This document shows positions 1-64,000 of a stretch of 64,000 nucleotides of DNA, in pieces. The translations under genes were made by a program, and so were the position numbers. The notes beneath the pieces were generated by a model. The model was given only the letters and a program-made list of their open reading frames with translations. It was not told where the DNA came from and ran no database searches. Where the stretch lies: contig CAZGJA010000042.1 in assembly GCA_964526695.1 (NCBI GenBank), forward strand, positions 21,145 to 85,144, read 5' to 3'. Position 1 is the first letter of the stretch, and each line of letters starts with the position of its first letter. The DNA comes from an uncultured Phycisphaeraceae bacterium (GTDB lineage: Bacteria; Planctomycetota; Phycisphaerae; UBA1845).

Positions 1-131
1 AAGAAGATCGGCTCTCGCGCTCGCGGTCGAATTACTTCCAATCGCTTTACGACTATCACGAGGCCTACGCGCGATTGGTGAATGCCATTGGGGCAGCGCC
101 GCCGCAGGAGAGACCAGGAACCGGTCCATGA
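1..131 (+). CDS. 3' end of TolC-like outer membrane efflux protein (partial)
   Basis: Frame from nt 3 reads EDRLSRSRSNYFQSLYDYHEAYARLVNAIG...stop at 129-131, a typical TolC C-terminal helix; ATGA overlap with the MFP gene. Confidence 0.6.
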   Translation, partial: EDRLSRSRSNYFQSLYDYHEAYARLVNAIGAAPPQERPGTGP

Positions 132-1393
132 TGAAAGAGTTTGAACGATTGAGCGTAGTCTCATTCTTGTTCGTGACCTGTTTTGCAGGCTGCGACCGAA
201 ATGAAACCGCGACGCGAGGTCCCGGCTCCGCTTCAACCCGGCCCGCCGCGGCGTCCCAGCCGGCCGAGCAGCCCGGAGGTCGCTGGGTCACGGTCGAGCG
301 CCGGGCGTTTCACCAGACCACATCCGCCGTGGGTTCGTTTCGCGCGCGGCAGACCACGATGCTCGGGTCGCAGGTATCCGGCCGGGTTGACGCGGTTCTC
401 GTGGATGTTGGAGACGTGCTGCGCGAGGGAGAGGAACTCGTCCGCCTCGATCCGGTCTTCTTTCAAATTGAGATCCAACAACGCGAGGCTGATTTGGAAG
501 CTGCCACGGTTAAGCTCGCGGGGGGCCGCGAATCACTCAAGACGCTGCAAGCGGAAGTGCAAGTGGCCCAAACGGCGCTGGCCGAAGCGGACCTCGAATA
601 TACGCGCATGAAGAACCTCTGGGAAAAACCGTCAGGAGAGACGCCGTCGATCTCAAAGCAGCGGTACGACGCCGGGCGATTCGCGCACGAGCAGGCGAAA
701 GCCCGATTGTCCGCCGCAGAATCGCGTGTGGCTGAGCAGGAGGCCAAGCTGCGCGAGTTCGAATCGGGCATCAAGCAGGCCGAAGAAGACCTGCGTTATG
801 CGAAGGAACGGTTGGAGGAAGCCACGATCCGCGCGCCCTACGACGCCGTGGTGACGCGCCGATTGCTTGACCCCGGCGAACCGGTTACGGCGACCCCCGT
901 CACACACATCCTGGAGATTCAGGAGGCCGGGACGTTGTACCTCGAATACTCGCTGCCGCAGGAGCTACTCTCGGCGGTACGCGAGGGAACGCCGATCACC
1001 TTCGACGCAGAAGGAATGCTGAAAAGCGACGGCGAGGGTCAGGCCCTGATTAACATCGTCTATCCGACCCTCGACGAATCCACGCGCTCCTTTCGTTGCC
1101 GGAGCATTGTCGCCAATTCCAGCCTGACGATCCGCCCGGGCATGCTCGCGCGCGTGCAAGTCGTGACCGGCGAAGCGGCCGGTGTGCTGGCGATCCCACG
1201 AGCCGCACTCAAGCAGTCGTCCCGTGGCTGGGTCGTGTTCGCTTCCAATGATGGGCATCGCGTCGAGCGCCAGGTCGAGGTCGGCTTGATGGACGAAGTG
1301 TGGGCGGAAGTACGTTTCGGGCTGTCCGAAAGCGATCGCGTCCTAGTGCCGGATTCAGACCAGACGACGCAGTCCACCCGAGGGAAGCGGTGA
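128..1393 (+). CDS. RND efflux membrane fusion protein (lipoprotein)
   Basis: Lipobox-like FAGC, lipoyl half-motifs (SQVSGRVDAVLVDVGD; IRAPYDAVV), coiled-coil hairpin, RPGM motif; coupled to AcrB-like gene. Confidence 0.93.
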   Translation: MMKEFERLSVVSFLFVTCFAGCDRNETATRGPGSASTRPAAASQPAEQPGGRWVTVERRAFHQTTSAVGSFRARQTTMLGSQVSGRVDAVLVDVGDVLREGEELVRLDPVFFQIEIQQREADLEAATVKLAGGRESLKTLQAEVQVAQTALAEADLEYTRMKNLWEKPSGETPSISKQRYDAGRFAHEQAKARLSAAESRVAEQEAKLREFESGIKQAEEDLRYAKERLEEATIRAPYDAVVTRRLLDPGEPVTATPVTHILEIQEAGTLYLEYSLPQELLSAVREGTPITFDAEGMLKSDGEGQALINIVYPTLDESTRSFRCRSIVANSSLTIRPGMLARVQVVTGEAAGVLAIPRAALKQSSRGWVVFASNDGHRVERQVEVGLMDEVWAEVRFGLSESDRVLVPDSDQTTQSTRGKR

Positions 1394-4300
1394 TGACGCT
1401 CTCTGACATCGCAATCCGCCGCCCGATCTTCGCTTCGATGGTGCTCTCTGCCATCATCGTGTTCGGTGTGATTTCATACCGCCGCATCGGCATCGACCTG
1501 TTCCCCCGCGTGGAGTTTCCCGTCATCACCGTCATCTCGGTGCTCCCCGGCGCCGACCCGGAGACGGTCGAACTGACCGTCACGGATTTGATCGAGGAAG
1601 CCATTTCGACGATCAGCTCGATCAAGCACCTGCGATCCACGAGTTCCGACAGTGTTTCGCAGGTGGTGGTCGAGTTTGAACTGGATAAAGACATCGACGT
1701 GGCATACCAGGAAGTCGTGGCCAAGATCGGCACGGTTCGATCGGAACTGCCTGACGACCTGGAAGAGCCGGTGGTCGAGAAGTTCGACGTGGATGCTTCT
1801 CCGATCATGGCCATCGTCGTGTCGGGCGAGATGCCCATCCGCGATCTGACCTTTCTGGCCGACAACACAGTCAAAGAACGGCTCCAGCGCGTGCCCAACG
1901 TCGGGCAAGTCAAGATCGTCGGCGGGCGCGAACGGCAAATTTGGCTCTGGCTTGATCGCACCAAACTCGAAGGCTACCAACTCTCTGTCCAGGACGTGAT
2001 CGACGCCTTGCGGACCGAACACATCGAATTTCCCGGCGGCCGCGTCGAAACCAGCGCCCGGGAATACGTGGTCAAGACCAAGGCTGAGTTCGAATCGGAA
2101 GAACAGTTCAACAACATGGTCGTCGCGTATCGAAACGACGCGCCTGTCCGCGTGAAGGACTTGGGCCGCGCTGAAGACGGGTTAGAGGAGGAACGCAGCC
2201 TTGCCCGGTTGAATGACGTTCGCGCGGTATCCCTGTTGGTCCGCAGGCAGTCAGGTACGAATGCGGTTCGCGTGGCTCATGACGTAAAAGCGGAGGTCGA
2301 AAAGCTGCGACAAGAGCTGGATCCCCAAGGCGTCCGGCTCGCCATCGCGCAGGACACGTCGCTGTTCATCGAACACTCGGTAGACGAAGTGAAGTTTCAC
2401 ATAGCCTTCGGCGGGGGGCTGGCGATTCTCATCGTGTTCGTGTTCCTGCGCAATCCGCGAAGCACGTTTATCAGCTCGCTTGTGCTGCCGACCGCCATCG
2501 TGGGGACGTTCATCGTCATGAACATGCTGGGGTTCACTCAGAACATGATGACCCTGCTCGCACTGTCCCTGTCAGTTGGCCTGCTCATCGACGACGCCAT
2601 CGTAGTCCAGGAAAACATCATGCGGCACGTCGAGGAGGGCATGACCGCCCGTGAGGCGGCATCGTTTGGCACACGCGAGATCACGCTGGCGGTACTGGCC
2701 ACGACGCTATCAGTGGTCGCCGTGTTCGTTCCTGTCGCCTTTATGGAAGGCATCGTCGGTCGCTTCTTCTACCAGTTCGGCATGACGGTCGCGTTTGCGG
2801 TGATGATCTCCATGTTCGTCTCGTTCACGCTCGACCCGATGCTGTCCTCGCGCATCCTCAGGGCTCCGAAGCGTGGGCGACTCTACCAGTATTCGGAGCG
2901 CATGTTCCTGCTCATCGACCATGCCTACGAATGGCTGCTGGGGCGATCTATCCGGCATCGCTGGATTGTCGTTGGAGTTGGACTGGCCACGTTCGGCGGT
3001 TCGATCTACATGGGAAAGTTCCTTCGGTCGGAGTTCCTGCCTTTGGAGGACCAAAGCGAGTTCAACGTGAAGGTCAAGGCCCCCTTGGGAGCGTCTCTGG
3101 CCGTGACCGATTCACTGTTTGAGCGGCTCCGCGAGCGGGTCAAGGATCAGCTCTGGCTGGACTATACGTTCGTGACCATCGGCTCCGACGAACTCCAGCG
3201 CGTCAACGAGGGCACCATGTACGTCAAGATGCTCGAAAAGGACCAACGCGCAATCGGCCAGAACGACGCCATGACCTGGATGCGTGAGCGAGTCGCCGAC
3301 ATCACCGGCGCCAAGGTCAGCGTGGAAATCGTTCCCCGCGTTTCTGGTGGCGGTCGTAAATGGGCGGACGTGCAACTCGAAATCCGGGGACACGAACTTG
3401 ACCGGCTGGAGACGATCTCCAACGCGGTGATGTCTCGAATGAGAGAAACCGAAGGCTACGTTGACATCGACACGACATACGAGAAAGACAAGCCGGAAGT
3501 CAACGTCTTCGTCAAACGCGACCGGGCCGCCGATTTGGGCGTCAATCCCATGGCCGTGGCCACGGCGATCAACGCTCTCATCGGCGGTCAAGACGTCAGC
3601 AAGTTCAAGGCCGCGGGTGAGCGTTATGATGTCAGCGTGCGTCTCCAGGAACCATTTCGAGCATCTCCGGGCGATATTGAGCAGCTTACCGTCCGCGGTC
3701 GCACGGGCGACCTGATCAACCTCCGCAACGTGGCCTACGTTCGCGAAGAGGCGGGGCCCGTACAAATCGACCGCTACAATCGCGCTCGGCAGATCACTGT
3801 CCTGGCGAACCTGCAACGCGACAAAAAGGTGCTCGGTGAGGCCGTGGCCGAACTGTCAGCCGTCGTCAAGCAGGTCGGGTTGCCTCCCGGCTACAGTTTC
3901 GGCTTTGCCGGTCAGGCCGACAACATGCGGGAGGCTTTCGCCAACTTATTGTTCGCCCTGTTCCTCGCCATCATCATCGTGTACATGGTGTTGGCCTCCC
4001 AGTTCGAGAGCTTAGTGCATCCCTTCACCATCATGCTCGCCCTGCCGCTTTCCGTGGTCGGTGCGTTCGGCCTACTGATCTTGAGCAAAATGACGGTGAG
4101 CATTTACACGATGATCGGCATCATTCTGCTAATGGGCCTGGTCACGAAGAACGGCGTGCTGCTGGTGGACTTCATCAACACGCTTCGCCACCGTGACGGA
4201 ATGGACCGCGATGCGGCGATCCTCAAAGCCGGACCCATTCGTCTCCGTCCGATTCTCATGACGACCTTGGCCCTGATTTTCGGCATGCTCCCGATCGCCC

Positions 4301-4494
4301 TCGGCACAGGAGCGGGTTCGGAGTCACGCCAACCCATGGCCGTCGCCGTCATTGGCGGACTGACGACATCGACGTTGCTGACGCTCGTCGTCGTTCCTGC
4401 CGTCTACACGATTATGGACGACTTGGCACACCCGGCCCGCTGGCGGTTCGTGCAGTGGCTCCGGCGACGTCGCCCCGCACAGGTGCCGGTGTGA
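1393..4494 (+). CDS. AcrB/AcrD/AcrF-family RND permease
   Basis: [11 protein letters not shown] start (TGATG overlap), [11 protein letters not shown] and [22 protein letters not shown] motifs; about 1033 aa. Confidence 0.96.
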
Positions 4495-4623
4495 CCGTTG
4501 GAGACTGACTCTCCACGACCGGATGTAAGAAGTCGCTTTTCGGGGCAGCAGTGGCGAACAGATAGGGTGCAACAGGGATCGACTCGATACGGCCGGGTGG
4601 ATGCTCGGCCTTCGCGGCAACGC

Positions 4624-4908
4624 TCAGTGTTTTGTACCTGTCCTGCGGCCCTCGTCGCCACGCGACGAGTTCCGAGCCGCAGCCATCTGCTCGTGAATCC
4701 AGGAATGCGCCTCGTTCAGCGCCTTGGCCAGCGGTAGCAGGTCCGCGGGGCCGAACGAGTACGCGTTCTTCCAGGTCTCGCCGTCCCGATAGGAGCGGCA
4801 GACCGTCACGTTGTGCATTGTTCCCTTGGCCGTCTGGTTGAGCCAGATTGCGGCCTTGACGTTGCGGTACCGGACCTCGTGGACCGGCTTGTTTCCCGAC
4901 TTGGCCAT
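4624..4908 (-). CDS. Small SSB/PC4-like protein, copy 1
   Basis: GGAGG RBS before ATG 4908; KPVHEVRYRNVKAAIW...SYRDGETWK...SFGPADLL...AHSWI; clear paralogue of 14852-15091; ssDNA-binding function is inference. Confidence 0.7.
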   Translation of the reverse strand: MAKSGNKPVHEVRYRNVKAAIWLNQTAKGTMHNVTVCRSYRDGETWKNAYSFGPADLLPLAKALNEAHSWIHEQMAAARNSSRGDEGRRTGTKH

Positions 4909-5416
4909 AACGCACCTCCAAACCGTGCGCGAAGGGCCGGAGCGATCCACCCGGTAATGGCGTTATGGCGTGCCGGGGGCGAAACGTGCCGTGGAGGCCG
5001 TCGGAGGACACGTGCGTGACTTCGACGGCGCTGGTGTGATAGACCGGGGGCATGTACCCGGCATGTTTGCTCATGTTCATCGCCTTGTTCGCGTCGTATC
5101 CCGACGCGCTCCAGTGGGCGCTGGCGGTTTATCTGCTGATGGTCTGGCGGAACTGGCGCCTGGGGCCGTAGGCAGACCGTTCGCTCGCAGTCACGCGGCC
5201 GGTGGCACCGGCCGACAGCCGTCGTCAAGGCGTCGGCTGTCTGCTCACGAACCGGGCATGTGCCCGCAGGCTCGCAGCGCGTGTTGCTCGTTCAATAGCC
5301 TCGGGAATCGCGGCGCATGGCCGGTCGTACGCGAGATCAACCTTCGACGAACCGTCGAAAGAAATCGGGGCACTCAATCCCGAATCGTCGGGATCGAGTG
5401 CCCCTCGGTGCCACCT

Positions 5417-7216
5417 TCAAGCCGCCCGCACCCGTTTGCGGTTGCGACGCGACTTGTCGCGGTGCCGCGGCTTTTTGCGAGCCTCCTTTCGCCGCGTTGG
5501 CTCCGGGGTGACACCGCCGGAATCGTCAGCTTCGACGTCCGGCTCGAACGGCGGGTCGGCAGCCTGCTCCGGCGGGGACGGTGCGACCGCGCCGGCATCG
5601 GCGGTCTCGTCCTCCGGCGGAAGGCCCCAACTCTTGGGTTGGGGCAGCGCCTTGACGGCTTCGGTTTCGATCTCGGCGTGGTTGATGCCGAGAATCTCGC
5701 ACATCCGTCCGGCCTCGAATGCCTGAAACCCGACGCGATTGCTGTCATGCATCGCCAGCCGCCGAATCCAAATCTGCACCACGTCATGCAGCGCCGCCGC
5801 GGTGCGCTCGTCGGCTGCACCGCCGCGCAGACGGTCATAGCGGTCCCACGGGTCCTCGTGGTACATGCGGTCCGCTCGCCCTGACGTTCCGAACGACAAC
5901 AGCAACGACACGATCTCGGGCTTGTCCGAATCGGCGCCGTGGCCGGCAGCGTTCTCGGCTAGCGCTCTCGACACGTCCTCGACAGTCAAGCTGCGAAGCC
6001 GCGTTTCGACCTGTTTGACCACAAACGCCTGGCGGCGCTTCTGATGGCGGGCACGGCGCTCGTCCAGCGTCATGGGCTTGTGCTCCGCCTTCGGCATGTT
6101 CTTACCGCGACCGTTCTTGTGGCCCGGGATCTGTGGGTCACCGGCGTCGATGTACACCAGCTTGCCGGCCTTGGGTCCATCGACCTGCATGGCGGGCACG
6201 GCGTTCGGGTTGCTCGCCTTGACGAATCGCGGGGCATACACACGGTGAACGCGGTCGCCAAAGGCTTCGTGCATGGCCTGGCTCCCGGAGCCGCCGCCGA
6301 TCTGGACCAGCGCCAGATTCGGATGGTCGGCGCGTAGCTCGCCCTCGCAGCGTTGCACATGGGCAATCTGCTTGCGGTCGAAACACGCGGGGTCCAGGCA
6401 GCGGTCGTCCTTAGCGGGCTTGCCGTTGACGGGTACTTCCTCGGCGTCGAACAGGAGCGGATGCGCCCCGGAGCGCTTCGGACAGTTGCAACATGCTCCC
6501 GCCTTCGGGTCCAGCGTCTCGTCATCGGGCGACCACGGCATAGCGGCGAGCGTGTGCAGGCCGCCGTCGATGATGCGGCGAAGGTCCTCCACACTGGGGA
6601 ACCCGCGGCCGAACACCGGGTAGAAGTCGTCCTGGGCCAGTCCGTCCTGCGTTTCGTCGGGAAGGCGAGCGATCAACTCCAGGTGGGCTGGGGACAGCCT
6701 GCTGGCAGGCGATTCCGCCGTCCGCACCGCTTTGCGCCACGCTTCGGTGAGGCGCGTCAGCGACCCCCGCCTTGCGACGAACTGAGCGTTCTTACCGAGC
6801 CGGGCGGCGATAGCTTCTGCGTCGAACCCGTGCTCGAACGCTTTCTGAATCACCGCGGCCTCCTCCAACGGGTGTAGGTTTTCGCGCTGGAGGTTCTCGG
6901 TGATGGTGACCGCGAGCGCCGTCTCATCGTCGAGCTTGCCGACAATGGCCGGGATGGTCTCCAACCCGGCCAGCTTGGCTGCCCGCCAGCGACGGTACCC
7001 GGCCCGAATCTCCCATGTGTCGGGCTTCTCGGGGTGCGGACGAACCAGAATCGGTTGCAGCACGCCGTTGCGTTTGATGCTGCGAGCCAGCGACTTCAGG
7101 GAGTTGTTGCTCACCGGCCTCCGCCCGTTGTCCGTGGTGGGCACGAGCTGATCGACCGGAATCATCTGGATGCGGCGCGCCAACACGGCGCGGCCTTCGT
7201 ACTGTGCGACAGGCAT
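5417..7216 (-). CDS. parB: ParB/RepB/Spo0J-family protein, long ICE/phage type
   Basis: AGGAG RBS at ATG 7216; GVLQPILVR, IRAGYRRWRAA, ENLQRENLHPLEEA motifs; Cys cluster CCNCPKRSG...RCLDPACF. Confidence 0.92.
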   Translation of the reverse strand: MPVAQYEGRAVLARRIQMIPVDQLVPTTDNGRRPVSNNSLKSLARSIKRNGVLQPILVRPHPEKPDTWEIRAGYRRWRAAKLAGLETIPAIVGKLDDETALAVTITENLQRENLHPLEEAAVIQKAFEHGFDAEAIAARLGKNAQFVARRGSLTRLTEAWRKAVRTAESPASRLSPAHLELIARLPDETQDGLAQDDFYPVFGRGFPSVEDLRRIIDGGLHTLAAMPWSPDDETLDPKAGACCNCPKRSGAHPLLFDAEEVPVNGKPAKDDRCLDPACFDRKQIAHVQRCEGELRADHPNLALVQIGGGSGSQAMHEAFGDRVHRVYAPRFVKASNPNAVPAMQVDGPKAGKLVYIDAGDPQIPGHKNGRGKNMPKAEHKPMTLDERRARHQKRRQAFVVKQVETRLRSLTVEDVSRALAENAAGHGADSDKPEIVSLLLSFGTSGRADRMYHEDPWDRYDRLRGGAADERTAAALHDVVQIWIRRLAMHDSNRVGFQAFEAGRMCEILGINHAEIETEAVKALPQPKSWGLPPEDETADAGAVAPSPPEQAADPPFEPDVEADDSGGVTPEPTRRKEARKKPRHRDKSRRNRKRVRAA

Positions 7217-7511
7217 CTTGGGTCTCCTTGTCTGATGGAAAAGCACGCGACACCCGGCCACGCGGCCGGGCGACTTCGCGAAAGCGGATGGCGCAGGGGT
7301 GGCGTGAAAACCTGGTTGCGTACGACACGGCAGCGCCTGGCGGGTCCGCCTGCGGCGGGTGCGCGGGACGCTGCGATATCCGGCTTCTACCGCTGCCGAA
7401 CTGAGAAAGAGGTGCGGCGGTCAGCCTGCCACAGAATCGCGGAAAAGGGAAGCCGGGGCACCGTGGCCCGATGGGGCTGAAGAAGGGTGGTCACGGGGCA
7501 GGGGGGGATGC

Positions 7512-7760
7512 TCAGCGAGACACGGGACGAAGAACGGGGCGCGGCGAATTTCTCAAGCGGAAGGCGGCGATCACGTTGATTAGGCCTGCCCAGAGCCGCG
7601 CCGAATCCTGGTCGCCAATCAACTCCGCCTCGAAGCGCATGGCTTCGAGCATGTCCATGACGAACGCGACGTTGTCGCTGCACGCCGTCTCGTACGGGTC
7701 GTGCTCGGGGTCGGTCTCGTTGACGAGAGGCAGTCGGTTCATGAGGTAAGCTTGCCACAA
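7512..7760 (-). CDS. Hypothetical small protein
   Basis: 82-aa ORF with natural composition, co-directional with parB; start may be 7742. Confidence 0.45.
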   Translation of the reverse strand: MWQAYLMNRLPLVNETDPEHDPYETACSDNVAFVMDMLEAMRFEAELIGDQDSARLWAGLINVIAAFRLRNSPRPVLRPVSR

Positions 7761-7825
7761 TCGTCCATGCGGCGCAAGCGAGACGATACAGGCATGGGGG
7801 TAGGCAGGCGCTCACGATTCTCGCG

Positions 7826-10366
7826 CTAGGGGTCTATTCCCTGAACCTGATCGACTTGCTCGAGAATTCGCTCCTGCTCCTTGTTGAGGTCGGGCGTGCG
7901 GTTTCGAGCGAGATTGGCGAGTTGGGCAGACCGGACAGGGTCGAAGTAGCAGCCGGAATCGGGAGAAGACATCATGATAAGCAGATCCCAGAGGTGCCGA
8001 ACATCCGCACCCGGAGCGAACGCCGCCCGCTCCTGCAATTCAAACGCGACGCTCAAATGTTCCTCGGACTCGGCGCGCCGGTCCAACCGGGCAAGGACCC
8101 GGCCGACCTGCCAGTGCATGTCCACAGCGCGTTGCAGGGGGCCGTCAAAGAATTCACGAAGGGCCAACGCTTCGTCTGCCAGCCGGTTTGCGTCCGCGAC
8201 GTTTCCAGCGTCCAGCGCCACCCCAGCGAGACGGGTAAGCACGCCCGCTCGGAAACTTCCGATGATCGCATCGCGCATGCCCAACCGCATCAAGCTCTCC
8301 AGCAGCACACGCGCTTCCTCGAATCTCTTCATAGCCAGAGACGGGTCGTCTTCCCGATTCCCCAGCAACCACAGGAGCGAAACGCAATCAAGAACAAACG
8401 GTGGTCGTGCGGGGTCAGCAACAACAACAGCGCGGGCCAGCGGCAACGCCTGCTGTAGGTGGTTTCGGGCAAGTTCCGTGTCTCCTCGCGCATCCGCCGC
8501 CCTCGCACACGCGACATGCGCCGCCCGTAGCGCGTGCATTGAGAGCGGGTTCTCCGGTTCAAGTTCGAACAATTCTTGGCTCAGATGCAAACAGGCGTCG
8601 GAGTGTTCCGTCATGCTGGAAACATCACTACGCTGAAACGCCACGATCGTGAGCCGCTCGTGGCTCCAAGCCAGCCATTCCAGGTGTTTGACCGAGCGAG
8701 AGGATTCCACCAGCCGTTCGTGCAGGGATGCCGCCTCTTCGTAAAGCCGCCATCCCTCGGCGCGCCGCTCCAAGGCGCAAAGCGCGTCGCCGAGCAGCAC
8801 AAGATCAATCGAAAGTCTGCCCAAGGTCGTGGCGTCACTGGGAGCCAACGTCGCTGCATGGCGACGTGCCTCCACGGCCTGCCGGCGCAAGTCGAGAGAC
8901 GCGGTCACTCGTCCTGCTCTGAACTCCGTCGAGGACTTGTACCGCAGCGCGCTCGCCAGAACATCGAGCAGGTGCGGATCATCGGGCCTTCGCTGAAGCA
9001 GGTGCCACGATTCATCGTAACAGCGCTGCGCGATGTCATCGCGCACAGCGTCTGTCCCGGCGATCTCGTCCAGTCGTGGAAGCGTTTCGCGGGCCAGAAA
9101 GCTAGCGAACTCTGACGACCGTCGTTCCGAGGCACGGGCCTGGAACAGTCCATACCAGGCTACGGCGGACAGGATGAAAAACACAACAACCGCGCCGGCG
9201 GTCACTGACACAAGTGCCCGGCGCCTGCGGCAGAATTGGCGGAGTAGATAAACCGCGCTCGGCTTGCGCGCGAGGATAGGTTCATGGTTCAGCAGGCGGC
9301 GTAGGTCGTCCGCCACTGCGCCGGCCGACTGGTATCGACGCCCGGCGTCTTTCGCCAACGCGGTCGAAACGATAATGTCGAGATCGCCGTCGCACGCTGG
9401 GTTGCGGAGTCGAAGTGATGTCGGCGCGACTCCCTCGATCGCGCGAACCGCCTCACCGATACCGAGACGCCGTACGTCGATCGGGAGTTCGCCAGCGAGC
9501 AACTGATATGCGAGTACGCCCAAGGCGTACACGTCGGAGCGGGTATCCGCCTCACCGCGAAGTTGTTCCGGGCTCATATAGGCGAGCGTGCCGAGAAGTT
9601 CCCCTTGCTGGGTATGGAGCGATTGGTCGGTCAGTTTCGTCTGCCCGATGGCCTTGGCAACGCCGAAGTCGATGATCTTCGGGGTTGGCACCCCGTCGAG
9701 GTCCGCAACCAGAATGTTGGAGGGCTTCAGGTCTCGGTGGATCACGCCGTTGACGTGCGCGTGCTGCACGGCGTCGAAGACGCGGATCAGCAGCTTGATT
9801 CGCTCATCTATCGAAAGCCCAAGCCGCCCGCAGTAGGTGGTGATGGGCTCGCCGGGAACATGCTCCATCACGAAGTAGGGACGGCGCGTTCCATCGTCAA
9901 GCTGGCCGGCGTCGATGATGCTCACCACGGACGGGTGGCTAAGGTGGGCGAGTGCCTGTCGCTCGGCCTCGAAGCGCTTCAATACCTTCGCGCTGTCCAT
10001 GCCATAGCGCAACACCTTGACGGCCACGCGACGCCGGAGGGGCGTGAGTTGTTCCGCGAGGTACACCCGAGCAAAGCCGCCTTCACCAATCACGCTTAGG
10101 AGGCGATACGGGCCGACCGACGAGAGCAGCGCGTCGTCGTGTCTGAGGATTTCATCGACGACTCGCGATTGCAGCGCGGCGTCGATGACGGGTTGCTCCA
10201 GGAAATCCGGGTTCTTGTCGGCGTGGAGTAGCAGGTTGCGCAGCTCGCGTGCTAGCGCTTCGTCCTCACCGCAGGACTCCTTGATGAAACGGTCTCGTTC
10301 GTCGTGGGGCAGGTCATGGGTGGTGAAGAACAACTCCTGGAGCCGTTTGTGCTTGTCCGGGGTCAT
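7826..10366 (-). CDS. Ser/Thr protein kinase with C-terminal TPR-like repeats (ECF-associated)
   Basis: IGEGGFARVY, VAVKVL, HRDLKPSN, IIDFG, GTLAYMSPEQ, SDVYALG; start MTPDKHKR overlaps the sigma stop (ATGA). Confidence 0.95.
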   Translation of the reverse strand: MTPDKHKRLQELFFTTHDLPHDERDRFIKESCGEDEALARELRNLLLHADKNPDFLEQPVIDAALQSRVVDEILRHDDALLSSVGPYRLLSVIGEGGFARVYLAEQLTPLRRRVAVKVLRYGMDSAKVLKRFEAERQALAHLSHPSVVSIIDAGQLDDGTRRPYFVMEHVPGEPITTYCGRLGLSIDERIKLLIRVFDAVQHAHVNGVIHRDLKPSNILVADLDGVPTPKIIDFGVAKAIGQTKLTDQSLHTQQGELLGTLAYMSPEQLRGEADTRSDVYALGVLAYQLLAGELPIDVRRLGIGEAVRAIEGVAPTSLRLRNPACDGDLDIIVSTALAKDAGRRYQSAGAVADDLRRLLNHEPILARKPSAVYLLRQFCRRRRALVSVTAGAVVVFFILSAVAWYGLFQARASERRSSEFASFLARETLPRLDEIAGTDAVRDDIAQRCYDESWHLLQRRPDDPHLLDVLASALRYKSSTEFRAGRVTASLDLRRQAVEARRHAATLAPSDATTLGRLSIDLVLLGDALCALERRAEGWRLYEEAASLHERLVESSRSVKHLEWLAWSHERLTIVAFQRSDVSSMTEHSDACLHLSQELFELEPENPLSMHALRAAHVACARAADARGDTELARNHLQQALPLARAVVVADPARPPFVLDCVSLLWLLGNREDDPSLAMKRFEEARVLLESLMRLGMRDAIIGSFRAGVLTRLAGVALDAGNVADANRLADEALALREFFDGPLQRAVDMHWQVGRVLARLDRRAESEEHLSVAFELQERAAFAPGADVRHLWDLLIMMSSPDSGCYFDPVRSAQLANLARNRTPDLNKEQERILEQVDQVQGIDP

Positions 10367-10935
10367 GGAGAATGGCCGCTCAACCAGGACGCGAGCAACG
10401 CTTTGGCCAGCGCCCATTTCTTAGCGATGGCTCTCGGCGAAAGCTCCATCATGGTCGCGACCTCGTCAACTGTCAGCCCCCCAAAAAACCGCAGCTCGAC
10501 GATTCTGGCGAGTTCCTGGTCCAGCGCCTCAAGCTTCTTCAGCGCCTCATGGACGTCGATGATGTCGGCTTCGACACGGCCATCGGTCGCAGGCTCCGCA
10601 CGGAGCTGGACCGTAATCTGACCGTTGCCACGCTTCTGGCAGCCGTGGCCCTTGGCATGGTCGATTAGGACGCGCCGAATGGTCCCGGCGGCGGCGGCGA
10701 AGAAGTGGGTCCGGTCGCGCCAGCGGATGTCGGTCAACTCGGACAGGCGCAAGTAGGCTTCGTTGACCAGCGCGGTAGGTTGGAGCGTGTGGTTCCGCCG
10801 TTCCGCTGCCATGAAGCCCAAGGCCAACTCGCGGAGCTGTTCGTACAGAACGCGCCCAAGTTCCGGATCGCCAAGCACTTGCGCTCCGGCCTCGAACGAC
10901 GCCGGGTGTCCCTGCTGCCTGCCTTCGCGCTCCAC
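10363..10935 (-). CDS. Planctomycete-type ECF sigma factor
   Basis: HTLQPTALVNEAYLRL, HFFAAAAGTIRRVLIDHA, IVELRFFGGLT...W..AKA motifs. Confidence 0.93.
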   Translation of the reverse strand: MEREGRQQGHPASFEAGAQVLGDPELGRVLYEQLRELALGFMAAERRNHTLQPTALVNEAYLRLSELTDIRWRDRTHFFAAAAGTIRRVLIDHAKGHGCQKRGNGQITVQLRAEPATDGRVEADIIDVHEALKKLEALDQELARIVELRFFGGLTVDEVATMMELSPRAIAKKWALAKALLASWLSGHSP

Positions 10936-11099
10936 TTCCTGCCTCCGGAACTATTTGTGCAGCCTGCACGGCCGATTGTCGCCTTTCCGGGGTGTAGGAG
11001 TCAATGCGAGTGGGCTTAGGCGGTCCATCCCGGGAAGGTCCGCGCGCCGAGGACCGGTCAAACTGCGCCCCCCGATTGTCGAATTGCCAGGAGTTTGCG

Positions 11100-13505
11100 A
11101 TGGCTTGCAGGCTGTCAACGGTCGCCGTGTTTTGCCTTCTGGCTCTAGGGGCGAAACCTGGACTCGCCCAACCGTGCTCTCCGAACTGGAGCGACTGGTT
11201 TTCCGCGGGTGACCTAGCTGGTCAAGCGCGAGCATTGGCCTCGTTCGACGACGGCACGGGGCCGGCGCTTTATGCTGGTGGTCTGTTCACGACCGCAGGC
11301 GGCTTGACTGCCAATCGCGTTGCCAAGTGGGACGGTCTGACTTGGTCATCGCTCGGGTCGGGGATGAATAGTCCGATCTATGCGTTGACGGTCTACGACG
11401 ACGGCACGGGGCCGGCGCTTTATGCTGGTGGTCTATTCACGACCGCAGGCGGCTTGACGGTCAATCGCATCGCAAAGTGGGACGGCCTGACTTGGTCGCC
11501 ACTCGGGTCGGGGATGAACAATACAGTCTATGCGTTGATGGTCTACGATGACGGCAAGGGTCCGGCGCTTTACGCTGGCGGCCTTTTCACGACCGCCGGC
11601 GGCGTAGCGGCAAATCGCATCGCTAGGTGGAACGGTTCGACTTGGTCGTCGTTGGGGGCGGGATTGGACAACGAGGTCCGTGCACTTGCTGTGTTCGACG
11701 ATGGCCTAGGCACGGCACTCTACGCTGGCGGAGCATTCACAGCTGCCGACGGCGTTGCAGCCAATCGCATCGCCAAGTGGAACGGCTTGACTTGGTCGCC
11801 GTTGGGGACAGGGATGAACGGCTCGGTGTTCGCGTTGACCATACACGACGACGGCGGAGGCATGGCACTCTACGCCGGCGGCCTGTTTACAACTGCCGGA
11901 GGCATCGCGGCCAACAGAATCGCCCAATGGGATGGCGCGGACTGGTCGTGGTTGGGGACGGGGATGAACAGCTCTGTCTTTGCGCTGACCACGTACGATG
12001 ATGGGGCAGGCCCGGCGCTCTACGCTGGTGGCGTGTTTACGACCGCTGGAAGCGTCGGGGCCAACAGAATCGCCAAATGGGACGGCTTAGTATGGTCGCA
12101 GCTAGGGGCGGGGATGAGTGGCCCCTCGGTCGATGCGTTGCTCATGTACGACGATGGCACAGGCGCTGCGCTCTTCGCCGGAGGTTCATTCACAACGGCA
12201 GGAGGCGTCTCGAGTCCTAATATCGGCAAGTGGGACGGGTCGGCTTGGTCCCCGCTGGGGACCGGGATGAACAGCGACGTATTCGACCTCACTCTGTACG
12301 ACGACGGCACGGGCCCGGCTCTCTACGCTGGCGGCCCATTCACAACCGCAGGAGGTGTCGCGGCAAACAGAATTGCCAAGTGGGACGGCACCACTTGGTC
12401 GCCGCTGGGGACGGGGATAGATGCGCTCTGGGTCTCTGCGTTGACTGTATACGACGACGGCACGGGTCCAGCACTTTTCGCCGGCGGCACATTCACGACG
12501 GCTGGCGGCGTCGCGGCCCTCAATATCGGCAAGTGGGATGGGTCGGTGTGGTCCCCGGCGGGGACCGGGATGAACAGCGGGGTATCCGCGCTTAGTGTGT
12601 ACGACGACGGCACGGGCCTGGCACTGTACGCCGGTGGCTCGTTCACGATGGCCGGCGGCGTCGCGGCAAGCAGAATCGCCAAGTGGAACGGCTCGACGTG
12701 GTCACCGTTGGGAGACGGGCTGGACGACGCGGTGTATGCGCTGATTGTGTACGATGATGGTACCGGACCGGCGCTCTATGCGGGCGGGAACTTCGACATG
12801 GCGGGCGCCGTTGCGGCGTATCGCATCGCCAAATGGAACGGCGTGACTTGGTCTGCGCTCGGGACGGGGATGAACATTCCCCCTTCGTCCGTCGACGCGT
12901 TGACCGTTTACGACGATGGCATGGGTGCAGCGCTCTACGTAGGCGGGAACTTCGAGATGGCGGGCGGCGTAGAGGTCAACCACATCGCCAAATGGAACGG
13001 ATCGACTTGGTCTCCGCTAGGAACTGGTATGAACAGTTTCGGTTCAGTCGGCGCGTTGACCGTGTACGACGATGGCACCGGCCCCGCGCTCTTCGCCGGC
13101 GGAAACTTCACGACCGCAGGTGGCATAGCGGCAAGCAGAATCGCGAAATGGAACGGGTCGATATGGTCGCCACTTGGGACGGGTATGAACGACTCCGTCT
13201 ATCAGTTGACCGTTTACGACGACGGCGCGGGACCGGCGCTCTACGCCGGTGGCCGCTTCACAGTGGCCGGCGGCTTGTCATCGGGGCGCATTGCTCGTTG
13301 GGGTTACCCGGTTGAGGCCCCTGGTATTCCGGGAGATGTCGATGGCGACGGAGACGTTGACTTGGACGACTTCAACTCGCTTGCCAGTTGCCTCGAAGGG
13401 CCTGGGGTCCCTCCAGCGACGTGTTGTGAGTCGGCTGATCTCGACACGGACAATGACGTTGATCTTGTTGACTTCGCACAGTTTCAGATAGCTTTCGGAA
13501 ACTGA
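11100..13505 (+). CDS. Secreted 14-repeat beta-propeller protein with C-terminal dockerin-like domain
   Basis: CAGGAG RBS, signal peptide; 14 copies of about 50 aa YDDGTGPALYAGG.FTTAGG..A.RIAKW.G..WS.LG.GM; C-term GDVDGDGDVDLDD...DLDTDNDVDLVD. Confidence 0.88.
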   Translation: MACRLSTVAVFCLLALGAKPGLAQPCSPNWSDWFSAGDLAGQARALASFDDGTGPALYAGGLFTTAGGLTANRVAKWDGLTWSSLGSGMNSPIYALTVYDDGTGPALYAGGLFTTAGGLTVNRIAKWDGLTWSPLGSGMNNTVYALMVYDDGKGPALYAGGLFTTAGGVAANRIARWNGSTWSSLGAGLDNEVRALAVFDDGLGTALYAGGAFTAADGVAANRIAKWNGLTWSPLGTGMNGSVFALTIHDDGGGMALYAGGLFTTAGGIAANRIAQWDGADWSWLGTGMNSSVFALTTYDDGAGPALYAGGVFTTAGSVGANRIAKWDGLVWSQLGAGMSGPSVDALLMYDDGTGAALFAGGSFTTAGGVSSPNIGKWDGSAWSPLGTGMNSDVFDLTLYDDGTGPALYAGGPFTTAGGVAANRIAKWDGTTWSPLGTGIDALWVSALTVYDDGTGPALFAGGTFTTAGGVAALNIGKWDGSVWSPAGTGMNSGVSALSVYDDGTGLALYAGGSFTMAGGVAASRIAKWNGSTWSPLGDGLDDAVYALIVYDDGTGPALYAGGNFDMAGAVAAYRIAKWNGVTWSALGTGMNIPPSSVDALTVYDDGMGAALYVGGNFEMAGGVEVNHIAKWNGSTWSPLGTGMNSFGSVGALTVYDDGTGPALFAGGNFTTAGGIAASRIAKWNGSIWSPLGTGMNDSVYQLTVYDDGAGPALYAGGRFTVAGGLSSGRIARWGYPVEAPGIPGDVDGDGDVDLDDFNSLASCLEGPGVPPATCCESADLDTDNDVDLVDFAQFQIAFGN

Positions 13506-13554
13506 GAGGCCCGGTGGTGCAAGGGCCTCGAAAAACCGTACGTTCGACTCGGAG

Positions 13555-14580
13555 TCAAGCCGCCAGGGCCAGCAGGGCGCTAGCCCTTTCGTCGGCCTCG
13601 GTGCGGTCGCCGGCGTGCTTGATCCGGCCCGCCAGGCGCGTGAGCGCATCGACGACACAGAAGATGGTGAACCGGCCGCGTTGGGCGGCAATCTCCACGG
13701 CCTCTTTGGCGGCGGCGCGGGGGATGCCCTGCTTGGCCAGCACCTTGAGCACGTCCTCGGCGCTGCGGCCCAGCGTGGTCTCCATCGCCTTGCGAATCGC
13801 GTTGACGAACCCGTCGCGGCGCTGGTCGCGCTTCTCGACCAGCTTGCCGATGATCTCGCGGATCTGCCCGAAGCACTCATGCACGTTGGCCGTGTGCTTG
13901 CGGGTGAACTCGACGATTTCGACGGCGTCCCACACGATGTGGTTGGCGCAAACCGCCTGGAACCAGAAGGTCTGCACCCCGACCGAGCGGCGTCCTACCT
14001 CGCTGTTCCACAGGAAAAAGCCGGGGGCGAAGGCCTCGCCGTCGATCTCCGTCCAGCCGGCCGGGTCGATCAGGAAGACGAACATGTCCTGCTCGCCGCA
14101 GTACAGCCCGGTGCCGCCGATGGTCGCGGTCTGCGGCGGCTGAAAGTCCGTCGCGAACTCGCGAACCATCGACAGCAGGTCGCAGTTGTACAGCCGCGTG
14201 TAGGCGGCGCCGTGAATGGCGCGCACGGTGTCGTCCATCGTGAGCGCCTGGAGCGGCTTGCCGTCGGACGGCAAGGTCTCGAAGAAGATCTGGCTGGCGG
14301 TGGCCGCGGAGACGCGATTGAGCGTGTCCTTGTTCACGTTCGCCAGTCGGCAGAGCTGCGAGAAGCTCCATTCGTTCATGTTGAAATTTCCGTCTTCGCC
14401 GAGCACGACCCGGCAGCGACTACCAGCCGGCTCGACTTTGATAGCCTGCGGCGGGTGCCAGCGGTCCACGGAGCGCTCCTTCTCGTCCTGGCAGTGACGC
14501 CAGAGATCCTGGAGCGTGTCGAACCGCTCATCGACGCCGCGTGAGTACAGCTCGTTGTGAGCACGCGTGAGATTCTGCAT
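13555..14580 (-). CDS. DUF932-family mobile element protein
   Basis: MQNLTRAHNELYSR..DERF, GLYCGEQDMFVFL, PGFFLWNSEVG, FQAVCANHIVW motifs. Confidence 0.8.
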   Translation of the reverse strand: MQNLTRAHNELYSRGVDERFDTLQDLWRHCQDEKERSVDRWHPPQAIKVEPAGSRCRVVLGEDGNFNMNEWSFSQLCRLANVNKDTLNRVSAATASQIFFETLPSDGKPLQALTMDDTVRAIHGAAYTRLYNCDLLSMVREFATDFQPPQTATIGGTGLYCGEQDMFVFLIDPAGWTEIDGEAFAPGFFLWNSEVGRRSVGVQTFWFQAVCANHIVWDAVEIVEFTRKHTANVHECFGQIREIIGKLVEKRDQRRDGFVNAIRKAMETTLGRSAEDVLKVLAKQGIPRAAAKEAVEIAAQRGRFTIFCVVDALTRLAGRIKHAGDRTEADERASALLALAA

Positions 14581-14851
14581 GGGTAGTTCCTTTCAAAAAA
14601 CAGGGTTGACCTGAGACAGGCCTGCAAATGCACCACCGGTCTCTCACCCGCCGTGACGCGGTGTCCGGGCGGGCGAGAACGGTGCGGGGTCAATCTGCCC
14701 GAGCGATGCTGAAAACGAGCGAACGGCGCGTGGCCGGGCGGGATGTGCTGGCGGGGATGCTGAAAGAAAGGCGCGATTCAGAGGTGTGAATGACGAGAGG
14801 GTGGCGCATGCTGCCGAGCCGGAAGGCCCGGGGACCAACCTCTCGCGTGCG

Positions 14852-15091
14852 TCAGGACTTTTCCTGCGAGCGTTCGCAGATCCACGTGTGGGCCAGGTCG
14901 GCGACCTTGGCGGCGACCAGCAAGTCGTCGCGTCCGAACGTGTCGGACTGCTCCCAGTTGTCGCCATCTTTGTAGAGCCGGCGAAGCTGCACGTTGTGCC
15001 GCACGCCGCCCTCCACCTCGTTGGCCCAGATCACGGCCTTGATGCGGCCGAGCCGCACTTCGTGAACGGGTTTGTCCTTTTCCTTCGGCAT
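14852..15091 (-). CDS. Small SSB/PC4-like protein, copy 2
   Basis: AAGGAG RBS; KPVHEVRLGRIKAVIWAN...RLYKDGDNW...FGRDDLL...AHTWI; strong identity to copy 1. Confidence 0.75.
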   Translation of the reverse strand: MPKEKDKPVHEVRLGRIKAVIWANEVEGGVRHNVQLRRLYKDGDNWEQSDTFGRDDLLVAAKVADLAHTWICERSQEKS

Positions 15092-15116
15092 GGTGATTTC
15101 TCCTTTGCCTTCGGTT

Positions 15117-15233
15117 TCAGAATCCACTTGATACACACTCATAACGCTCCTCGTCGATTACTCGCTCCGTTCGCGTCGTGCGTCGCATGACGTTGCCGCC
15201 CTGCTCGGCGCCGCGTGCGGAGCCTTCGTTCAT
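15117..15233 (-). CDS. Possible 38-aa peptide
   Basis: AGGAGGT RBS before ATG 15233; MNEGSARG...CVSSGF; immediately upstream of SSB-like copy 2. Confidence 0.3.
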   Translation of the reverse strand: MNEGSARGAEQGGNVMRRTTRTERVIDEERYECVSSGF

Positions 15234-15876
15234 CCTGGCTGTCACCTCCTCTCTGCAACCTGCGCAGCATGCCACTCCCTCCGGCTCGGCGCGCACAGGC
15301 GGCGTCGCGACGAAGGAAACGGAACTCAGCGTTACCGGGATGCAGGACCGCGAAGCGCGGTCGTTGGGAAAGAACAGCTTGCGGCGCGACCGTAGCACGT
15401 TTCGGGCGCACGGGTCAAGCGGCGCTGCCCGTCTGGTGCCGCCTGCCATGCCCACCTTCATCATAAGCGTGACGGGTCGCGTCTGCACGAACCGAGTCAC
15501 CTGCCCCCCCGGCAGTCCGCTGCGGTCCGCGATCGCCTGGGACACCTGGGCGGCAACCGCCAGCACCCGTTGCCGCCCCTGCACCGGGTCTGCCGTATAA
15601 AGCCGTCGTCGTCGGGTCCTCGCCCCGTCGAGGCCGTCAGGCCCTTGGGACCCGACGAGGACGGCTACGGCAGACCCAGTGCTGCGCCACCCTGAATCCA
15701 GTCCCCACCCACCCTGCCGGTAATGCCTGAGTCCGAGGGTTCCTCGATTCCACGCCGCTTTGCACCGGTCGCACGAGCGCCTCCGACCCGCCCCTGAGAA
15801 CAGGCTTGTTGCCTGGATTTTTCTTCGCGCCGCCATCGCGGATGGATAGAATGTAGCAACCGCCGTTCCCGGCGCG

Positions 15877-15974
15877 GCTCTTTGACAACCGCAGAGCGCC
15901 GTCCCCAAACGAGTTCAACCCCTTCGCGGGTTTACTGGCCCCCTCTCCTGCCGGGGCCTTACAAATTCCGCAGG
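15877..15974 (+). ncRNA. Structured leader element copy 3 (boxA-like site, hairpin, H-type pseudoknot)
   Basis: GCTCTTTGACAAC at 15877; AACCC-CTTCGC-GGGTT; stems GGCCCC 15937-42/GGGGCC 15953-58 and CCTGC 15947-51/GCAGG 15970-74; covaries with the copies at 29.0 and 29.6 kb. Confidence 0.65.
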
Positions 15975-16129
15975 AAACAAAGCGGCTCCATCGGAGTCGG
16001 TCGCGGGCCAAGCGGCTCCTGACTTCATTTACGAAGGGCAACATCCTATCCCATTAGCGCTCTCCTGCCCTTGAGCGAGAGAGCGGTGATGTAGGAGGAG
16101 GATGAGGCAACCTGTAAGTGAAATAGGAG

Positions 16130-16438
16130 ATGAAGCATATGCTTTGGTTATTGCGATTGCTACTCATAGGACCCGAGTCGTTCAAGGTTCCCCGACGCCA
16201 GCCGACTTCCGTCGATACGCCGGTGGGCGACCGTCAACCGACGGACGCCTTCACCAACGGACGGATGAAGCTGCGGGTGTGGAAGAACTACGACAAGCGT
16301 GGCGAAGTCTTTTACAACTTCGACCTGGTCCGACAGGTGGAGCATGGCCGGCACGCAAAGTCTTTCCAGTTGCAAGACCTGGAACCGGCAGTGGAATGCT
16401 TGAAGCGGGCGCTTGCCTGGGATCGAGACCGTAAGTAG
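16130..16438 (+). CDS. Divergent SSB/PC4-like protein, copy 3
   Basis: C-terminal half FTNGRMKLRVWKN..GEVFYNFDLVR...KSFQLQDL...ALAW aligns by eye to copies 1 and 2; start 16130 or 16139. Confidence 0.55.
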   Translation: MKHMLWLLRLLLIGPESFKVPRRQPTSVDTPVGDRQPTDAFTNGRMKLRVWKNYDKRGEVFYNFDLVRQVEHGRHAKSFQLQDLEPAVECLKRALAWDRDRK

Positions 16439-16445
16439 CCGGACT

Positions 16446-16476
16446 GTGTAGGAGCTAACCCTCCTACACTTTTTTT
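16446..16476 (+). terminator. Intrinsic terminator
   Basis: GTGTAGGAG-CTAACC-CTCCTACAC followed by T7. Confidence 0.85.
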
Positions 16477-16505
16477 ATTGCCATATCGGGCCATGGAACG
16501 CAAGC

Positions 16506-17738
16506 TCAGGGATAAAATAGCCCCATGTCGCGCCAGATCGGTGCAAGCTGCTGAAACTCCTCGAACAGCTTGCGGTACTGGTCCCAGTCCGCGTCGGTCT
16601 TGGGATAGGGTGTGGTCCACAAGGGTCGGTCGTTCTTCTGATACTGCTGGATGTAGGCAAATCCCTTGGCGCTCTTGGCTTTGCCACAACCCGCAGAGAC
16701 GAAGGTCTGGAGGTCGGTGGTGATGCCGAGCTTGACCAACGTGTTGTACGACGTCATTTCTGAGGGGCCGTCGATGAACATCATTCGCTGACTCGTCTCG
16801 CCGTGACCGAATCGCCAGCGTCCCTTGGCCAGGAAGGGCTGATACTTGGCCTGAACGGCCGGGTCTTCCGCCAGCTTGCGGTTGCGCGCCAGGTCGATTC
16901 CGGCTTTCTGTTGCTCCGCCTCGGCCTTGACCTTCTCGGCCTCAGCCTTGGCCAGCTCTTCGGTCTTCTTGTCGCGCTCGGCGCGGATCGCGGCCTCGAT
17001 CCGCTCGGTTCGCTCGCGGGCGAGCTTCTCATCGAAATCGGCCATCGCGTCCGACAGAGTGGTCGGCCCAGGCGCGTTCGGGGCTTCACGGGCGAGTAGC
17101 TCGATGGAGCGGCGGGTGTCGGCGTAGGCTTTAATCGCGGCCTTCAGCGCCCAATCTTCTCGGTCCAGGTGACCCGTCCAGTCCTGCGACGGCGCGTAGT
17201 CGCCCGTGTCTTCCTTGATGGCGGCCTCGACCGGCTCGAACAGCAGGCGTAGCTTCTCCTTGGACGCGGACACCTGGTCCGGCGTCCAAAGTGCTTCCTG
17301 TCGATAGAGCCCGGCGAACTTCTCGACTCGTTCGGGTTCGACGGCGATTCTGCGGCCGCGTTCGTCGGTGAGCAGCACGCGAACCTCTCGGTCCCATGCG
17401 GCGAGTTGTGCCTCCACCTCGGCCAGCGTCGAGCGGACGCCTTCGATTTTCTGCCGGGCCGCCTGGAGCTTCAGACGATTCAGGGTTCGGCGCTCGCGGT
17501 CCACGGATTCGACAATTGAGTTCTCATTCGGAAGGACGGTCGATTCGCCCGCGCTCGTTAGCCCCGACGTGCCTCCTGCATTGACGAGCGCAGATTCGGT
17601 CGGTTTGGCGATGGACATGAACGAGCGCACAGTGAGCACCACGATGCCTGTCCCCAAGACGATGCAGGCGAAGATCATGACGTGGAGTCCAGAAACGTAC
17701 TCGCCCAGAATGCGGCCAAATTGTTTATTGGGATTCAC
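16506..17738 (-). CDS. Membrane-anchored coiled-coil protein, last gene of the transfer operon
   Basis: Single N-terminal TM (VMIFACIVLGTGIVVLTV), long E/K/A-rich helices; ATGA overlap with the VirD4-like gene. Confidence 0.8.
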   Translation of the reverse strand: MNPNKQFGRILGEYVSGLHVMIFACIVLGTGIVVLTVRSFMSIAKPTESALVNAGGTSGLTSAGESTVLPNENSIVESVDRERRTLNRLKLQAARQKIEGVRSTLAEVEAQLAAWDREVRVLLTDERGRRIAVEPERVEKFAGLYRQEALWTPDQVSASKEKLRLLFEPVEAAIKEDTGDYAPSQDWTGHLDREDWALKAAIKAYADTRRSIELLAREAPNAPGPTTLSDAMADFDEKLARERTERIEAAIRAERDKKTEELAKAEAEKVKAEAEQQKAGIDLARNRKLAEDPAVQAKYQPFLAKGRWRFGHGETSQRMMFIDGPSEMTSYNTLVKLGITTDLQTFVSAGCGKAKSAKGFAYIQQYQKNDRPLWTTPYPKTDADWDQYRKLFEEFQQLAPIWRDMGLFYP

Positions 17739-20700
17739 TCCGGCGGCTCCTTACTTGCAAACAGGTTATCCAAACGCTCTTCCAAGTCATCCTTCTGTTC
17801 CGGCGGCGCCGGCGGTTTGGGCGCCGCAGGGGGTCTTGCGGAGGCGGCCGTACCCGCCGATGCCGCTGAAGCTCGGGGAGGCGGAATGGCAGCGGGGGCC
17901 GACTCGCGCGGCGGAACGTAGGTTCCGGGTTGTCGGCCGGGCCAGGATGCGGCCGAGCGCCGCTCATACTCGTCCTGGGAAATATGAAAGTCGGAAAACA
18001 CGGGGAACAGTCGTCCGCCAAACTGTGTCCAGCCGCGGCCGCGGGTAATCTGGACGAGGCTGTGCTGCTCGCGATCGCTGAAGCTGATCACATCGTCACG
18101 GCGGATGCGGGGGCCGTATTGTTCGCTGAGCGAGAAGCTCTCGCCGCCGATGCGGGAAGTGGTCCAGCCGTAGGTGGCGGAATACCGCGATTGCTCGCCG
18201 GAGCCGAGGCTGAGCATCTCCTGAGCCGCGAGGTCGCTGGCAGAGAATACCTGGCGCAGCCGCGTATTGGCCTGAACAGTGGGAATCAAGTTGATGTTCT
18301 CGTTCTTTTTCAGGTCGCTTAGGGTCTGGTTGGCTAGGATCACGGAGATTCCGTGCGAGCGCGCCTGGCGAAGCACGATCTCGATGTTTGTGGAGACTAC
18401 CTGCTGGAACTCATCGACGAAGACGTACACCTGGTGGTTGGACTTGCCGCGATGCACGGCCGCAGTTAGCAGCGAGTGCAGGGCGAGCTTCGCCGTTTCG
18501 CGTGCGGACGATTCCTCCAGCGGCGCGGAGAGATAAAAATACACGACGTGCGGTCGTCGCACGACCGCGGACATGTCAATTTGATAGCGGATTACTTCGG
18601 GGTTCGGGGCGGATTCGGCGGTGATGTTGAGCGCGTGATTCGCAGCGAGCAGATCCACAACCGTGTACAGGTGCGTTCCTTCCTCGTGTTGGCGTTTTTC
18701 AATGTTGAGTTCCTTCCGCCGCGGGCGTAGATCAACGGCGAAGTATCTGCTAAGGTCGCGGAACGAACTGATGCGTTGGTCCTCCCGCAGCACCTTGACG
18801 AGCGTGTCGCGGTGGATGGCCGAAAAGTAAGAGGGTCCGAATCCCTCCCCGTAGTCGAGGCCCAGGGATTGCAGGAGGATAGAGGCCTTTTGTTGAATTG
18901 TCAGCTCCCTAAAATGACCTTGCAAGAAGGGGTTGAAGGCAAAGGTGTGTCTGCCTTGGTGGTTGGTATACCACTTGAAGCGAAGCATTTGTTTCTTGCG
19001 CTTGACCGCGCCGTTCACGTGATCGACGCGAATCCGCGCGGCTTCAAAGAGGGCGGCGTCGCCCTTGAGGTCAATGATCACGACCGACGTGTGTGGCAAC
19101 CCGATGAGTTGGGCGGCGAGGGGGGCGATTCCCAGGGCGGTCTTGCCCGACCCCGTGTCTCCGGTGATGTGGGCGTGTTCGTGCAGGATGCGTCGGTCCA
19201 TGAGAATGGGATAGTCCACCACTGGGTTGCAACCAAAAAAGAGGTGGTCGCATTCACGCACTGGGCGGCCTTTTGAATCCATGACTCGGAAGCGGGACTG
19301 GCGGAGCCGGTCCACGTAAGCTTCCCAGCGAGATAGCTGAGGAACCCGCTGATACGCGCCCGGCGCGCGAGCAGTGCCTTCGAGCGTGCGCGCGTGATGA
19401 AGCAAGCGGCGGGCCCCCAAGGCGAAGGAGGTGGAGAGAAGGAAAACGCCGATGGCGGCGTAGCAGGCAAACACCGAGGCCGTCATGCTGAAGAAGAAAA
19501 ACGTCTCGCCGCGGGTCATCCCCTGGAGCGTGGAGAGCAGGTAGCCTTCGTAAGACTGCAATCGGACGGCTGCAGCGCGACGACGCGCGTTCCGTTCCTC
19601 TGTCGCCAGCCGGGCCTTGACATATGCCTCCCGCTGCGATTGGGGGATATGCTTGAGTACCTGCTCGGGAACGCGGACGTTGGATTGGGAACTCGGGCGA
19701 TTGGCGGGGTTATCGAACTCCTCGCTCATCACCCACGACCGCGCTCCGGCGTCAATCCACGGGCCGTTGCCGTAGAACAGAACGGGGATCGGGAAGTAAG
19801 CGCAGACCGGAACGAGCGCCAAGGCAAGCATGAGGGAAATGTAATAGGTCGTGATGAAGCGCCGGCGCATCGATCCGGCGGGGCTCTGGAACACGCCTGG
19901 CGCAACCGTCTGCTTGTAGTTGTAGGAAAACCATGAGGACCATGCGTCATAGACAATTCGGCAAACCTCGATCCAGGTCGCATCCGGATACAGCCGGTGT
20001 GCCTGATGCGCGCCGTAGATGAGCAAGGCGGTGATGTAGACCAGCAGACCCGCCAAGCCACTGAAGAATGGGCCTGGTACCAGCATGGCGGTGAGGGTCG
20101 CCGCCAGCAGGGCGACCAGCACGAATGCCAGCGCGACGTAGTAGTGCTGGAGTTCGCGTCGCTCGGGTGCGAGCAGTGCGAGGGAAGGGTCATCAACTGG
20201 GGGAGCAGCGGGAGCCTCGGCAGCAGCGACTTCACGTTTGGGAGCGCCGGCCGCGGCGCGAAGCGACGCCGACGGAGAGGCGAACGCTCGCAACGTGCCG
20301 CGAAGCGTGGCATGCATCCACACGGAGCGCCAACGCATGCGCGTGGGTCGGTCGAGTTGGGGATGGGCGTGCATCCACATGGCCCGGTGGGTGACGACGG
20401 AGTGGGCGAGTTGGATGGCAAGGGCGCCCGCGATGAGCCAAAGGACGACGTGAAGCCCCGCCGTAGTCACGACGCTGAGCAACCACAGGGCCGGGCCGAG
20501 AATGCTCCAGCCAATAAGTGCCGCTCGGGGGACGCCGTTGAGATACAGGGATACTACGTGCAACGTCATGAGCAAGGCGACGACGGAGAGGAAGAGTGAG
20601 GTGGCGGTGCTTTCGGCGACCGCTCGAACGGCGAAGGCCACGAGGGCTCCGACGCCGCCCGTGGCCAGGAAGAACCGCAGCGTGGCATGACGCGCTTCCT

Positions 20701-20806
20701 TGTCGGTGGCGTCGGTCGTGCGGTAGTCCAGCTCCATCCCGGCCGTCGGTGGGAGTAGGTCCGGAGCGAGTCCGTCATACGGGTTTTCGTGTTCAGGCGC
20801 CAGCAC
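17735..20806 (-). CDS. VirD4/TraG/TraD-like coupling ATPase with large multi-TM N-terminus
   Basis: Walker A GDTGSGKT, IIDLKGD, Walker B VFVDEFQ, QARSHGISVILANQTLSDL; many hydrophobic segments in the first about 460 aa; likely GTG start 20806 with GGAG RBS. Confidence 0.88.
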   Translation of the reverse strand: MLAPEHENPYDGLAPDLLPPTAGMELDYRTTDATDKEARHATLRFFLATGGVGALVAFAVRAVAESTATSLFLSVVALLMTLHVVSLYLNGVPRAALIGWSILGPALWLLSVVTTAGLHVVLWLIAGALAIQLAHSVVTHRAMWMHAHPQLDRPTRMRWRSVWMHATLRGTLRAFASPSASLRAAAGAPKREVAAAEAPAAPPVDDPSLALLAPERRELQHYYVALAFVLVALLAATLTAMLVPGPFFSGLAGLLVYITALLIYGAHQAHRLYPDATWIEVCRIVYDAWSSWFSYNYKQTVAPGVFQSPAGSMRRRFITTYYISLMLALALVPVCAYFPIPVLFYGNGPWIDAGARSWVMSEEFDNPANRPSSQSNVRVPEQVLKHIPQSQREAYVKARLATEERNARRRAAAVRLQSYEGYLLSTLQGMTRGETFFFFSMTASVFACYAAIGVFLLSTSFALGARRLLHHARTLEGTARAPGAYQRVPQLSRWEAYVDRLRQSRFRVMDSKGRPVRECDHLFFGCNPVVDYPILMDRRILHEHAHITGDTGSGKTALGIAPLAAQLIGLPHTSVVIIDLKGDAALFEAARIRVDHVNGAVKRKKQMLRFKWYTNHQGRHTFAFNPFLQGHFRELTIQQKASILLQSLGLDYGEGFGPSYFSAIHRDTLVKVLREDQRISSFRDLSRYFAVDLRPRRKELNIEKRQHEEGTHLYTVVDLLAANHALNITAESAPNPEVIRYQIDMSAVVRRPHVVYFYLSAPLEESSARETAKLALHSLLTAAVHRGKSNHQVYVFVDEFQQVVSTNIEIVLRQARSHGISVILANQTLSDLKKNENINLIPTVQANTRLRQVFSASDLAAQEMLSLGSGEQSRYSATYGWTTSRIGGESFSLSEQYGPRIRRDDVISFSDREQHSLVQITRGRGWTQFGGRLFPVFSDFHISQDEYERRSAASWPGRQPGTYVPPRESAPAAIPPPRASAASAGTAASARPPAAPKPPAPPEQKDDLEERLDNLFASKEPPE

Positions 20807-21518
20807 GGCGTTGCTCCGCGGGGAGCAGCTCCCCGATCTCCTGGACAAAGGCGTAGCGGAACTGCACCTCCTTGTGCAAGTCCTCCACGTAGCGCGCGAT
20901 CTGCTTGATCCGCGCTTCGCGGATGGTCACGATGGTGATGACGAAGCGGCCCTTGCGGATGATGCTGTGTTTCCAGCTTTCGCGATGAAGCCGCTCGCTG
21001 ATGAGCGTGCGCACCCGGTCCCGGATGCGTCGTAGCGGGCGCCGCGTATCGATCAACAGGTAGCCCAGCCGCCCGCGCTCACCGTCCTTGTCGAGATAAT
21101 ACTCCTCCGGGATTTGCCTGCCGATGACCAACTCGGGGAACTTCTCCCGGAACTGTCGAGGGCTGAGCTTCGGGTGAATCTGCTCGCCCAGGCAGCAGAA
21201 AGCGAGCATGCCGTACACCTGGGCCAGGCGAACCGGCGACCGAAACCCCTCGCTTCCCGCCTCAAGTTGGAACTCGGTCACGGCGGCATGGGTCGGGTAG
21301 TAGTAGTTCAGGCTGCCGTAAAGCGGGGCGTCGCCCAGGTAGCCCGCCTCCCGCATCCGCCGCACCCAACTCTTGGCGGCGTGGATGGTCTCGCCGGGCC
21401 AGTAGACGCGGCGGACGGCCTCATAGGTCGTCATGCGGAAGCAGCCGACGTGGTCGCGGAGTATCTCGGCGTCACGGTCGGTCAGGCGCACCTTGCGGGA
21501 TTTCGCTTCATCTACCAT
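20793..21518 (-). CDS. Replic_Relax-like protein 2 (degenerate nuclease motifs)
   Basis: RLTDRDAEIL winged-helix start, ..WVRRMREAGYL; lacks the HDL and PDA motifs of its neighbour. Confidence 0.6.
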   Translation of the reverse strand: MVDEAKSRKVRLTDRDAEILRDHVGCFRMTTYEAVRRVYWPGETIHAAKSWVRRMREAGYLGDAPLYGSLNYYYPTHAAVTEFQLEAGSEGFRSPVRLAQVYGMLAFCCLGEQIHPKLSPRQFREKFPELVIGRQIPEEYYLDKDGERGRLGYLLIDTRRPLRRIRDRVRTLISERLHRESWKHSIIRKGRFVITIVTIREARIKQIARYVEDLHKEVQFRYAFVQEIGELLPAEQRRAGA

Positions 21519-22153
21519 AGCTCGTAGCGCCTCCCGCGCCGGGCACAGTCCTCGTGGAAGGCCTGGACCGTCTCCTGCGAATACTTCCCGCCAAGTTCGA
21601 CCACCAGCTCAGGGCGGCCGTCACTGAATTCGAGGACGGCGTCCGGGTCCTTCAGCTTGTAACCGGCCTTGGGCCTCAGGTCCTCGCCAATCCAGGCGCC
21701 AGCGTCGTCAGGCCGTTCCCGCCGGAAAAAGAGATAGACCGCGGCCAGGTTCAAGTCGTGAGTCGCGTAAAGCGTATCGAGCCGCTTGGGGCGAACCGGC
21801 CCGCCGAATTCGTCCAGCGTTTGCCGGGTGGCGGTGAACACGCTGAGCCTCGTCGGCGGCCGGTCCACCTCCCAACGCTGGGCTAGGCTCCGGGCAATAG
21901 CAGCGCAATCCGGGTCGGGCTCGCCTGGCGACCAGATGTGAATCGGGGCGGTCAGCTCAAGCATCCGGGAAACGTAGACGTGCGTGGCGTGCAACCAGCC
22001 GGCGCCGGAAAGCTCGGTCAGGCGTCGCCGCGAGATCGCCTGGGCGTTGGAAGCCGTTGGCCACCAGGCACCAGCAAGCTGTTCAAGCGAGAACACTCGA
22101 ACCCGGCAGGCCAGGGCCTCCAGAATCTCGTTGTCGCGGTCGGTTCGCTGCAT
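21512..22153 (-). CDS. Replication-relaxation (Replic_Relax-like) protein 1
   Basis: RTDRDNEIL, RRRLTEL..AGWL, THDLNLAAVY, PDAVL...VVELGG PD-(D/E)xK-like core. Confidence 0.75.
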   Translation of the reverse strand: MQRTDRDNEILEALACRVRVFSLEQLAGAWWPTASNAQAISRRRLTELSGAGWLHATHVYVSRMLELTAPIHIWSPGEPDPDCAAIARSLAQRWEVDRPPTRLSVFTATRQTLDEFGGPVRPKRLDTLYATHDLNLAAVYLFFRRERPDDAGAWIGEDLRPKAGYKLKDPDAVLEFSDGRPELVVELGGKYSQETVQAFHEDCARRGRRYELW

Positions 22154-22708
22154 GGCTGAGCTTCGTCAAAACCGGCCTCAATTCTATCGCCGCCGGCGGC
22201 CCGAACCAATCGGGGCGCGCCGGTCCTCCGGGCGCGCAACCCTTGATGTTGGAGTTTATGCTGAACTCGATGCATCCCCTTGAATGGGCGTGAGTTATGT
22301 CCGAATGATGCTCCTGGCCGATGACCCAACAAGATGCCGAAGGGTGTGCCATGACCTGAGCCATGTGGGAACCGGCGTGGGGTGGTGCCCATGCTCGAAT
22401 CTCCCAAGTCACCGACTGGCGAAGCGGCCGCACCAGTGAACCTACACTCCGGCGCCGGAATTCGAGCATGGGCTGAAAAGACTCTTCCAGCTCGACTGGC
22501 GGCGGGACTGCGGCGGCGGGGTGTCGAGGCGTCAGCCGGGGCCGGGGCGGCGGGTGCGTCGGTCAGCAAAAACACGGGTGAGCGGAATCTCCCGCCGAAG
22601 GCGGGGGGCGGCCTGCGCGGGGCCGGTGGGGGAATTCCAGCGAACTCCGCTGCCGCGATTCGCGGGTAGCCGGGTCGGAAATTGGGCCCGGCTCCGGCTT
22701 TCGTTCCG

Positions 22709-23452
22709 TCAGGCAGCGGCTCGTCGCACTCCGGCGTTGCGGAACACGACGCAGTACTCGTGCCGGATGGGCACTTCCTCCATTTTGCCGTACGTTTTCC
22801 GGTCGGACCGGCAGTTGTGCTGCAGCTTGATGATGACCGAAGCCAGCTTGCCGAGTTGGGTCTCCAGGTTCAGCACGTCGCGGACCATCGGGTAGTACCG
22901 CCCGTGCTTGCGGATGTCGCCGACCAGAACGGCCAGCCTACCGCCGGGGGCCAACGCGGCCGCACAGCGGCAAAGGCAAACGCGGAGCCGTTCGACGAAT
23001 GCGTCGTAGTCCTCGCAACTGCTCAGGTCGGCGGGGTTGTCGCTGTAGCGCACGATGTTCCAGTACGGCGGGTGAATCCAAACCAGGTCGTACTCGCCCG
23101 GCAGGTCGTGGGCATGGAGGTTGAACCCGGCGTGCAGGTCGCTCCCCCAGTACTCAATCTGCGTGCCAGCCTTGCGGTTGAGCCACTCGACGACATGGCG
23201 GGTGGTTCCCGAGCCTTCCATGGGGTCGGCTACCCGCCTGGCTCCGTAGCGAACCACGAGGCCCACGAAGAGCCGGCCGTCGCAGTTACCCGGGAATTTC
23301 GGGTCGCCCCAGAGATTGCATCGCTGCGGAAAGGAAACGACGGAGCCCATGCTCTCGGCATGTTCCTTCACGCGGGTCTGTATCGGTGTTTGTTTCAGTG
23401 TCTCGGATGTCATTGTGTTGGATTGCTTGCCATTCATTGCTTCTGTTTCCAT
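22709..23452 (-). CDS. Orphan DNA amino-methyltransferase (N4C/N6A)
   Basis: DPMEGSGTT SAM-binding motif, HPPYW catalytic motif, VLVGDIRK, HEYCVVF; GAGG RBS at ATG 23452. Confidence 0.88.
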   Translation of the reverse strand: METEAMNGKQSNTMTSETLKQTPIQTRVKEHAESMGSVVSFPQRCNLWGDPKFPGNCDGRLFVGLVVRYGARRVADPMEGSGTTRHVVEWLNRKAGTQIEYWGSDLHAGFNLHAHDLPGEYDLVWIHPPYWNIVRYSDNPADLSSCEDYDAFVERLRVCLCRCAAALAPGGRLAVLVGDIRKHGRYYPMVRDVLNLETQLGKLASVIIKLQHNCRSDRKTYGKMEEVPIRHEYCVVFRNAGVRRAAA

Positions 23453-23511
23453 TTGCCTCATTTGGTTGTGAAGGCCGAGCGGCACAAACGCCGCTCGACC
23501 GGTGTTATTTG

Positions 23512-24165
23512 TCAGCGTTTGTTTTGATGGGAACACTTCGGCTTCTGCATTTGATACCGGAGAGAATCCTCGCCCAAGTCGATGAGGCGATGCAATCGCC
23601 ACCGGATTTCAATCTCATAGCTCAGACCCAGTTCCTGGTTGAGCTCCGCGCGCCCGTCAAAGACGAGGCTGTCGAAGTCTCGCCAGCCGCCGAACCAGAT
23701 TTCCTGGAACGCACTTTGGACTTGGGCAGCCACACACGGACAATGCCCTTGCGGTTGCTCTTTCTGGTTTTCGCTGGTGTCTGTGCTCATGGTTTCTCTC
23801 ACCTCCTTGACACCGGGCGGCTCGAACGCCTCTTGGATGGCTTGGTCAGTAATTCCAAGCATGCAGTCGAATTCGTCACGTTCATCGTCACCCTCCCACG
23901 CGTCGAGCACGTGTAGAGCAGTACCCATCTGGACGTAGGCGAAAAACACGGGATACCAGCTGAATCGGCCGCAGTAGAGCCGGACCCGGTTCTTGCGATT
24001 CCACCAAGAACGTCTCTCCGGCTGGTGCAGCCGAGGGAGTTGGTCGTGCAGCTCACCGATAGCGGCTATGCCATCGAGCGGACTGAAAAGGTCATCGAGA
24101 CGGTTCGTAACGCTATGGTCCATGATGACGATGAACTCGGAGGGGGATTGTTTGGTGTGTGTCAT
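23512..24165 (-). CDS. Hypothetical protein (possible internal start at 23790)
   Basis: AAGGAG RBS at ATG 24165; in-frame AGGAGGT-ATG at 23790. Confidence 0.6.
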   Translation of the reverse strand: MTHTKQSPSEFIVIMDHSVTNRLDDLFSPLDGIAAIGELHDQLPRLHQPERRSWWNRKNRVRLYCGRFSWYPVFFAYVQMGTALHVLDAWEGDDERDEFDCMLGITDQAIQEAFEPPGVKEVRETMSTDTSENQKEQPQGHCPCVAAQVQSAFQEIWFGGWRDFDSLVFDGRAELNQELGLSYEIEIRWRLHRLIDLGEDSLRYQMQKPKCSHQNKR

Positions 24166-24212
24166 GGTCTTCTCCTTTTGTTTGAACGCTGGCGGCTGCA
24201 CCGCCAGCACGT

Positions 24213-24638
24213 TCATTTGAAAAACTGTGCTAGTCGCGCTCGCCAGTGAGAGCGCCAGCGAATCGGCCTAACAAGGTCGGACCAGCCCAGCTCCTTTGCC
24301 ACCCGGTCCGCGATTTGGACCGTCGCGGCTTCGCCTAGGTGTTTCCAGATTTCGTCAATGCGTTCATCCGCGTAACGCATTTCTCTTGCTTCGTCTTCCG
24401 TTTGCTGCCTAGTGATGAGTTGAAACCGGCTGATGCTTAATCCGACGCGGTACCAGTATGTGGCGAGCTGGCCCATCTCATGACGGGTGCATACGAAAGC
24501 CGGGCACGGCTGGGCCTCAAGGCCGCTTGTTTTGTCAAACGGGTCATGTTTGCCACGTCGCTTCCAAGGGGGCAGCTGCAGCTTCTCGAACGCGTCGGCG
24601 CATATCATCGCCCATTGGGTTACTTCCTTTTTCCTCAT
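24213..24638 (-). CDS. Hypothetical protein
   Basis: GGAGAG RBS before MRKKEVTQW; co-directional with backbone genes. Confidence 0.6.
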   Translation of the reverse strand: MRKKEVTQWAMICADAFEKLQLPPWKRRGKHDPFDKTSGLEAQPCPAFVCTRHEMGQLATYWYRVGLSISRFQLITRQQTEDEAREMRYADERIDEIWKHLGEAATVQIADRVAKELGWSDLVRPIRWRSHWRARLAQFFK

Positions 24639-24750
24639 GTCAGTCTCTCCTCGATGTGAAGACCGTCGGACACAATCCCGCCCGGCGGTCGCGTTACCCG
24701 AGCGTCCGCGTTTGCCCGTACGCCCGAACCAAAGTGGGCCCCAGCCCACT

Positions 24751-24804
24751 TTGAAAGGCTGCTGTCAACTTCACGAACCCTCCCGGTTGACAGCAGCCTT
24801 TCAA
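24751..24804. repeat. Perfect 19-bp inverted repeat with adjacent 8-bp hairpin
   Basis: TTGAAAGGCTGCTGTCAAC (24751-69)/GTTGACAGCAGCCTTTCAA (24786-804); AAAGTGGG/CCCACTTT hairpin at 24731-52. Confidence 0.9.
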
Positions 24805-25085
24805 CAACAAGCGAGCGGCGGCGTTGCCGGCGGTGGCGTGGTGCCGGCAGGCAAAAGGCATGACAGGACGAAGGGGCGGGGCAAGCGGCGGGCGGGGAGA
24901 CCTGGCGGGCCTTTTGGGGCGGCGGGGGCCGGCGACGGTGCCGCTCTCCTCAGCCGGGGAGCGTGCGAGCATGCGAGCTCGCTGGTGGAGTGGCGCGGCG
25001 AATTCCGCACGACTTGCCTCGCTGTCGAAACCCGCACACCAATGGCGAGAAACGTCACCAGACTCGTCGAGTAGGTGCCTGAGTC

Positions 25086-25114
25086 TTGACAATGTAGGGC
25101 GTTTGCCCTATAGT
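25086..25114 (+). promoter_or_regulatory. sigma70-type promoter with operator palindrome in the spacer
   Basis: TTGACA-17 nt-TATAGT; spacer holds TAGGGC-GTTT-GCCCTA. Confidence 0.8.
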
Positions 25115-25163
25115 TGTAGTCACTGAGTCGATGAACGGCTCGCGATTACGGCAATGGAGGGAT

Positions 25164-25496
25164 ATGAAAAATGCACACGACACCGAGCGATATCAAGGCT
25201 GGGCCAATTACGAAACCTGGGCGGTGAGCCTCTGGCTGGATAATGAGGAAAGCACCTATCGGTATTGGCGAGACGAGGTGAAGCGTCATCGAAAGGCGGC
25301 AAGCACTTCGCCGCAGGTGCGGGGCGGGACCTGGACAGCTCAGGAAGCTGCTCGGTTCAACCTTGCGGACCAACTCAAGAAGGAAGTGACCGACGCGTCG
25401 CCGCTGCACCAACCAAGCTTGTACACGGATTTGTTGCTCGCTTCCCTCTCGGGGGTCGATTGGTTGGAGATTGTCGATAACTGGATGGCCGAATGA
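25164..25496 (+). CDS. Phage/ICE-type hypothetical protein (GWxNYETWAVxLWLDN family)
   Basis: GGAGG RBS; YQGWANYETWAVSLWLDNE and VDWLEI motifs. Confidence 0.75.
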   Translation: MKNAHDTERYQGWANYETWAVSLWLDNEESTYRYWRDEVKRHRKAASTSPQVRGGTWTAQEAARFNLADQLKKEVTDASPLHQPSLYTDLLLASLSGVDWLEIVDNWMAE

Positions 25497-25756
25497 CCAC
25501 AAAGCAAAACCGGGGCGGCGACGCCCCCCGCGTCCTTTCGCTGGCGAACCTCTTCCGAAGGGCGGCAGCCGACAGCGGGCTAAGCGTGTACCGCATCGCC
25601 AAGGAAACGGGGATTGACCAGTCCACCCTCAACAAGTTCCTGGTCGGCGCGCGGGATAATCTCCGCCTGGACGTGGCGGACCGTTTGTTTCGATTCTTTT
25701 TTCGTCCGCCGCGGCCGAAGTCGCGGGTGGAACTGCTTCGGAAAGAACGGGCGTGA
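25493..25756 (+). CDS. XRE/Cro-like HTH regulator
   Basis: GLSVYRIAKETGIDQSTLNKFLVG; ATGA overlap. Confidence 0.85.
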   Translation: MTTKQNRGGDAPRVLSLANLFRRAAADSGLSVYRIAKETGIDQSTLNKFLVGARDNLRLDVADRLFRFFFRPPRPKSRVELLRKERA

Positions 25757-25799
25757 ACATGCCCATGTATCTCGAAGGCGTTTGCGTGAGGTGGTGTGG

Positions 25800-26177
25800 T
25801 CAGTCGCCGCCGTCGGCTGGTGAAACGCCGTTGCGAGCCAGCCATTCCCGCAAGGCAGCCTCAACAATCGCCTGTTGCGTGTAGGGCTGGACGTAGTCGA
25901 GACCGCGCAGGGCAGCCGCTCGGCGTAGCATCCGCACCGCGTCGGTTGTCAGCCGGAGCGTGATGGATTGAAGCGGCCGCGGAGCCGGCCGTGAGGTCGA
26001 AGCTGGGAGGTGGCTTCTCAGCCGGTGCTTGGGTTCGGCTCGCGGAGTCGGCGACGCAACCGAAGGCTGCGGTGTGGAACTTCCCTCGGCAGCGGTTTCT
26101 GCCGGCTCAGGCGACTTCAAAAAGTTCCGTTGTTCGCTCGTCAGGGCGGTAAGCGTGCTGCGTCGTGTCGATTGCAT
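25800..26177 (-). CDS. ParA partner, ribbon-helix-helix-like (type Ib)
   Basis: Disordered N-terminus then SITLRLTTDAVRMLRRAA...QQAIVEAALREWL; directly after parA. Confidence 0.65.
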   Translation of the reverse strand: MQSTRRSTLTALTSEQRNFLKSPEPAETAAEGSSTPQPSVASPTPRAEPKHRLRSHLPASTSRPAPRPLQSITLRLTTDAVRMLRRAAALRGLDYVQPYTQQAIVEAALREWLARNGVSPADGGD

Positions 26178-26805
26178 GTTGGTGAATCTCCGTCAAAAGC
26201 GTCGTCATTTCGTTCGCGGCCGTCCTCGCCCCTCGGCCCATGCGCCAAACGACTGAGCGTTGGCCCGGTGCATCGGCGACGGCTTCCCTCATTTTCAAAG
26301 AGGCCCGGCAGACCGGCAACCCGAGTGCCGCTGCGGCGGCGCGGGACTCCCGTGTCAAATGAAACCGTGCATCTCGCAACCGCGTCAGTGCGATGATTCC
26401 ACTGGGTTGTGACTTCTTCCGGATGGCCTGGGCGCTGCGGAGCATTCGCACCGTAGCGGCGGTTGACTCCAGTTCTGGCAGGCTGACGCCACAGGGAATG
26501 ACGGCCAAGTGCGCCACCAGTAGCAACGCGCGCGTCGTCTCGGAGAGGTTGGCCGGCCCGTCGGCGACGATACACTCCGCCGTTCCGGTCAGCCGGTCAA
26601 CGGCCTCAATCAGATCGTCGGCCCGCTGCTCGACGATGATGTTCACTTCCGGCGCCGCAACGCGGAGCCAGTTCGAGGATGACCCCTGTCCGTCGGCATC
26701 GATCAGCGCGACGCCGTGCCCGGCCTCGTGAAGCCATGCCGCGAGGTGGACGGCCAGCGTGGTTTTTCCTACTCCGCCCTTTTGGTTGACGCACGCGATC
26801 AGCAT
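26107..26805 (-). CDS. parA: Plasmid-type ParA ATPase
   Basis: MLIACVNQKGGVGKTT, LIDADGQGS, IVADGPA, AVIPCG. Confidence 0.92.
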   Translation of the reverse strand: MLIACVNQKGGVGKTTLAVHLAAWLHEAGHGVALIDADGQGSSSNWLRVAAPEVNIIVEQRADDLIEAVDRLTGTAECIVADGPANLSETTRALLLVAHLAVIPCGVSLPELESTAATVRMLRSAQAIRKKSQPSGIIALTRLRDARFHLTRESRAAAAALGLPVCRASLKMREAVADAPGQRSVVWRMGRGARTAANEMTTLLTEIHQHAIDTTQHAYRPDERTTELFEVA

Positions 26806-27200
26806 GCGACCACCTTCGCACGATCGGCCGCTCGCCGGCAAGCGTGTTTTCACTCCCGCGCGCTGACGTGCAAGCATGTTGGCATGCCAGCAAGCCGGCG
26901 CCCAAGAATCCCCTTGCGCTATGCATCCAGTGTCGTATTCTGGGAATGGGAAAGAAGCGGATGGCGTGGAGCGCCGTCCAACGAATAACAGAGGAGGAAT
27001 CGCGGAAATGTAGCAGAACGCGCCCTGCCAGAGGGAACCAACGCTGACACGTCAAGCGTGCAGCGTGGCGGTTTTGGACCAGACACCCGAAGCCTACCAC
27101 GACTGACACCCATCTCGTCAATGGCAATCTTCTGCCACGGAACCGAAGCCTTGCCTTCGACCCGGGATCTGCGCACTCCCACTCACAAGAGGGACCGAGC

Positions 27201-28595
27201 ATGAACTCGATAAGACAATCGACCGCCCTGGCGACGGCGATGAGCCGGATGCCGGGCGGCTATCGTCGCATGGACGTGAATCATCTTTTGGCCGTCTGGC
27301 ACGCCTACCGCACGGAAAAGCGCATTCGTTTCGTGGACTTCCGCGTCTACCTGGCGCTGCACGAGATGGCCGAGCGGCGTCGAGCCGGACGCCGCAGCAA
27401 AGCGCGTCGACGGAAATCGACGCTTCCACCAAAGCGGAACCTGAGCGGAATCGTGTTGGAATGTGCCCGATTGCTGCGGGTGCGAGACTCCCGCGTCGCG
27501 TCCGGCGCCATACAGCGGCTGGCGCGTGCGGGGTTGATTTCGATTTCAGAGCATTCGATTCGACTCAAGGGGCAAGGACCCGCATCGCTAGAGCAAGACT
27601 CAAGGACCGGTTTGGCCGGTCGGAATGTGTCGCGCCGGACGATGGCAGTTCCGCGCCGAGTGCTTCGGCATCTGGCTGGCGGAGAGACCGTCAGTCGCAC
27701 CGCGACCATGCTGGGACACTTGCTACGCTGCGTATTCCATCATCGCGGTTCAGGCTGGAACTCGGTGGGGTCGTGCTCGATTCGGTTTGTGGCCGAACTG
27801 TTCGGCGTGGACGCCCGAAGCGTCAAACGCGCGCGTCGGAGGCTGGTGGACGAGGGTTGGCTGAAGCCGGAGTCGGCGGACCATTGGCACGTGCAGGCGC
27901 AGGGCGCTCGGGTGAAGGTCAACCTATCCTGGTTCCCCGGTCCGCAGGAACCACTTCTAGACGTCAACGCGGCCGGAATGTCACCCCGGCCACCCGGTTT
28001 CGCGTGCCCGTTGTCACCCCCAGGATCAAAACGCACGCTTCCCCTGGTACTTCAGAACCACACACCCGCGTTTCCGCGGGGTGTTGGTGTTTGGACCGAT
28101 GGGCCGGCTGAGGATCCACCGCGATTGGCGGATGTCCGTCTCTGCGACCTTGTGGAAGCGGATCGCCTGCAACTGCTCTGCCAGGAAGCGTGCGCGCGCG
28201 GCTGGATTCGGTCCAGCGAGCACGACACGTTGCGCGTGTTCTCCGCCGCTGCACACGCTCGAAGGGTCGGGCGCACCAACCCGTGTGGCTTGTTCGTAGT
28301 AGTCCTGCGGCGCGGGTTGTGGATGTACCTGAGCAACGATGACGATGACACCGGGCGGGCTCTGTTCCGATCGCTGAAAGACCCACGCCTGGTCGGTCCT
28401 GCGAATCGTCCGCGGGGTGCCGCACACTCGCGCGAACTCGGTCGCGAACCTGAGGAAATCCGCGGGGTAAACAACCTTGCGGCGTCCCTCGCGAGGGCAT
28501 TCACAATGCCGGGAAGCACTGCACGACGAACCGAAAGGGGAGCGCGACCTGTGTTCGCCGTAGCTCGGCTCCGTCGCGAATTGGCTTCGCGATGA
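27201..28595 (+). CDS. Putative replication initiator (two wHTH-like regions)
   Basis: DFRVYLALHEM; SIRFVAELFGVDARSVKRARRRLVDEGWL HTH; divergent from parA. The ORF is well supported; its function is inferred. Confidence 0.5.
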   Translation: MNSIRQSTALATAMSRMPGGYRRMDVNHLLAVWHAYRTEKRIRFVDFRVYLALHEMAERRRAGRRSKARRRKSTLPPKRNLSGIVLECARLLRVRDSRVASGAIQRLARAGLISISEHSIRLKGQGPASLEQDSRTGLAGRNVSRRTMAVPRRVLRHLAGGETVSRTATMLGHLLRCVFHHRGSGWNSVGSCSIRFVAELFGVDARSVKRARRRLVDEGWLKPESADHWHVQAQGARVKVNLSWFPGPQEPLLDVNAAGMSPRPPGFACPLSPPGSKRTLPLVLQNHTPAFPRGVGVWTDGPAEDPPRLADVRLCDLVEADRLQLLCQEACARGWIRSSEHDTLRVFSAAAHARRVGRTNPCGLFVVVLRRGLWMYLSNDDDDTGRALFRSLKDPRLVGPANRPRGAAHSRELGREPEEIRGVNNLAASLARAFTMPGSTARRTERGARPVFAVARLRRELASR

Positions 28596-28635
28596 AGCCG
28601 CGGCCGCGCTTGCGCTTCCGCATCGTTGATGGTAT

Positions 28636-28676
28636 AAAAAAAGGCCCCTTGGGGGGCTAATGAGACCTCCCAAGGG
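28636..28676 (-). terminator. Intrinsic terminator of unit 1
   Basis: Minus strand: CCCTTGGGAGG..CCCCCCAAGGGG-CC-T7. Confidence 0.8.
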
Positions 28677-28698
28677 AACCTGCGTTTGCGAGTTCGAG

Positions 28699-28881
28699 TT
28701 ACAGTCCACCTGTTCTGATTCGCTCTAAGAGCACCAGACCCACGGCGAACCCGATCCCGATCAGAAACGCGGAGAACCAAAACAGCACGAACACGTGTGT
28801 GATTCTCCAAATGATCAGGTTCAGCACTGACTTCACCACCGATTTCTCGTTCCTCTGCATACGCTTTCTGTCTCTTTTCAT
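28699..28881 (-). CDS. 60-aa single-TM glycine-zipper peptide A
   Basis: GAGAGG RBS; basic N-terminus, F39-G42-G44-G48-L51 helix; ungapped homologue of 29256-29438. Confidence 0.7.
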   Translation of the reverse strand: MKRDRKRMQRNEKSVVKSVLNLIIWRITHVFVLFWFSAFLIGIGFAVGLVLLERIRTGGL

Positions 28882-29043
28882 ACGTCCTCTCTCAAGGTTT
28901 TTTCAGTTAATAAGAAAACCAGAAAAACCGTTCATCAACCTTCGCAGATGAGCTGCGTGAGCAGCCCATCGGCCAAGTGGTAAACAGAGAGGTCAGACAT
29001 CGACGTCGTCAGAAGAGGCAAAGTCCCTTGCTGGTTGCGCAAA

Positions 29044-29122
29044 CGCGCCGGTCGAATGTTTGAGAGCCCGGACCGGTAAGGGGCTCATGCAAACCCACGA
29101 AGGGGTTGCGCCGTGACGCGAC
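29044..29122 (-). ncRNA. Structured leader element copy 1 (hairpin, H-type pseudoknot)
   Basis: Sense: GCAACCCC-UUCG-UGGGUUUGC then GAGCCC/GGGCUC crossed by CCGGUC/GACCGG; 73 of 75 nt identical to copy 2. Confidence 0.7.
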
Positions 29123-29202
29123 GGACGGCTCGTATTTGGCCTGGCCGCCGCGAAATCTCGCCGAGAAGCAACGCTGCAGGCTGCGATGCCTCGTGTTTCC
29201 GC

Positions 29203-29240
29203 AAAAGTGCCCTTGGGGGGCTAATGGGACCCCCCAAGGG
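29203..29240 (-). terminator. Intrinsic terminator of unit 2
   Basis: Minus strand: CCCTTGGGGGG-TCCCATTAG-CCCCCCAAGGG-CAC-T4; homologous to the unit 1 terminator. Confidence 0.7.
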
Positions 29241-29255
29241 AATTGCGTTGTCGGT

Positions 29256-29438
29256 CTACATGCAACCGTTCCAGATGGTTACTGCGAGCAGTATCCCTGT
29301 CGTAAGTCCAAGACCCGCTGTGAAGCCGGCAGCGAAAATCTTGAAGAAATTCCTGACGGCTTCCTCCACGGCGAATTGCACTTCGAGAGGCACCCGATCT
29401 GTAGTCAAACGCTTCATGTCATCCATTATGTTTCTCAT
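29256..29438 (-). CDS. 60-aa single-TM glycine-zipper peptide B
   Basis: GGAG RBS before ATG 29438 gives exactly 60 aa; M8,R10,V16,F31,F39,G42,G44,G48,L51,I55,G58 identical to peptide A. Confidence 0.7.
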   Translation of the reverse strand: MRNIMDDMKRLTTDRVPLEVQFAVEEAVRNFFKIFAAGFTAGLGLTTGILLAVTIWNGCM

Positions 29439-29593
29439 AATACGCTCCATTTGTTTCAAGTTAATAAACAACCATCAACCGCTCATCCACCTCACAGATA
29501 GGCTGCAAAATGCAGCCCATCGGCCAAGCGATGAACATGGAGCACAGACAGTGGCGTGAACGATGGTCAGGTGACCTCATGGTGCAGACCGCA

Positions 29594-29723
29594 ACGCCCG
29601 GTCGAATGTTTGAGAGCCCGGACCGGTGAGGGGCTCATGCAAACCCACGAAGGGGTTGCTCCGTGACGCGACTCGGAGGCCGGCTTCCGCCGCCCGGTCG
29701 CGGTATTTCGTTGACAAAGAGCA
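29594..29723 (-). ncRNA. Structured leader element copy 2 with upstream boxA-like site
   Basis: Same motif 550 nt from copy 1; TGCTCTTTGTCAAC at 29723-29710. Confidence 0.7.
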
Positions 29724-30371
29724 TGCCGGCCGGCAGCGGTCCCACGGACGGCCCACGGCCCGGCCCTCCATTGTATGCACGCCTGATGGGCAAGGGTACG
29801 CCACCGGGGCGGCGTGGCCGTCGTTTTTGGCGATCGCTGGCCGGGAATCCGTCTGAGCCGCCCGCCAAGGTCTGAATCCGGGCGCGACGGTGGACGCCAA
29901 CGGAATCCTCCGGAAAGCCGCTTTGCACCGCCCCGCGGCTCCGGCTATCTCCCGGTCGTGCGAAAAAACCGCCTGGGGCCAATACGGCAATCTGGGTAGC
30001 TTTGGGTGAATGGTCACGAGTTAAGTGCGGAAGACTTTCCCTGTCCGGGCCGTCGCCCTTCCCCGCGAGCCCGGCCCGGAAGCCGGGTGCCGCCGGGCCT
30101 GGGAGCGATGCAGTCCCGTCCAATCGCGGGATTTGCCGTTGCCGTAGCGAACCCTCGGCTCGCCCGTGAAGCCGTAAGTGCCTTGCGGCAAAAGAGGTTC
30201 GGGATTCGGCCTGCGGCTCGGGACCCTGTCGGCCGTCGCTGGCCCGGAGACGAGCGAAGCGAGCCGGCGGCGGTCGATAGGGTGAGGCGCGGGCACCCCG
30301 CCTGCGGAGGGGCTCCCGGAGGCCCGAGCGTGCAGGCTTCTTGCTTCCGAGGTGCCGAGGTGGACGTCCAG

Positions 30372-31771
30372 CTACGTGTCGTCTGGGGCGTTCGTGGGGC
30401 GTTTCTGAGGCGTTTGAGGCGTTTGTGAGGCGTTTAGCACGTAGTGCGTGGCCCGGCCGGTCCGACCCCGCCGGCGGAGCAGTTGGCGGGAGACGAGTTC
30501 GTCCAGGCAACGTGACGCCGTCTGCCGGGACACGCCGAGCAATTGCTGAACCTGCTGGTTGGTCACGCGCGGCTGTTGCTTGGCGAGCAGAACGACGCGA
30601 ACCCGGTCGTCGGTAAGCCCCATCGCGCGTAGTTGCTCGGGCGTGAACCGATCCTTGGCGAAGACGACCTGGAAGCCGCCCGATTCCTCGGCGAAGCGTG
30701 GTTCCGGGAGGCCCTGCTCGCGACACAGCTCGCGCATCCGCGTCGTGCCCGTGCCCCAGCCTAAATAAGCTCAGCAAAGAAGAACATGCGGGCCAGCAGC
30801 GGATTCCGCGGCTGAGAGGAGTGCCGCTCCTTCAACAGGTCTGCCAACGTAATTCCTTCGGGAAGGGGGCCGGGGTTCCAGAAATCGACGCGGTCTTCTT
30901 CGACGCGGATCTGGATGTCGCCCAAGGCCGTGTAATCCCGATGGATGAGTGCGTTGATCGTGGCCTCACGCAGGGCATCGAGCGGGTACTCCCAGGTCTC
31001 GCGGCGTTGAATACCCTCGACGGTCATTGCGGTGGACTTGACTTCGGAGCGCAGCGCGAGGTAGCTGCGGAAGGCCTCCAGCACGCCATCGAGCTGCTGC
31101 CAGAGGTTGCCGGTGATCAGCCGGTCGTCCAGCGTGACTCCGTTCTTGAAGTGACCGATGTGGACCTGACCCGACGTGGCGACATGCTCCGGGTGCTTTC
31201 CGAACAACATCACCGCGGCCTTCGTGACTACGCCGTCGCGAAGCAGCCGAAGGTTTGTGAGTGCCTCCCGTGGATCATCGCTTTCGCTGAGCTTGGGGAG
31301 GCGTTTGGCGGCCAAACGGACGAACCGGCGAAACGCGTCGAGGTCGAGCGAACTGAAAGGAAGATCGGTGGGCAGCGCGTCCCACGTTTCGCCCAGTTTC
31401 GACATGAGCCGACGGCCGACCTGGTCCGGCGTCATGTCGCGGTTCGTGCTGCCGACGCGGGTCAGGTACCGGCCGCGGTACGCGGTCGGGACAGTAGTCG
31501 GCTCGACGCATAAGCACAGGACGGGCTTGCGGCCACGCAGCTCGATGCGGATGGCTGGTCGCAGGCCGAGCGCTTGAACGACCTGGTTGGCAATGCGCTG
31601 CTGCTCGGCGTCGTTGCCCGACCAGCCTACGACCTGCGCGTCATCGTTGACTCCGACATGTACCGTGCCGCCCTTGTGGTTCGCGAAGGCGGCGAGCGTT
31701 TCCAGCGCGGAGTCAGTCCAGCGCTCCTTGAACTCGACCGTTTCGCCTTCCTTCGGTTTCAAGCGGGCCAT
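30372..31771 (-). pseudogene. Disrupted Schlafen/AlbA_2-RecG_C-wHTH ATP-binding protein
   Basis: EGETVEFKE..AFAN.KGG, EATINALIHRDY, RNPLLA; reads ATT TAG GC TGG GGC ACG (expected I-E-A-W-G-T-G): stop at 30761-63 plus 1-nt frameshift. Confidence 0.8.
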
Positions 31772-31894
31772 ACTCGATTCTCGCTCGATCCCAGCACCGG
31801 TGCAACGAAGAGCACGCCGTGCCGAGGGAAAACGAGGTAAGCCGAATGAGCGGACTTCCGCGAGAGTCCGTCGGAGTGCATGCGATCGCGAATC

Positions 31895-32362
31895 TCAAAT
31901 CCCGATCAGAACGGCCAGAATAGCGAACGCAAGGAAAACCATGTTCGCACCTGCGATGCGGCGAGGGGGAATGTCTCGCGCAATCAGCACACCGTTGATG
32001 ACCAGGAACGCGACTGCAACCAGGTGCCACACCTGCCAAGTTCCAAAAGGTGGAAGTGGCCGGCACAATGACGCCTCGAGACCCCACCAAGACATGTCAA
32101 TCGAGTCGAGGGCTGCGGCGGCGGACGAGGACGCAAAGTAAGACAGAAAGCCGAGCACGACGAACGCGATTCCGACAGCAGCGAGCGAAAGGCGTCGTCG
32201 AAGTAGGCCCCACAGCATACCGAACAGTCCGACGAGCAGGAGCCCGGAGCGCGCCAGCGCGATGTACTCCTGCTGGTTGGCGGCGGCGACCGCCAGCCAG
32301 AGCGCGATCGGCGCGACGAGAATGGCTGCGAGAAAGATGAGAACGCGGGTCACGTTGTTCAT
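31895..32362 (-). CDS. Multi-pass membrane protein
   Basis: About 5 hydrophobic segments; ATGA overlap with the AAA gene. Confidence 0.75.
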   Translation of the reverse strand: MNNVTRVLIFLAAILVAPIALWLAVAAANQQEYIALARSGLLLVGLFGMLWGLLRRRLSLAAVGIAFVVLGFLSYFASSSAAAALDSIDMSWWGLEASLCRPLPPFGTWQVWHLVAVAFLVINGVLIARDIPPRRIAGANMVFLAFAILAVLIGI

Positions 32363-33756
32363 TGGATCCCTCCCGGAGCGGTCGAGGGGTTCACCCCGGC
32401 GCGCGCGTTAGCATGGGGGAGTTCGATCGGGACGCAGGTGAGCGGCGGACCGGCACAAACGCGTACAGGGCTTCCGGATGCACCTGCCTCGACGAGGGCA
32501 TTACCGAGAATCGCATCGATGGCGTATTCGTACGGCCGGGCACCGAAGACCTGACTCCTGGTGTGCTCCAGGATGCGAACAATCACGGCCGGTTCGATGT
32601 ACGCAACGTTGACCCCGTACTCCTGGGCAACCGCATGAACGGCAGACGCTGCGATTTCAGTCAAGGCGTTGGTGGAGAGCGGCCTAAATACGAAGAAGCG
32701 GTTGATTCGCCCGACGAGTTCTGGCGCGATGCCAGCGGCCCGGACGTGGCTACGGCAAACCTCATCTGTACGGACACTGTCATCGAAGGACTCGGTTCGA
32801 GCAAGTTCAGCGACGATGCCGTCTGAGTCCAAGTTGGCTGTGAAGATGAAGATAGCGCGCCGGCAATCGACTTCGCGCGTGCCGGTCGCAGTGCGCGACG
32901 GACTGGAGAGTCGGCCGGCGTCCATCGCGTTCATCAGGGTCTGAAGGATGGTGGGATGCGCTTTCTCTATTTCATCGAAGAGGACGACGCGCCGGGGATT
33001 GACTGCGAGGTCGTCAACTAGTTGCGCGCCTTCGCCGTGGCCGACATATCCCTGCGGAGCCCCAAGGAGCTGACTCCGGCGATGGGACTCGCCGTATTCT
33101 GACATGTCCAACCGGGTATACGAGTAGCCGATTTTCCGGGGATCAAGAGTCTGAATGACCTTGGACACGAGCGCGGCCGTACGAGTCTTTCCGACGCCTG
33201 TTGGCCCTGCGAACCAGCACGTGCATGGCCGGCGCGGGTCGATGCGGGCGACGTGGCGGCATACCTGTTCGGCCAACGGGCGCAGCACGTGGTCCTGACC
33301 GAATACATGGCGGCGGAGCTCTTCCGCGAAGCGGCTGGAGTCGACATGCGGGGCACTGTGAGTTCCTGCCTGGACAGCCTGTAACTGTTGGATCGTCGAC
33401 AGATCCGTTAGCTGCGCGACTGCCGGCGCGGAGGAATCCGGTTGACCGGCGTCAGCCGGGTAGACAGGCGCAAGGTCCGAAACGATCCACTCACGCAGGG
33501 CATGGAAATGTGGAAAACGCTTCTCTCCTCTGCTCAACCATCGCCGCAACTCGCGGTTCTGTCCCGTGTAGCGCACGCCGGTCTGGACGTAAAGGATCGC
33601 CGCCCGCGATCCGGCGTCTACCTCGAACCCGACGTGCGCATGGGACGGCTGGCATCCTGGGGGCATGCACTGGTCTCGAAATCGAATACAATGCGCAGAA
33701 GCCCTCCGCTCCAGTTGAGCCCACGCGTCGTCGCTGCCGTGGATGAATTGGTGCAT
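32359..33756 (-). CDS. ClpB/ClpA D2-type single-ring AAA+ ATPase with unknown N-domain
   Basis: GPTGVGKT, LDMSEY, pore loop GYVG, VVLFDEIEKAHP, PELVGRI, GARP; GAGGAG RBS. Confidence 0.92.
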   Translation of the reverse strand: MHQFIHGSDDAWAQLERRASAHCIRFRDQCMPPGCQPSHAHVGFEVDAGSRAAILYVQTGVRYTGQNRELRRWLSRGEKRFPHFHALREWIVSDLAPVYPADAGQPDSSAPAVAQLTDLSTIQQLQAVQAGTHSAPHVDSSRFAEELRRHVFGQDHVLRPLAEQVCRHVARIDPRRPCTCWFAGPTGVGKTRTAALVSKVIQTLDPRKIGYSYTRLDMSEYGESHRRSQLLGAPQGYVGHGEGAQLVDDLAVNPRRVVLFDEIEKAHPTILQTLMNAMDAGRLSSPSRTATGTREVDCRRAIFIFTANLDSDGIVAELARTESFDDSVRTDEVCRSHVRAAGIAPELVGRINRFFVFRPLSTNALTEIAASAVHAVAQEYGVNVAYIEPAVIVRILEHTRSQVFGARPYEYAIDAILGNALVEAGASGSPVRVCAGPPLTCVPIELPHANARAGVNPSTAPGGIQ

Positions 33757-33770
33757 GTCAAACTCCTCAA

Positions 33771-35471
33771 TCAGGGCCTGGGCGAGGGACGCATCAGACG
33801 CGTATCTGCAAACGTGCCAGCAGCATTACGAAGGTCACCAGTACCAGAGCAGTCCGGGCACACCGGCCGGGTAGGTGATTGCCCAGCATCCGGCGCCTGT
33901 GCCAGGAACAGAGTATCCAGCATGACGAAGCTGCCTGCGTCGGCGGCGCCCGCGATCCGCCTTCCAAATGTGTTGCCGAATGTAACGTCGAAGTTCGGAT
34001 CCATTCTGATACGCAACAGGTTGCGTGAACCGAGCATGGTCACCATGTTTCCCCAGCGTGGGTGGTCCGTGCTGTGGTGCGTGACGGCAAGCAGAACATG
34101 GCCGAGAATCGCGTTGAGCATTTCCGCGGCGAAGATGGGTGCGCCAGTTGAGCTTACCGTGTTGCGATAACCGTTCTCGTACGCCGCGTAGCGCGACGAT
34201 GTGATGCAGCGATGGCACGCAGGTGACACGCCCGGGATCGTGTACGTGACTTCCGCTCCGCGCCCTTCTACGTACTCTTGGGCACAGATGGTCGGCAGCC
34301 CGAAGTGCAGACCCAGCCGGTGCCCACGGGCGTTTGCCTCGAAGTTGTCAGTCAGGACCAGTAGAATCCACAATCGCGGAAGGCTTACCGCCCCCGTCGA
34401 CTCCGCCCGCATTGGCTGGCGGAGTAGGACTTCAAACGTCTCGTCGTCAATTGCTTCGATAGGTTCGGAGACAGCCAGCGCTGCCGATGCGGGATTGAGA
34501 CGTACCACATCCGCGGCCAGCGCCTCCGCCTTGGGCTTCCCGATAGCTTCGGGTTCGGCCTGCTGAGAAAAGATGTTGGCCGCAGTAACTTCGTCGGGAT
34601 CGACGAGCACTACCTCGCCATACCCCATCCGTGCGCAGTTGCGAACGAGCGAGGCTGCGCCGCCCACCCCGATCACGATGAGCCGGGTGGCGTCCAAGAG
34701 CTCCAGGTCGCAAGCAGAACCGAGCCGAGTAAGGTACTGGTCCCTCTTGGCCACGGCGTTGGCCTGGGCGGCGATCTCGTCGGTGGTAGCGGGCTGCGTA
34801 GTCACGCATTTCGGCCCAGCGCTGAGTCGCGCCCCGGGTTCCAGGGAGGCGAAGTTCCCATAGTACTTATGGCGAAGCGTCGGACGCAGTTCTCCGGGGC
34901 TTTCTTTGAGGCGTGGGAGAGTTGGAGCGGGGCTCTTCATCTCGGACGCCACGATAATGGGCTGCCGTGCGGACCCATCCGGCCCGCCATCGACAACGCG
35001 CAGCCGTCCTTTGACGATGTTGCAGCGTGAGCGATCCGTCGGGCTTGGGACCGCTGCGTACGTCAGGACCTGGAAGGCGCCGCTGTCGACCGTCGTCATA
35101 ACGATCGGGAGCCACAGCAGCTCAAGTTTCTTGAAGCACCTGAGTATCTGACCGGCATACCACTCGTCGTATCCCGACGGGCGCCGGACGCCGGCCGGAT
35201 GGCTATGCGCAAAGCCGCAGAACTCGATCCCGCTGACCTTCCATTCCTTGATGACGCGATTGAGCGACCCAATGTCCGGATCATACGCGGCGGCGCTGCA
35301 CCGGCCGTTCTTATCCGCCTCGAAGCTGCAAATGTAGCCATCCGGTCCGCGTCCGAGCATGCCGCCACGTTCTGCGCGGTGCTGGCCGATGAAGGCGCGG
35401 ATCTGTCCGAGCACGTTTTTTGACATCCGTAGGGTTGGGGCCGTTGTCGCATTGTTCTGATTTGTCACCAC
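33771..35471 (-). CDS. JAB/MPN+ isopeptidase fused to ThiF/E1-like adenylation domain
   Basis: ERGGMLG plus exact JAMM H-x-H-x7-S-x2-D (HSHPAGVRRPSGYD); VIGVGG, VDPDEV, GKPKA, TDN, Zn motifs CHRC and CPDC; AGGAGG RBS, GTG start. Confidence 0.9.
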   Translation of the reverse strand: MVTNQNNATTAPTLRMSKNVLGQIRAFIGQHRAERGGMLGRGPDGYICSFEADKNGRCSAAAYDPDIGSLNRVIKEWKVSGIEFCGFAHSHPAGVRRPSGYDEWYAGQILRCFKKLELLWLPIVMTTVDSGAFQVLTYAAVPSPTDRSRCNIVKGRLRVVDGGPDGSARQPIIVASEMKSPAPTLPRLKESPGELRPTLRHKYYGNFASLEPGARLSAGPKCVTTQPATTDEIAAQANAVAKRDQYLTRLGSACDLELLDATRLIVIGVGGAASLVRNCARMGYGEVVLVDPDEVTAANIFSQQAEPEAIGKPKAEALAADVVRLNPASAALAVSEPIEAIDDETFEVLLRQPMRAESTGAVSLPRLWILLVLTDNFEANARGHRLGLHFGLPTICAQEYVEGRGAEVTYTIPGVSPACHRCITSSRYAAYENGYRNTVSSTGAPIFAAEMLNAILGHVLLAVTHHSTDHPRWGNMVTMLGSRNLLRIRMDPNFDVTFGNTFGRRIAGAADAGSFVMLDTLFLAQAPDAGQSPTRPVCPDCSGTGDLRNAAGTFADTRLMRPSPRP

Positions 35472-35483
35472 AATCCTCCTCGG

Positions 35484-35786
35484 CTACCAAGAGCCGGTCT
35501 TGATGTACTTGACGGTATGCCGGGACCACGACTCCGCGATGGTTCGAGCCTCTCGCAGGGTTCTGGGCGGCGGTTCGTAGCAGATATGCGGTCTGCCAAA
35601 ACACCCCAGCCCGTATCGATGCGTGGAGTGGCCATCCGTCGCTCGGCCGGCCGGATATGAAGGCTGTTTATCGATGTATATCCGGATCGTTCCGTCGGTC
35701 TGCTCCACGAGCGAGAAGTGGAACGACGTGGTCGGGCTCGCGTACACGTCGTACCAAAAGCTGTCGATCTTCCTCCGATCTGCCAT
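35484..35786 (-). CDS. E2/UBC-like protein (divergent)
   Basis: Beta-rich FHFSLVEQTDGTIRIYIDKQPSYP, then STHR...GRPHIC and an LxEAxxIAxxW helix, resembling the E2 P-x-x-P/H...IC layout; AGGAGG RBS. Confidence 0.6.
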   Translation of the reverse strand: MADRRKIDSFWYDVYASPTTSFHFSLVEQTDGTIRIYIDKQPSYPAGRATDGHSTHRYGLGCFGRPHICYEPPPRTLREARTIAESWSRHTVKYIKTGSW

Positions 35787-35813
35787 GGTCATCCTCCTGT
35801 TCCGATGAGAGGC

Positions 35814-35852
35814 ACAAAGGCCCCCGGCGGCGCGGGCGGCGCCGTCGGGGGC
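35814..35852 (-). terminator. GC hairpin/attenuator between repeat peptide and E2-like gene
   Basis: Sense GCCCCCGACGGCGC-CGCCC-GCGCCGCCGGGGGC then CTTTGT (weak U-tract). Confidence 0.55.
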
Positions 35853-35863
35853 TGAAGTTGGGA

Positions 35864-36016
35864 CTAGCGGAAGCCGCCTGGCGGCAGCTCCTCATCGCCC
35901 CGGAATCCACCGGCCGGGAGTTCCTCGTCCCCGCGGAATCCGCCGGGCGGGAGCTCCTCGTCCCCACGGAACCCTCCGACGGGGAGCGATGCTTCGAAAT
36001 CGTAGATCGCCTTCAC
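35864..36016 (-). CDS. 50-aa tandem-repeat peptide MKAIYDFEASLPVGGFR(GDEELP[P/A]GGFR)x3
   Basis: Hand-translated, absent from the ORF track; GGAGGT RBS plus GTG; 33-bp repeats differ mainly at synonymous sites. Confidence 0.85.
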   Translation of the reverse strand: MKAIYDFEASLPVGGFRGDEELPPGGFRGDEELPAGGFRGDEELPPGGFR

Positions 36017-36096
36017 GATCCACCTCCAATCTCAAACTGTTGGAAGACCCGTGCTTCACTCGGAGCCGAAGCACCTGGCTCACCATCGGGACGCAT
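36013..36096 (-). CDS. 27-aa upstream peptide MRPDGEPGASAPSEARVFQQFEIGGGS
   Basis: GGAGGT RBS plus ATG 36096; TGA overlaps the GTG of the repeat peptide (GTGA coupling). Confidence 0.45.
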   Translation of the reverse strand: MRPDGEPGASAPSEARVFQQFEIGGGS

Positions 36097-36163
36097 GGTA
36101 ACCTCCGCTCCCATCATGTACAAGGCTCTCTACCGTACCAGTAGAAAATAGCGACAACAAATC

Positions 36164-37729
36164 GTGGCGCGTTGTAAAGCACGGCTGCGGGCTATGGACA
36201 ACATCTCAGGCTCCCCTAGAATAATGGGCATGAGCAGCACCAAGAGGGCGCGGAGCGTCGACAGCGGCAGGACGAAACGCCTGCAGAGTGGCGTTTCAGA
36301 ACCCGCCGCCGAACGTCGAGCCGGCGAGCGACCGCAGGGGAGACCTGCCCCCCCCCAGGAAGTCCCGCCCCAGAAGCCAAGCATGCCCAATGGAGGGGAA
36401 AGAGAGGAAGGGCAAGCTCTGGACGGCGGTCATCGGGGGCGACCAAGGCGGGATTCACCGGATCGTGAATCCTGGAAGAAGCTTCTCGCTACGCTTCTAA
36501 AGCAGGCCGACAACCCGCCCAGAAGCAAGGATCTTGCGGACACCGTGAAGAAATACCTAGGGAAACGCCGAGACAACCGAACGGTTTCGTCTGCGCTGAT
36601 CGACAAATGGAGATCCGTGGGTCCAAGCAATCCTCAAGCGCCGACGGATTCGGTGATGGCGAATGCGCTTCTCGACGCACTCGAGGAAAGGCTCGTTATC
36701 CGGCCGCGAAAGCCTGGGAATCAGCCTGACAAGCTATACGACGGGCTAGTGGACGAACTGCCCGGCCAAGAGTGGGACCCCGAATCCATTCGATGCAGGC
36801 TAATACAATGGTTATTCAAAGATGCAGTGCGCGATTCGGATCCCGAAGCGAAGCTCTATCGGTTTTCCTACCTTGCGGCACATGAGCTGTTCGAGGAACT
36901 CTGGCAGTATGTGTCCCCGGATGCGACGTGGGACGATTCCGATACGGCGTTTGTGGGGGCCTGCCTAATGTCGAATCGCAAACAGAGCGAAGACGTCTGG
37001 CAACTGATCGAAACAAGCAGCGGAACGTTCCAAGTACGCGAAGAAAGCGACTGTAGCATCGTTCATGTCCGGCATATCGTGATGTTCCTCTATTGGGACG
37101 GCCGTGACCGTGAGGAGGCCCAAGAGGCTTGCAAGAAACTAAAGGATGAAATCCAAGCTAAGAAATCAATGGAATTCATCACGGATCGTGCAAATGAGGG
37201 TTTGGCCACGCACGTTGTCCTCGGTGTATATCGGGGCAACGACCGCGAGAATGGACAAGAGTGTATGCGGGAGTTGCAGGATATTGCAAGGGGACTTTTT
37301 GAGGCTTGCAATAGCAATGGTCGAAAGCACTGCTTCGTCTGGCGGAAGGATTTGGAGAACGAAGCTGCAGCGCCGTACCCCATGAGCGATTTCTGGCTTC
37401 TCCTCTTTCCCGACGGCGACAGCAAGCTATGGAGGTCGATGCGGCACCCGGAACAGTTCAAGCGCATTCGGTACAGTCGAGCTACCCGCCTCTGCGCGCC
37501 TATCGGCGGATATGAGAAGCAAGCTGTTTGCTCGTGGATGGGCATTAAGGGGAGCAAGAGCGTGGCCACAGGGGATTACCTATGGCGAGTGTTGCCGGGT
37601 GCGCGCATATCGATGGATCGTTCATCTGGCACGGAACACGCCGACGCTCGTCAGGCAATAACTTCCACTCGGTCAAGTGCCTCCGTCGGACGCCCGTCGA
37701 AAGCTAAGGGGCGCGGTAAGCATGTGTGA
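36164..37729 (+). CDS. Divergent putative regulator (XRE-like HTH plus large unknown C-terminal region); start uncertain
   Basis: Long ORF; VSSALIDKWRSVGPSNPQAP resembles an XRE recognition helix; stop overlaps the ABC ATPase start. Confidence 0.55.
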   Translation: MARCKARLRAMDNISGSPRIMGMSSTKRARSVDSGRTKRLQSGVSEPAAERRAGERPQGRPAPPQEVPPQKPSMPNGGEREEGQALDGGHRGRPRRDSPDRESWKKLLATLLKQADNPPRSKDLADTVKKYLGKRRDNRTVSSALIDKWRSVGPSNPQAPTDSVMANALLDALEERLVIRPRKPGNQPDKLYDGLVDELPGQEWDPESIRCRLIQWLFKDAVRDSDPEAKLYRFSYLAAHELFEELWQYVSPDATWDDSDTAFVGACLMSNRKQSEDVWQLIETSSGTFQVREESDCSIVHVRHIVMFLYWDGRDREEAQEACKKLKDEIQAKKSMEFITDRANEGLATHVVLGVYRGNDRENGQECMRELQDIARGLFEACNSNGRKHCFVWRKDLENEAAAPYPMSDFWLLLFPDGDSKLWRSMRHPEQFKRIRYSRATRLCAPIGGYEKQAVCSWMGIKGSKSVATGDYLWRVLPGARISMDRSSGTEHADARQAITSTRSSASVGRPSKAKGRGKHV

Positions 37730-38564
37730 TGCGCTGTGCGTGGATAAACTGTCCGTCGAATATGCCACTCCAGTGGTGCCCTTACGAGCCCTGTCGGAGG
37801 TAACGTTTGCTGTGCCTCCGGGGCCTGCAGGTTCCTCGGTTTGCTGTTTGGGAGCATCGGGTGCCGGCAAAAGCACGCTCGGGCTCGCTGTTATCCAACT
37901 TCTGCCGCATGAAGCACGAGTCAAAGGCAAGGTATCCTTGCCAGGAGGCCTGACGCTCACCGCGAGCGGTGGTCGGCTGCGGGAATACCGGCGGCGCAGC
38001 GTCGGCGTCGTGCTCCAGGATGCGCCAGGTTCTTTGGTTCCCGGCGTTCCAATTGGACGGCAGGCTCGGCGCGTTTTCGCCGTGAGGCGGGGTCTTGCCC
38101 GAAGAGATGCCGAGCGAAGCGCGCGGGAAGGGCTGGCCCGGGTGGGCCTCGAAGACGTTGAGCGCGTTTGGCGGGCGATGCCATCGGAGCTCTCGGGCGG
38201 CATGTGTCAACGGGTGATGATAAGCCTTTCAGTATTGGCTGCTCCTGAGCCTCGGCTCATGATATGTGACGAGCCCACGAGTGCCCTCGATAGCGTGTCG
38301 GCTGCGCAGGTGCTTGAGTTGCTTTTTCGCATCAAGGCTGAACACCGAATCACGATGTTGTTCATTACGCACGATGTCCGTCTGGTTTGGCGCTTTGATT
38401 GGGTGGCGATTCTCTCAGAAGGCCGGCTCGCGGAGTTTGAAAGGAGTGACCAGTTCTTAGCAAGCCCGCGGAGCGAGGAAGGACGTCGGCTGCTCGATGC
38501 TGGTAAGGCCCTCGGTAGCAGTTCGGTCGATCGTGTAAATGCTCAACAGGAGATAATGCGGTGA
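37722..38564 (+). CDS. Dpp/Opp-type ABC ATPase
   Basis: GASGAGKS, LSGGMCQRV, MICDEPTSALD, FITHD. Confidence 0.93.
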   Translation: MCDALCVDKLSVEYATPVVPLRALSEVTFAVPPGPAGSSVCCLGASGAGKSTLGLAVIQLLPHEARVKGKVSLPGGLTLTASGGRLREYRRRSVGVVLQDAPGSLVPGVPIGRQARRVFAVRRGLARRDAERSAREGLARVGLEDVERVWRAMPSELSGGMCQRVMISLSVLAAPEPRLMICDEPTSALDSVSAAQVLELLFRIKAEHRITMLFITHDVRLVWRFDWVAILSEGRLAEFERSDQFLASPRSEEGRRLLDAGKALGSSSVDRVNAQQEIMR

Positions 38565-39658
38565 ACTTAATGGCTGGGTCTTTGGGAGGGGCGATACCGA
38601 CACTCCGGACGGACGGCCCTTCCGTGATATCCATTTGCGTCAATGCAGTGTGCCCCTTGAAGTGTCGGCATTGCTATTTGGCCGGGGGCGAACCCGCGAT
38701 CGGTGTCGGGGCCGCGCAGTGGCTTCGATTCTTGCGGTCCGTCTTCATCGATCTGCGGCCCCACTCCTTGTGTTTTAGCGGAAAAGAGGTCTTCGCCCTC
38801 GATGAGAGTGCGTCGCTCTTCTTCGACGCACTGCGCCTCCGGGACGAGGAGCAAGCCGGTAGCGTTCAGCGAACACGTATCGGCGTCATCACGAATGGGA
38901 CCCTGCTCGATCGGTACCGCGATCAGCTCGTTGAGTGCCCGCCGGATTGGCTCGACGTGAGCATCGACGGGTTGGAAGGCGCACACGATGAAGTGCGCGG
39001 GAAGGGCTCCTTCGCCCGCGTTGCCCGAAACCTGCCGTGGCTCGTCGAGTCGTTCGGCGCTCGGCTCTGGGTCGCAGTGACATTGATGGAGAGTAACGTC
39101 GAGACGCTCCGGGAGTTCATTTCAGGCCTCCACCACACGTCCGGTCTAAACCGGTTCACCGTGGGAATCTACAAGCCGCAGAGTTACACGGATTCAACGC
39201 TGCGGCTTGCGGAGCCCAGCCGGGAGGGACGGATTCTGCGCTCAGTCTACGCCCTCGAACAGATACAGGACGCGGATGGCGTTGTAGTGCGCATCGAACT
39301 CGACGTCGGCGATGCTGGCCTTCGATTGAGACTCCAAGACTCGGGCATGATCCCCACCGTTGGGGCGATCCGCGTCGCGGAACATTCCCTGAAGAATGGA
39401 CTAACGCTCCAACTCGCGGCCGCGACAACCCCCGTGGGACTTTGGCGAGCTGTTCGCGTGACGAACGAAGGTCTTTATCTGGCAGCAGAGGATCTCGTCG
39501 ATGTGACCGCATATCGAGAGCGCGCCATCGGGAATATCGCGGAGTTCGAGTACGACGCGAAGCGAGTCTACGAGGCCGGACTCGTGCATCCGCGCTTCCG
39601 CGAACTGGTCGGGACAGAGGCGCCTGAATTCCTGGCGCGGCTTGCCCGGTCGGCATAG
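38561..39658 (+). CDS. Radical SAM enzyme
   Basis: CPLKCRHC (CxxxCxxC), FSGKE, ITNGTLL, VSIDG..HD.VRG; C-terminal SPASM-like region without Cys. Confidence 0.9.
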   Translation: MNLMAGSLGGAIPTLRTDGPSVISICVNAVCPLKCRHCYLAGGEPAIGVGAAQWLRFLRSVFIDLRPHSLCFSGKEVFALDESASLFFDALRLRDEEQAGSVQRTRIGVITNGTLLDRYRDQLVECPPDWLDVSIDGLEGAHDEVRGKGSFARVARNLPWLVESFGARLWVAVTLMESNVETLREFISGLHHTSGLNRFTVGIYKPQSYTDSTLRLAEPSREGRILRSVYALEQIQDADGVVVRIELDVGDAGLRLRLQDSGMIPTVGAIRVAEHSLKNGLTLQLAAATTPVGLWRAVRVTNEGLYLAAEDLVDVTAYRERAIGNIAEFEYDAKRVYEAGLVHPRFRELVGTEAPEFLARLARSA

Positions 39659-39681
39659 GGGCGGTCCCTGGAGCTACCCAA

Positions 39682-41292
39682 ATGAGGCGAACAACCATCA
39701 CGATCGCGGCTGTGTTTGGAGCCCTCGGGCTCGCGGCACTTATGTTCTGGGCATACCGTGGTCAGGAGCCTACACACGTTCGCGCGGTGACAATTCCGCT
39801 GGAAGGCGACATCCAGACGCTGGACCCAGCCGCGCTTTCCGATCCGACGACAAGCCGCGTTGTTTGGCAGATATATGAAGGGCTCGTTGGGCTCGACGCG
39901 GAAAACAACGCGGTGCCGATGATTGCGGAGTCATGGGATGCTCGCGACGACTCACGCACGTGGGTATTCAGGATTCGGCAAGGTGTCTTGTTTCATCCGC
40001 ACGCAGCCTTTTCCGGGGAATCGCATAGACGAGCGGTCCGTGCTGACGATGTCGTCTGGTCGATCGAGAGAATGGCGCGTGGTTTTGGATCGTTCGTGTT
40101 TGGCGGTCTTGTCGAAGGCTTCGACGTGTACGTCAAGGGCGAAGGAAAGAGCATTACCGGTTTACGAGCCACGGGCGAGCACGAGGTCACGTTCATTCTC
40201 AATCGGCCCGACCCGTCTTTCTTGTACCGTATCACCAGCCCCTACCTGTCCGTCATGCCGCGCGAGGTGGTCGAAGGAGACGCGGATGCGTTTGGAAGGA
40301 CGGTAGCAATCGGAACGGGAGCATTTCGGTTGGTTCGGGCCGGGAGCGGTGAATTGGTTTTGGAACGATACGCAGAATACTGGGGCAGGCGAAGCGGCAA
40401 CATCGATAGCGTGACGTTCCGAGTTGAGAAGAATCCGCAGTTCCGAATGGCTGGCTTGCGATCCGGCACGTACGACCTAGTTCGTATGCCGACGGAGCTG
40501 CGCGGAGAGTTTCTTCTTCGAGACGGCAGCTTCAAACCCGAGTCTGCTGCTAGATTCCAAACGTTCGAATCGTCAACATTCAACGTGCATCTGCTGGCCG
40601 TAGATGCCAAACAGGTAACTGATGCCGCGTTGCGGCGGGCCATATCTCTGGCGGTTGACCGTGACGTTATCGTCACCGAAGTGCTGAGTGGCGGCGCTGT
40701 GCCGGCCAACGGGCCAGTTCCGCCAGGAATGCAGGGTTATCGCTCGCCGCTCCGGGTCGCTAGAGACCGAGAGGCGGCTCGACGCGAGGTCGCGGCCAGC
40801 TCCTATGCGGGGCAGGAGCTGACGCTGTTGGTGGCCAGCGTTCACAATCACCCTGACATTGTGCAGGTTGTACAAGACGAACTACTCCAGTGTGGCATCA
40901 AGACGCGCATCGAGCAGGTCGAGTTCAACGCATTCGTTAGCCGACTATTCGGCACTAATCGGCCGGCACTATTTTTGACTTATAGCGAATGGATTTATTC
41001 GGCGCCGGAGCTATTGATGGAACAGTTTCGGTCCACGGCTACGCCGAATCCGAACGTATTCGGTTATGCGGACGACCGTGTTGACGCTCTAATCGCTCAA
41101 CTTGGCGCGACCACGGAGCGGTCTGAACTGAATCGGCTGTGCGCTGATATCGAAAGGATTGTGGCAGAAGCACCACCGGCCGCATGGCTCTACCACGAGC
41201 GGCATATGTTCCTGGCAGCTAAACGACTCTCACACTTCGCTGTGACGGGCAACAATCATTGGCTCCTTTCGGAGCTGCGGAGTGAGCCGTAA
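39682..41292 (+). CDS. Family-5 peptide/nickel ABC substrate-binding protein
   Basis: N-terminal anchor, TLDPA, IYEGLV, GTGAFRL, LRRAISLAVDR. Confidence 0.93.
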   Translation: MRRTTITIAAVFGALGLAALMFWAYRGQEPTHVRAVTIPLEGDIQTLDPAALSDPTTSRVVWQIYEGLVGLDAENNAVPMIAESWDARDDSRTWVFRIRQGVLFHPHAAFSGESHRRAVRADDVVWSIERMARGFGSFVFGGLVEGFDVYVKGEGKSITGLRATGEHEVTFILNRPDPSFLYRITSPYLSVMPREVVEGDADAFGRTVAIGTGAFRLVRAGSGELVLERYAEYWGRRSGNIDSVTFRVEKNPQFRMAGLRSGTYDLVRMPTELRGEFLLRDGSFKPESAARFQTFESSTFNVHLLAVDAKQVTDAALRRAISLAVDRDVIVTEVLSGGAVPANGPVPPGMQGYRSPLRVARDREAARREVAASSYAGQELTLLVASVHNHPDIVQVVQDELLQCGIKTRIEQVEFNAFVSRLFGTNRPALFLTYSEWIYSAPELLMEQFRSTATPNPNVFGYADDRVDALIAQLGATTERSELNRLCADIERIVAEAPPAAWLYHERHMFLAAKRLSHFAVTGNNHWLLSELRSEP

Positions 41293-42257
41293 TGTCGAGA
41301 GGCTCGTTGGCCTATCGCGGTAGCCGTCACATCGGCGGTTGGAGCATCGCCTCTGTGCTACGAGTCGTGGCAACGGGCATAGGGCTGTTTCTATTCGTAT
41401 CGACGGTCGCATTCATTGTATTCTCTGTCTTGCCGACTGATCCGGTGCGCAATGCACTTGGAATGAACGCTAGCGAGGAGGCGGTTCAGTCGCTTCGCCA
41501 GCAGCTTGGATACGATCGGCCGATGGCCAAGCGATACGTGCGCTTCCTGGTTGGCTCGCTCCAGTTGGATTTCGGCCGCTCGATCCATTCTCGCCGTCCA
41601 GTGGGCGCAATGATTGTCGAAGGGTTAGCAACGACAGGTCGCAATGGAGCTATTGGGCTGTGTCTCGCTGCGTTCTTGAGTTTGATGTTGGTCGTCGTTG
41701 CGTGGTCGTGGAGGAGGATTGAACACGCTTTGGTTCTCTTGTGTCGGTTGCTAACGAGCATCCCTAGCCTCATTCTGGCGGTCACGGCCGGCGTTGTGGC
41801 CTATAGCATGCTTGGCGGCTTCGGAACAGGTGGTTATCGCGAGGTCGTCGGCGTTGTTACTGCCTTGGCGGTGTACCCGACTTGCTCACTGGCAGAGATT
41901 GCGATCGGTGAATCCCGGAGGGCGGAGCGGTGTAGCTTTGTAACGGCCGCGCGCAGCTTCGGCATGAGCGAACGGGCGGTGTTCGCTCGGTGCGTTCTTC
42001 CTGCCATACTGACTAGCTGGGCAGGGCACGTGTCCAATCTGGCAGCGTCGATTTTCGTTTCCTCCGCGGTCGTCGATGCGGTTTTCTCTTTACCGGGAAT
42101 TGGTCATTTACTCGTTCAGGCAGTTATCCATAACGATCTTCCGGTCGTGCAGGGGGTGATCGTCGTCGTAATCGCGGGCTTCCTAGGCGTTGATCTCTTG
42201 TTCGATCGTTTAGTCCTGCCGCGGTTGGCCGTGCATGTGGGGAGTACCCGATCGTGA
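41292..42257 (+). CDS. DppB-like ABC permease
   Basis: PTDPV, LGYDRP, DFGRS, TAARSFGMSE, VFSLPGIG. Confidence 0.92.
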   Translation: MSRGSLAYRGSRHIGGWSIASVLRVVATGIGLFLFVSTVAFIVFSVLPTDPVRNALGMNASEEAVQSLRQQLGYDRPMAKRYVRFLVGSLQLDFGRSIHSRRPVGAMIVEGLATTGRNGAIGLCLAAFLSLMLVVVAWSWRRIEHALVLLCRLLTSIPSLILAVTAGVVAYSMLGGFGTGGYREVVGVVTALAVYPTCSLAEIAIGESRRAERCSFVTAARSFGMSERAVFARCVLPAILTSWAGHVSNLAASIFVSSAVVDAVFSLPGIGHLLVQAVIHNDLPVVQGVIVVVIAGFLGVDLLFDRLVLPRLAVHVGSTRS

Positions 42258-43054
42258 AGACCTCCCGCCTGGCAGCCATAGCGGTGGTCGCGCTGCTTTC
42301 CGGACTCGGATGGGTCCTTAGCGCCAATGATACGCCGGATCTGGAGCGAAGGCTCTCGCCCCCATCATTTCAGAACTGGGCGGGAACGGATCATCTCGGC
42401 CGGGACATACTGGGCCGTACAGTTCGAGCAGCCGCAACCGCCGCGACCGTCGCACTTCCTGCTTGGATAATCGCGACGTTCTTCGGAACAGTCCTCGGTC
42501 TTATTGCCGCAAGCACGCGTGTGCGGGTGGTGAGCATAACGATCGACTGGGCGATCAAAGTGGTCTTCGCAACTCCCTCGTTTCTCTTGCTTGTCGGCTT
42601 AGGAGCGGTGCTGGGTCGAGGCATGGGCGCCATATTCGTTGTCGTGCTGCTGGTCGGCTGGGCATTTCCTGCTCGACATGCACGGGCTCTGGCGCAAGAT
42701 GTACTCGGCGCTCCCTTTACGAGGGCTGCACTGTCGATGGGCTTTTCGTCCATTGATGTCGCCCGCTATGTACTTGCGCCCGCGTGTGTTCGACCTGTCG
42801 TCGCAGCGAGCGGGGGACTTATCGTGGAGGTCCTTGCGCTCGACTTGGCATTGACCCTCTTCGGCTTTGGTCCGCCCCCGCCATCTCCGACATTCGGTAC
42901 GTTGCTGAGCGACGGGCTTCGGTTTTACAGCACAGCGCCGTGGACCGTCCTGGTGCCGCTCGGTATCATTTGTGTCATGTGCTTGTGCTTTCGTTCGGTG
43001 ATCGGTGGTGCCGGCGCGGCATTGCCGATCTTGACTACGCAACGTCGGCGATGA
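42254..43054 (+). CDS. DppC-like ABC permease
   Basis: GTDHLGRDILGR, AALSMG, PTFGTLL, APW. Confidence 0.92.
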   Translation: MKTSRLAAIAVVALLSGLGWVLSANDTPDLERRLSPPSFQNWAGTDHLGRDILGRTVRAAATAATVALPAWIIATFFGTVLGLIAASTRVRVVSITIDWAIKVVFATPSFLLLVGLGAVLGRGMGAIFVVVLLVGWAFPARHARALAQDVLGAPFTRAALSMGFSSIDVARYVLAPACVRPVVAASGGLIVEVLALDLALTLFGFGPPPPSPTFGTLLSDGLRFYSTAPWTVLVPLGIICVMCLCFRSVIGGAGAALPILTTQRRR

Positions 43055-43069
43055 GAGCGGCGTCGGTCG

Positions 43070-43302
43070 AAGTAACCCAGCCTAAGTCGAGGTCGATAGT
43101 GGCGATATGCTCTTCAATCCCAGGGGGACGGCCACTCTGATCGACGATTAGACGATTAGCGACGGAACCAACCCTCGGACCACGCACATTTCCGCACGAA
43201 AATCACCCAGCCGCGTTGCGACTTCAAGGCACGTCCGCCGAATGAGCGTGTTGCAGCCGGGCACGAGCCGGCGGCAACTCGTGGCTCCCGGTTCACCGCC
43301 AT
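43070..43302 (-). pseudogene. Decayed nucleotidyltransferase toxin (AbiEii-like) N-terminus
   Basis: Three frames read MAVNREPRVAAG / RRTCLEVATRLGDFRAEMCVVRGLVPSLIV / DQSGRPPGIEEHIATIDLDLG; 8-bp duplication GACGATTA at 43143-58. Confidence 0.7.
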
Positions 43303-44318
43303 TGCAGTCGCTCCTTCCGCAGGTGTTCCGCAGCCTCTTCGGCTCGCTCCGGCATGCCGTGCATATCCAGGTACGCCTGAACCGGGCTGACGCACTCAGC
43401 GCCAGCGATGGCTTGCGCGCCGTGAAACACCCCCTCGTCGTTGGGGCGGATCAGCCAGAGGTTGGCGCCGCGCTTTTCTTCGTGCCAGTTGAGTTTTTTG
43501 AGCAGCTTGTCGCTGGCCGGTTTTCGCAGGTATGCGGTGAGCAATCGGTAGCCGGCAAACGGGGCCAACAACCAAGCCGCTGCCAAGCCGGTCAGAGCGA
43601 AGGTGATGGAGAGATCCTCGCAAGCCTCTACGAGTCGCCGGGAGAGTTCTTCGCCGGAGTGTGAGGCGACATGTCCCTCACGGATGTCGTGACGGCGCAA
43701 ATCGTATTGGCTTCGCCAGGCTTCGAGCAGCAGGTTCGGGTCTCGCGGCCGGATGCCGCCCTCGGGGGTTCGCTCGATGAGGCGGTCTTCCTCCAACCGT
43801 TTGCAGGTGCGACTCACGTAACCAGTCCCGACTTGGCTTTCCTGGGCGAGTTCGGATTGTCGCCACGACCGCTTCGGGTCATTGAGGAGGAGCCGAGCAA
43901 TCCGGGAACTCTTGGGGGCAAAGACCGATGACGGGCGGCCACGCTGCACGAACAGGTTGGGTTTTCCGGCCACGTGAACGCGCAGGCCCGGGACGTTGAT
44001 TTCCGCGTTTCCCGAAAGGTCGACGAATCCGACCTTGTGTTCGCGGCAGACCTTCGCGCCGACCTCACCCATGAAGGGTACGGCAACCAAGGGGATTGCT
44101 TGCGGTCCGGCGTGCTTTGCCGCAGCGCGGGCGTCCTCAGCGGCCTGCGCCACGGCCGCGGCCCGCGAATTCGGTTTCGCCACCACCGCGAGGACGAGTG
44201 AACCAAGCCGTAAAACCCGGTCGGCGGAGGTCCCGTTCTTGATGGCGCTCACGCGCAACGCGGTCAGGTCGGCCAGCAGGCTTGGCAGGCTATCCAGGAT
44301 GTCAGGGTCGGCGTTCAT
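43293..44318 (-). CDS. Type IV TA AbiEi-family antitoxin/regulator
   Basis: GFVDLSGNA, VFAPKSSRI, wHTH QSELAQES.VGTGYVSR, VSPVQAYLD...R.EEAA. Confidence 0.85.
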   Translation of the reverse strand: MNADPDILDSLPSLLADLTALRVSAIKNGTSADRVLRLGSLVLAVVAKPNSRAAAVAQAAEDARAAAKHAGPQAIPLVAVPFMGEVGAKVCREHKVGFVDLSGNAEINVPGLRVHVAGKPNLFVQRGRPSSVFAPKSSRIARLLLNDPKRSWRQSELAQESQVGTGYVSRTCKRLEEDRLIERTPEGGIRPRDPNLLLEAWRSQYDLRRHDIREGHVASHSGEELSRRLVEACEDLSITFALTGLAAAWLLAPFAGYRLLTAYLRKPASDKLLKKLNWHEEKRGANLWLIRPNDEGVFHGAQAIAGAECVSPVQAYLDMHGMPERAEEAAEHLRKERLQWR

Positions 44319-44322
44319 GCTT

Positions 44323-44368
44323 ACTAAAATCGGCCAGTTGACGGCGCATTCAACATCGGTATTTTAGT
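44323..44368 (-). promoter_or_regulatory. Inverted-repeat operator over the antitoxin promoter
   Basis: ACTAAAAT 44323-30/ATTTTAGT 44361-68, with inner TTGA/TCAA; directly before ATG 44318. Confidence 0.5.
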
Positions 44369-44519
44369 GAACCCCGTGGAGCTGTCCAGGTGGCCGGGTT
44401 GCACGGGGGCGTCGCGCCCGCAGCATCGCCGCCTTGCACGAAGGTCCAAATAATTTGGACCACTGCGCTGGCACTTGCGGCTGCGTCGCCACATAGACTG
44501 CTCCAACGGACCACGAGAA

Positions 44520-45052
44520 AAGTTGCGTCATTCTCGAGCTTGCGAACAGGGAGGGATAAAAGGACGGCATCTGTTAGGCTTCACCGCGTGGTGAAAGTGG
44601 CTCTCAGAGTGAAACCTCGCCCCGTAAAGCCGGATGTTGTTAGGGTGTTTCTCGTAAGCTGACAGGCGAAAGTTGCGTCTGGGAAGCTGGCACACGTGGC
44701 TTCTGGCGCTGCCAGGGCGGTTTCCGAACGACTGGTTCTACTCTGAAGCTGGCACGGGGCATCAAAAACGAAAAAGTTGCGTCAGAAGTTGCGTCAGAAC
44801 GACCCGAAAAACAGTCGTCAGCTAGTAAGCGTACATCGCGCGATCAGTGACGCAACTTCTTGTACCGCCGTCGTTAGTCATTGTCAGTACTTGGGTTAGG
44901 ATCACCCTCTGGGGACTTCCCAAGCTGGACGTCGTCGGTTCGAATCCGATCGCCCGCTTTCTTCATAACGTCTTTCAGCTTAATAACTTGGGGCTCGTCA
45001 TCTTGAGCCCCAGCGACCCCTGATTTCTCGATTTGCGTCGCTTTTTGCGTCA
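44520..45052. repeat. Integrase arm-type repeats (AAG)TTGCGTCA
   Basis: Copies at 44520, 44670, 44774, 44786, inverted at 44848, and 45032/45044 on the other side of the tRNA core. Confidence 0.7.
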
Positions 45053-45620
45053 GTTGTTCGTCGATTGGGGTGTGGGCCGCCTCGGCGAGATCGGCCTCGT
45101 TCACCCGTAGGTAGTGCTGCCGTGCGACATCGTCGGAGTGGCCCATCCATTCGACGACGACGTGAAACGGAAAGCCGGCGTTGATCCAGTCGCTCTCCCG
45201 GTTCTTGCGGAGCATGTGGCACCACTTGGCGTACTTCGGGATCCCGGCCTTCTTGCGGCTGACGCCGAAGTCCCGCCAGACATTTGGGGCAGTCGCGGCT
45301 TGGACGACCATCGACTTCCCCGGGCGCCGCCGCGAACACATCCCGGAGAATCGGCAATTGCTCCGGGGCGATGGGCGCGACCCGGCGCCGTTTGGTCGTT
45401 TGGGCCCAAACCACCAGCCGGTTCTTCTGCCGGTCCACGTCGCGCCATCGAAGCGACAGCGCTTCACCCTGCCGTAGGCCGGCGAGTCGGCAAAGTCCCA
45501 GCAGCGTCTTCCATCCTTGGTTCGGGCAAGCCTCGACAAGCTTGTTGAACTCGTCCAGGCTGACGTAGTGCCAATCCTCGTCGACCGGCGGCAAGCCGCC
45601 GCTGAGACGGTCGAAGGTCC
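44874..45620 (-). pseudogene. Tyrosine integrase, 5'-truncated and frameshifted
   Basis: LAGLR, HMLRKN, WMGHS..VARQHY; frameshift near 45320; C-terminus reads through the tRNA core. Confidence 0.88.
44916..44958 (+). mobile_element. att core: 3' half of tRNA-Gly(CCC)
   Basis: CTTCCCAA-GCTGG-ACGTC-GTCGG-TTCGAAT-CCGAT-CGCCCGCT; the 5' anticodon stem, D arm and acceptor 5' strand are absent. Confidence 0.85.
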
Positions 45621-45899
45621 ACGCGCACGCCGTTCTTCGAGAACGCCGCCAGCGTCAACGTCCGCCCCGTGCGGCTCGCCCGGACGCAGTACTCCCCGCA
45701 GCGCGTCGCCCGCGCGGTGGTCAGCGCCTCGCGCCGCCGCCGCCGCGAAGTCGTGCTCTCGGCGGAGGGCAACACGATCGCCCTCATCCGCCGTGTTTCG
45801 CATCGCCTGGCCGACGCCATCATGGTCCGCTTCGCCCGCCTCGCCATGCCGCCGGGCGGGGCGGATGGCGAGTCGCCGAAGCCGAGCGGCCGATCCTGA
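45621..45899 (+). pseudogene. C-terminal fragment of short-chain dehydrogenase (SDR)
   Basis: TRTPFFENAA...SPQRVARAVV.A.RRRRREVV...LADAIM; no N-terminus, abuts the integrase fragment. Confidence 0.6.
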
Positions 45900-46041
45900 G
45901 ACATGCGGATGGGAGCGGCCACCGCCCCGGGCTTTCCCACAAGATGGACGACAGCTACGTCGATTGAGCGTCGGGCAGCGCCTTGATTGAGCAGCAACAG
46001 AATACCAGCCCGTGGTGGAACTCGAAACCGGGCATCGGGAC

Positions 46042-46143
46042 CGTCACCCCCGCGCAGGCGGGGGTCCAGTCCGCCCCGCAAAACCGCTGGTTTCATGCCT
46101 CCTCAAAGCAACAGTCTGGATTCCCGCCTGCGCGGGAATGACG
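46042..46143. repeat. REP pair of dRS3 type (ATTCCC-N8-GGGAAT)
   Basis: CGTCACCCCCGCGCAGGCGGGGGTCCAG 46042-69 and inverted CTGGATTCCCGCCTGCGCGGGAATGACG 46116-43. Confidence 0.85.
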
Positions 46144-46263
46144 GGTGTCGCGTTTCGCCACAAACTGATAAGGGGCGCCGCGGGCGCGCCCCTGCTTGAT
46201 CGGACTTTAGCGCCGCGCGCATGGGCGCGCGATGGAATCGCGGCCGCCACGCCGCGCTCCCAA

Positions 46264-47277
46264 CTACGGATTCGGCGAGCATGACGACACGCCGAACTTC
46301 GCCGTCTTGTTCCCCGCGACATAGATCATCGGGTTACTGGCCGTTCCGCTGACGTCGATGGACTCCCAGATCAGGTTGCCAGTGGTGCAGAACGAGCCGT
46401 GGACCTCCAGTGCCGGCCCGTCGCCTTCCTGCCAGCTTGTGCTGTTGTTGCGGCTGAGTTTGAGGATGACGTCGCCGGAGGCCACGACGTGGCTGTACGG
46501 GTCGATCACGAAGTACCCGCCGCAAGGATTGTTGACACCACAATCGGCGTCCACCACTTCCCACGTGGCGTCGCCGGTCACGTCCACGCCGTTGAAGTCC
46601 ATGCGCCCCCCGGCCTCGGCGATCCAGTGTCCGCTGGAGTTCCCGTCCACGTCGAAGTCCTCGACGGCGAGCTGCCCGCCGCCGCCATCGATGTTAGCCA
46701 CGACGTAACCGTGGTTGTGCAACTTCACGCCGATCTTGCCTCCGCCGGTAATCGTCAGCGAGTCCTCGCGGGCGCTGCCCACGCCTGCGATGGTCAACTC
46801 GTCGGAGGTGCTGCTGTTGTAGCTTCGGATAGCCCCCTTCGCCGCCATCTTGATCTGCCCGCCGTCGCCGGTGATCGTGTGATTGCCGCGGATGAGGAGG
46901 ACGCCGAGGTTATGCCCCTGCTCACCCGTAAGATCGATCGTTCCGGTCAGCACGCTGCTGTGCGTCTGGCCGTCGAGACCCAGCCGCAGTTCCTCGGCAT
47001 TCTTGACGGTCAGCGTCCCGCCAAGGGTCAATGTCTTGCACAGCGCCGGGTCAGGCGGTTCCGACGTTTCGACCGTGCAGGTCTGGCCGCTCAGGATGAT
47101 CACGTCGTCGTCGGCCGTGGGAATTTGGTTGCCCGACCAGTTTGTAGTTGCATGCCAGATGCCGGAAGTTTTCTGAAAGGTTCGCTCTGCGGCAGATACC
47201 TCACTGCAATAATGCGTGGACATGCCAAGGGCCGCGATTGACGCCAAAGTTCCACGGGCGGCTTGTCTTGTTAACAT
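46264..47277 (-). CDS. Secreted beta-helix/passenger-like surface protein
   Basis: Signal peptide; WHATTNWSGNQIPTADDDVII motif; G/T/D/N-rich beta repeats. Confidence 0.75.
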   Translation of the reverse strand: MLTRQAARGTLASIAALGMSTHYCSEVSAAERTFQKTSGIWHATTNWSGNQIPTADDDVIILSGQTCTVETSEPPDPALCKTLTLGGTLTVKNAEELRLGLDGQTHSSVLTGTIDLTGEQGHNLGVLLIRGNHTITGDGGQIKMAAKGAIRSYNSSTSDELTIAGVGSAREDSLTITGGGKIGVKLHNHGYVVANIDGGGGQLAVEDFDVDGNSSGHWIAEAGGRMDFNGVDVTGDATWEVVDADCGVNNPCGGYFVIDPYSHVVASGDVILKLSRNNSTSWQEGDGPALEVHGSFCTTGNLIWESIDVSGTASNPMIYVAGNKTAKFGVSSCSPNP

Positions 47278-47363
47278 CTCATAAACTCCTATTCTCAAGT
47301 TAGAACTATGATCATAGAAACAGTTGTAACAGCGTGCCATTGCCTTCGTTCAGCACAGGCTTG

Positions 47364-48407
47364 TCATCTCCTTCGCCCCTGCAAAGTTCGGACGCGACGA
47401 AGCAGGCCTATATCGGTCTCAAACAGGTCACCAGAAGCCCACGTGATCTCACCCCGTCGGTTGATGTCTGGGACATCCTGGTCCTCATCAACCTGAACAA
47501 GCAACGTGAAAACTCCGTTGTGAAATGACCAGAGATCAAGGACGCGGCGCTTGTCGTCCCAACGAGTGAAGACGATCTGCCCTCGATCGCCAATCTCCGG
47601 CGATGAACCCCAGTGAGTTAAGTCGGTTACGACATCGTTCTCCCACGCTTGCAACCCGCCATCCATGTCGGGCGCGTTGTACGTCCAAACCACAGCGCCC
47701 CTGTTGTTGATGCTTGGGTGCTGGGGTTCAAAGGTCTCATCGGGAGAAATCCGTTGATGCACGTCGTTTTTGTAGAGCACAATCGACGACACCCACGGAT
47801 CTGCGTCGAAATCATACCGCGTAAACACGATCTGATCGCGATCATTGATGGCCGCGCCCTGGTTCCACACGCCATTGCAGTGCTCACTGTCAGTGGTCAA
47901 CTGCTGCACGCTCGCGCCGTCGTAGTAGAATACGTCGGTGCTTCCGCAGTAGTCGAACATCTCAGCGGACCAGACCACATGACCAAGCTTATTGATGCGA
48001 GGCAAGTGATCACTGTTCGCATCGTCGGTCAGCCGCGTCACCGTTCCATCCGGCGTGCGCACCATAACCTCGAGCGTGGGCCCGTACGGGCCTTCCGGCC
48101 CGACGCCGCGGCTCCACACGATGACGCCGTCGTCGTTGATGTCCGGGAACGTGTCCCGGATGTCGTCGTCGAACGTCAGTCGCGTCAGCTTACCTTTCGA
48201 GTACAGGTAAATGTCCTCGGTATGCTCCGAGAAGCCGGGGCGACGGGTGAACACCACGTCGCCCTTGTTGTTAATCCGAGGCCAGTACTCGAACTCCGGT
48301 CCGTTTGTGATACGAACGTACCGGTAGCCGGGCGGCGTCTGGCCCTCCGCGATGACGGGCCAGACCGCAATGACCGCCAACACCTTGACTGTGGAACGCA
48401 GTTGCAT
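47364..48407 (-). CDS. Secreted beta-propeller repeat protein
   Basis: Signal peptide; about 7 P.IN..G.(V/I)VW repeats. Confidence 0.8.
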   Translation of the reverse strand: MQLRSTVKVLAVIAVWPVIAEGQTPPGYRYVRITNGPEFEYWPRINNKGDVVFTRRPGFSEHTEDIYLYSKGKLTRLTFDDDIRDTFPDINDDGVIVWSRGVGPEGPYGPTLEVMVRTPDGTVTRLTDDANSDHLPRINKLGHVVWSAEMFDYCGSTDVFYYDGASVQQLTTDSEHCNGVWNQGAAINDRDQIVFTRYDFDADPWVSSIVLYKNDVHQRISPDETFEPQHPSINNRGAVVWTYNAPDMDGGLQAWENDVVTDLTHWGSSPEIGDRGQIVFTRWDDKRRVLDLWSFHNGVFTLLVQVDEDQDVPDINRRGEITWASGDLFETDIGLLRRVRTLQGRRR

Positions 48408-48535
48408 GACATCACTCTCCGATCATGGATCGCTCGTGCCTCAGCGCCGCAATGCGCGTCTGCTCCCGGTACTACGCCGGTGGCGAGGACGGGGTTCAGC
48501 CGCGCGTGCGTAACACATGCACGCCGCGACTTCGA

Positions 48536-49057
48536 TTATTCCGTGGTGATCTTCGCCCGCCCGTCCACGCCGGCGATGATCCGCCTGCCGGACGTGCCAG
48601 TGATGACCACGGAATCGCAGTTCAAGGTCTTGGAGTTGCCGTTGGACGTGATGGTCGGCTCCCCTTCGTCGTACGGGGTGCCGATGAAGAAGTCCTCGAT
48701 GGTCACCGTGGAGGAGAAGTTCTCCAAGCTGATGGGATCGAGGGTCGTGATTGACGCATCGTCGTTGGGATCGTCCGGGTAGCTTGTGATCGACGGACCG
48801 ATCCAGTTAGCGGGATTGTCCCAGAAGTTGTCGTCCGGGTCGTTTCCGCTCCAGGTGAAACTCGCAAGGAGCGTAAACCTCGCCTCGGGGCTCGCCGCGA
48901 AACCGGAATGGTCCCATGGCAGGATGACGGGGCAGAGCAGAACCGCTGCAAAGATCAGCAGCACCGCCCTTCTAAACCGCGCGACACCGCGTCTCGGGTC
49001 TCGGGTCTCGGGTCTCGGGTCTCGGGTCCACGGCGCGCGGACTTGCGTGACCCCCAT
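48536..49057 (-). CDS. Small secreted protein with in-frame heptamer repeat near the 5' end
   Basis: Hydrophobic signal segment; WDNPANW..YPDDPNDDASI motif like 46264-47277. Confidence 0.6.
   Translation of the reverse strand: MGVTQVRAPWTRDPRPETRDPRRGVARFRRAVLLIFAAVLLCPVILPWDHSGFAASPEARFTLLASFTWSGNDPDDNFWDNPANWIGPSITSYPDDPNDDASITTLDPISLENFSSTVTIEDFFIGTPYDEGEPTITSNGNSKTLNCDSVVITGTSGRRIIAGVDGRAKITTE
48991..49025. repeat. (GTCTCGG)5 simple sequence repeat
   Basis: Five perfect 7-nt units. Confidence 0.95.
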
Positions 49058-49335
49058 TTTCGTACAGGGCTTGCGATGTCATCGCAGCCTCCTTGCGAAA
49101 AACGACATCGTCCGGTTGCTGGGCACCTCACAAAAGGGTCCAGACGGACGTTTTTCCTCGGATTCTGCCGTCGAGTCCAAGCTGTCTCGGACTGACACAC
49201 CTCAATATAGCGGACCGCAGAAGGCACGTCAAGCGGAATTCCAGGAGCGTTTCCGTCGGACGCAGGCCTGAGCCGGCGAGGGACGAGGGCTCTTTCCGCA
49301 GGCGGTGGCAAGACTTGGAACTGGGCATCAGCGTG

Positions 49336-49513
49336 CGTCACCCCCGCGCAGGCGGGGGTCGAGAGCGGGCCGTCAATCCTCTGGATTCCCGCCTGCGCGG
49401 GAATGACGGGAGCAGGGTAGTTCGTCGCTCCGCGACGCACGCTCGCCACGGAGTGGCGAACTACCCGGTTCGCCCGACTGGGAGACTGGATTCCCGCATG
49501 CGCGGGAATGACG
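49336..49513. repeat. Three dRS3-type REP copies
   Basis: 49336-63, 49381-408, 49486-513; same consensus as 46042-143. Confidence 0.85.
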
Positions 49514-49720
49514 GAGCTGGATTGTCTCCTGTGGTGTCGCCGCCATTACGTTGCGCCCTGTGGTTGGGTTTGCGTCGGACCTGGTCACCGGGCTTGCGCC
49601 GAGTGCTCTGATAGGCGGTTGGCATCCGATTCGCACCGCGTACAATCCGCGTGCTGGAATCGCGCGGGGCGACCGACGTTTTGTGGGGCGACCGCGGCGA
49701 TTGCGGCATGGGGGCACACC

Positions 49721-50125
49721 GTGGCGAATCAACCGGGCGAGGGGCTGTTCATCGATTCTGACTGGAAGGAAGAGGCCAGGCGCGAGAAAGAAAAGCTCGC
49801 CGCTGCGGAGGCGAAGGCGGCGCAGGAGGGCGCGGGCAAGCCGCGCTTCGCCGACCTGCTCAACCTCATGGTCATGCAGGTCATGGCCTCGCTGGGCGGG
49901 ATGATGGGTCCGGGCGGGCAGCCGATGCCCCCCGACCTGCAAGCGGCGCGGTACTTCATCGACCTGCTGGGACTCCTCGAAGAGAAGACGCGGGGCAACC
50001 TCGTCGAGGAGGAGAAACAGTTGCTGGAGCAGGTGCTGTACGAGCTGCGGATGGAGTGGGTGCGGATCACCGGGGCGATGCCGCCGGCCGCGGCCGCCGC
50101 GCCGACGGGCGGGAAGCCGGCGTGA
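49721..50125 (+). CDS. DUF1844-family protein
   Basis: LFIDSDWKEEA; DLQAARYFIDLLGLLEEKTRGNL..EE..L..VLYELRM; GTG start. Confidence 0.88.
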   Translation: MANQPGEGLFIDSDWKEEARREKEKLAAAEAKAAQEGAGKPRFADLLNLMVMQVMASLGGMMGPGGQPMPPDLQAARYFIDLLGLLEEKTRGNLVEEEKQLLEQVLYELRMEWVRITGAMPPAAAAAPTGGKPA

Positions 50126-50140
50126 CGGCCTGTTGAAGCG

Positions 50141-50316
50141 CTGGGTTGACCGGCTGGAAAGCCGGTCCCCCAAGGCTGGGTTGACCGGCTGGACAGCCGA
50201 GCCCCCAATGAGTTTGGCTGACCGGCTGGAAGCCGATCCCCCCAACGAGTTTGGCTGACCGGCTGGAAGCCGATCCCCCCAACGAGTTTGGCTGACCGGC
50301 TGGAAAGCCGGTCCCT
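50141..50316. repeat. Five tandem REP units GACCGGCTGGAA(A)GCCG(G/A)TCCCCCA
   Basis: About 36-nt period, palindromic core, near-identical 10-12 nt linkers. Confidence 0.88.
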
Positions 50317-50412
50317 CAGAGCAGGGGTGCGGCTTCGGGTTTGCAGAATGCTCGTGTCCATGAGCCGATTGTTTCAGGCACGACCCGACGGGGTTCTGCC
50401 ACGGGCTGCTCG

Positions 50413-51603
50413 ATGCCGCTGATCCCGATTCGCACTGAGTCCCCTATCCGCCGCACGCCGTGGGTCAACATCGCCCTCATCGGCCTGTGCATCGCCGCCT
50501 ACCTGGCGTTCAACGTGGCCGGCATTCCGGCATTCGTCGGGCTGAAACGCGACCTCGCTCTCTTCACCCTCCAGCCGCGACTGCACCAGTTCCTGACGTA
50601 CCAGTTTCTTCACGCGGACCTGATGCACCTGGCCGCGAACATGCTCTTCCTCTGGGTGTTCGGCAGCAGCGTGAACGCCAAGATGGGGCATGGTCCGTAC
50701 CTGCTGCTGTTCCTGGGGGGCGGGGTGTTCGCCGCGTGGGGGTTCGCGATGACGGACGCGCGCGGGGCGGAGCTGATCGGGGCGTCCGGCTCGATCGCGG
50801 CGGTGACGACGGCGTACCTCGTGCTGTTCCCGCTGAGCCGGGTGGTGATCCTGTCGCTGATGTTCGTGATCGGATTTTTCCGCGTTCCGGCTATGGTGTT
50901 GATTTTGCTGAAGGTTATTCTATGGGACGTGGTGGCGCTCGGCGCGGACGAGGGCGGCAACGTCGCGCACGCAGCGCACCTGGCGGGCTATGCTTACGGT
51001 TTCGCGGTCGCGCTGCTGGTGCTGTTGCTGCGCGGCGTGCAGCGGGATCATTACGACATGCTGGCGCTGTGGGATCGCGCGGCGCGGCGCTTCGCATGGC
51101 GACGCGCGATGGCCGGCGGCGCGACGACGATCGACGGCGCGTGGATCCCGGGTCGCGTGGCCACGCAGCGCAGCGCCGCGGACACGGCGCGGCTGGATCG
51201 CGCGGCCGAGTTACGCGAAGGGGTTTCGCTTCATCTGGCGGCGGGCGAAACGGATCAGGCTTGCGCGGCGCACGAGTTGTTGGTCGCGCTGGATGCGTCG
51301 CTGTGCCTCTGTGAGCGCGAGCAGATTCTGATCGGACGCGCGCACTACGAGGCCGGGCGCACTCCGCAGGCGGCGGCGGCGTTCGAGCGGTTTCTTGCGG
51401 TGTATCGCGGCTCGACGGAAGCGCCGGCGGTGGCGCTGCTGCTGGGTGTGATTTACGCGCGAGACCTGCAGCGCAACGAGCTGGCGGACGCGGTCCTGAC
51501 CTCGGTGCTGGATCGCCTGACGGATGCGGCGCGGCGCGAGCAATGCCTGCACTGGTTGCGGCACGTGCGCGCGGCGAAGGGCCGGCCGACGGCGGAAGGG
51601 TAG
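50413..51603 (+). CDS. Rhomboid intramembrane protease with C-terminal TPR-like domain
   Basis: FLHADLMHLAANM, GASG (catalytic Ser), AHAAHLAG (catalytic His). Confidence 0.92.
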   Translation: MPLIPIRTESPIRRTPWVNIALIGLCIAAYLAFNVAGIPAFVGLKRDLALFTLQPRLHQFLTYQFLHADLMHLAANMLFLWVFGSSVNAKMGHGPYLLLFLGGGVFAAWGFAMTDARGAELIGASGSIAAVTTAYLVLFPLSRVVILSLMFVIGFFRVPAMVLILLKVILWDVVALGADEGGNVAHAAHLAGYAYGFAVALLVLLLRGVQRDHYDMLALWDRAARRFAWRRAMAGGATTIDGAWIPGRVATQRSAADTARLDRAAELREGVSLHLAAGETDQACAAHELLVALDASLCLCEREQILIGRAHYEAGRTPQAAAAFERFLAVYRGSTEAPAVALLLGVIYARDLQRNELADAVLTSVLDRLTDAARREQCLHWLRHVRAAKGRPTAEG

Positions 51604-51610
51604 GGCGTTT

Positions 51611-51732
51611 GCGGCGGGCGGGACGCCCGCCCCCCCTTATGCGGCGGGCGGGACGCCCGCCCCCCGAGGACGGAACGCTGTGGCACTTGCGAAGCAGTAC
51701 TGGAGTTTGCGGCGGGCGGGATTCCCGTCGCG
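51611..51732. repeat. REP units GCGGCGGGCGGGACGCCCGCCCCCC
   Basis: Two exact copies at 51611 and 51641, a degenerate one at about 51710. Confidence 0.8.
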
Positions 51733-51809
51733 GTGATGACCATGATGCGGCGTCCGGCGCGATGTCGCGCGCGGACGGCTGTCACCGTTATTCAGAAAGG
51801 AGTCTGGAC

Positions 51810-52691
51810 ATGCAGGAAATCGCGTACGTCAACGGCGTGTTCTGCCCGATGGAGCAGGCGACGGTCTCGATCAACGACCGCGGATTCCAGTACGGCGACA
51901 GCGTCTATGAGGTCATCGCCGCTTATGGCGGGCGGCCCTTCCGCATGGCGGATCACCTGCACCGCCTGGGCACGAGCCTTGCGGCGCTGCGGATCGAGCT
52001 GGATCTCACCACGCTGAAAATCGAATCGCTGGTGCGCGAGGGGCTGACGCGCTGCGGCTTCGACGAGGCGATGGCGTACATTCAGATCACGCGCGGCGTC
52101 GCTCCGCGGACGCACATCGCGCCGCCCGGCATCAAGCCGACCGTCGTCATGACGTTTCGCCCGCTGCCGCAGGTGTCCGCGCAGGCGAAGGAGCACGGCG
52201 TGGCGCTGATGACCGCGCCGGAGATCCGGTGGGCGATGTGCTACGTCAAGGCCACGACGCTGCTGCCCAACGTGCTGACGCGGATGAACGCGCGGGCGGG
52301 CGGCTTCCACGACGCGATTTTCGTGGCTTCGGACGGCGATGTTCGCGAGGGCACGTCGTCCAACGTGGTGATGGTCAAGAGCGGGCGGCTGGTGTTCCCG
52401 TGCCGCGACGCTTCGATCCTGCACGGCGTGACGCTGCTGACGGTGACGCAGTGCGCGGAGCATCTGGGTCTGACGTGCGAGGAGCGCCCGGTGCACATCG
52501 ACGAGCTGCGCGCGGCGGACGAGATGTTCCTGACCAGCACGACGGAGGAGGTTCTTCCCGTCACCGCGTTCGACGGCCGGCCCATCGCCGACGGGCAGGT
52601 GGGAGCGATCACACGCCGCATGATGGCGACGTACTACGACCTGGCGAGGGGTCTGGGCGTGTTTCAAGATCGGCATCGCAACTCGGCCTGA
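51810..52691 (+). CDS. Class IV PLP aminotransferase (D-amino-acid aminotransferase-like)
   Basis: DRGFQYGDSVYEV, YIQITRG, VKATTLLPN, EGTSSN, ILHGVT; AAGGAG RBS. Confidence 0.93.
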   Translation: MQEIAYVNGVFCPMEQATVSINDRGFQYGDSVYEVIAAYGGRPFRMADHLHRLGTSLAALRIELDLTTLKIESLVREGLTRCGFDEAMAYIQITRGVAPRTHIAPPGIKPTVVMTFRPLPQVSAQAKEHGVALMTAPEIRWAMCYVKATTLLPNVLTRMNARAGGFHDAIFVASDGDVREGTSSNVVMVKSGRLVFPCRDASILHGVTLLTVTQCAEHLGLTCEERPVHIDELRAADEMFLTSTTEEVLPVTAFDGRPIADGQVGAITRRMMATYYDLARGLGVFQDRHRNSA

Positions 52692-52710
52692 GGCGGGGCG
52701 CGGTCCGGCG

Positions 52711-52866
52711 GAGCCGCAACCGTGAGGGAGCGAACGTCGAATCTGTCAGAGCCGCGACCGTAAGGGAGCGCGCTCTGCGTATGTTACGACCGCCCGCGTC
52801 TCTGATGGCGCGACCGCGCTGAGGACCGCTTCCTAACGAGCGCGGCTCTGAACACGCGCGGCTCTG
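52711..52866. repeat. REP units GAGCCGCGACCGTAAGGGAGCG
   Basis: Direct copies at 52711 and 52749, inverted copy 52827-50. Confidence 0.8.
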
Positions 52867-52897
52867 AACGTGGGTCGGCGCGCATGAAACTTGACGC

Positions 52898-54211
52898 ATG
52901 CCCAGGAGCAATCCGTTGAGCACACGACGATCCTTCCTGAAGCACTCCTGTGCCGCCGCCGCTTTCGGATACGTGGCGGCGTTTCGCAATGACGCCGTCG
53001 CACGGGTTCGCGCGGCCGTGGCCGACGCGGGCGCCGCGACGCCGCAGGATCTCGCGTCGAACGAGGACTTCTGGTTTCAGGTTCAGCGCGCCTACGACGT
53101 GGACCGCTCGATCACCAACCTCAACAACGGCGGCGTCGCGCCGGCCCCGAGCATGGTGCTGGCGGCGCAGGGGCGCAACGAGGCGATCACCAATCATGCG
53201 CCGTCGCGCTATCTCTGGGCCGTGCTGGACCCGCAGGTGGAAACCGTGCGGAAGCGGCTGGCCGGCCACTTCGGCTGCGACGCGGAGGAGATCGCCATCA
53301 CGCGAAACTCCAGCGAGGCGCTGCAGATCTGCCTGTTCGGGCTGGACCTCAAGCCCGGCGACGAGGTGCTCGCCACCGCCCACGACTATCCGCGGATGCT
53401 CAACACGCTCAAGCAGCGCGAGGCGCGCGAGGGGATCGTGCTCAAGACGTTCGAGTTCGACACCCCGCCGAAGTCCAAGGCGGACCTGGCCGCGCTCTTT
53501 GAGAAAAACGTCACGCCGAAGACGCGCGCGATTCTCATGTGCCACATCACCAACCTGACGGGGCAGATCTTCCCCGTGAAGGAGGTGGTGCAGATGGCGC
53601 GGCAGCGCCACATTGAGGTCATTGTCGATGGCGCCCACGCGTTCGCGCATTTCCCGTTTCACCACGGCGACCTCGACTGCGACTACTACGGAACCAGCCT
53701 GCACAAGTGGTGCTCCGCACCGATCGGCACCGGTTTCCTTTACGTTCGCAAGTCGAAGATCGCCAATCTCTGGCCGCTCATGGCCGCGCCGGATCCGAAA
53801 AAGGACGACATCCGCAAGTTCGAGGAGATCGGCACGCATCCGACGGCGCCGCGGCTGGCGATCGCGGAGGCGCTGTCGTTTTACGAAGGTATCGGCGCGG
53901 AGCGCAAGATCGCGCGGCTGACCTACTTGCGCGACCGCCATGCCGCGCGACTGACGAAGCTGCCCAAGGTGCGCTGCTACACGAACCTGGAAGCGGGCAT
54001 GGGCGGGGCGATCTGCACGCTCGGCGTGGAGGGGCTGGACGCGGGCGCGCTGACGGCCTGGCTGTGGGACAAGCACAAGATCGTGGTGACGCCCATCGTG
54101 ATCGGCGCGGTCAACGGCATCCGCATCACGCCGAACACGTACACCACGCCGGCGGAAGTGGACCGCTTCGCCGACGCTTTCGAGCACGCCGTCAACCACG
54201 GCATCGCATAG
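52898..54211 (+). CDS. Tat-exported class V PLP enzyme (isopenicillin-N epimerase-like)
   Basis: STRRSFLK twin-Arg signal; LNNGG, ITRNSSEAL, VDGAH, TSLHKW. Confidence 0.9.
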   Translation: MPRSNPLSTRRSFLKHSCAAAAFGYVAAFRNDAVARVRAAVADAGAATPQDLASNEDFWFQVQRAYDVDRSITNLNNGGVAPAPSMVLAAQGRNEAITNHAPSRYLWAVLDPQVETVRKRLAGHFGCDAEEIAITRNSSEALQICLFGLDLKPGDEVLATAHDYPRMLNTLKQREAREGIVLKTFEFDTPPKSKADLAALFEKNVTPKTRAILMCHITNLTGQIFPVKEVVQMARQRHIEVIVDGAHAFAHFPFHHGDLDCDYYGTSLHKWCSAPIGTGFLYVRKSKIANLWPLMAAPDPKKDDIRKFEEIGTHPTAPRLAIAEALSFYEGIGAERKIARLTYLRDRHAARLTKLPKVRCYTNLEAGMGGAICTLGVEGLDAGALTAWLWDKHKIVVTPIVIGAVNGIRITPNTYTTPAEVDRFADAFEHAVNHGIA

Positions 54212-54366
54212 GTGCGCACGACCGCGAGGTGGGGCAGGTCTCCGACCTGCCAAGGTCTCGCAGCTCTCCGAGCTGCGCCCACGGCCCGTCGCCTTGGATC
54301 GACCCCGCCGCGGCATTACCATCAGCCCGCCTCGAGCATCCAACATCTTGAAAGGCAGGTCATGCC

Positions 54367-55407
54367 ATGACGACGCCAGCGAACGTGGAAAAGGTCATCA
54401 TCATCGGATCCGGTCCCGCCGGCTGGACGGCCGCGATTTATGCCGCCCGGGCGAACCTCAGCCCGCTGGTCTTCGCCGGCCGGCCCAAGCAGACGCCGAC
54501 GACCATCCTTCCCGGCGGGCAGCTCATGCTCACGACGGAAGTTGAGAATTACCCGGGTTTCCCGCACGGCGTGGACGGTCCCACGCTCATGTGGCACTTC
54601 GAGCAGCAGGCCGTCCGCTTCGGCACGCGCGTCGTCGGCGACAAGGGGTTCAGCCCGGACGTCTCCGACCGCTTCAACGGGCACGATGCCGCCTACCACG
54701 ACTGCGCGAGCGTGGATTTTTCCACCCGTCCTTTCAAGGTCGTCGGCGAGGACGGAACGCAGTACCTGGCGCACAGCGTGATCGTCGCCACGGGCGCGAC
54801 GGCCAACTGGTTGAACCTGCCCAACGAGCAGCGTCTCGCGCGCAGCGGCGGCGGCGTCAGCGCCTGTGCCGTCTGCGACGGGGCTTTGCCGGCGTTTCGC
54901 AACAAGGACGTCGCGGTCATCGGCGGCGGCGACTCGGCCATCGAGGAGGCGTCGTACCTGACCAAGTTCGCGTCCAAGGTGTACCTCATCCACCGCCGCG
55001 ATCAGCTTCGCGCCAGCAAGATCATGCAGCAGCGGGCGCTCTCCAACCCCAAGATCGCTCCGCAGTGGAACAAAAGCGTCGCCGACGTGCTGGGCGATCA
55101 GCACATCACCGCCCTGCGGTTGAAGGACACCGTGACCGGCGCGATGTCCGATCTGCCGGTGGCCGGGATGTTCTGCGCCATCGGTCACACGCCGGCCACA
55201 GCCTTCCTCAACGGGCAACTCGAACTGGACGCCAAGGCCTACATCAAGCTCAAAGACCCTTACCGCTCCACGACCAGCGTGGACGGCGTGTTTGCCGCGG
55301 GCGACTGCGTGGACAGCGTCTATCGACAGGCCATCACCGCCGCGGGGATGGGTTGCAAGGCGGCGATCGACTCCGAGCGGTGGCTCGCCGACAAGGGCGT
55401 GCACTGA
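54367..55407 (+). CDS. trxB: Thioredoxin reductase
   Basis: IIGSGPAG, GGQL..TTEVENYPG, CAVC, GGGDSA.EE, FAAGD..D..YRQA.TAAG. Confidence 0.96.
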   Translation: MTTPANVEKVIIIGSGPAGWTAAIYAARANLSPLVFAGRPKQTPTTILPGGQLMLTTEVENYPGFPHGVDGPTLMWHFEQQAVRFGTRVVGDKGFSPDVSDRFNGHDAAYHDCASVDFSTRPFKVVGEDGTQYLAHSVIVATGATANWLNLPNEQRLARSGGGVSACAVCDGALPAFRNKDVAVIGGGDSAIEEASYLTKFASKVYLIHRRDQLRASKIMQQRALSNPKIAPQWNKSVADVLGDQHITALRLKDTVTGAMSDLPVAGMFCAIGHTPATAFLNGQLELDAKAYIKLKDPYRSTTSVDGVFAAGDCVDSVYRQAITAAGMGCKAAIDSERWLADKGVH

Positions 55408-55443
55408 GCAGACGCGGTGTGGCTTCGGTTTCCAAACAGCAAT

Positions 55444-55523
55444 TGTGGCACCGGTTTTCAACCTGTGTAGGTGTGGCACCGGTTTCCAACCGGTGGATGT
55501 AGCACAGGTTTCCAACTTGTGCA
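55444..55523. repeat. Three REP units TGT(G/A)GCAC(C/A)GGTTT(T/C)CAAC(C)
   Basis: Palindromic units between the convergent trxB and czcA; related single unit at 54229-52. Confidence 0.8.
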
Positions 55524-55574
55524 GAGCACGGCTCGAACTGATGTTCCGATTCATCAATCGCCCACAACGCGGCT

Positions 55575-58500
55575 TCACCTTGCCACTGCGCAGGCCGCCG
55601 GCTCGCTGTCGACCTCTTCGCCCCCTTTCGTGCGACCCGCTCCCAGGAGCGAATACAACGCCGGAATGATCATCAAGGTCAGCAAATTGTCCGAGATCAC
55701 GCCGCCGATCACCACGGTCGCCAGCGGACGCTGCACTTCCGCGCCGATGCCCGTGTTCAGCGCCATGGGGATGAACCCCAGCGCGGCCACGGTCGCAGTC
55801 ATGAGGATCGGGCGGAGTCGCATCACGCGCGTTTCTTCTATGGCCTGCGGCAGCGCGACGCCCGCGGCGAGCCGTTGACGTAACGTGGAAACCAGCACCA
55901 GCCCGTTAAGCATCGAAACACCCGACACGGCCACAAATCCCACGCCCGCGGCAATGGTGAACGGCATGTCGCGGAGGTGAAGCGCAATAATGCCGCCCAA
56001 TGCGGCAAACGGCGCGCCGGTGAAAATGATGAGCGAATCTCGCACCGATCGCACGCTTAGATACAATAACACCAGAATCAGCGCCAGAGCCAGCGGCACA
56101 ACCACGGACAGTCGCCGGCTGGCGCGGATCAGATGCTCATACTGTCCGCCCAGCGCCCAATGATATCCCACGGGGAGCTTCAATGCCTCGTTCAACTTGC
56201 CCTGCGCCTCCCGGACAAATCCTCCCAGATCGCGCCCGCGCACGTTGCATTGCACAATGATGCGGCGCTTCTGCCACTCGCGGTTGATGGCCGCGGGGCC
56301 TTCGGACTGGCGGATTGTCGCCAGGCGACGCAGGGGAAGCCGCTCGCCCGAGGCCGTGGTGACGAGGATATTGGAGAGGGCCTCGACATCGCGCGCCTGA
56401 TCCTCTGCGAGCTTGAGCACGAGGTCGAATCGCCGATCGCCTTCGCGGATCTGTCCGACGGTAATGCCGCCGATGGCCTCGATCATCTCGAGCACGTGCG
56501 CCGCGGGGACGCCGTGTCGCGCGACCGCGTCCTGGTCGATGCGGACTTCCACGACCGGCAGGCCGGTGACCTGCTCGACGGACACGTCCGCGCTGCCCGG
56601 AATGGACTTGAGCAGAGTTTCCGCCGCGCGAGCCTGTTGCTTGAGGATCTCCAAGTCCTCGCCGAATATCTTGACGCCCACGTCGGCTCGAATGCCGGCA
56701 ATCATCTCATTCATGCGCATTTCGATGGGCTGGCTGAAGGCGACATTCATTCCCGGCAGTTTGGCCAACACCTCGTCAATGCGTTCCACCAGTTCGTCCT
56801 GCGTGCTTGCGGCCTTCCATTCCTCTCTCGGTTTCAGTGTCAAGAAGATGTCAGTCACTTCCAAACCCATGGGGTCGGTCGCGATCTCCGCCGTGCCGGT
56901 GCGGCTCCAGACGTCGCGGATTTCGTCGGGGAAGCGTTCCAACAGGAGCTTCTCGATCTGATCCCCATAACGGATTGATTCATCGAGCGACACGCCTGCA
57001 AGCCGGACGGTGTTCATCGTGATGGCCATTTCTGACAGGCGGGGAATGAACTCCGCGCCCAGTCTCAAGCCCAGCCACGCGCCTCCGCCCAGAAGCACCA
57101 TGCCCCCCGCCAGTGTGACGACACAATGGCGCACCGCGAATCGGATCATCGGACGAAACGCGGCTTGCAACAATCGAATCAGGACATTCTCCGTGGCCCC
57201 GTGCTTCTTGCGGGCAAGCAACAGGCTGCACAATACCGGCATGAGCGTCAGGGACAGGACCAGTGAACTGGCGAGGGCGAACAAAACCGTCAGCGCCATC
57301 GGGCGGAACAGCTTGCCTTCGATGCCTTCCAATAAAAGAATGGGAAGGTACACGACCATGATGATGAGTTCGCCGAACATGGTCGGCCCCCGGACCTCGA
57401 TGGCCGCATCGCGCACCACGTCGAGCGCGGGTCTGGTTTCGCCCGGCTGCCCGAGGCGGCGGATGCAGTTTTCCACCATGATGACGGTGCTGTCCACAAC
57501 CAGGCCGAAGTCAATCGCGCCCAGACTCAGCAAACTTGCGGCGATGCCGAATCGCACCATGTTGTTGAACGCGAAGAACATGGAGAGGGGAATGGCCAAT
57601 GCGACGATCAGGCCCGCTCGCAGGTGTCCCAGAAACACAAACAACACGGCCACCACCAGAATAGCGCCCTCGTAGAGGTTGCGCTTCACCGTCGCGATCA
57701 CCTTGTCCACCAGTTCGGTGCGTTCGTAAACGACTCGGACTTCCACGCCCTCCGGGAGCGACTTGCGAGCCTCTTCCAGTCGTGCTTCCAGCCGGCGCGT
57801 CACCTCGTGACTGTATTCACCCATGAGCATGAAACCCAGTCCGTGGACGACCTCGCCCAGTCCGTTCGCCGTGACGCCGCCGCGCCGAATCTCATATCCC
57901 TCTCGAACCTCGGCGACATCGCGGATGCGAATGGGGACGCCGTCGTGCGCCTGGATGACAATGTTGCCGATCTCGTCTAGATCAGTGGTGAGGGCAAAAC
58001 CATAGACGACGTGGAGTTCGCCCGCTTGCGTAAGTTGGCCGCCGCCCACGCTGAGATTGTTGTGACTGAGGGCGTCCCTCACATCGTCGAGGGTCAAGGC
58101 GTGCTTGACGAGCGAGGAGGGTTCGATCAGCACCTGGTATTGCCGCCGCTGCCCGCCCCAGGTGTTGACCTCGGCCACCCCCGGCACGGACGCGAGCTGC
58201 GGCTTGATGATCCAGTCTTGAATCGTGGTCAGCTCCGTGAGGCCGCGCGTGCGGCTGGTCACAATATAATGGAAGACCTCGCCCAGACCGGTGGCAATAG
58301 GCCCAAGCTCGGGGCGCTCCACGCCCGCGGGCAAGTCCGCCGCTTGCAGCCTTTCGCCGACCATCTGCCGTGCAAAATAGATGTCCGTTCCGTCTTCAAA
58401 GACCACGTTGACCTGGCAGAATCCGAATTTGGAAACCGAGCGCACTTCCGTCAGACGCGGCAGACCGGACAGCACGCGCTCCAGCGGCGCGGTGATTTGT

Positions 58501-58688
58501 TGCTCGATCTCCACGGGTCCCAGTGCGGACGCCACGGAGTTGACCTGAACCATCACGGGCGTCGTGTCGGGAAAGGCGTCAATGGGCAATTGCCGCAGCG
58601 AAAGCAGCCCCGAACCGATCAGTCCAAGAGTCAGGACGATGACCAGAAATCGGTTCTGCAGAGACCAGATGATGACCCAGTTGAGCAT
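55575..58688 (-). CDS. czcA: CzcA/CusA heavy-metal RND permease
   Basis: [43 protein letters not shown]. Confidence 0.95.
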   Translation of the reverse strand: MLNWVIIWSLQNRFLVIVLTLGLIGSGLLSLRQLPIDAFPDTTPVMVQVNSVASALGPVEIEQQITAPLERVLSGLPRLTEVRSVSKFGFCQVNVVFEDGTDIYFARQMVGERLQAADLPAGVERPELGPIATGLGEVFHYIVTSRTRGLTELTTIQDWIIKPQLASVPGVAEVNTWGGQRRQYQVLIEPSSLVKHALTLDDVRDALSHNNLSVGGGQLTQAGELHVVYGFALTTDLDEIGNIVIQAHDGVPIRIRDVAEVREGYEIRRGGVTANGLGEVVHGLGFMLMGEYSHEVTRRLEARLEEARKSLPEGVEVRVVYERTELVDKVIATVKRNLYEGAILVVAVLFVFLGHLRAGLIVALAIPLSMFFAFNNMVRFGIAASLLSLGAIDFGLVVDSTVIMVENCIRRLGQPGETRPALDVVRDAAIEVRGPTMFGELIIMVVYLPILLLEGIEGKLFRPMALTVLFALASSLVLSLTLMPVLCSLLLARKKHGATENVLIRLLQAAFRPMIRFAVRHCVVTLAGGMVLLGGGAWLGLRLGAEFIPRLSEMAITMNTVRLAGVSLDESIRYGDQIEKLLLERFPDEIRDVWSRTGTAEIATDPMGLEVTDIFLTLKPREEWKAASTQDELVERIDEVLAKLPGMNVAFSQPIEMRMNEMIAGIRADVGVKIFGEDLEILKQQARAAETLLKSIPGSADVSVEQVTGLPVVEVRIDQDAVARHGVPAAHVLEMIEAIGGITVGQIREGDRRFDLVLKLAEDQARDVEALSNILVTTASGERLPLRRLATIRQSEGPAAINREWQKRRIIVQCNVRGRDLGGFVREAQGKLNEALKLPVGYHWALGGQYEHLIRASRRLSVVVPLALALILVLLYLSVRSVRDSLIIFTGAPFAALGGIIALHLRDMPFTIAAGVGFVAVSGVSMLNGLVLVSTLRQRLAAGVALPQAIEETRVMRLRPILMTATVAALGFIPMALNTGIGAEVQRPLATVVIGGVISDNLLTLMIIPALYSLLGAGRTKGGEEVDSEPAACAVAR

Positions 58689-58888
58689 TCACGCGATCCT
58701 TGAAGTTATGTGTTGCATTGAGTTTCCACGCGGGTTGTCGGATGGACTCAACGGTTGCTGCCTGTTGGCAGCCGATTGCGATGGCGGAGACTCAGCACTT
58801 CTGCGCAGACAAAGATCCAGTCTTGTCGCGGAGCGACGAACTACCCTGAACGCGCCAATCGAGCGGCCGGCTGTCCAACCTCGGGGCG

Positions 58889-60472
58889 CTAATCATGCGG
58901 ACAACATCCGGCGCCAATGCTGCCCTTCATAATCTCCGTCTTGAGCAAATAGCTTCCCGTGGTGACGACGGTCTCGCCATCCGTCACGCCGTCGCGGATT
59001 TCGACGAGATCGTGCGTCTCATACCCGAGAGACACTTTTCGCGGCTCAAACTGCAAGTCGGCCTTCCTCACAAAGACGATATTGCAACATCCGTCCCACT
59101 GCAGAGCGGATTTCGGCACGGTCAGAAGCGGCTGCTGCTCCAAAACGGTCACCTGCGCGTGGGCGAACATGTTCGCGCGGAGCAGGCCGGACGCATTGTC
59201 CACTTCCGCCCGCGCCTTGAGCGTGCGCGTCCGGTGGTCCACCTCGGTGCTGACCCACGTGACGCGGGCCTGCGGAATCGCCCGGACCAACCCGTCGATC
59301 TCCAGGCGCACCGGCTGCCCCACCGCCAGCAGCGTCGCGTCAGACGGGTTCATATCGAGCATCGCCCACATGCGCGACGTGTCGGCGACGGCGAAGAGCG
59401 TGCGTGTGGTCTCCACGCTTTCGCCGACGACGGCGCTGCGCTCCACCACCAGCCCGTCGAAGGGCGCGACCAGTTCGAGAAGGGGGCTTAGCTCCTGCGA
59501 CTTCTCCAAGGCCTGCACGCGCGCATCGTCCCATCCCAGCGTCCGCAGGCGCAGCCCCGCCTTTTGCAAGCCCATCCGGGATTCAATCAGCCGTGCCTCG
59601 GCTTCAAGCACGTCCTTCTGCGGCGTGCCCGAGCGTTCGTGCAGATCCAGCTCGCGCTTGTGGCTGTTCTCTGCAAGGCGCAGCGACGCGACCGCTTGAA
59701 GGTAATCCGCCTTGGCCTGCGCGAACTCGGCGGAATCGACGATCGCCAGCACGTCGCCGCGGCGCACGGAGGCTCCCAAATCCGTGTGGACTTCCTGCAG
59801 GATGCCCGCCGCGCGGGACGACAGCCGGGCGAAGCGATTGAGGTCGTAGCCCAGCTCGGCATTGCAGGAGACGGTGTGGCTGATGGGTCTTGGCTGGGCG
59901 AGCACGAATTCCAATCCCGCGCGGCGCACGGTCTCCGCGTCCGCCAGCGTCACCAGCGTCGCGCCGGTTTCGCATTTCGCGTTCGGCGCCTGAGCATGGC
60001 GCGTCAGCGAAGCGGCAGCATTCCCATTCCGGGCCGCGCCGACCGATGCCGTGCCCTCCGATGCCTTGCCTTCCGGCGCCGCGCTTCCGGCGTGATCATG
60101 CCCCGCGTGATCTTCCCCGGCGCGGTCCGCATCGCTCCCGTCGCTGCCCTCGCCGTTACATACCTTGCACAGCGATTCCGGGCAGTCGTGCCCCGCGCAC
60201 CAGTCGTTCTTCTTCTTGAACGCCGCCACGAGCTTGTCGTGACACTTCCAGCACAGCGCCTCGGGCACGCCGTGCCCCGCGCACATGCCAAGCTTCTCGA
60301 TGAGCGTCGGGTCGCACCAGGGACACTCCGCCGGCGCCAATCCGTGCTCGGCGCAAATGGATCCCTCCGCAGCGGATCCGCCTCCGTCCGCCGGACCGGT
60401 AAGCGCGTACCAGAGACCGCCGGCGACAGCGCCCGCAATAATCATCAATGTGAGAATGTTTTTCATGGTCAT
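58889..60472 (-). CDS. CzcB-like MFP with Cys/His-rich N-terminal repeats
   Basis: Three C-x-x-H-x5-6-C-x-x-C repeats, DHAGHDHAG, lipoyl motifs, C-terminal GCCPHD. Confidence 0.9.
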   Translation of the reverse strand: MTMKNILTLMIIAGAVAGGLWYALTGPADGGGSAAEGSICAEHGLAPAECPWCDPTLIEKLGMCAGHGVPEALCWKCHDKLVAAFKKKNDWCAGHDCPESLCKVCNGEGSDGSDADRAGEDHAGHDHAGSAAPEGKASEGTASVGAARNGNAAASLTRHAQAPNAKCETGATLVTLADAETVRRAGLEFVLAQPRPISHTVSCNAELGYDLNRFARLSSRAAGILQEVHTDLGASVRRGDVLAIVDSAEFAQAKADYLQAVASLRLAENSHKRELDLHERSGTPQKDVLEAEARLIESRMGLQKAGLRLRTLGWDDARVQALEKSQELSPLLELVAPFDGLVVERSAVVGESVETTRTLFAVADTSRMWAMLDMNPSDATLLAVGQPVRLEIDGLVRAIPQARVTWVSTEVDHRTRTLKARAEVDNASGLLRANMFAHAQVTVLEQQPLLTVPKSALQWDGCCNIVFVRKADLQFEPRKVSLGYETHDLVEIRDGVTDGETVVTTGSYLLKTEIMKGSIGAGCCPHD

Positions 60473-60542
60473 TGTCTTTCGCAGGGCCACCGGAAAGTTG
60501 CCTTGGTTTCTTTTGAGTCTGCAATCGTTGCAACGAGAACGC

Positions 60543-63500
60543 TCACCGGGCACTTTGGCCCGGATCGCTGTTGGGTTTTCTCCGGGATGGATTCGTTGAG
60601 TCGAGCGAGGGTTCTGAATGTGCGCCGCTTGGAACGCCCTCCACGGCGGGGGCGACTTCCAGCGGCCCAGTCTCCGGCTTCTCCCATTCCTGGAACACAG
60701 GCATTGGTTTCCCTGTGGGATCCCATCCCGTGAAAATGCGGTAGAGCGCCGGCAGGACGATCAGGGAGAGAAGGGTGCTGGTGGCGAGTCCGCCGATGAC
60801 CACCGTGGCCAAGGGGCGCTGCACTTCCGCCCCGGTGCCGGTGGCGAGCGCCATGGGCACGAACCCCAAGGACGCCACCAGTGCCGTCATGAGAATGGGG
60901 CGGAGGCGCGTCAAGCTCCCCTGGATGATCGCCTCGTCGCGCGACAAGCCTTCGCGGCGGAGCTGGTTGATGAAACTGACCATCACCAGGCCGTTCAGCA
61001 CGGCCACGCCCGACAGCGCGATGAAGCCGACGGCGGCGGAGATCGAGAACGGCATGTCGCGCAGCCAGAGCGTGACGATGCCCCCCGTAAGCCCGAGGGG
61101 CACGGCGCTGAAGACGAGCAGTGAGTACTTGACGCTCTTAAACGTGCTGAAGAGCAGGATGAAAATCAGCAGGAAGCAGACGGGCACGACGATCGTCAAC
61201 CGCTCCTTGGCGGCGACCAGATTCTCGTATTGCCCGCCCCAGACGAGCCATCCGCCCGGCGGGAGTGCGACGGCCTTCATTTTCTCCTGCGCTTCGACGA
61301 CGAATGAACCCAGGTCGCGCCCGCGGACATTGCACTGCACGACGATGCGGCGCTTGCCGTTCTCGCGGCTGATCTGGTTGGCGCCCTCGGCGACTTCGAT
61401 GTTGGCGATTTGTCCCAGCGGAACGAAACCCATTTCGTGCCTGGGAACCAGGTCCCCGTGCGAGTCCCCGTAAGCGGCGAGGCGCGAGCTGCCGGATTCC
61501 TCATCATCGCCGCGCGGCAGCGGAATCGGCAAGTTTTCCAGGGTCTCGGGGCGGCCGCGCAGTGCGTCCGGAAGGCGCACGACCAGATCGAACCGCCGGT
61601 CCCCCTCGAAGAAAAGCCCTGCTTCTCGACCACCCATCGCGGCCGCCACCACGTCCTGCACGTCGGCGATGTTCAGCCCGTACCGGGCGATGGCCGCGCG
61701 GTCGATGTGGATCGTCATCGCCGGCAGGCCGCTCGTCTGCTCCGTCTTGGCGTCGGCGGCGCCGGGAATGTCCTGAAGGACTGCGAGAACCTCCTGGGCG
61801 GTCTTCTGCATCTTCGCGAAATCATCGCCATAGACCTTCAGGGCCACGTCGCCGCGGACGCCTGAGATCAGCTCGTTGAAGCGCATCTGGATCGGCTGTG
61901 TGAACTCGTAGTTGTTGCCGGGCAGCGCCTTGACCGTCAACTCGATGAGCTTCTGCAGCTTCCCCTTGTGACCTTCGAGCTTCGGCTCACCGTGCTCTTG
62001 GCCGCCGTGGGCATCCTCATCTTCCGCATGTCCGCCGCCGAGCTGCTCCATCTCCTCCGACTTCGCCGCGATCAGGCGATCAAGCTCGGCTTCACTGCGC
62101 CACGCCTCGCGCGGCTTGAAGATGATGAACGTGTCCGAGACGTTCACCGGCATGGGATCGGTCGCCATCTCGGCCGTGCCGGTCTTCGAGTACACGAACG
62201 CAACCTCGGGCAGCGCGGCGACGGCGCGCTCGACGTCGATCTGCATCAGACCCGACTGCGTGAGCGACGTGCTGGGGATGCGCATCGCGTGCATGGCGAT
62301 GTCCTTCTCGTCCAGCGTCGGAACGAATTCCTGCCCGAGGCGCGTGAACAGCAGGGCCGACCCCGCAAAGGCCGCGACCGCCAGAGCGGCGACGCCCCAG
62401 CGAAGCCGCAACGCCCATCCCACGGTGGGTTCGTACAGCGCCTTGATCCAGCGGATGGCGAAGACCTCCGTCTCCTTGACTTTCCCACGAATCAGGATCG
62501 CGACCATCGCCGGCACGAAGGTAAGCGACAGAACGAACGCGGCGACGAGGGCGAAGATGACGGTGATCGCCATCGGGTGAAACATCTTCCCTTCGACGCC
62601 GGTCAGCGCCAGAATCGGCACATAGACCGTGATGATGATCGCCTGGCCGAAGACCGACGGCTGGATCATCTCCTTGGCCGCGGTCATTACCTCGTGGAGC
62701 CGTTCCTGGAGCGACAGCACACGGCCGACGTCATGCTGCTTGTGGGCGAGCCGGCGCAGGCAGTTCTCGACGATGATGACCGCGCCGTCCACGATTAAGC
62801 CGAAGTCGATCGCGCCGAGAGACATGAGATTGCCGCTGACTCTGCTCTGCACCATGCCGGTCGCGGTCATCAGCATGGAAAGCGGAATGGCCGCCGCGCA
62901 GATCAGCGCCGCCCGCACGTTTCCGAGCAGCAGCAACAGGACCGCGATCACAAGGATCGCGCCCTCCAGCAGGTTCTTCTGCACGGTCTGAATGGTCGCA
63001 TCCACCAGCTTGGTGCGATTCAGCACGGTCTTGGCATGAATCCCGGGAGGCAGCGTGCGCTGCACGTCGCCCATCTTGGCGTCGACGGCGGCGGCGACCG
63101 TGCGGCTGTTTGCGCCCAGCAGCATGATGGCCGTGGCCACGACGACTTCCTCGCCGTTCTCGCTTGCGGATCCGGTGCGCAGCTCCCGGCCGACGCCGAC
63201 GCCGCCGGGCACCGCGATGTCGCGGACGTAGATCGGCACGCCGTTGCGCGTTCCGACCACGATCGATTCGATCTGTTGGACGCGCTCGATCCGCCCCGTC
63301 GCGCGGACGACGTAAGCCTCTCCCTTGTGCTCGATGTACCCGGCCCCGGTGCTGACGTTGTTCCGTTCAAGAGCTTCGATCACGTCGTGAAAGGTGAAGC
63401 CGTAGCTCACGAGCTTCATCGGGTCAGGCTGGACGTGGTACTGCTTGACGTAGCCGCCGATCGCCTCGACGCCGGCCACGTCCTTGACGCCCTTAAGCTG

Positions 63501-64000
63501 CGGGCGAACGATCCAATCCTGCACCTCGCGCAGGTAGGCCGCCTGCTCCAGATCCGTCGCCAGGCGCTGCCCCTCCGGTGTCAGATACGTACCGTCGCTC
63601 TGCCAGCCGGGTTGTCCATCGACGATCGCAGCTCCCTTGCCGTGCGGGTGCTCGTACTCGACGGTGTACATGTAGATTTCGCCCAGACCGGTGGCGATCG
63701 GTCCCATGATCGGCTCGGCGCCGGGCGGCAGGCTTTCCCTGGCCTCGCCGAGGCGCTCGGAGACCTGCTGGCGGGCGAAGTACACATTCACGTCGTCCTC
63801 GAAGACCGCGGTCGTCTGCGAGAAGCCGTTGCGCGAGAGCGAGCGCGTCGATTGCAGGCCGGGGATGCCCGCCAGCGCCGTCTCGATCGGAAACGTGACC
63901 TGCTTTTCGATCTCGATGGGCGAGAGCGAGGGAAACAGGACGTTGATCTGCACCTGGTTATTGGTGATGTCGGGCACGGCGTCGATCGGCAGTCGCTGGA
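60543..64000 (-). CDS. czcA: Second CzcA/CusA RND permease (5' end outside window)
   Basis: [30 protein letters not shown]; His-rich insert HAEDEDAHGGQEHGE. Confidence 0.95.
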   Translation of the reverse strand, partial: QRLPIDAVPDITNNQVQINVLFPSLSPIEIEKQVTFPIETALAGIPGLQSTRSLSRNGFSQTTAVFEDDVNVYFARQQVSERLGEARESLPPGAEPIMGPIATGLGEIYMYTVEYEHPHGKGAAIVDGQPGWQSDGTYLTPEGQRLATDLEQAAYLREVQDWIVRPQLKGVKDVAGVEAIGGYVKQYHVQPDPMKLVSYGFTFHDVIEALERNNVSTGAGYIEHKGEAYVVRATGRIERVQQIESIVVGTRNGVPIYVRDIAVPGGVGVGRELRTGSASENGEEVVVATAIMLLGANSRTVAAAVDAKMGDVQRTLPPGIHAKTVLNRTKLVDATIQTVQKNLLEGAILVIAVLLLLLGNVRAALICAAAIPLSMLMTATGMVQSRVSGNLMSLGAIDFGLIVDGAVIIVENCLRRLAHKQHDVGRVLSLQERLHEVMTAAKEMIQPSVFGQAIIITVYVPILALTGVEGKMFHPMAITVIFALVAAFVLSLTFVPAMVAILIRGKVKETEVFAIRWIKALYEPTVGWALRLRWGVAALAVAAFAGSALLFTRLGQEFVPTLDEKDIAMHAMRIPSTSLTQSGLMQIDVERAVAALPEVAFVYSKTGTAEMATDPMPVNVSDTFIIFKPREAWRSEAELDRLIAAKSEEMEQLGGGHAEDEDAHGGQEHGEPKLEGHKGKLQKLIELTVKALPGNNYEFTQPIQMRFNELISGVRGDVALKVYGDDFAKMQKTAQEVLAVLQDIPGAADAKTEQTSGLPAMTIHIDRAAIARYGLNIADVQDVVAAAMGGREAGLFFEGDRRFDLVVRLPDALRGRPETLENLPIPLPRGDDEESGSSRLAAYGDSHGDLVPRHEMGFVPLGQIANIEVAEGANQISRENGKRRIVVQCNVRGRDLGSFVVEAQEKMKAVALPPGGWLVWGGQYENLVAAKERLTIVVPVCFLLIFILLFSTFKSVKYSLLVFSAVPLGLTGGIVTLWLRDMPFSISAAVGFIALSGVAVLNGLVMVSFINQLRREGLSRDEAIIQGSLTRLRPILMTALVASLGFVPMALATGTGAEVQRPLATVVIGGLATSTLLSLIVLPALYRIFTGWDPTGKPMPVFQEWEKPETGPLEVAPAVEGVPSGAHSEPSLDSTNPSRRKPNSDPGQSAR

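Follow-up and report, generated by a model that had tools for sequence, protein, structure and literature searches.

A repeated leader RNA on a conjugative-type element

The 64-kb stretch of Planctomycetota DNA analyzed here, hereafter the window, contains three short ORFs that share an unusual leader. Their host element encodes a T4CP-like ATPase, ParA, a DUF932 protein and a DNA methylase. The window has exactly three instances of an 18-mer, CAACCCCTTCGYGGGTTT, at 15916-15933 on the plus strand and at 29091-29108 and 29641-29658 on the minus strand, against a chance expectation of about 0.15. Each occurrence marks a hairpin (P1) followed by an H-type pseudoknot, with the elements in the order S1-L1-S2-L2-S1'-L3-S2'. 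A preliminary description of this DNA had placed three hairpin-pseudoknot copies at these sites, and reading the sequence on both strands bore out all of them. The three repeats are genuine copies of one structured RNA.

The plus-strand unit, A, begins with a predicted -10-like box, TAGAAT (15847-15852), read in the sequence. Its boxA, GCUCUUUGACAA (15877-15888), exactly matches the boxA of Planctomycetota rRNA leaders. P1 (AACCC-CUUCGC-GGGUU, 15917-15932) is followed by the pseudoknot at 15937-15975, GGCCCC-CUC-UCCUGC-C-GGGGCC-UUACAAAUUCC-GCAGGA, in which S1 pairs 15937-15942 with 15953-15958, S2 pairs 15946-15951 with 15970-15975 and the A-rich L3 spans 15959-15969. The minimum-free-energy fold adds a long hairpin, P3 (16043-16103), with a G/U- and purine-rich 3' arm; an equivalent hairpin is present in the related leaders L027 and L087, where by eye the sequences differ from that of unit A. 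The A-type ORF (16139-16438) encodes 99 residues with a hydrophobic N-terminus, has a GC3 of 0.72 and ends before an intrinsic terminator (16446-16479) made of a 9-bp stem and TTTTTTTATT. Five other elements have homologues with 32-88% identity, each preceded by this leader.

Units C and B follow one another on the minus strand. Unit C has a predicted -10-like box read in the sequence, TACAAT (29770-29775), whose region GTGCATACAAT recurs in both L100 units and reads TTGCATACAAT in L034. Its boxA, GCUCUUUGUCAA (29711-29722), carries one mismatch to the rRNA-leader boxA consensus. P1 and the pseudoknot occupy 29598-29657 (P1, 29657-29642; S1, 29636-29631 with 29619-29614; S2, 29626-29621 with 29603-29598), and P3 lies at 29481-29536. 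The ORF (29256-29438) encodes 60 residues with a C-terminal hydrophobic helix. In unit B, a decayed remnant, UGCUUCUCGGCGAG (29157-29170), aligns with the boxA of unit C, and reading the sequence upstream of it revealed no -10-like box. P1 and the pseudoknot are nonetheless present at 29048-29107 (P1, 29107-29092; S1, 29086-29081 with 29069-29064; S2, 29076-29071 with 29053-29048), with P3 at 28930-28985. The B-type ORF (28699-28881) encodes 60 residues, basic at the N-terminus, with one hydrophobic helix and a C-terminus ending in RIRTGGL; homologues stand behind the same leader in L100, L102, L106 and L113. An intrinsic terminator identified by scan and by reading the sequence (28634-28676) closes the unit.

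Both minus-strand pseudoknots (29086-29048 and 29636-29598) read GAGCCC-CU(U/C)A-CCGGUC-C-GGGCUC-UCAAACAUUC-GACCGG. The preliminary description had numbered the copies the other way around, as the GGCCCC/CCUGC variant belongs to the plus strand. In that variant the proposed S2 pairing stands, but S2 extends to 6 bp instead of 5 and L1 has 3 nt, not 4. The distance from pseudoknot to start codon is 163, 166 and 159 nt, in line with the earlier figure of roughly 155-165 nt. The terminator described after each ORF is clear for units A and B; after unit C we could read only a weak one, an 11-bp hairpin with just four U residues (29201-29240) that the terminator scan did not flag.

The leaders define a covarying RNA family

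Searching for homologues yielded about 20 copies of the motif on about 10 related conjugative or integrative elements of Planctomycetota, a count that shared ancestry inflates because so few related elements contribute to it. Nine intact pseudoknot sequence variants are represented. We aligned 16 copies by hand on the basis of the proposed structure; 92.4% of the cells in this structural alignment are paired, whereas shuffling gives 74% and sliding the partners no more than 61%. The covariation score of these 16 copies is 0.521; shuffles give 0.176, with 0 of 500 reaching the real value, and slid partners give at most 0.14. Compensatory changes occur in 11 of the 12 pseudoknot base pairs, and each pseudoknot stem is paired in 94.8% of its cells. 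A covariance model scored the real copies at 22.8-41.2 bits (35.9 for unit B and 34.3 for unit C), apart from one degenerate copy at 16.7, while 81 control loci from other genomes that contain the 18-mer by chance reached no more than 19.6 bits. P3 also covaries, with compensatory changes in 7 of its 15 consensus pairs across five B-type leaders; the P3 of unit C is homologous.

All 16 copies have H-type geometry, with S1 and S2 of 5-6 bp, L1 of 1-4 nt, L2 of 0-2 nt and L3 of 10-14 nt. The 12 pairs are mostly G-C, and 11 cells of the alignment hold G.U pairs. Approximate pseudoknot energies were computed for 14 copies, and the 9 best-formed of these fall between -24 and -29 kcal/mol. Some N padding columns aside, every invariant or near-invariant position of the 16-copy alignment is paired, and the unpaired regions show only an A-rich tendency in L3. 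P1 behaves differently: its stem, with the consensus AACCC(C)/(G)GGGUU, is kept in all 16 copies as a fixed sequence that does not covary, and its half-sites are separated by a nearly constant distance. Conservation of this kind would also suit a DNA operator or a recombination core. The P1 loop varies in sequence and length (UUCG, CUCGU, CUAGU, CUCAU, UCUG, GUCA, GUUG, GCAA, CAAG or UUUG). A spacer of 4-7 nt joins P1 to the pseudoknot, so that the whole motif measures about 60 nt, and it lies 72-220 nt from the start codon across the family.

We compared the whole window with Rfam 15, which includes STAXI, preQ1, SAM-II/V, guanidine-III, fluoride, pistol, twister and HDV-like families, and no part of it gave a match at gathering thresholds. 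Relaxing the cutoff to E<=10 around the copies gave CcsR1 as the best overlap, whose 17.4 bits compare with a gathering score of 65.3, and nothing on copies B, C or L087b. In L113, L115, L116 and L120, the only gathering-level matches were tRNA and a group II intron, both located elsewhere. The central proposal of the preliminary description, an unrecognized, covarying hairpin and H-type pseudoknot preceding short ORFs on a conjugative-type element, is thus upheld by the alignment and by the Rfam result. We conclude that the motif is a new structured RNA family that is absent from Rfam and for which we found no earlier description; the mechanisms discussed below are candidates.

An rRNA-type boxA opens the promoter-proximal leaders

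Each promoter-proximal copy of the motif sits 11-51 nt 3' of the sequence GCUCUUUG(A/U)CAA, which matches the boxA that we extracted from Planctomycetota 16S rRNA leaders, where it was located 90-300 nt upstream of 16S position 46. Among 116 16S leaders from Planctomycetota and the PVC group, the commonest box was G[CT]TCTTTGACAA, found at 26 loci. The only exact matches in the 64 kb are GCTCTTTGACAA in unit A and GCTCTTTGTCAA in unit C, the former identical to the commonest 16S-leader box and the latter one mismatch away. Judged by its sequence, this boxA is genuine and a putative NusB/NusE site. All 11 promoter-proximal leaders that we examined have a -10-like TAnAAT box 18-47 nt 5' of boxA. 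A sigma-70 scan returned no full -35/-10 promoter.

The boxA consensus is GYTCTTTAANA, and boxA has been described as active in 5' UTRs of non-rRNA transcripts (PMC5725501); its occurrence 5' of CRISPR arrays has been discussed (PMC7862264). It acts by loading NusB/NusE and protecting the transcript from Rho (PMC5725501, PMC4807359, PMC7862264). Because the boxA of these leaders matches that of rRNA leaders, we predict by analogy that the leaders of the window, about 280-320 nt long, should load NusB/NusE and resist Rho. Nus loading, Rho sensitivity and transcription start sites are all properties that we infer here from sequence. The antiterminator idea of the preliminary description, which had overlooked boxA, gains indirect support from its position.

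The motif is repeated before every cistron

The unit of organization across these Planctomycetota elements is a cassette of leader, ORF (about 50-105 codons) and, usually, terminator. In tandem arrays (C then B in the window; a and b in L113; a, b and c in L116), the promoter and an intact boxA are confined to the first cassette. In later cassettes boxA is decayed or absent, yet the hairpin-pseudoknot is intact or nearly so in each. The motif always has the orientation of the downstream ORF, on both strands of the element. Downstream products are heterogeneous, small and membrane-type: B- and C-type products have 50-70 residues and a single hydrophobic helix, whereas neither the A-type products of about 100 residues nor the 103-residue L087b product, in which we saw no hydrophobic stretch, is a single-helix peptide.

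The reading that we favor, tentatively and at somewhat short of even chances, is a constitutively folded module that serves each cistron by binding a protein or blocking a nuclease. Transcription would begin at the TAnAAT-type promoter, placing boxA at about +12 to +40 of the RNA. By analogy with rRNA leaders, the elongation complex would then load NusB/NusE and gain Rho resistance over the untranslated leader and the tandem cassettes. The hairpin-pseudoknot would act after transcription as the 5' boundary of each cassette. There it may serve as the binding site of a trans-acting protein, or it may prevent or delimit processing by ribonucleases; in either way it would determine the stability or translation of the mRNA. 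We favor a per-cistron role because the motif is repeated before every small ORF and the promoter and boxA are found only before the first; a modifier of RNA polymerase that acts once per transcript needs no repeats, and boxA itself behaves in this way. The module would be static and sense no ligand, given its G-C-rich stems, unpaired positions that are unconserved save for the A-rich L3, and a Shine-Dalgarno sequence left free in the consensus fold of B-type leaders. Its constant placement on the ORF strand and its G.U cells point to action as sense-strand RNA. Against this reading, the motif of promoter-proximal units lies about 40-110 nt from the predicted start site, away from the 5' end, so a protective role would need prior processing. 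No RNA-binding domain was detected among the element ORFs, nor was a candidate trans-acting protein found.

Alternative explanations

The main rival, which we consider possible but unlikely, treats boxA and the hairpin-pseudoknot together as a processive antitermination site like nut or put. RNA polymerase would be modified with host Nus factors, possibly along with an element-encoded N-like protein, and would ignore Rho-dependent and perhaps intrinsic terminators. The arrangement of boxA and motif recalls boxA-boxB of lambda nut, downstream cassettes would need read-through of weak terminators (that of unit C and a similar one in L113a), and some leaders contain C-rich, G-poor tracts resembling Rho-loading sites (26 C and 0 G in 60 nt of L113b; 26 C and 4 G in L120b). 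However, such tracts are exceptional, as most leaders are near the background C/G ratio, and strong long-stem terminators end most units. The motif is kept where boxA, which is needed only once per transcript, is decayed or missing, and Planctomycetota rRNA leaders carry boxA without the hairpin-pseudoknot. Its loop also varies within one element (GUCA, GUUG and GCAA in L116), unlike loops recognized in the manner of boxB. In a lambda nut site, the boxB hairpin follows boxA by about 8 nt (within about 10) and has a conserved loop bound by the N protein encoded nearby; here, the spacing is 11-51 nt, the loop is variable and an N-like family was not detected among element ORFs, so we rejected a lambda-type site. 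In favor of the rival as a whole, conjugative elements of Gram-positive bacteria are known to carry antitermination systems (PMC8191782, PMC11658703). About equally doubtful is a bolder version, in which boxA and the hairpin-pseudoknot form a hitherto unknown RNA antitermination or anti-Rho device, or the pseudoknot is an exonuclease-resistant, cap-like structure that defines exchangeable cassettes. Such a device could be protein-free like put, or could use a new N-like partner.

A small pseudoknot aptamer of the preQ1-I, SAM-II or guanidine-III type that regulates the ORF in response to a metabolite, as the term riboswitch-like in the preliminary description implied, is improbable. A leader hairpin whose loop pairs with an A-rich tail invites the comparison, as does a nested alternative fold within a few kcal/mol of the pseudoknot in unit A, L027 and units B and C, but this fold is not kept in other variants. 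Riboswitch families of Rfam gave no match at E<=10, the 16-copy alignment contains no conserved unpaired nucleotides that could form a pocket, and the stems are long and rich in G-C. Nor is an expression platform nearby: the start codon is distant, the Shine-Dalgarno is free and no terminator lies next to the motif. The unrelated membrane-type proteins encoded downstream share no metabolic theme.

We regard it as just as improbable that the cassettes are modules resembling type I toxin-antitoxin systems, with hydrophobic toxins and a leader that keeps the mRNA inert or is the target of an antisense RNA. The single-helix B- and C-type products, the long structured leaders and the several paralogues per element in moron-like units would fit. 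On the other hand, the motif also precedes the A-type and L087b ORFs, the consensus fold does not sequester the Shine-Dalgarno, promoter and terminator scans gave no sign of an antisense promoter or terminator, and toxin or defense models found no match. We also rejected a type III antitoxin RNA. ToxI-like RNAs are head-to-tail repeats of about 36-nt pseudoknots directly 5' of an endoribonuclease toxin gene, whereas our copies lie about 550 nt apart, each with its own ORF, and no ToxN-like match was found.

The least probable reading, and a very unlikely one, is action as DNA, either as a single-stranded transfer structure (Frpo-like, priming or STAXI-like) or as a double-stranded operator or recombination core on the AACCC-N6-GGGTT palindrome; the conjugative-type host, the fixed P1 sequence and spacing and a cassette order that changes from one related element to another (the window has C before B, L100 has B before a C-like cassette) speak for it, but copies that follow ORF orientation on both strands cannot all be carried in the folding sense by one transferred strand, interleaved covarying helices, G.U pairs and an A-rich L3 typify RNA, homology between cassettes spans the whole leader (boxA, P1, pseudoknot and P3) and not just a core site, and no integron-type integrase is adjacent. 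Frpo-type promoters are long imperfect hairpins that recreate -35 and -10 hexamers, with all copies facing the same way on the transferred strand. Our motif, at about 60 nt, occurs on both strands 3' of a -10-like box and boxA, and no long stem in it contains -35/-10 hexamers; the Frpo reading raised in the preliminary description was rejected, as was an ssi signal. The STAXI reading fared no better, as RF01728 is missing among the Rfam matches at E<=10. Taken together, the interpretation offered by the preliminary description is partly supported.

Significance and comparison with known systems

Known cis-regulatory RNAs of Planctomycetota are very few, and to our knowledge none comes from their mobile elements. 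Here, a covariation-supported motif of about 60 nt accompanies a boxA that exactly copies that of rRNA leaders yet lies outside rRNA operons, on a conjugative-type element. That copy suggests that the element has co-opted the Nus antitermination factors of its host, with whose help small accessory genes would be expressed across long untranslated leaders. If the favored per-cistron role is true, the motif would amount to a natural insulator or stabilizer made of RNA. If the role is instead like that of nut or put, processive antitermination mediated by RNA would gain a new phylum and class of element, and an antitermination device or exonuclease-resistant structure would be the first such mechanism in the phylum and a new natural insulator part. 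The motif merits an Rfam entry and makes gene expression in these elements accessible to experiment.

Several known systems share features with these leaders. As in preQ1-I, SAM-II and guanidine-III riboswitches, a hairpin loop pairs with a 3' tail and an A-rich strand runs along S1, but our motif has longer G-C stems, no match by sequence or covariance model, no conserved pocket nucleotides and no adjacent platform. Features shared with STAXI (RF01728) are repeated pseudoknots on mobile DNA near DNA-handling genes and UUCG-type loops in the commonest variant (PMC2864571). The STAXI pseudoknots stand in tandem inside one element in Enterobacteriales, whereas our motif has another architecture, occurs once per ORF and belongs to Planctomycetota. 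The repZ/repA leaders of IncI, IncB and IncL/M conjugative plasmids also form an RNA pseudoknot; there, it joins a hairpin loop to a site beside the ribosome-binding site, an antisense RNA opposes it, and leader structure controls the ORF. The pseudoknot described here is instead local, distant from the Shine-Dalgarno and unlinked to a rep gene. Lambda nut likewise has, on a mobile element, a promoter-proximal boxA with a small structured RNA behind it. HK022 put RNA has two stem-loops and no boxA, and shares with our motif a compact fold of about 60 nt. In contrast to both, our motif precedes every cistron, including those that have no boxA. Finally, the boxA leaders of rRNA operons, the suhB 5' UTR and CRISPR arrays resemble these leaders in having boxA close behind the promoter, on a long transcript that is poorly translated, and the boxA found here is identical to that of rRNA leaders in the same phylum. 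The differences are that these leaders, with predicted Nus binding, serve small protein-coding cassettes on a mobile element and add a hairpin-pseudoknot to boxA.

The hairpin-pseudoknot occurs three times on a mobile element

The hairpin 18-mer CAACCCCTTCGYGGGTTT is found three times in the window, at 15916 (+), 29091 (-) and 29641 (-), compared to about 0.15 occurrences expected by chance. Directly after each hairpin, we could read the order S1-L1-S2-L2-S1'-L3-S2' that the preliminary description had claimed: GGCCCC-CUC-UCCUGC-C-GGGGCC-UUACAAAUUCC-GCAGGA in copy A on the + strand, and GAGCCC-CU(U/C)A-CCGGUC-C-GGGCUC-UCAAACAUUC-GACCGG in copies B and C on the - strand. That description had swapped the numbering of the copies and was otherwise accurate. 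Its spacing of about 155-165 nt to a short ORF agrees with the measured 163, 166 and 159 nt to the start codons of ORFs A (16139-16438, +, 99 aa), B (28881-28699, -, 60 aa) and C (29438-29256, -, 60 aa). It had every ORF ending in an intrinsic terminator, which is clearly so in units A and B; unit C ends in an 11-bp hairpin followed by only four U. Every copy lies in the leader of its own ORF, on the same strand. We considered an ORF overlapping copy C (29635-30777, -) and rejected it as spurious (Arg/Pro/Gly-rich, with GC3 not raised), so all three copies are intergenic.

Judging from gene content, the host region is probably an integrative or conjugative element of roughly 40 kb, covering about 5-46 kb of the window. 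It encodes a ParB-like protein (5417-7261), a DUF932 protein (13555-14580), a 1037-aa TraD/VirD4-like ATPase (17735-20848), a DNA methylase (22709-23602), ParA (26107-26877), a 464-aa HTH/Rep-like protein (27201-28595) and a tyrosine recombinase (44874-45803), and it is flanked by efflux-pump and other apparently chromosomal genes. The element also carries defence-type cargo adjoining the B and C cassettes, at 30761-35471 (-), 7826-10417 (-), 38561-39658 (+) and 43293-44318 (-). This cargo includes a Schlafen/AlbA_2 protein that weakly matches a pAgo-associated domain, an AAA ATPase (DolB/PDC-M37B-like), a JAB-ThiF fusion protein (E1-E2-like), a Ser/Thr kinase that matches PD-T4-6 strongly (E about 1e-67), a radical-SAM protein that matches viperin weakly and an AbiEi-like regulator.

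Covariation supports the structure in a narrow family

When 185,579 species genomes were scanned for the hairpin 18-mer, 84 loci came back, all attributable to chance except two from Planctomycetota, L027 and L034; another, L036, has the hairpin without the pseudoknot. We collected further copies by three routes: homologues of ORF-A, homologues of the Rep-like protein and a pattern scan for boxA plus hairpin. They come from SRR7415549 and SRR7415548 (L085, L086), SRR5083363 (L087, two copies), the anammox-reactor MAG AMX-MBFR-47 (L027, and also L114, which is identical to L106), GCA_975303745.1 (L100, two copies), a JGI contig (L102, partial), Phycisphaerae OFTM209 (L113, two copies), a Phycisphaeraceae MAG (L116, three tandem copies) and Planctomycetota NC_groundwater_1039 (L120, two copies). 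Two-pattern scans of JGI metagenomes and IMG/VR found no copy, yielding nothing or chance matches in AT-rich coding DNA. The motif was also missing from the loci of more distant relatives, both those of the T4CP-like gene, in Gemmataceae and Isosphaera (L088-L099), and those of the Rep-like gene (L107-L110). As far as sampled, the family is narrow and confined to Planctomycetota elements of the window type. In the Phycisphaera contig L034 (300-1235), a C-type leader retains its -10 box, intact hairpin-pseudoknot and P3 (the long hairpin later in the leader), with a decayed boxA and no small ORF; beyond P3, an unrelated G-C-rich ORF of 189 aa takes over, and the contig is probably a remnant or chimera. 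L116 carries a group II intron domain (RF00029, 61.8 bits; 2205-2303, -) about 4.4 kb upstream of its three-cassette array.

Because MAFFT misaligned the stems, we aligned the copies manually by structure, writing gaps as N; every row is a literal substring of its locus, and MAFFT left the result unchanged. Standard pairs fill 92.4% of the cells of 16 copies, compared to 74.0 +/- 1.6% in shuffles and at most 61% with slid partners, and both sides have changed in 11 of 12 pseudoknot pairs. Doubly changed cells number 48 (14.9 in shuffles). All these cell counts overstate independent events, since the alignment was fitted to the proposed structure and its copies come from about ten related elements. 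The covariation score is 0.521, a value reached by 0 of 500 shuffles (0.176), with slid controls at most 0.14. Nine S1/S2 combinations are intact, alongside two degenerate copies, L116b and L120b (letters mark successive copies in a locus). The P1 hairpin stem keeps its sequence, AACCC(C)/(G)GGGUU, apart from three deviations (UACCCC, GACCCC and AAUCC), two of them retaining wobble pairs, and the P1 loop varies freely in sequence and length (4-6 nt). From the alignment, covariation shows the hairpin-pseudoknot to be a genuine RNA motif. An alternative nested fold occurs in three variants only and was rejected as a conserved feature, and pairing of a downstream CGAAGG with the P1 loop is better explained by the local P3 hairpin.

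With a covariance model derived from the alignment, true copies score 22.8-41.2 bits, above the maximum of 19.6 bits among 81 control loci with an identical chance hairpin, save for the degenerate L120b at 16.7. A generic hairpin-plus-pseudoknot descriptor gave about 45 background matches in 250 kb of G-C-rich DNA and is useless without the AACCC/GGGTT anchor. Rfam searches of the whole window at gathering thresholds, and at E<=10 around all copy types, returned only noise, so the motif does not belong to an existing Rfam family, and we found no description of it in Rfam 15 or the searchable literature. A CcsR1 match (RF02791) at 15930-15991 (+) reaches 17.4 bits (E 0.17), below the gathering score of 65.3, and is noise, caused by the resemblance of the C-rich S1-hairpin loop of copy A, CUCUCCUGCC, to the cuckoo-RNA anti-Shine-Dalgarno loop CCUCCUCCC. 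The same 10-mer recurs in the unit A P3 loop (about 16063-16072); an anti-Shine-Dalgarno role of the S2 strand was rejected, as this sequence is absent from other variants.

A candidate boxA precedes the motif

Overlooked in the preliminary description, a conserved 12-mer lies upstream of every promoter-proximal copy. It reads GCUCUUUGACAA in unit A, L027, L085, L087a, L113a, L120a and L120b, GCUCUUUGUCAA in unit C, both units of L100, L106 and L116a, and GUUCUUUCUCAA in L087b. We compared it with boxA, the antitermination signal of rRNA leaders, by fetching 120 loci with the Planctomycetes 16S probe target PLA46 and inspecting the 116 whose leader sequence extends 250 nt or more upstream. At 90-300 nt before 16S position 46, the most frequent box is G[CT]TCTTTGACAA (26/116 loci), followed by G[CT]TCTTTGAAAA (15/116); the published consensus, GYTCTTTAANA, is gamma-proteobacterial (PMC5725501). 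By its sequence, the 12-mer is a putative boxA. The hairpin-pseudoknot was absent from the 116 rRNA leaders. Exact matches to GYTCTTTGWCAA occur only twice in the window, in units A and C. Outside the element, a one-mismatch 12-mer, GCTCTTTGAGAA, at 53494-53505 (+) fits chance, with 0.7 such sites expected.

A TAnAAT box stands 18-47 nt upstream of boxA in 11/11 promoter-proximal leaders. With a G+C content of about 60%, the box is unlikely to be there by chance, an occurrence that we estimate at roughly 2% for each leader. Reading the TTGACA within boxA as a -35 hexamer failed, as no conserved -10 was found 16-18 nt downstream. The predicted leader thus runs from the -10 box through boxA at about +12 to +40, a spacer of 11-51 nt, P1 and the pseudoknot. 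Another 72-220 nt follow with P3, an A/U-rich stretch, a Shine-Dalgarno sequence, the small ORF and usually a terminator. P3 has a G/U-rich 3' arm and covaries both in B-type and in A-type leaders. This arm is a GCGGUGGUGGUGUGG-type tract that recurs between pseudoknot and Shine-Dalgarno in most leaders (window 16075-16100; L027 about 4150-4175; L120 about 4985-5010; L116 about 7395-7410) and could be a two-tier G-quadruplex or a boxC-type element. An attenuator made of P3 plus a U-tract fits some B-type leaders only.

A nearly identical terminator hairpin closes B- and C-type cassettes in different elements, CCCUUGGG(A/G)GGUC(U/C)CAUU(A/U)GCCCCCCAAGGG, conserved far above the need of a generic terminator (window 28634-28676 and 29201-29240, both -; L100 about 11440-11480 and 12615-12655; L102 about 3775-3812). 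In the unrelated phylum of a Clostridia MAG, a different element with a boxA-like leader occurs in three near-identical copies (L111 about 99-173; L112 951-1027; L119 about 1583-1658): GCTCTTTGTCAATAGTTG, about 40 A-rich nt, GCGGGGAACCCCTGACGTGGGTTCCCCGGC and a terminator-like hairpin.

Small proteins encoded behind the leaders

A-type products belong to a conserved family that recurs in six elements (32-88% identity); they are about 100 aa long and hydrophobic at the N-terminus. B-type products, found in five elements, have 50-70 aa, a basic N-terminus, one hydrophobic helix and an ...R(I/V)(R/E)(T/-)GGL end. Other leader-borne ORFs encode unrelated small proteins, the majority with a hydrophobic helix. 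None of the four small ORFs scanned matched PHROGs or NCBIfam, ORF-A had no match in Pfam or among PDB sequences, and ORFs A, B and C had none in PADLOC. In another frame, a 110-codon ORF (16102-16434, +) overlaps the whole of ORF-A, and its AUG immediately follows a strong GGAGGAGG in the P3 3' arm; its GC3 of 0.37 argues against a coding role. In B- and C-type leaders other than L106, an SD-like GAGG(U) and an AUG in the same arm open upstream ORFs of 3-10 codons.

Possible functions of the leader

boxA RNA recruits NusB/NusE, and the Nus complex suppresses Rho-dependent termination on rRNA; boxA is also active ahead of CRISPR arrays and in the 5' UTRs of mRNAs (PMC4807359, PMC5725501, PMC7862264). 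By using a host boxA, the element may keep polymerase going across its tandem cassettes and the long leader that is not translated, with intrinsic terminators still delimiting the units. Extreme C-rich, G-poor tracts in some leaders hint weakly at such an anti-Rho use. Just downstream of the pseudoknot, 60-nt tracts hold 26 C and 0 G in L113b and 26 C and 4 G in L120b (pyrimidine- or C-rich over L113 6810-6900 and L120 1765-1830). These look like ideal Rho loading sites; striking as they are in these two leaders, such tracts are not a general feature.

The most telling evidence on the hairpin-pseudoknot comes from the tandem arrays (window C to B, L113 a to b and L116 a, b, c), which separate it from boxA. 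Promoter and intact boxA are present in the first cassette only, and later cassettes have a decayed boxA, as in the remnants UGCUUCUCGGCGAG of B and GCCUUUGGAAAC of L113b, or none. The hairpin-pseudoknot is retained in all of them, and in L116c it starts about 7 nt past the preceding stop codon. A once-per-transcript polymerase modifier would be expected to decay downstream, as boxA does; that the motif is retained speaks for a post-transcriptional function in each cistron. In addition, the stems are stable and G-C rich, and among unpaired nucleotides only the A-rich L3 shows conservation, so the module is probably folded at all times and not switched by a ligand. We tentatively favor a protein-binding or ribonuclease-blocking or processing module that would set the mRNA fate of each cassette.

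The preliminary description, which had proposed a riboswitch-like, antiterminator or ssDNA element, was right in part: the antitermination signal would be boxA, upstream of the motif. For the hairpin-pseudoknot itself, a nut/put-like role is unlikely, since the motif is kept in downstream cassettes where boxA has decayed or disappeared. Type I toxin-like control of the small, often hydrophobic products seems highly improbable. A riboswitch is equally hard to credit. A DNA-level or ssDNA role is the least probable of all; 11 cells of the alignment are G.U, which on the opposite strand become A.C mismatches.

Comparison with known systems

The motif has H-type pseudoknot topology, and its A-rich L3 resembles that of pseudoknots in which L3 packs into the S1 minor groove. 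It differs from a nut site in spacing, conserved loop and N protein, and it does not fit the definitions of a riboswitch, Frpo, ToxI or attC. On the mobile elements of Planctomycetota it is coupled to a putative boxA borrowed from rRNA leaders. In function, it comes closest to non-rRNA leaders that contain boxA and to the RNA elements of mobile-element antitermination systems, and the cassettes themselves are reminiscent of phage 'morons', self-contained promoter-ORF-terminator insertions between core genes.

Follow-up and report, generated by a model that had tools for sequence, protein, structure and literature searches.

A locked, structured mRNA is typical of the type I toxins hok, tisB, timP and zorO. 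To our knowledge, nearly all known type I toxin-like systems come from Proteobacteria and Firmicutes, and no paper on such a system in Planctomycetes was found in a full-text search of the literature. In tisB and timP, a 5' pseudoknot acts over about 100 nt on a sequestered RBS and is essential for translation of the toxin (PMC7708055, PMC11228461). The timP mRNA, initially classed as a non-coding RNA, uses alternative conformations in place of enzymatic processing (PMC11228461).

Analysis of a 64-kb stretch of Planctomycetota DNA (the window) revealed two units on the minus strand, A (28636-29172) and B (29203 to at least 29775), each consisting of a structured leader, a 60-aa ORF with a single TM helix, and a GC hairpin with a U-tract as terminator. 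The original prediction of two leader-ORF-terminator units of about 550 bp, convergent with a Rep-like gene, agrees with a start-to-start spacing of 550-564 bp and with the position of that gene. Both units are real, but the predicted extent of 28636-29723 was too short, since unit B reaches further, to a conserved TACAAT box. The identity of up to 97% claimed for the non-coding parts holds for a 78-nt leader core with 2 mismatches (29048-29125 / 29598-29675). This core motif and the terminator motif each occur exactly twice in the 64 kb, where shuffles predict 0. Further copies, for which a search had been suggested, were found both in the window (win3) and on related replicons. The features are as follows, with each unit given from 5' to 3'.

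Unit B:
29770-29775, minus strand: TACAAT box, putative -10 element, with a conserved TTGCC-like hexamer 12 nt upstream
about 29722-29765, minus strand: GC-rich 5' hairpin, preceding the CUCUUUG motif
29715-29721, minus strand: CUCUUUG motif of the 5' leader, kept in every full-length copy and thus also in the divergent L020 and win3
29642-29657, minus strand: hairpin H1 (AACCC / GGGUU), with 93% of cells paired in the comparison of copies
29598-29636, minus strand: predicted H-type pseudoknot, with stem S1 GAGCCC/GGGCUC, stem S2 formed by the loop CCGGUC with the downstream GACCGG, and an A-rich L3 (UCAAACAUUC)
29585-29597, minus strand: putative 5' arm of the fold-back helix (GCGUUGCGGUCUG), with its partner at 29245-29258, stop codon included
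29537-29543, minus strand: anti-SD GCUCCAU, predicted to pair with the SD at a probability of about 1.0
29497-29521, minus strand: long hairpin H3 inside the anti-SD:SD helix, with covariation at 5 of 10 stem pairs
29444-29450, minus strand: SD AUGGAGC, paired with the anti-SD
within 29424-29450 (with the SD), minus strand: start-codon hairpin UAUUAUG..CAUAAUG, kept with other sequences in L007p, L007d, L012 and L019
29256-29438, minus strand: ORF B, 60 aa, with an N-terminus that is acidic and amphipathic, a single TM helix containing GxxxGxGxxxG and a 4-aa tail
29203-29258, minus strand: putative 3' arm of the fold-back helix and, beyond it, a GC hairpin of 11 bp and a short tract of only 4 U

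Unit A and the neighboring gene:
29092-29172, minus strand: hairpin H1 and a truncated upstream leader, in which the motif is degenerate (CUUCUCG) and both the TACAAT box and the 5' hairpin are missing
29048-29086, minus strand: predicted H-type pseudoknot, one loop base apart from that of unit B
29038-29046, minus strand: 5' arm of the fold-back helix (GCGUUUGCG), predicted to form a perfect 9-bp helix with 28682-28690
28986-28992, minus strand: anti-SD CCUCUCU, in the region 28886-28992
28947-28970, minus strand: hairpin H3, followed by hairpin H4, both within 28886-28992
28886-28893, minus strand: SD GAGAGAGG
28699-28881, minus strand: ORF A, 60 aa, with a strongly basic N-terminus, a WRIxH motif, one TM helix (GxGxxxG) and a C-terminal RIRTGGL
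28636-28690, minus strand: 3' arm of the fold-back helix (28682-28690), then an 11-bp GC hairpin and U7 terminator, with the rep stop codon about 40 nt away
27201-28595, plus strand: gene for a Rep-like wHTH protein, in convergent orientation to the cassettes and listed as context outside the module

Third, divergent member:
15847-16476, plus strand: win3, with TAGAAT, CUCUUUG, H1, pseudoknot, anti-SD:SD, a 99-aa ORF (16139-16438) and a terminator

At a probability of roughly 45%, we read the module as a translationally locked membrane-toxin mRNA of the hok/tisB/timP kind, which would serve plasmid maintenance in a type I toxin-antitoxin (TA)-like manner. It resembles hok/sok (parB of plasmid R1) as a plasmid-borne module of about 0.55 kb that lies by maintenance or replication genes and encodes a small membrane peptide, and also in its long, compact mRNA (very stable in hok), with a predicted occlusion of the RBS and, in several lineages, a candidate fbi-like 5'-3' pairing. 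It differs from hok/sok in that no sequence or Rfam/Pfam similarity and no Sok-like antisense gene were found, a mok-type overlapping frame is not conserved, the TM helix is C-terminal whereas that of Hok is N-terminal, and the host phylum is Planctomycetota. With tisB/istR-1 of E. coli it has in common that the 5' UTR is long and structured, that a stable helix sequesters the RBS, and that a pseudoknot lies close to the 5' end; in tisB this pseudoknot is a standby element acting from about 100 nt or more (PMC7708055). However, tisB is chromosomal and SOS-controlled, its peptide has 29 aa, and IstR-1 is encoded divergently upstream of it, whereas no such RNA was detected here. As in timP/timR (RyfA) of enterobacteria, translation would depend on a pseudoknot that lies a long way upstream of the sequestered RBS (PMC11228461). 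The two are not homologous, no TimR-like sRNA was found here, and the module pseudoknot is a compact H-type within about 40 nt, whereas that of timP pairs distant stem-loops.

The order ParA-Rep-cassette recurs in L006, L007, L012, L013, L014 and L019, and on 7 related replicons the module keeps its place convergent with rep. The genes neighboring the array encode ParA, Rep, wHTH and Schlafen-like proteins. Two plasmids carry two cassettes, namely that of the window (order rep-A-B) and L007 (order rep-C-A), each with one A-type and one B/C-type unit, while L012, L013/L014 and L019 have an A-type unit alone. The win3 and L020 copies are located away from rep. In win3, the pseudoknot stems differ (GGCCCC/GGGGCC and UCCUGC/GCAGGA), and the ORF of 99 aa is mostly hydrophilic and unlike the A or B peptides. 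A scan of GTDB genomes returned only L001, in which the leader type stands without a small ORF behind it. Near-mode and distant-mode searches of the plasmid database PLSDB were both negative, nothing was found in viral contigs with two pattern scans, and a covariance model of the core detected no copies beyond the known ones over the window and 16 loci. The same model gave a weak match (E = 0.05) between parA and rep in L015/L016. The candidates L002-L005 from a metagenome pattern scan proved to be chance matches within unrelated genes, and the small ORF downstream of rep in L008 is an unrelated truncated gene rather than a cassette peptide.

ORFs A and B align without gaps, as had been noted, with 12 identical residues out of 60 rather than 11 (M1, M8, R10, V16, F31, F39, G42, G44, G48, L51, I55 and G58) and a nucleotide identity of 40%. 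The GC content is 0.38-0.45 at the SD and start region and 0.6-0.7 in the flanks. Very divergent ORFs of equal length between conserved flanks, together with the different cassette orders of the window and L007, could suggest that variable ORFs are swapped within an array that is integron-like or recombines in another way, and a diversifying cassette array was among the options first proposed. Integron cassettes likewise form tandem arrays of short units, in which the non-coding parts are conserved and the small ORFs unrelated. Here, however, the units bear their own promoter, 5' leader and terminator as conserved parts, rather than an attC at the 3' end. Apart from the 78-nt core, the leaders of A and B have diverged as much as the ORFs, and leader type co-varies with ORF type (A with A, B-like with B/C). 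The same lineage pairing recurs on plasmid L007, where the duplicated unit of about 1.2 kb includes degenerate iterons, and no integrase is encoded among the neighboring genes examined. This evidence makes a recombining array very improbable. Units A and B are ancient paralogues, representing two lineages of a conserved module, not alleles or swapped cassettes. Unit A directly abuts the terminator of unit B; since the latter has a short U-tract and unit A lacks the TACAAT promoter part, unit A is probably read through from unit B in this window.

Comparison of 11 copies of the leader supports a conserved set of features: the TACAAT box, CUCUUUG, a hairpin followed by the H-type pseudoknot, and the anti-SD:SD pairing, with a start-codon hairpin in most copies. 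The 7 copies in which this box is present (winB, L011, both L007 units, L012, L013 and L019) have a TACAAT-to-ATG distance of 329-340 nt, the remaining leader distances are similarly uniform, and the module geometry is conserved across 9 loci. The folds are predictions supported by only 4-5 independent lineages, and the leader folds are more stable than those of shuffles (z = -3.7 to -3.9). The anti-SD:SD pairing, with arms about 100 nt apart, is predicted at a probability of about 1 in all 10 copies. Compensatory changes are observed in both pseudoknot stems, with S1 found as GAGCCC/GGGCUC, GAGCCU/AGGCUC and GGCCCC/GGGGCC and S2 as CCGGUC/GACCGG, CCGGCC/GGCUGG and UCCUGC/GCAGGA across lineages. 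Overall, 92.8% of cells are paired, compared to 55-60% in slid-partner controls, and none of 500 shuffles reached the covariation score of the pseudoknot stems. The H3 stem has a wholly different sequence in L012, L019 and L020, and the terminator hairpin stem of unit A shows a compensatory change in L006 (CCCUAGGG).

The fold-back helix between the 5' and 3' parts of the RNA measures 9 bp in unit A and L007d, a length of at least 9 bp being reached in only 1 of 2000 shuffles. It is 8 bp long with a different sequence in L012/L013, interrupted in unit B (where by itself it is not beyond chance) and in L007p, and not detected in L019, win3 and L020. Its RNAduplex energies are no better than those of shuffles, and only the contiguous helix provides an informative test. 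A leader peptide starting at the core AUG (CAUGAG), which is the sole upstream AUG that recurs among the copies, was rejected, as this AUG is lost in L020 and win3 and a 2-nt indel shifts the frame in L012 and L019.

Based on these predictions, each unit would form a self-contained gene that encodes a small, tail-anchored peptide of the membrane and has an abundant, stable and translationally locked mRNA. Transcription would begin just past the TACAAT box to give a leader of about 325 nt, comprising in order the 5' hairpin with CUCUUUG, H1, the compact H-type pseudoknot and a CU-rich anti-SD. The latter would reach across two hairpins to pair with the SD, which lies about 100 nt further downstream, with the start codon buried inside its own small hairpin, while the segment just 3' of the pseudoknot would pair with the 3' UTR just past the stop codon. 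A strong terminator would end the RNA ahead of rep. The predicted leader structure occludes the RBS, as in type I toxin mRNAs. Unlocking may require RNA processing or refolding, or the loss of a repressor, and the 5' pseudoknot could be a standby site for the ribosome or S1, a repressor target, or both. The peptide, when made, would damage or depolarise the membrane, and the module may act as a plasmid-maintenance or stress-triggered killing device of the ParA-Rep replicon. It is possibly a new example of long-range, pseudoknot-dependent translational control.

The leader could instead be a sensing cis-regulatory RNA (riboswitch, thermosensor or protein-binding element) in which the pseudoknot gates harmless small plasmid proteins, such as entry or surface exclusion, membrane-stress or conjugation-accessory peptides. 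One leader architecture precedes non-homologous ORFs (A-type, B/C-type and the 99-aa ORF of win3) and is followed by no small ORF in L001, which suggests a general regulatory module rather than a toxin-specific one. The core is conserved far above the rest of the leader, and the compact pseudoknot with its A-rich L3 has a geometry typical of small aptamers. Indeed, the preQ1, SAM-II and guanidine-III aptamers resemble the module pseudoknot in size (about 40 nt), in having two stems of 6 bp each, and in their loops, with an L2 of 1 nt and an A-rich L3. In addition, the element is probably conjugative, since a type IV coupling protein is encoded in the window, and a very high steady-state RNA level fits a harmless product more easily. 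However, Rfam families, including the H-type aptamers, give no match even at E <= 10, the module pseudoknot is about 200 nt from the SD and does not overlap it, and the gene context suggests no metabolite. No ligand-related genes are associated with the module, and the genes downstream encode tiny proteins of no assigned role, neither transporters nor enzymes. The module is also fixed within the rep/par backbone, and its predicted SD, AUG and 5'-3' locks in combination are typical of toxin mRNAs. A sensing leader before harmless products is thus somewhat unlikely in our view. Entry exclusion, another of the early suggestions, is possible, without specific support. We also consider it unlikely that CUCUUUG-H1-pseudoknot represents a new class of cis-regulatory RNA gating the remote locked RBS of unrelated small proteins, with A and B/C in addition forming a new membrane toxin-partner pair; if true, this would be a standby or sensor element used across a family of Planctomycetota plasmids. 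Searching the window with Rfam 15 gave 0 matches at the gathering score and, at E <= 10, a single chance-level match on the terminator (mmgR, E = 3.2), and no tRNA- or tmRNA-like element was found.

The ORFs are under purifying selection, with dN/dS of 0.14-0.3 (ORF A, 0.14 relative to L007d and 0.17 relative to L006; ORF B, 0.20 relative to L011). RNA variants differ mainly at third codon positions, in 4 of 4 differences for ORF A in soil and 9 of 11 for ORF B, and together with the dN/dS values they support the ORFs as translated genes. Only a handful of relatives exists among billions of predicted proteins; ORF A has P0002, P0044 and P0045 as relatives, together with the L012 and L019 peptides, and ORF B has P0042 and P0043. 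The family products have 57-69 aa, and in one case 96 aa, with a single TM helix predicted near the C-terminus from the hydrophobicity of the sequence, and WRIxH and RIRTGGL are conserved motifs in the A family. At 57-96 aa, and with their C-terminal TM helix, the peptides are at or above the upper size of classical type I toxins, which is an argument against the toxin reading. No match was found to Pfam, NCBIfam, PADLOC or PHROGs, including no known toxin family (Hok, Ldr, TisB, Fst, Ibs, Zor and others), and Rfam gave none to antitoxin RNAs such as sok and istR.

The glycine zipper (GxGxxxG) expected from the sequence is present in both window peptides but is not family-wide: it is common to B, C and those A peptides that co-occur with them or are closely related (winA, L007d, L006 and P0044), and missing from the single-cassette A relatives of L012 and L019. 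This distribution, the strongly basic N-terminus of A and the acidic one of B and C, and the joining of an A-type with a B/C-type unit in either order on the window and L007 plasmids are consistent with a two-component membrane pair, either a toxin with a protein antidote or a heteromeric pore, in which basic A would be neutralised by or partnered with acidic B/C via the common GxGxxxG helix face. Nevertheless, only these 2 co-occurrences are known, the A-type unit also stands alone, and the translational lock is the same on both units, unlike what a constitutively made antidote would have, so that we find such a pair improbable.

In unstranded metatranscriptome contigs from soil, sludge, sediment and rhizosphere, the cassettes alone are covered, up to 800-1070x, with no coverage of rep and parA. 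Among plasmid features, cassette RNA ranks with the best covered in many metatranscriptomes of soil, sludge, sediment and groundwater, and one adapter-bearing contig indicates the sense strand. Metatranscriptomes of sludge, soil and sediment show that win3 is transcribed, over about 15868-16454, its RNA contigs beginning about 16 nt downstream of the TAGAAT box. Owing to RNA contigs that end inside the core, two possible sources of a fixed 5' end were considered and rejected, namely an RNase E site at GGG/UUUG and a self-cleaving ribozyme of the hammerhead, HDV-like, hatchet, twister or another type: the contig ends are scattered over 29639-29687, adapters occur at many positions (X22), another cassette type reaches 29687, win3 RNA is continuous through the equivalent site, and no Rfam ribozyme model matches. 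Assembly breaks or short inserts probably account for the contig ends within the shared core.

The extreme RNA abundance, the non-coding core as the most conserved part and the location of the module between the convergent rep and a set of AAACGCCTCA iterons could also point to the RNA itself as the main product, dual-function or linked to replication, copy number or rep expression, with the ORF secondary. The clear purifying selection on the ORFs argues against it, as do the strong terminator that halts the RNA ahead of rep, the position of win3 and L020 away from rep, and the lack of complementarity of the leader to rep or the iterons. We regard this as quite improbable.

Returning to the locked toxin mRNA, we searched for an antisense partner. 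No conserved antisense promoter or terminator at the cassettes was found across the compared copies, and no complementary locus was found in the 64-kb window (about 32 kb of the source contig lie outside it) except the third cassette, win3, so that no candidate for a trans-acting complementary RNA was retained. A divergent sRNA promoter at a conserved TTGACA (complement of CUCUUUGUCAA) was rejected, as its -10 element and terminator are not conserved and no RNA was seen there. Metatranscriptome contigs, which are unstranded and come from libraries in which short RNAs are often lost, contain no RNA from the upstream region. The type I TA reading of the original prediction is in line with single-TM peptides under purifying selection, a 5' UTR predicted to sequester the SD and AUG, the pseudoknot, the putative fold-back helix, the rep/parA position and the abundant RNA. 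No antitoxin RNA was found and toxicity of the peptide is only inferred; membership in type I is therefore unproven.

If the less likely reading is true in which a new class of cis-regulatory RNA controls A and B/C as a toxin-partner pair, the module would be the first type I-like addiction system described in Planctomycetota, its transcript being among the most abundant plasmid RNAs in soil and sludge metatranscriptomes. It provides a defined candidate with a testable RNA architecture of pseudoknot, anti-SD and fold-back helix (3' arm CGCAAACGC). Since it is absent from Rfam and Pfam and has few peptide relatives, yet its RNA is very well covered, the module may mark an under-sampled plasmid family. 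Assemblies tend to break at the module, with L009, L010 and L018 ending in it or just before it.

Two tandem cassettes on the minus strand, units A and B, each consist of a leader, a 60-aa ORF and a terminator. They are spaced by 550-564 bp. A Rep-like wHTH gene (27201-28595), itself preceded by a ParA gene, faces them in convergent orientation. A third member on the plus strand, win3, turned up in a search for complementarity within the window.

Cassette features in the window
~29172 down to 28636, minus strand: unit A
28699-28881, minus strand: ORF A, 60 aa
at least 29775 down to 29203, minus strand: unit B
29256-29438, minus strand: ORF B, 60 aa
15847-16476, plus strand: win3, same leader plan, with a 99-aa ORF at 16139-16438

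The original prediction of two tandem units of about 550 bp, with conserved non-coding parts and convergent with a rep-like gene, is confirmed, except that unit B reaches farther upstream than claimed. A 78-nt leader core (29048-29125 versus 29598-29675) differs between A and B at 2 positions, and the terminator hairpin and another conserved block are likewise common to both units. Diagnostic motifs of the core and the terminator each occur exactly twice in the window, versus none in shuffles. GC content falls to about 0.4 near the Shine-Dalgarno sequence (SD) and start codon. The ORFs align without gaps and are divergent, as predicted, with 12 of 60 residues identical rather than 11, and 40% nucleotide identity. 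Beyond the core, divergence between the A and B leaders is as great as between the ORFs, leader type tracks ORF type, and promoter and terminator belong to the individual unit, although unit A has lost its promoter in the window. A and B are thus old paralogues of one module and not interchangeable parts. The diversifying array also proposed for them is not retained for the same reasons and, as an integron-like array, is very unlikely. Unit A also lacks the 5' hairpin and an intact CUCUUUG, and adjoins the terminator of B, which has only 4 U compared with 7-10 U in the other copies with a complete terminator (L011, whose contig stops within its terminator hairpin, is outside this comparison). 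Expression of unit A would therefore be most simply explained by read-through from B.

Cassette relatives are very few in public DNA. A GTDB genome scan matched one contig, from the Phycisphaera MAG L001; the plasmid and viral collections searched gave no match, and a metagenome scan returned chance matches only. Peptide searches identified P0002, 63% identical to A, and P0042/P0043, 83-92% identical to B; an exhaustive profile search covering 1.8 billion representatives yielded no more than P0044 and P0045 in addition. The search for further cassettes found relatives at loci L006, L007, L012-L014, L019 and L020, besides win3. On the contigs of Rep homologues, we observed the order ParA, Rep and cassette convergent with rep in L006, L007, L012, L013, L014 and L019; the cassette module thus belongs to a replicon backbone. 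A replication-linked role of the RNA seems quite unlikely. Contigs with close Rep homologues (L009; L010, ending at 5474; L018, with its end at 3069) end within the cassette terminator or shortly before it, which suggests that repeated cassettes break short-read assemblies and that the plasmid family is under-recovered. In L015 (1508-1559) and L016 (1957-2008, minus strand), representing a more distant replicon without a cassette, the parA-rep intergenic region has a weak covariance-model match to the core formed by hairpin H1 and the pseudoknot (13.7 bits, E = 0.05).

The ORFs are real genes, given their low dN/dS (0.14 for A versus the rep-distal unit of L007, L007d; 0.17 for A versus L006; 0.20 for B versus L011; 0.29 for L012 versus L019) and the position of metatranscriptome variants relative to the window, which fall at the third codon position in 4/4 differences in ORF A and 9/11 in ORF B. 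In A-type peptides, a basic N-terminus is combined with a WRIxH motif, a single TM helix and RIRTGGL at the C-terminus; L020, the A-type unit that diverges most, encodes a 96-aa product beside AbiEii and GNAT genes. There are two units in L007, an A-type unit in the distal position and, proximal to rep (L007p), one that combines a B-like leader with a new 57-aa peptide, C. Acidic amphipathic N-termini characterize peptides B and C, whose TM helix contains GxGxxxG. The glycine zipper first described is not a family-wide feature. A pairing of basic A with acidic B or C, with a common GxGxxxG, would fit both known two-cassette plasmids, but there is little evidence for it and we regard it as rather unlikely.

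The leader structure was derived from RNAalifold and a hand-curated comparison of 11 copies. Its geometry is nearly constant, with 329-340 nt from TACAAT to ATG, and the terminator lies 40-75 nt beyond the stop codon. A TACAAT (or TAGAAT) box is followed by a GC-rich 5' hairpin, an invariant CUCUUUG, a variable hairpin H0, H1 and a predicted H-type pseudoknot (stem 1 of 6 bp, L1 of 2-4 nt, stem 2 of 6 bp, L2 of 1 nt, and an A-rich L3 of 10-12 nt), both stems of which show compensatory changes between lineages.

Pseudoknot stem variants
Stem 1: GAGCCC/GGGCUC; GAGCCU/AGGCUC; GGCCCC/GGGGCC
Stem 2: CCGGUC/GACCGG; CCGGCC/GGCUGG; UCCUGC/GCAGGA

Pseudoknot cells are 92.8% paired in a model-derived alignment that mis-registers some rows, compared with 55-60% when the partners are slid by one column, and the covariation score is reached by 0/500 shuffles. 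Farther downstream, the SD is paired with a CU-rich anti-SD lying about 100 nt from it, with a predicted probability of about 1 in 10/10 copies. Hairpin H3 is enclosed by this pairing, and its stem has an entirely different sequence in L012, L019 and L020. In most copies, unit A being the exception, the AUG lies in a predicted 5-8-bp hairpin with codons 4-6, of differing sequence. The segment just 3' of the pseudoknot is predicted to fold back onto the 3' UTR directly after the stop codon, through 9 bp in unit A and L007d (reached by 1/2000 shuffles), 8 bp of different sequence in L012/L013, and interrupted helices in unit B and L007p; this helix was not seen in L019, win3 or L020. The modeling thus points to a conserved structured RNA. 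Neither the leader RNA nor the peptide families have a description in the libraries covered: the leader has no match in Rfam and no tRNA-like element, and the peptides none in Pfam, NCBIfam, PADLOC or PHROG. At the TACAAT box region of unit B (29770-29793, minus strand), a TTGCC-like hexamer is conserved upstream, with equivalents in L007, L012 and L019; its spacing of only 12 nt, unlike the 17 nt of sigma-70 promoters, could mean that promoters of this lineage have an unusual geometry.

The win3 leader contains TAGAAT, CUCUUUG, H1, a pseudoknot with different stems and the anti-SD:SD pairing, and the N-terminus encoded by its 99-aa ORF is hydrophobic. Transcripts of win3 occur in many metatranscriptomes, and the RNA starts about 16 nt after the TAGAAT box, which supports this box as a promoter, and stops at the win3 terminator. 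The product shows weak similarity (28% over 65 aa, E = 6e-4) to that of a 96-aa ORF about 1 kb away (14852-15142, minus strand); neither matches Pfam, PDB sequences or PHROGs. In L001 (1-700), the leader from promoter box to H3 adjoins an IS3-family OrfA and is followed by a GC-rich 189-aa ORF instead of a small peptide; it is probably a rearranged or decaying copy.

According to index searches, many metatranscriptomes contain cassette sequences at about 95% identity; their sources are soil, rhizosphere, sediment, groundwater, ice and sludge. Across 7 kb of the window, RNA contigs cover the cassettes alone, with word depths of 400-1070 in sludge runs; none lies on rep or the upstream region, and parA and downstream genes have a few short 33-37-nt fragments that continue into unrelated sequence. 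Contigs of A and B end at scattered positions within the shared core, and one library has adapters at many sites; these ends are therefore attributed to assembly breaks and short inserts rather than processing. In sludge runs X14, X15, X22 and X24, unit B reaches a depth of 100-1000x, yet no contig spans 29692-29770 (minus strand), the stretch predicted to form the initial ~80 nt of the primary transcript; 5' processing, a different upstream sequence in those strains or an internal start may account for this. Contigs are unstranded. One from soil, carrying both adapters, has read 1 on the plus strand, which would indicate minus-strand (sense) RNA if the library were dUTP-based.

Taken together, the unit design matches that of type I toxin mRNAs: the RNA is abundant and compact, with SD and AUG locked in predicted helices, a predicted 5'-3' fold-back in several copies and a 5'-proximal pseudoknot far upstream of the RBS, and encodes a predicted small membrane peptide next to plasmid replication and partition genes. 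In tisB and timP, translation from a sequestered RBS requires a 5' pseudoknot (PMC7708055, PMC11228461), resembling the predicted pseudoknot and locked SD of the cassette leaders. On these grounds we favor, with a probability of roughly 45%, a translationally locked membrane-toxin module for plasmid maintenance or stress killing. The type I assignment originally suggested is supported as far as the toxin-mRNA-like design goes; no antitoxin RNA was found by antisense promoter/terminator conservation, window complementarity or upstream-region RNA. Such an RNA and the predicted toxicity would be decisive for type I membership. That the leader instead serves harmless small proteins as a general module for sensing or regulation is a possible, less probable reading, consistent with its presence before other ORFs in win3 and possibly L001. 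A full-text literature search gave no report of type I TA in Planctomycetes; a toxin system would be a variation on a known kind, in a new phylum, and would imply a further control partner, while otherwise the pseudoknot leader would be a new cis-regulatory RNA class.

Several related replicons carry five to six tandem 10-11-nt repeats (AAACGCCTCA on the minus strand) some 600 nt upstream of the cassette promoter, at 30384-30434 in the window and at ~6300-6350 in L012, ~3850-3900 in L013 and ~2730-2790 in L019. These repeats resemble iterons and are a candidate oriV or centromere; those in the window overlap a wHTH ORF at its 3' end. The region 30372-31771 (minus strand) encodes a 336-aa Schlafen/AlbA_2 and HATPase_c_4 protein, then a separate 121-aa wHTH protein, an arrangement resembling one regulator or defense gene that is split or in two parts; PADLOC reports weak similarity to pAgo-associated PNTD proteins. 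A likely defense island follows at 31895-35471 (minus strand), with a JAB and E1/ThiF-like protein (566 aa), a Clp/AAA_2 ATPase (465 aa, DolB/PDC-M37B-like in PADLOC) and a multi-TM protein (155 aa); the ThiF gene adjoins the cassette in L013 too. A TrwB/TraG-type type IV coupling protein of 1037 aa (17735-20848, minus strand) is present, and the element is probably conjugative. The window also contains an AcrB-family pump (1300-4494) and a Ser/Thr kinase with TPR repeats (7826-10417).

What the first reader, a model, noticed from the sequence alone, without database searches (positions are those of the whole stretch)
28947..29521. Second conserved hairpin with wobble swap fixes the strand of the leader RNA
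Seen: downstream of the pseudoknot, copy 1 has GAUGGGCUGC-UCAC-GCAGCUCAUC (28970-28947) and copy 2 has GAUGGGCUGCA-UUU-UGCAGCCUAUC (29521-29497). A G-C/G-U pair swaps to G-U/G-C, which pairs only on the minus strand. Both are followed by (A/G)AGGU(U/G)GAUGA; copy 3 has a hairpin followed by GAGGAGGAUGAG near 16095. The about 70 nt between the two conserved blocks is unrelated between copies. This supports a modular RNA leader rather than recent duplication alone.
Basis: seen in the sequence. Interest (0 to 1): 0.6.

Follow-up and report, generated by a model that had tools for sequence, protein, structure and literature searches.

The report
Conserved hairpin in ICE mRNA leader
The hairpin is real and is one conserved part of a previously uncatalogued folded mRNA leader that sits in front of several small genes on planctomycete mobile elements and probably keeps their ribosome-binding sites hidden; it is an interesting new RNA family but of a familiar regulatory kind.

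Summary
Observation confirmed. Both 10-bp hairpins lie at the stated coordinates on the minus strand, with the G-C/G.U swap and the following AGGU(U/G)GAUGA.

A 10-bp hairpin alone is at chance frequency here. What makes it real is conservation. I found about 21 homologous leader units in 11 genomes of 4 families of one Phycisphaerae order. Each has a GC-rich 5-12-bp (mostly 7-12) hairpin at this position, with different sequences.
- On 10 of them, 91.9% of cells pair, against 71.8% shuffled and 39-48% slid; 9 of 15 pairs have double changes.
- The sense strand folds better than its complement in 19 of 20 units, and 16% of pairs are G.U.
- A -10 box lies upstream and a real ORF downstream.
- Metatranscriptome contigs from four studies span hairpin and ORF.

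The minus-strand, modular-leader reading therefore holds.

The hairpin caps a long G.U-rich helix. That helix lies between a CU-rich anti-SD and the gene's SD, which are predicted to pair. The AGGUNGAUGA tract is SD-like, but neither it nor its AUG is conserved across the family.

No Rfam family matches. Trigger and exact role are unknown.

This scan has noted analogous, non-homologous RBS-hiding leaders on other conjugative elements.

The parts
29770..29775 (-). -10-like hexamer TACAAT of the copy-2 unit; predicted transcription start near 29763
   Evidence: A TAnAAT hexamer lies 61-118 nt upstream of hairpin 1 in 14 of 20 units. An RNA-library contig reaches 29742. No 5'-end mapping was available.
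29711..29721 (-). Motif CTCTTTGTCAA (family consensus GCTCTTTGWCAAC) between the -10 box and the pseudoknot block
   Evidence: Present in 11 of 20 units with hairpin 1. Its role is unknown: it could be an RNA motif or a palindromic TTGWCAA operator.
29594..29672 (-). Copy-2 5' block: hairpin 1 plus an H-type pseudoknot
   Evidence: Models R1 and R2 score it 101.7 and 80.9 bits. Pseudoknot complementarity is kept with different sequences in relatives. This block is the subject of a separate finding.
29537..29544 (-). Copy-2 CU-rich anti-SD (UGCUCCAU), directly 5' of the long helix
   Evidence: It pairs with the SD region 29449-29444 in the minimum-free-energy fold. Cognate duplexes beat non-cognate ones across the family.
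29497..29521 (-). Copy-2 hairpin 2 (the finding): 10-11 bp, U-rich loop
29483..29493 (-). Copy-2 SD-like tract plus AUG (GAGGUGGAUGA); forms the 3' strand of the helix below hairpin 2
   Evidence: Duplex with the organism's own 16S 3' tail is -10.3 kcal/mol, stronger than any background window tested. It is paired in the minimum-free-energy fold.
29460..29467 (-). UUAUUAAC motif in or near hairpin 3
   Evidence: Shared by copies 1 and 2, L018 and L039; a variant UUAUCAAC occurs in L034 and L051.
29444..29449 (-). SD of the copy-2 ORF (UGGAGC)
   Evidence: Predicted unpaired probability is 0.12, against 0.28 for shuffled leaders.
29256..29438 (-). Copy-2 ORF: 60 aa with a C-terminal hydrophobic segment
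   Evidence: RNA-library contigs at high word depth cover it in a bioreactor-sludge metatranscriptome.
29203..29242 (-). Terminator-like hairpin after the copy-2 ORF
   Evidence: 90% identical to the hairpin after copy 1.
29044..29122 (-). Copy-1 5' block: hairpin 1 plus pseudoknot. No promoter of its own is recognisable upstream.
28986..28992 (-). Copy-1 anti-SD (CCUCUCU)
   Evidence: It pairs with AGAGAGG (28892-28886) in the minimum-free-energy fold.
28947..28970 (-). Copy-1 hairpin 2 (the finding): 10 bp, loop UCAC
28932..28943 (-). Copy-1 SD-like tract plus AUG (GAAGGUUGAUGA)
   Evidence: -6.9 kcal/mol with the 16S tail.
28886..28893 (-). SD of the copy-1 ORF (GAGAGAGG)
   Evidence: Predicted unpaired probability is 0.14, against 0.30 shuffled.
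28699..28881 (-). Copy-1 ORF: 60 aa, basic N-terminus, C-terminal TM segment ending IRTGGL (family A)
   Evidence: Homologues lie behind the same leader in L033, L052 and L037.
28639..28678 (-). Terminator hairpin with U-tract after the copy-1 ORF
15916..15974 (+). Copy-3 5' block (hairpin 1 plus pseudoknot). The preceding TAGAAT (15847-15852) and CTCTTTGACAA (15878-15888) belong to the same unit.
16058..16085 (+). Copy-3 hairpin 2: 7 bp, a 1x1 internal loop, then 3 bp
16086..16107 (+). Copy-3 G-rich SD-like tract that contains GGAGGAGGAUGAGG
   Evidence: Duplex with the 16S tail is -14.3 kcal/mol.
16139..16438 (+). Copy-3 ORF: 99 aa, starts MLWLLR...LIGPESF (family B)
   Evidence: Homologues lie behind the same leader in L034, L051, L018 and L014 unit b.

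Best explanation
Hairpin 2 is a conserved structural element of a roughly 250-330-nt sense-strand mRNA leader. The leader is carried, often in several copies, by integrated mobile elements of one Phycisphaerae order.

The leader has two modules.
- A 5' module: hairpin 1 plus an H-type pseudoknot.
- A 3' module that resembles an expression platform. In it, a CU-rich anti-SD pairs with the gene's SD. This closing helix encloses a long irregular helix and usually a third hairpin that carries an A/U-rich loop.

Hairpin 2 is the GC-rich cap of the long helix. Its stem sequence is free to vary. Its immediate flanks are conserved (5' YGYUUGRCC, 3' UGYGARG). The lower 3' strand is G/U-rich, paired through many G.U wobbles, and in many members complementary to the 16S rRNA tail.

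I infer that the module holds translation of the downstream small gene low until something opens it. On this reading the stable cap fixes the register of a deliberately weak, wobble-rich lower helix, where opening would begin.

Shown: the hairpin, its covariation, its strand and its presence in RNA libraries.
Predicted only: SD occlusion.
Inferred: the cap-and-register role, and the existence of a trigger.
For: Existence and strand.

Family: 21 units in 11 genomes of 4 GTDB families. No real match lies outside the order in the 150 class-level genomes sampled.

Common 3' architecture appears in the minimum-free-energy folds of nearly all units examined.

Anti-SD:SD pairing:
- Cognate duplexes average -13.4 kcal/mol and non-cognate ones -11.1 (Wilcoxon p = 5e-4).
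- The SD core has an unpaired probability of 0.25 natively and 0.37 in dinucleotide shuffles (p = 0.003). Copies 1 and 2 are at 0.14 and 0.12.

Conserved flanks: model R3 finds an untrained instance at 23 bits, E = 1.6e-5.

Base composition is asymmetric: the 5' flank is 64% C+U and the 3' flank 66% G+U.

Transcription: -10 boxes lie upstream. RNA-library contigs from four studies join hairpin 2 to the ORF and reach 29742.
Against: - In silico, breaking or deleting hairpin 2 does not change predicted SD occlusion. Its own contribution is therefore not explained by thermodynamics.
- SD occlusion is only moderately better than in shuffled leaders. In my reading it is not visible in 4 of 19 units (w_copy3, L035, L039, L029); a fifth, L056, is also indistinguishable from its shuffles.
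- The units are related, so the p-values overstate independence.
- The RNA contigs carry no strand information.
- No trigger, ligand or binding protein has been identified.
Confidence: 0.6

Rival explanations
1. Leader-peptide (uORF) control. The SD-like tract plus AUG just 3' of hairpin 2 starts a tiny upstream ORF. Its translation or stalling would open the SD-hiding helix, as in the CTnDOT tetQ leader or erm attenuators.
For: - The AUG follows the SD-like tract in copies 1 and 2, G093 and copy 3.
- The uORFs of copies 1 and 2 and G093 (10 codons, 3 then 4 codons, and 10 codons) end 16-26 nt before the main start, close enough for a terminating ribosome to melt the closing helix. This is read from the sequences.
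- A metatranscriptome variant at 29483 keeps the AUG.
- CTnDOT uses a 3-codon leader peptide with RBS-occluding hairpins (PMC5812530).
Against: - The start codon is not conserved across the family. L056 and L042 have none although their close relatives L035 and L055 do. L033 and L052 have only a GUG abutting a weak GAAG. The copy-3 AUG opens a 110-codon out-of-frame ORF.
- Spacing between the SD-like core and the AUG is only 3 nt.
- The peptides are unrelated.
- The SD-like tract is itself paired in the predicted fold.
Confidence: 0.15
2. Type I toxin-antitoxin-like (hok-like) mRNA. The 60-aa hydrophobic proteins are toxins. The long folded leader keeps the primary transcript untranslatable until it is processed or released from an antisense RNA, and this stabilises the element.
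For: - The proteins are small with a C-terminal TM segment, and the genes are tandemly duplicated.
- The SD is predicted to be hidden in a long leader.
- The gene sits next to the par/rep module, and this synteny with the Rep-like gene is kept in G140 and G205.
Against: - The same leader precedes non-membrane proteins: family C, which looks YodL-like (Atlas lead), and the GDWG-motif proteins.
- No plus-strand promoter-like site was found in 28500-29900.
- Toxicity is untested.
Confidence: 0.1
3. Transcription attenuator. Hairpin 2 with its extended helix, or hairpin 3, terminates transcription before the ORF.
For: U-rich runs follow the extended helix in copy 1 and L039. They also follow hairpin 3 in L014 unit b.
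Against: - No U-tract directly follows hairpin 2 in the window copies. The terminator scan does not call it.
- The U-runs are absent in most members.
- RNA contigs run continuously from the leader into the ORF.
Confidence: 0.07
4. Single-stranded DNA structure (Frpo/ssi-type promoter or origin) that forms in the transferred strand rather than in RNA.
For: The element is a mobile element with transfer genes. Leading-region genes of plasmids are known, from established knowledge, to use hairpin promoters.
Against: - The complementary strand, which would be the template strand, folds 8.6 kcal/mol worse on average, because 16% of the pairs are G.U.
- An ordinary -10 box lies upstream.
- The outer helix involves the SD, which is an RNA-level feature.
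Confidence: 0.03

Closest known systems
RBS-occluding translational attenuator of the CTnDOT tetQ-rteA-rteB leader (PMC5812530)
   Same: It is an mRNA leader on a conjugative element in which a stable hairpin hides the ribosome-binding site. A very short upstream ORF sits in the leader.
   Different: There is no sequence or structural homology. The short ORF here is not conserved. This leader is much longer, has a 5' pseudoknot module, and is reused before at least four gene families.
STAXI RNA motif (Rfam RF01728; PMC2864571)
   Same: It is a structured RNA of unknown function linked to mobile elements, built from pseudoknots and UUCG-type loops. Its authors also argued, from RNA-specific features, that it acts as RNA rather than as DNA.
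   Different: It gives no match to the Rfam model, even at E up to 10 for the window region and up to 0.1 for 14 relatives' loci. Here there is one pseudoknot, not tandem repeats. STAXI is enterobacterial. No hairpin-2/anti-SD module is described for it.
hok-type type I toxin mRNAs (established knowledge; not tested here)
   Same: These have long folded mRNAs with a hidden SD, a small hydrophobic product, a maintenance-locus context and tandem copies.
   Different: No antisense RNA gene was found here. The leader is shared with soluble proteins. There is no homology.
Repeated RBS-hiding leaders on other conjugative elements, noted earlier in this scan (e1-2480415, e1-3098703, e1-5289583)
   Same: The logic is the same: one folded leader is reused before several small establishment or maintenance genes of an element, and it hides the RBS.
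   Different: They come from different phyla and have different sequences. Those notes are unchecked by me; I compared concepts only.

Membership tests
Any Rfam 15 family (including STAXI RF01728, radC RF01754, traJ-II RF01760) | A covariance-model match at or near the family's gathering score | tested here: not met
   Nothing reaches gathering score in the whole window. In 28600-29800 at E up to 10 there is only a 16-bit suhB-like hit on the terminator. Fourteen relatives' loci at E up to 0.1 give only an unrelated sub-threshold hit on a terminator-like stretch of L014.
Intrinsic terminator or attenuator | A GC-rich hairpin immediately followed by a U-tract | tested here: not met
   Hairpin 2 is followed by UGCGAAGG or UGUGAGG. 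The scan does not call it. U-runs occur 20 or more nt later, and only in some members.
Leader-peptide translational attenuator | A conserved short ORF with its own SD in the leader | tested here: not met
   It is present in copies 1 and 2 and G093, but absent or inconsistent in L056, L042, L034, L018 and copy 3.
Leader-peptide translational attenuator | Mutually exclusive alternative hairpins | tested here: inconclusive
   An alternative hairpin (the 3' arm with the AUG region) is isoenergetic in G093, at -16.5 against -16.6 kcal/mol. In the window copies it is only -6.7 and -7.0 against -16 and -17.
SD-sequestering cis-regulatory mRNA leader (generic kind) | The SD pairs with an upstream anti-SD, and the pairing is kept by covariation | tested here: met
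   The folds show it. Cognate duplexes beat non-cognate ones at p = 5e-4. SD accessibility is below shuffles at p = 0.003. This is a prediction only; there has been no probing.
SD-sequestering cis-regulatory mRNA leader (generic kind) | It is transcribed in the sense orientation as part of the mRNA | tested here: inconclusive
   A -10 box lies upstream. Unstranded RNA-library contigs join the leader to the ORF. Sense folding is favoured. No stranded data or 5'-end data were available.
Type I toxin-antitoxin | An antisense or divergent small RNA gene that overlaps the toxin mRNA | tested here: inconclusive
   No plus-strand sigma-70-like promoter lies in 28500-29900. Planctomycete promoters are poorly defined.
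Type I toxin-antitoxin | A small hydrophobic toxic protein | not testable with these tools
   Family A proteins are 53-67 aa with a TM segment. Toxicity is unknown.
Frpo/ssi single-strand DNA promoter | A long hairpin in the transferred (template) strand that rebuilds -35 and -10 boxes | tested here: not met
   The antisense strand folds at -24.5 kcal/mol against -33.1 for sense. A conventional -10 box lies upstream of the whole leader.
Riboswitch | A conserved ligand-binding aptamer coupled to the expression platform by exclusive pairing | not testable with these tools
   A conserved pseudoknot module exists. I found no covarying link between it and the hairpin-2 module: the complementarity between the hairpin-1 loop and the hairpin-2 flank is explained by base composition.

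The most novel reading that the evidence does not exclude
The pseudoknot module and the hairpin-2 platform together form a new class of sensor RNA, responsive to a ligand, a protein or the ribosome. It would co-ordinately switch on translation of the maintenance and establishment genes of a whole family of planctomycete integrative elements. On this reading the conserved purine-rich internal loop beside hairpin 2 is the recognition site.
Probability: 0.15. Interest if true: 0.75.

Novelty: new member of a known kind. Interest (0 to 1): 0.5.

Why it matters
Planctomycete mobile elements and their regulation are almost unstudied. Here a single folded leader is reused before at least four unrelated small-gene families, next to the replication and partition module. 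It is held in RNA-derived contigs from soil, sediment, rhizosphere and bioreactor metatranscriptomes.

If it is a shared translational switch, it offers a handle on how these elements time their maintenance or establishment genes. It would also add a new covariation-supported family to the RNA catalogues.

For the specific finding, the value is more modest. It settles the strand. It shows that the hairpin is a conserved module. It corrects the idea that the following AUG tract is a conserved block.

Tried and rejected
1. Pairing between the hairpin-1 5' arm and loop and the 3' flank of hairpin 2 (a possible link between the two modules). It looked striking in copy 1, L036 and L053. It is explained by composition: mean z = 0.03 against shuffles, and cognate against non-cognate gives p = 1.0.

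2. A switch in which the hairpin-2 3' arm pairs instead with the AUG region. It is isoenergetic only in G093.

3. Hairpin 2 as a thermodynamic staple for SD occlusion. Breaking or deleting it in silico has no effect.

4. Pairing of the 5' motif GCUCUUUGWCAAC with GUUGA or GAGC tracts around hairpin 2. By eye there is no consistent register or covariation; I ran no formal test.

5. A k-turn reading of the UGYGARG flank. The non-bulged strand lacks the required GA (by eye).

6. Pattern scans for more copies found nothing in metagenome contigs or viral contigs. The one genome-contig scan returned only the known G093 contig.

7. Class-level matches L058 (a tRNA) and L059 (probably inside a coding sequence), and the weak family- and order-level matches L015-L017, L019-L023, L025, L026, L028, L030, L031, L038, L040 and L041, look like false positives. 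L024 looked like a possible homologue in the alignment but was not followed up and is not counted.

8. The R3 hit at 41488-41536 is antisense inside a permease ORF and is probably chance.

9. Pfam and PHROGs gave nothing for any downstream protein.

10. RNA contig ends at 29639 and 29646 coincide with variant sites 29640 and 29641. I read them as assembly breaks, not as RNA ends.

Full report
**What is in the sequence**

On the minus strand the window carries two tandem units about 551 nt apart. Each unit has:
- a leader of about 250 nt or more;
- a 60-codon ORF with a C-terminal hydrophobic segment (28881-28699 and 29438-29256);
- a near-identical terminator-type hairpin.

Stem positions 4 and 5 swap between G-C/G.U and G.U/G-C. 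Both hairpins are followed by an SD-like tract ending in AUG: GAAGGUUGAUGA and GAGGUGGAUGA.

A third unit on the plus strand has the 5' block at 15916-15974 and a hairpin at 16058-16085. That hairpin is followed by a tract containing GGAGGAGGAUGAGG, and then by a 99-codon ORF from 16139.

Identity between copies 1 and 2 is mosaic:

| Segment | Identity |
|---|---|
| Pseudoknot block | 96% |
| Hairpin-2 block | 78% |
| Spacer | 48% |
| ORF | 43% |
| Upstream region | 39% |

A 10-bp hairpin alone is not remarkable here. I counted 10 and 18 per strand, against 8.6 expected. Both hairpins are found on the minus strand only.

**Relatives**

The window lies in a Phycisphaerae-type planctomycete genome: 5.3 Mb in 146 contigs. 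The closest hit is a MAG labelled uncultured Phycisphaera.

I built covariance models of the 5' block (R1, then R2). With them I searched 101 genomes of the family, 151 of the order and 151 of the class. After inspection I accept about 21 units in 11 genomes of four GTDB families of the order. I accept none outside the order among the genomes sampled.

The units cluster two or three to an element, sometimes in tandem. Fourteen of 20 have a TAnAAT hexamer 61-118 nt upstream of hairpin 1. Eleven have the motif GCTCTTTGWCAAC between the two.

The downstream ORFs fall into at least four unrelated families:
- A: small TM proteins ending IRxxGL. This is window copy 1's family; copy 2's ORF is only loosely similar, ending in a C-terminal TM segment but without the IRxxGL motif.
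- B: about 100 aa, starting MLWLLR (the family of window copy 3).
- C: 103 aa. A protein-atlas look-up suggests YodL-like, which is a lead only.
- D: proteins with a GDWG motif.

Pfam and PHROGs know none of them.

The family A gene lies next to a Rep-like winged-helix gene in the window, and also in G140 and G205.

**Hairpin 2 across the family**

Every unit examined has a GC-rich hairpin of 5-12 bp (7-12 in 19 of 20), with a 3-6-nt loop, 31-99 nt before the start codon. The stem sequences are entirely different (and its corrected re-run).

On a gap-poor MAFFT alignment of ten units from seven genomes (A7), I tested the hairpin plus five flanking pairs:
- 91.9% of cells are paired, against 71.8% after shuffling partners (0 of 500 shuffles reach it) and 39-48% when partners are slid.
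- 9 of 15 pairs carry changes on both sides.
- The covariation score is 0.71 against 0.33.

These sequences are related, so the shuffle result is not a probability. The slid controls keep relatedness and fail clearly.

The flanks are conserved in sequence (5' YGYUUGRCC, 3' UGYGARG). A model built from A7 (R3) finds an instance it was not trained on: L053:2126-2172, 23 bits, E = 1.6e-5. That instance belongs to a third tandem unit in G079. The unit has a CATACAAT promoter box, hairpin 2, a GGU-rich tract and a family B ORF, but no pseudoknot block. L014 unit b appears to be similar; no hairpin 1 motif or R1/R2 match was found there.

**Strand**

- With 25-nt flanks, the hairpin-2 region folds at a mean of -33.1 kcal/mol in sense and -24.5 in antisense. 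Sense is better in 19 of 20 units.
- 79 of 497 predicted pairs are G.U.
- The 5' flank is 64% C+U and the 3' flank 66% G+U.
- R3 scores the window copies at 51.4 and 41.1 bits on the minus strand and at 22 bits on the plus strand. The model was trained on them, so this is only illustrative.
- The promoter boxes, the SDs and the conserved ORFs agree.

Public metatranscriptome contigs from four studies (soil, sediment, bioreactor sludge, rhizosphere) match at 95-99% identity and cover two stretches:
- 29406-29646, which runs from the ORF through hairpin 2 into the pseudoknot block;
- 28699-29084.

One further contig reaches 29742. In the sludge run the contig word depths are 183-803 in a 55-Mb library.

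Contigs give no strand and cannot prove transcription. They are, however, consistent with a start upstream of the hairpin near 29763.

**Anatomy of the 3' module**

Minimum-free-energy folds of the stretch from the pseudoknot to the start codon give the same plan in nearly all units.
- A CU-rich segment directly 5' of a long irregular helix pairs with the SD. Examples: copy 1 CCUCUCU with AGAGAGG; copy 2 GCUCCAU with AUGGAGC; L036 CUCUCUCUGG with CUGGAGAGAG; L018 UCCUUCUGACAA with UUGUUAGGAGGA.
- Hairpin 2 caps the long helix.
- A third hairpin usually follows, often carrying UUAUUAAC.

Two tests bear on the anti-SD:SD pairing. Cognate duplexes are stronger than non-cognate ones, at -13.4 against -11.1 kcal/mol (p = 5e-4). 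The SD core is less accessible than in dinucleotide-shuffled leaders, at 0.25 against 0.37 (p = 0.003); copies 1 and 2 are at 0.14 and 0.12. I rate this as moderate support. In my reading, four of 19 units show no such effect; a fifth (L056) is also no different from its shuffles.

**The AGGUNGAUGA tract**

The organism's own 16S 3' tail is GAUCACCUCCUUUCU. The tract after hairpin 2 is strongly complementary to it in 11 of 20 units: G093, window copies 2 and 3 (copy 1 only weakly, at -6.9 kcal/mol), family B leaders, L053 and others. It is not complementary in family C, L037 or L052.

The AUG is not conserved. L033 and L052 have GUG. L056 and L042 have nothing, although their near relatives L035 and L055 have a 3-codon ORF. 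The copy-3 AUG opens a long out-of-frame ORF.

I therefore read the tract as the G/U-rich, SD-like 3' strand of the lower helix. I do not read it as a conserved start site. A uORF mechanism stays possible for the window's own subfamily, at about 15%.

**What I could not explain**

Deleting or breaking hairpin 2 in silico leaves SD occlusion unchanged. Its conserved presence therefore needs another reason. Candidates are setting the register of the weak lower helix, guiding folding kinetics, or acting as a processing or protein-binding site together with the conserved purine-rich internal loop.

I found no covarying link between the pseudoknot module and this module. An alternative hairpin exists only in G093.

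**Comparison with known systems**

No Rfam 15 family matches the window or the relatives. STAXI, another pseudoknot RNA near mobile-element genes of unknown function (PMC2864571), is an analogue, not a relative.

In logic, the 3' module resembles the RBS-occluding leader of CTnDOT tetQ, which has a 3-codon leader peptide (PMC5812530). It also resembles the folded mRNAs of type I toxins; that comparison rests on established knowledge.

Earlier notes of this scan describe analogous reused RBS-hiding leaders on conjugative elements of other phyla. I did not test those.

**Verdict**

It is a new, uncatalogued RNA leader family of a familiar regulatory kind. The trigger and the precise role of hairpin 2 remain unknown.

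Noticed in passing
window 29711-29721 (-), 15878-15888 (+); L014, L018, L029, L033-L035, L037, L051, L052, L055: The motif GCTCTTTGWCAAC lies between the -10 box and hairpin 1 in 11 of 20 units. Its core TTGWCAA is palindromic and resembles a -35 box. No -10 follows at 17 nt, so it may be an operator or an RNA motif.
   Followed up: partly
window 29252 (-): In the bioreactor-sludge RNA run, a high-depth contig is joined to Illumina adapter sequence exactly 4 nt after the stop codon of the copy-2 ORF, upstream of the terminator hairpin. This may mark a frequent RNA end or processing site.
   Followed up: no
L018, L034, L051, L014 unit b, L053:2160-2185; window 16086-16107: Family B leaders carry GGU-repeat tracts (for example GGUGGUGGUGUGG) right after hairpin 2. 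These tracts have enough GG runs for a two-tier RNA G-quadruplex, as an alternative to the wobble-rich helix.
   Followed up: no
window 27201-28595 (+) with 28699-28881 (-); G205:C8:119071-120967; G140:C1:799152-801345: A Rep-like winged-helix gene converging on the family A small-membrane-protein gene with its leader is conserved in synteny across three GTDB families.
   Followed up: partly
window 14852-15142 (-): A 96-aa ORF is a weak paralogue of the family B protein behind copy 3 (28% identity over 65 aa, pairwise E = 4e-4). It lacks the hydrophobic N-terminus. No leader of this family was detected in front of it.
   Followed up: partly
L035:1692-2003 and homologues in L055, L056, L042: The family C protein behind the same leader looks YodL-like in the protein atlas (score 0.94). 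That domain is seen in phage and conjugative-element polyvalent proteins.
   Followed up: no
L058 (G301:C12:52973-53048): Model R2 hits a tRNA with a long variable arm: GCAACCCCUUCGAGGGUUCGAAUCC resembles hairpin 1 and the start of the pseudoknot. I treated it as a false positive. I did not examine whether the 5' block is tRNA-like.
   Followed up: no
window 29123-29200 (-): Copy 1 has no recognisable -10 box or GCTCTTTG motif of its own, and it starts right after the copy-2 terminator, whose U-tract is weak. It may depend on read-through. Second units of tandem arrays in G024 and G079 likewise showed no TAnAAT box in the upstream sequence examined (only 40 nt for the G024 unit).
   Followed up: partly
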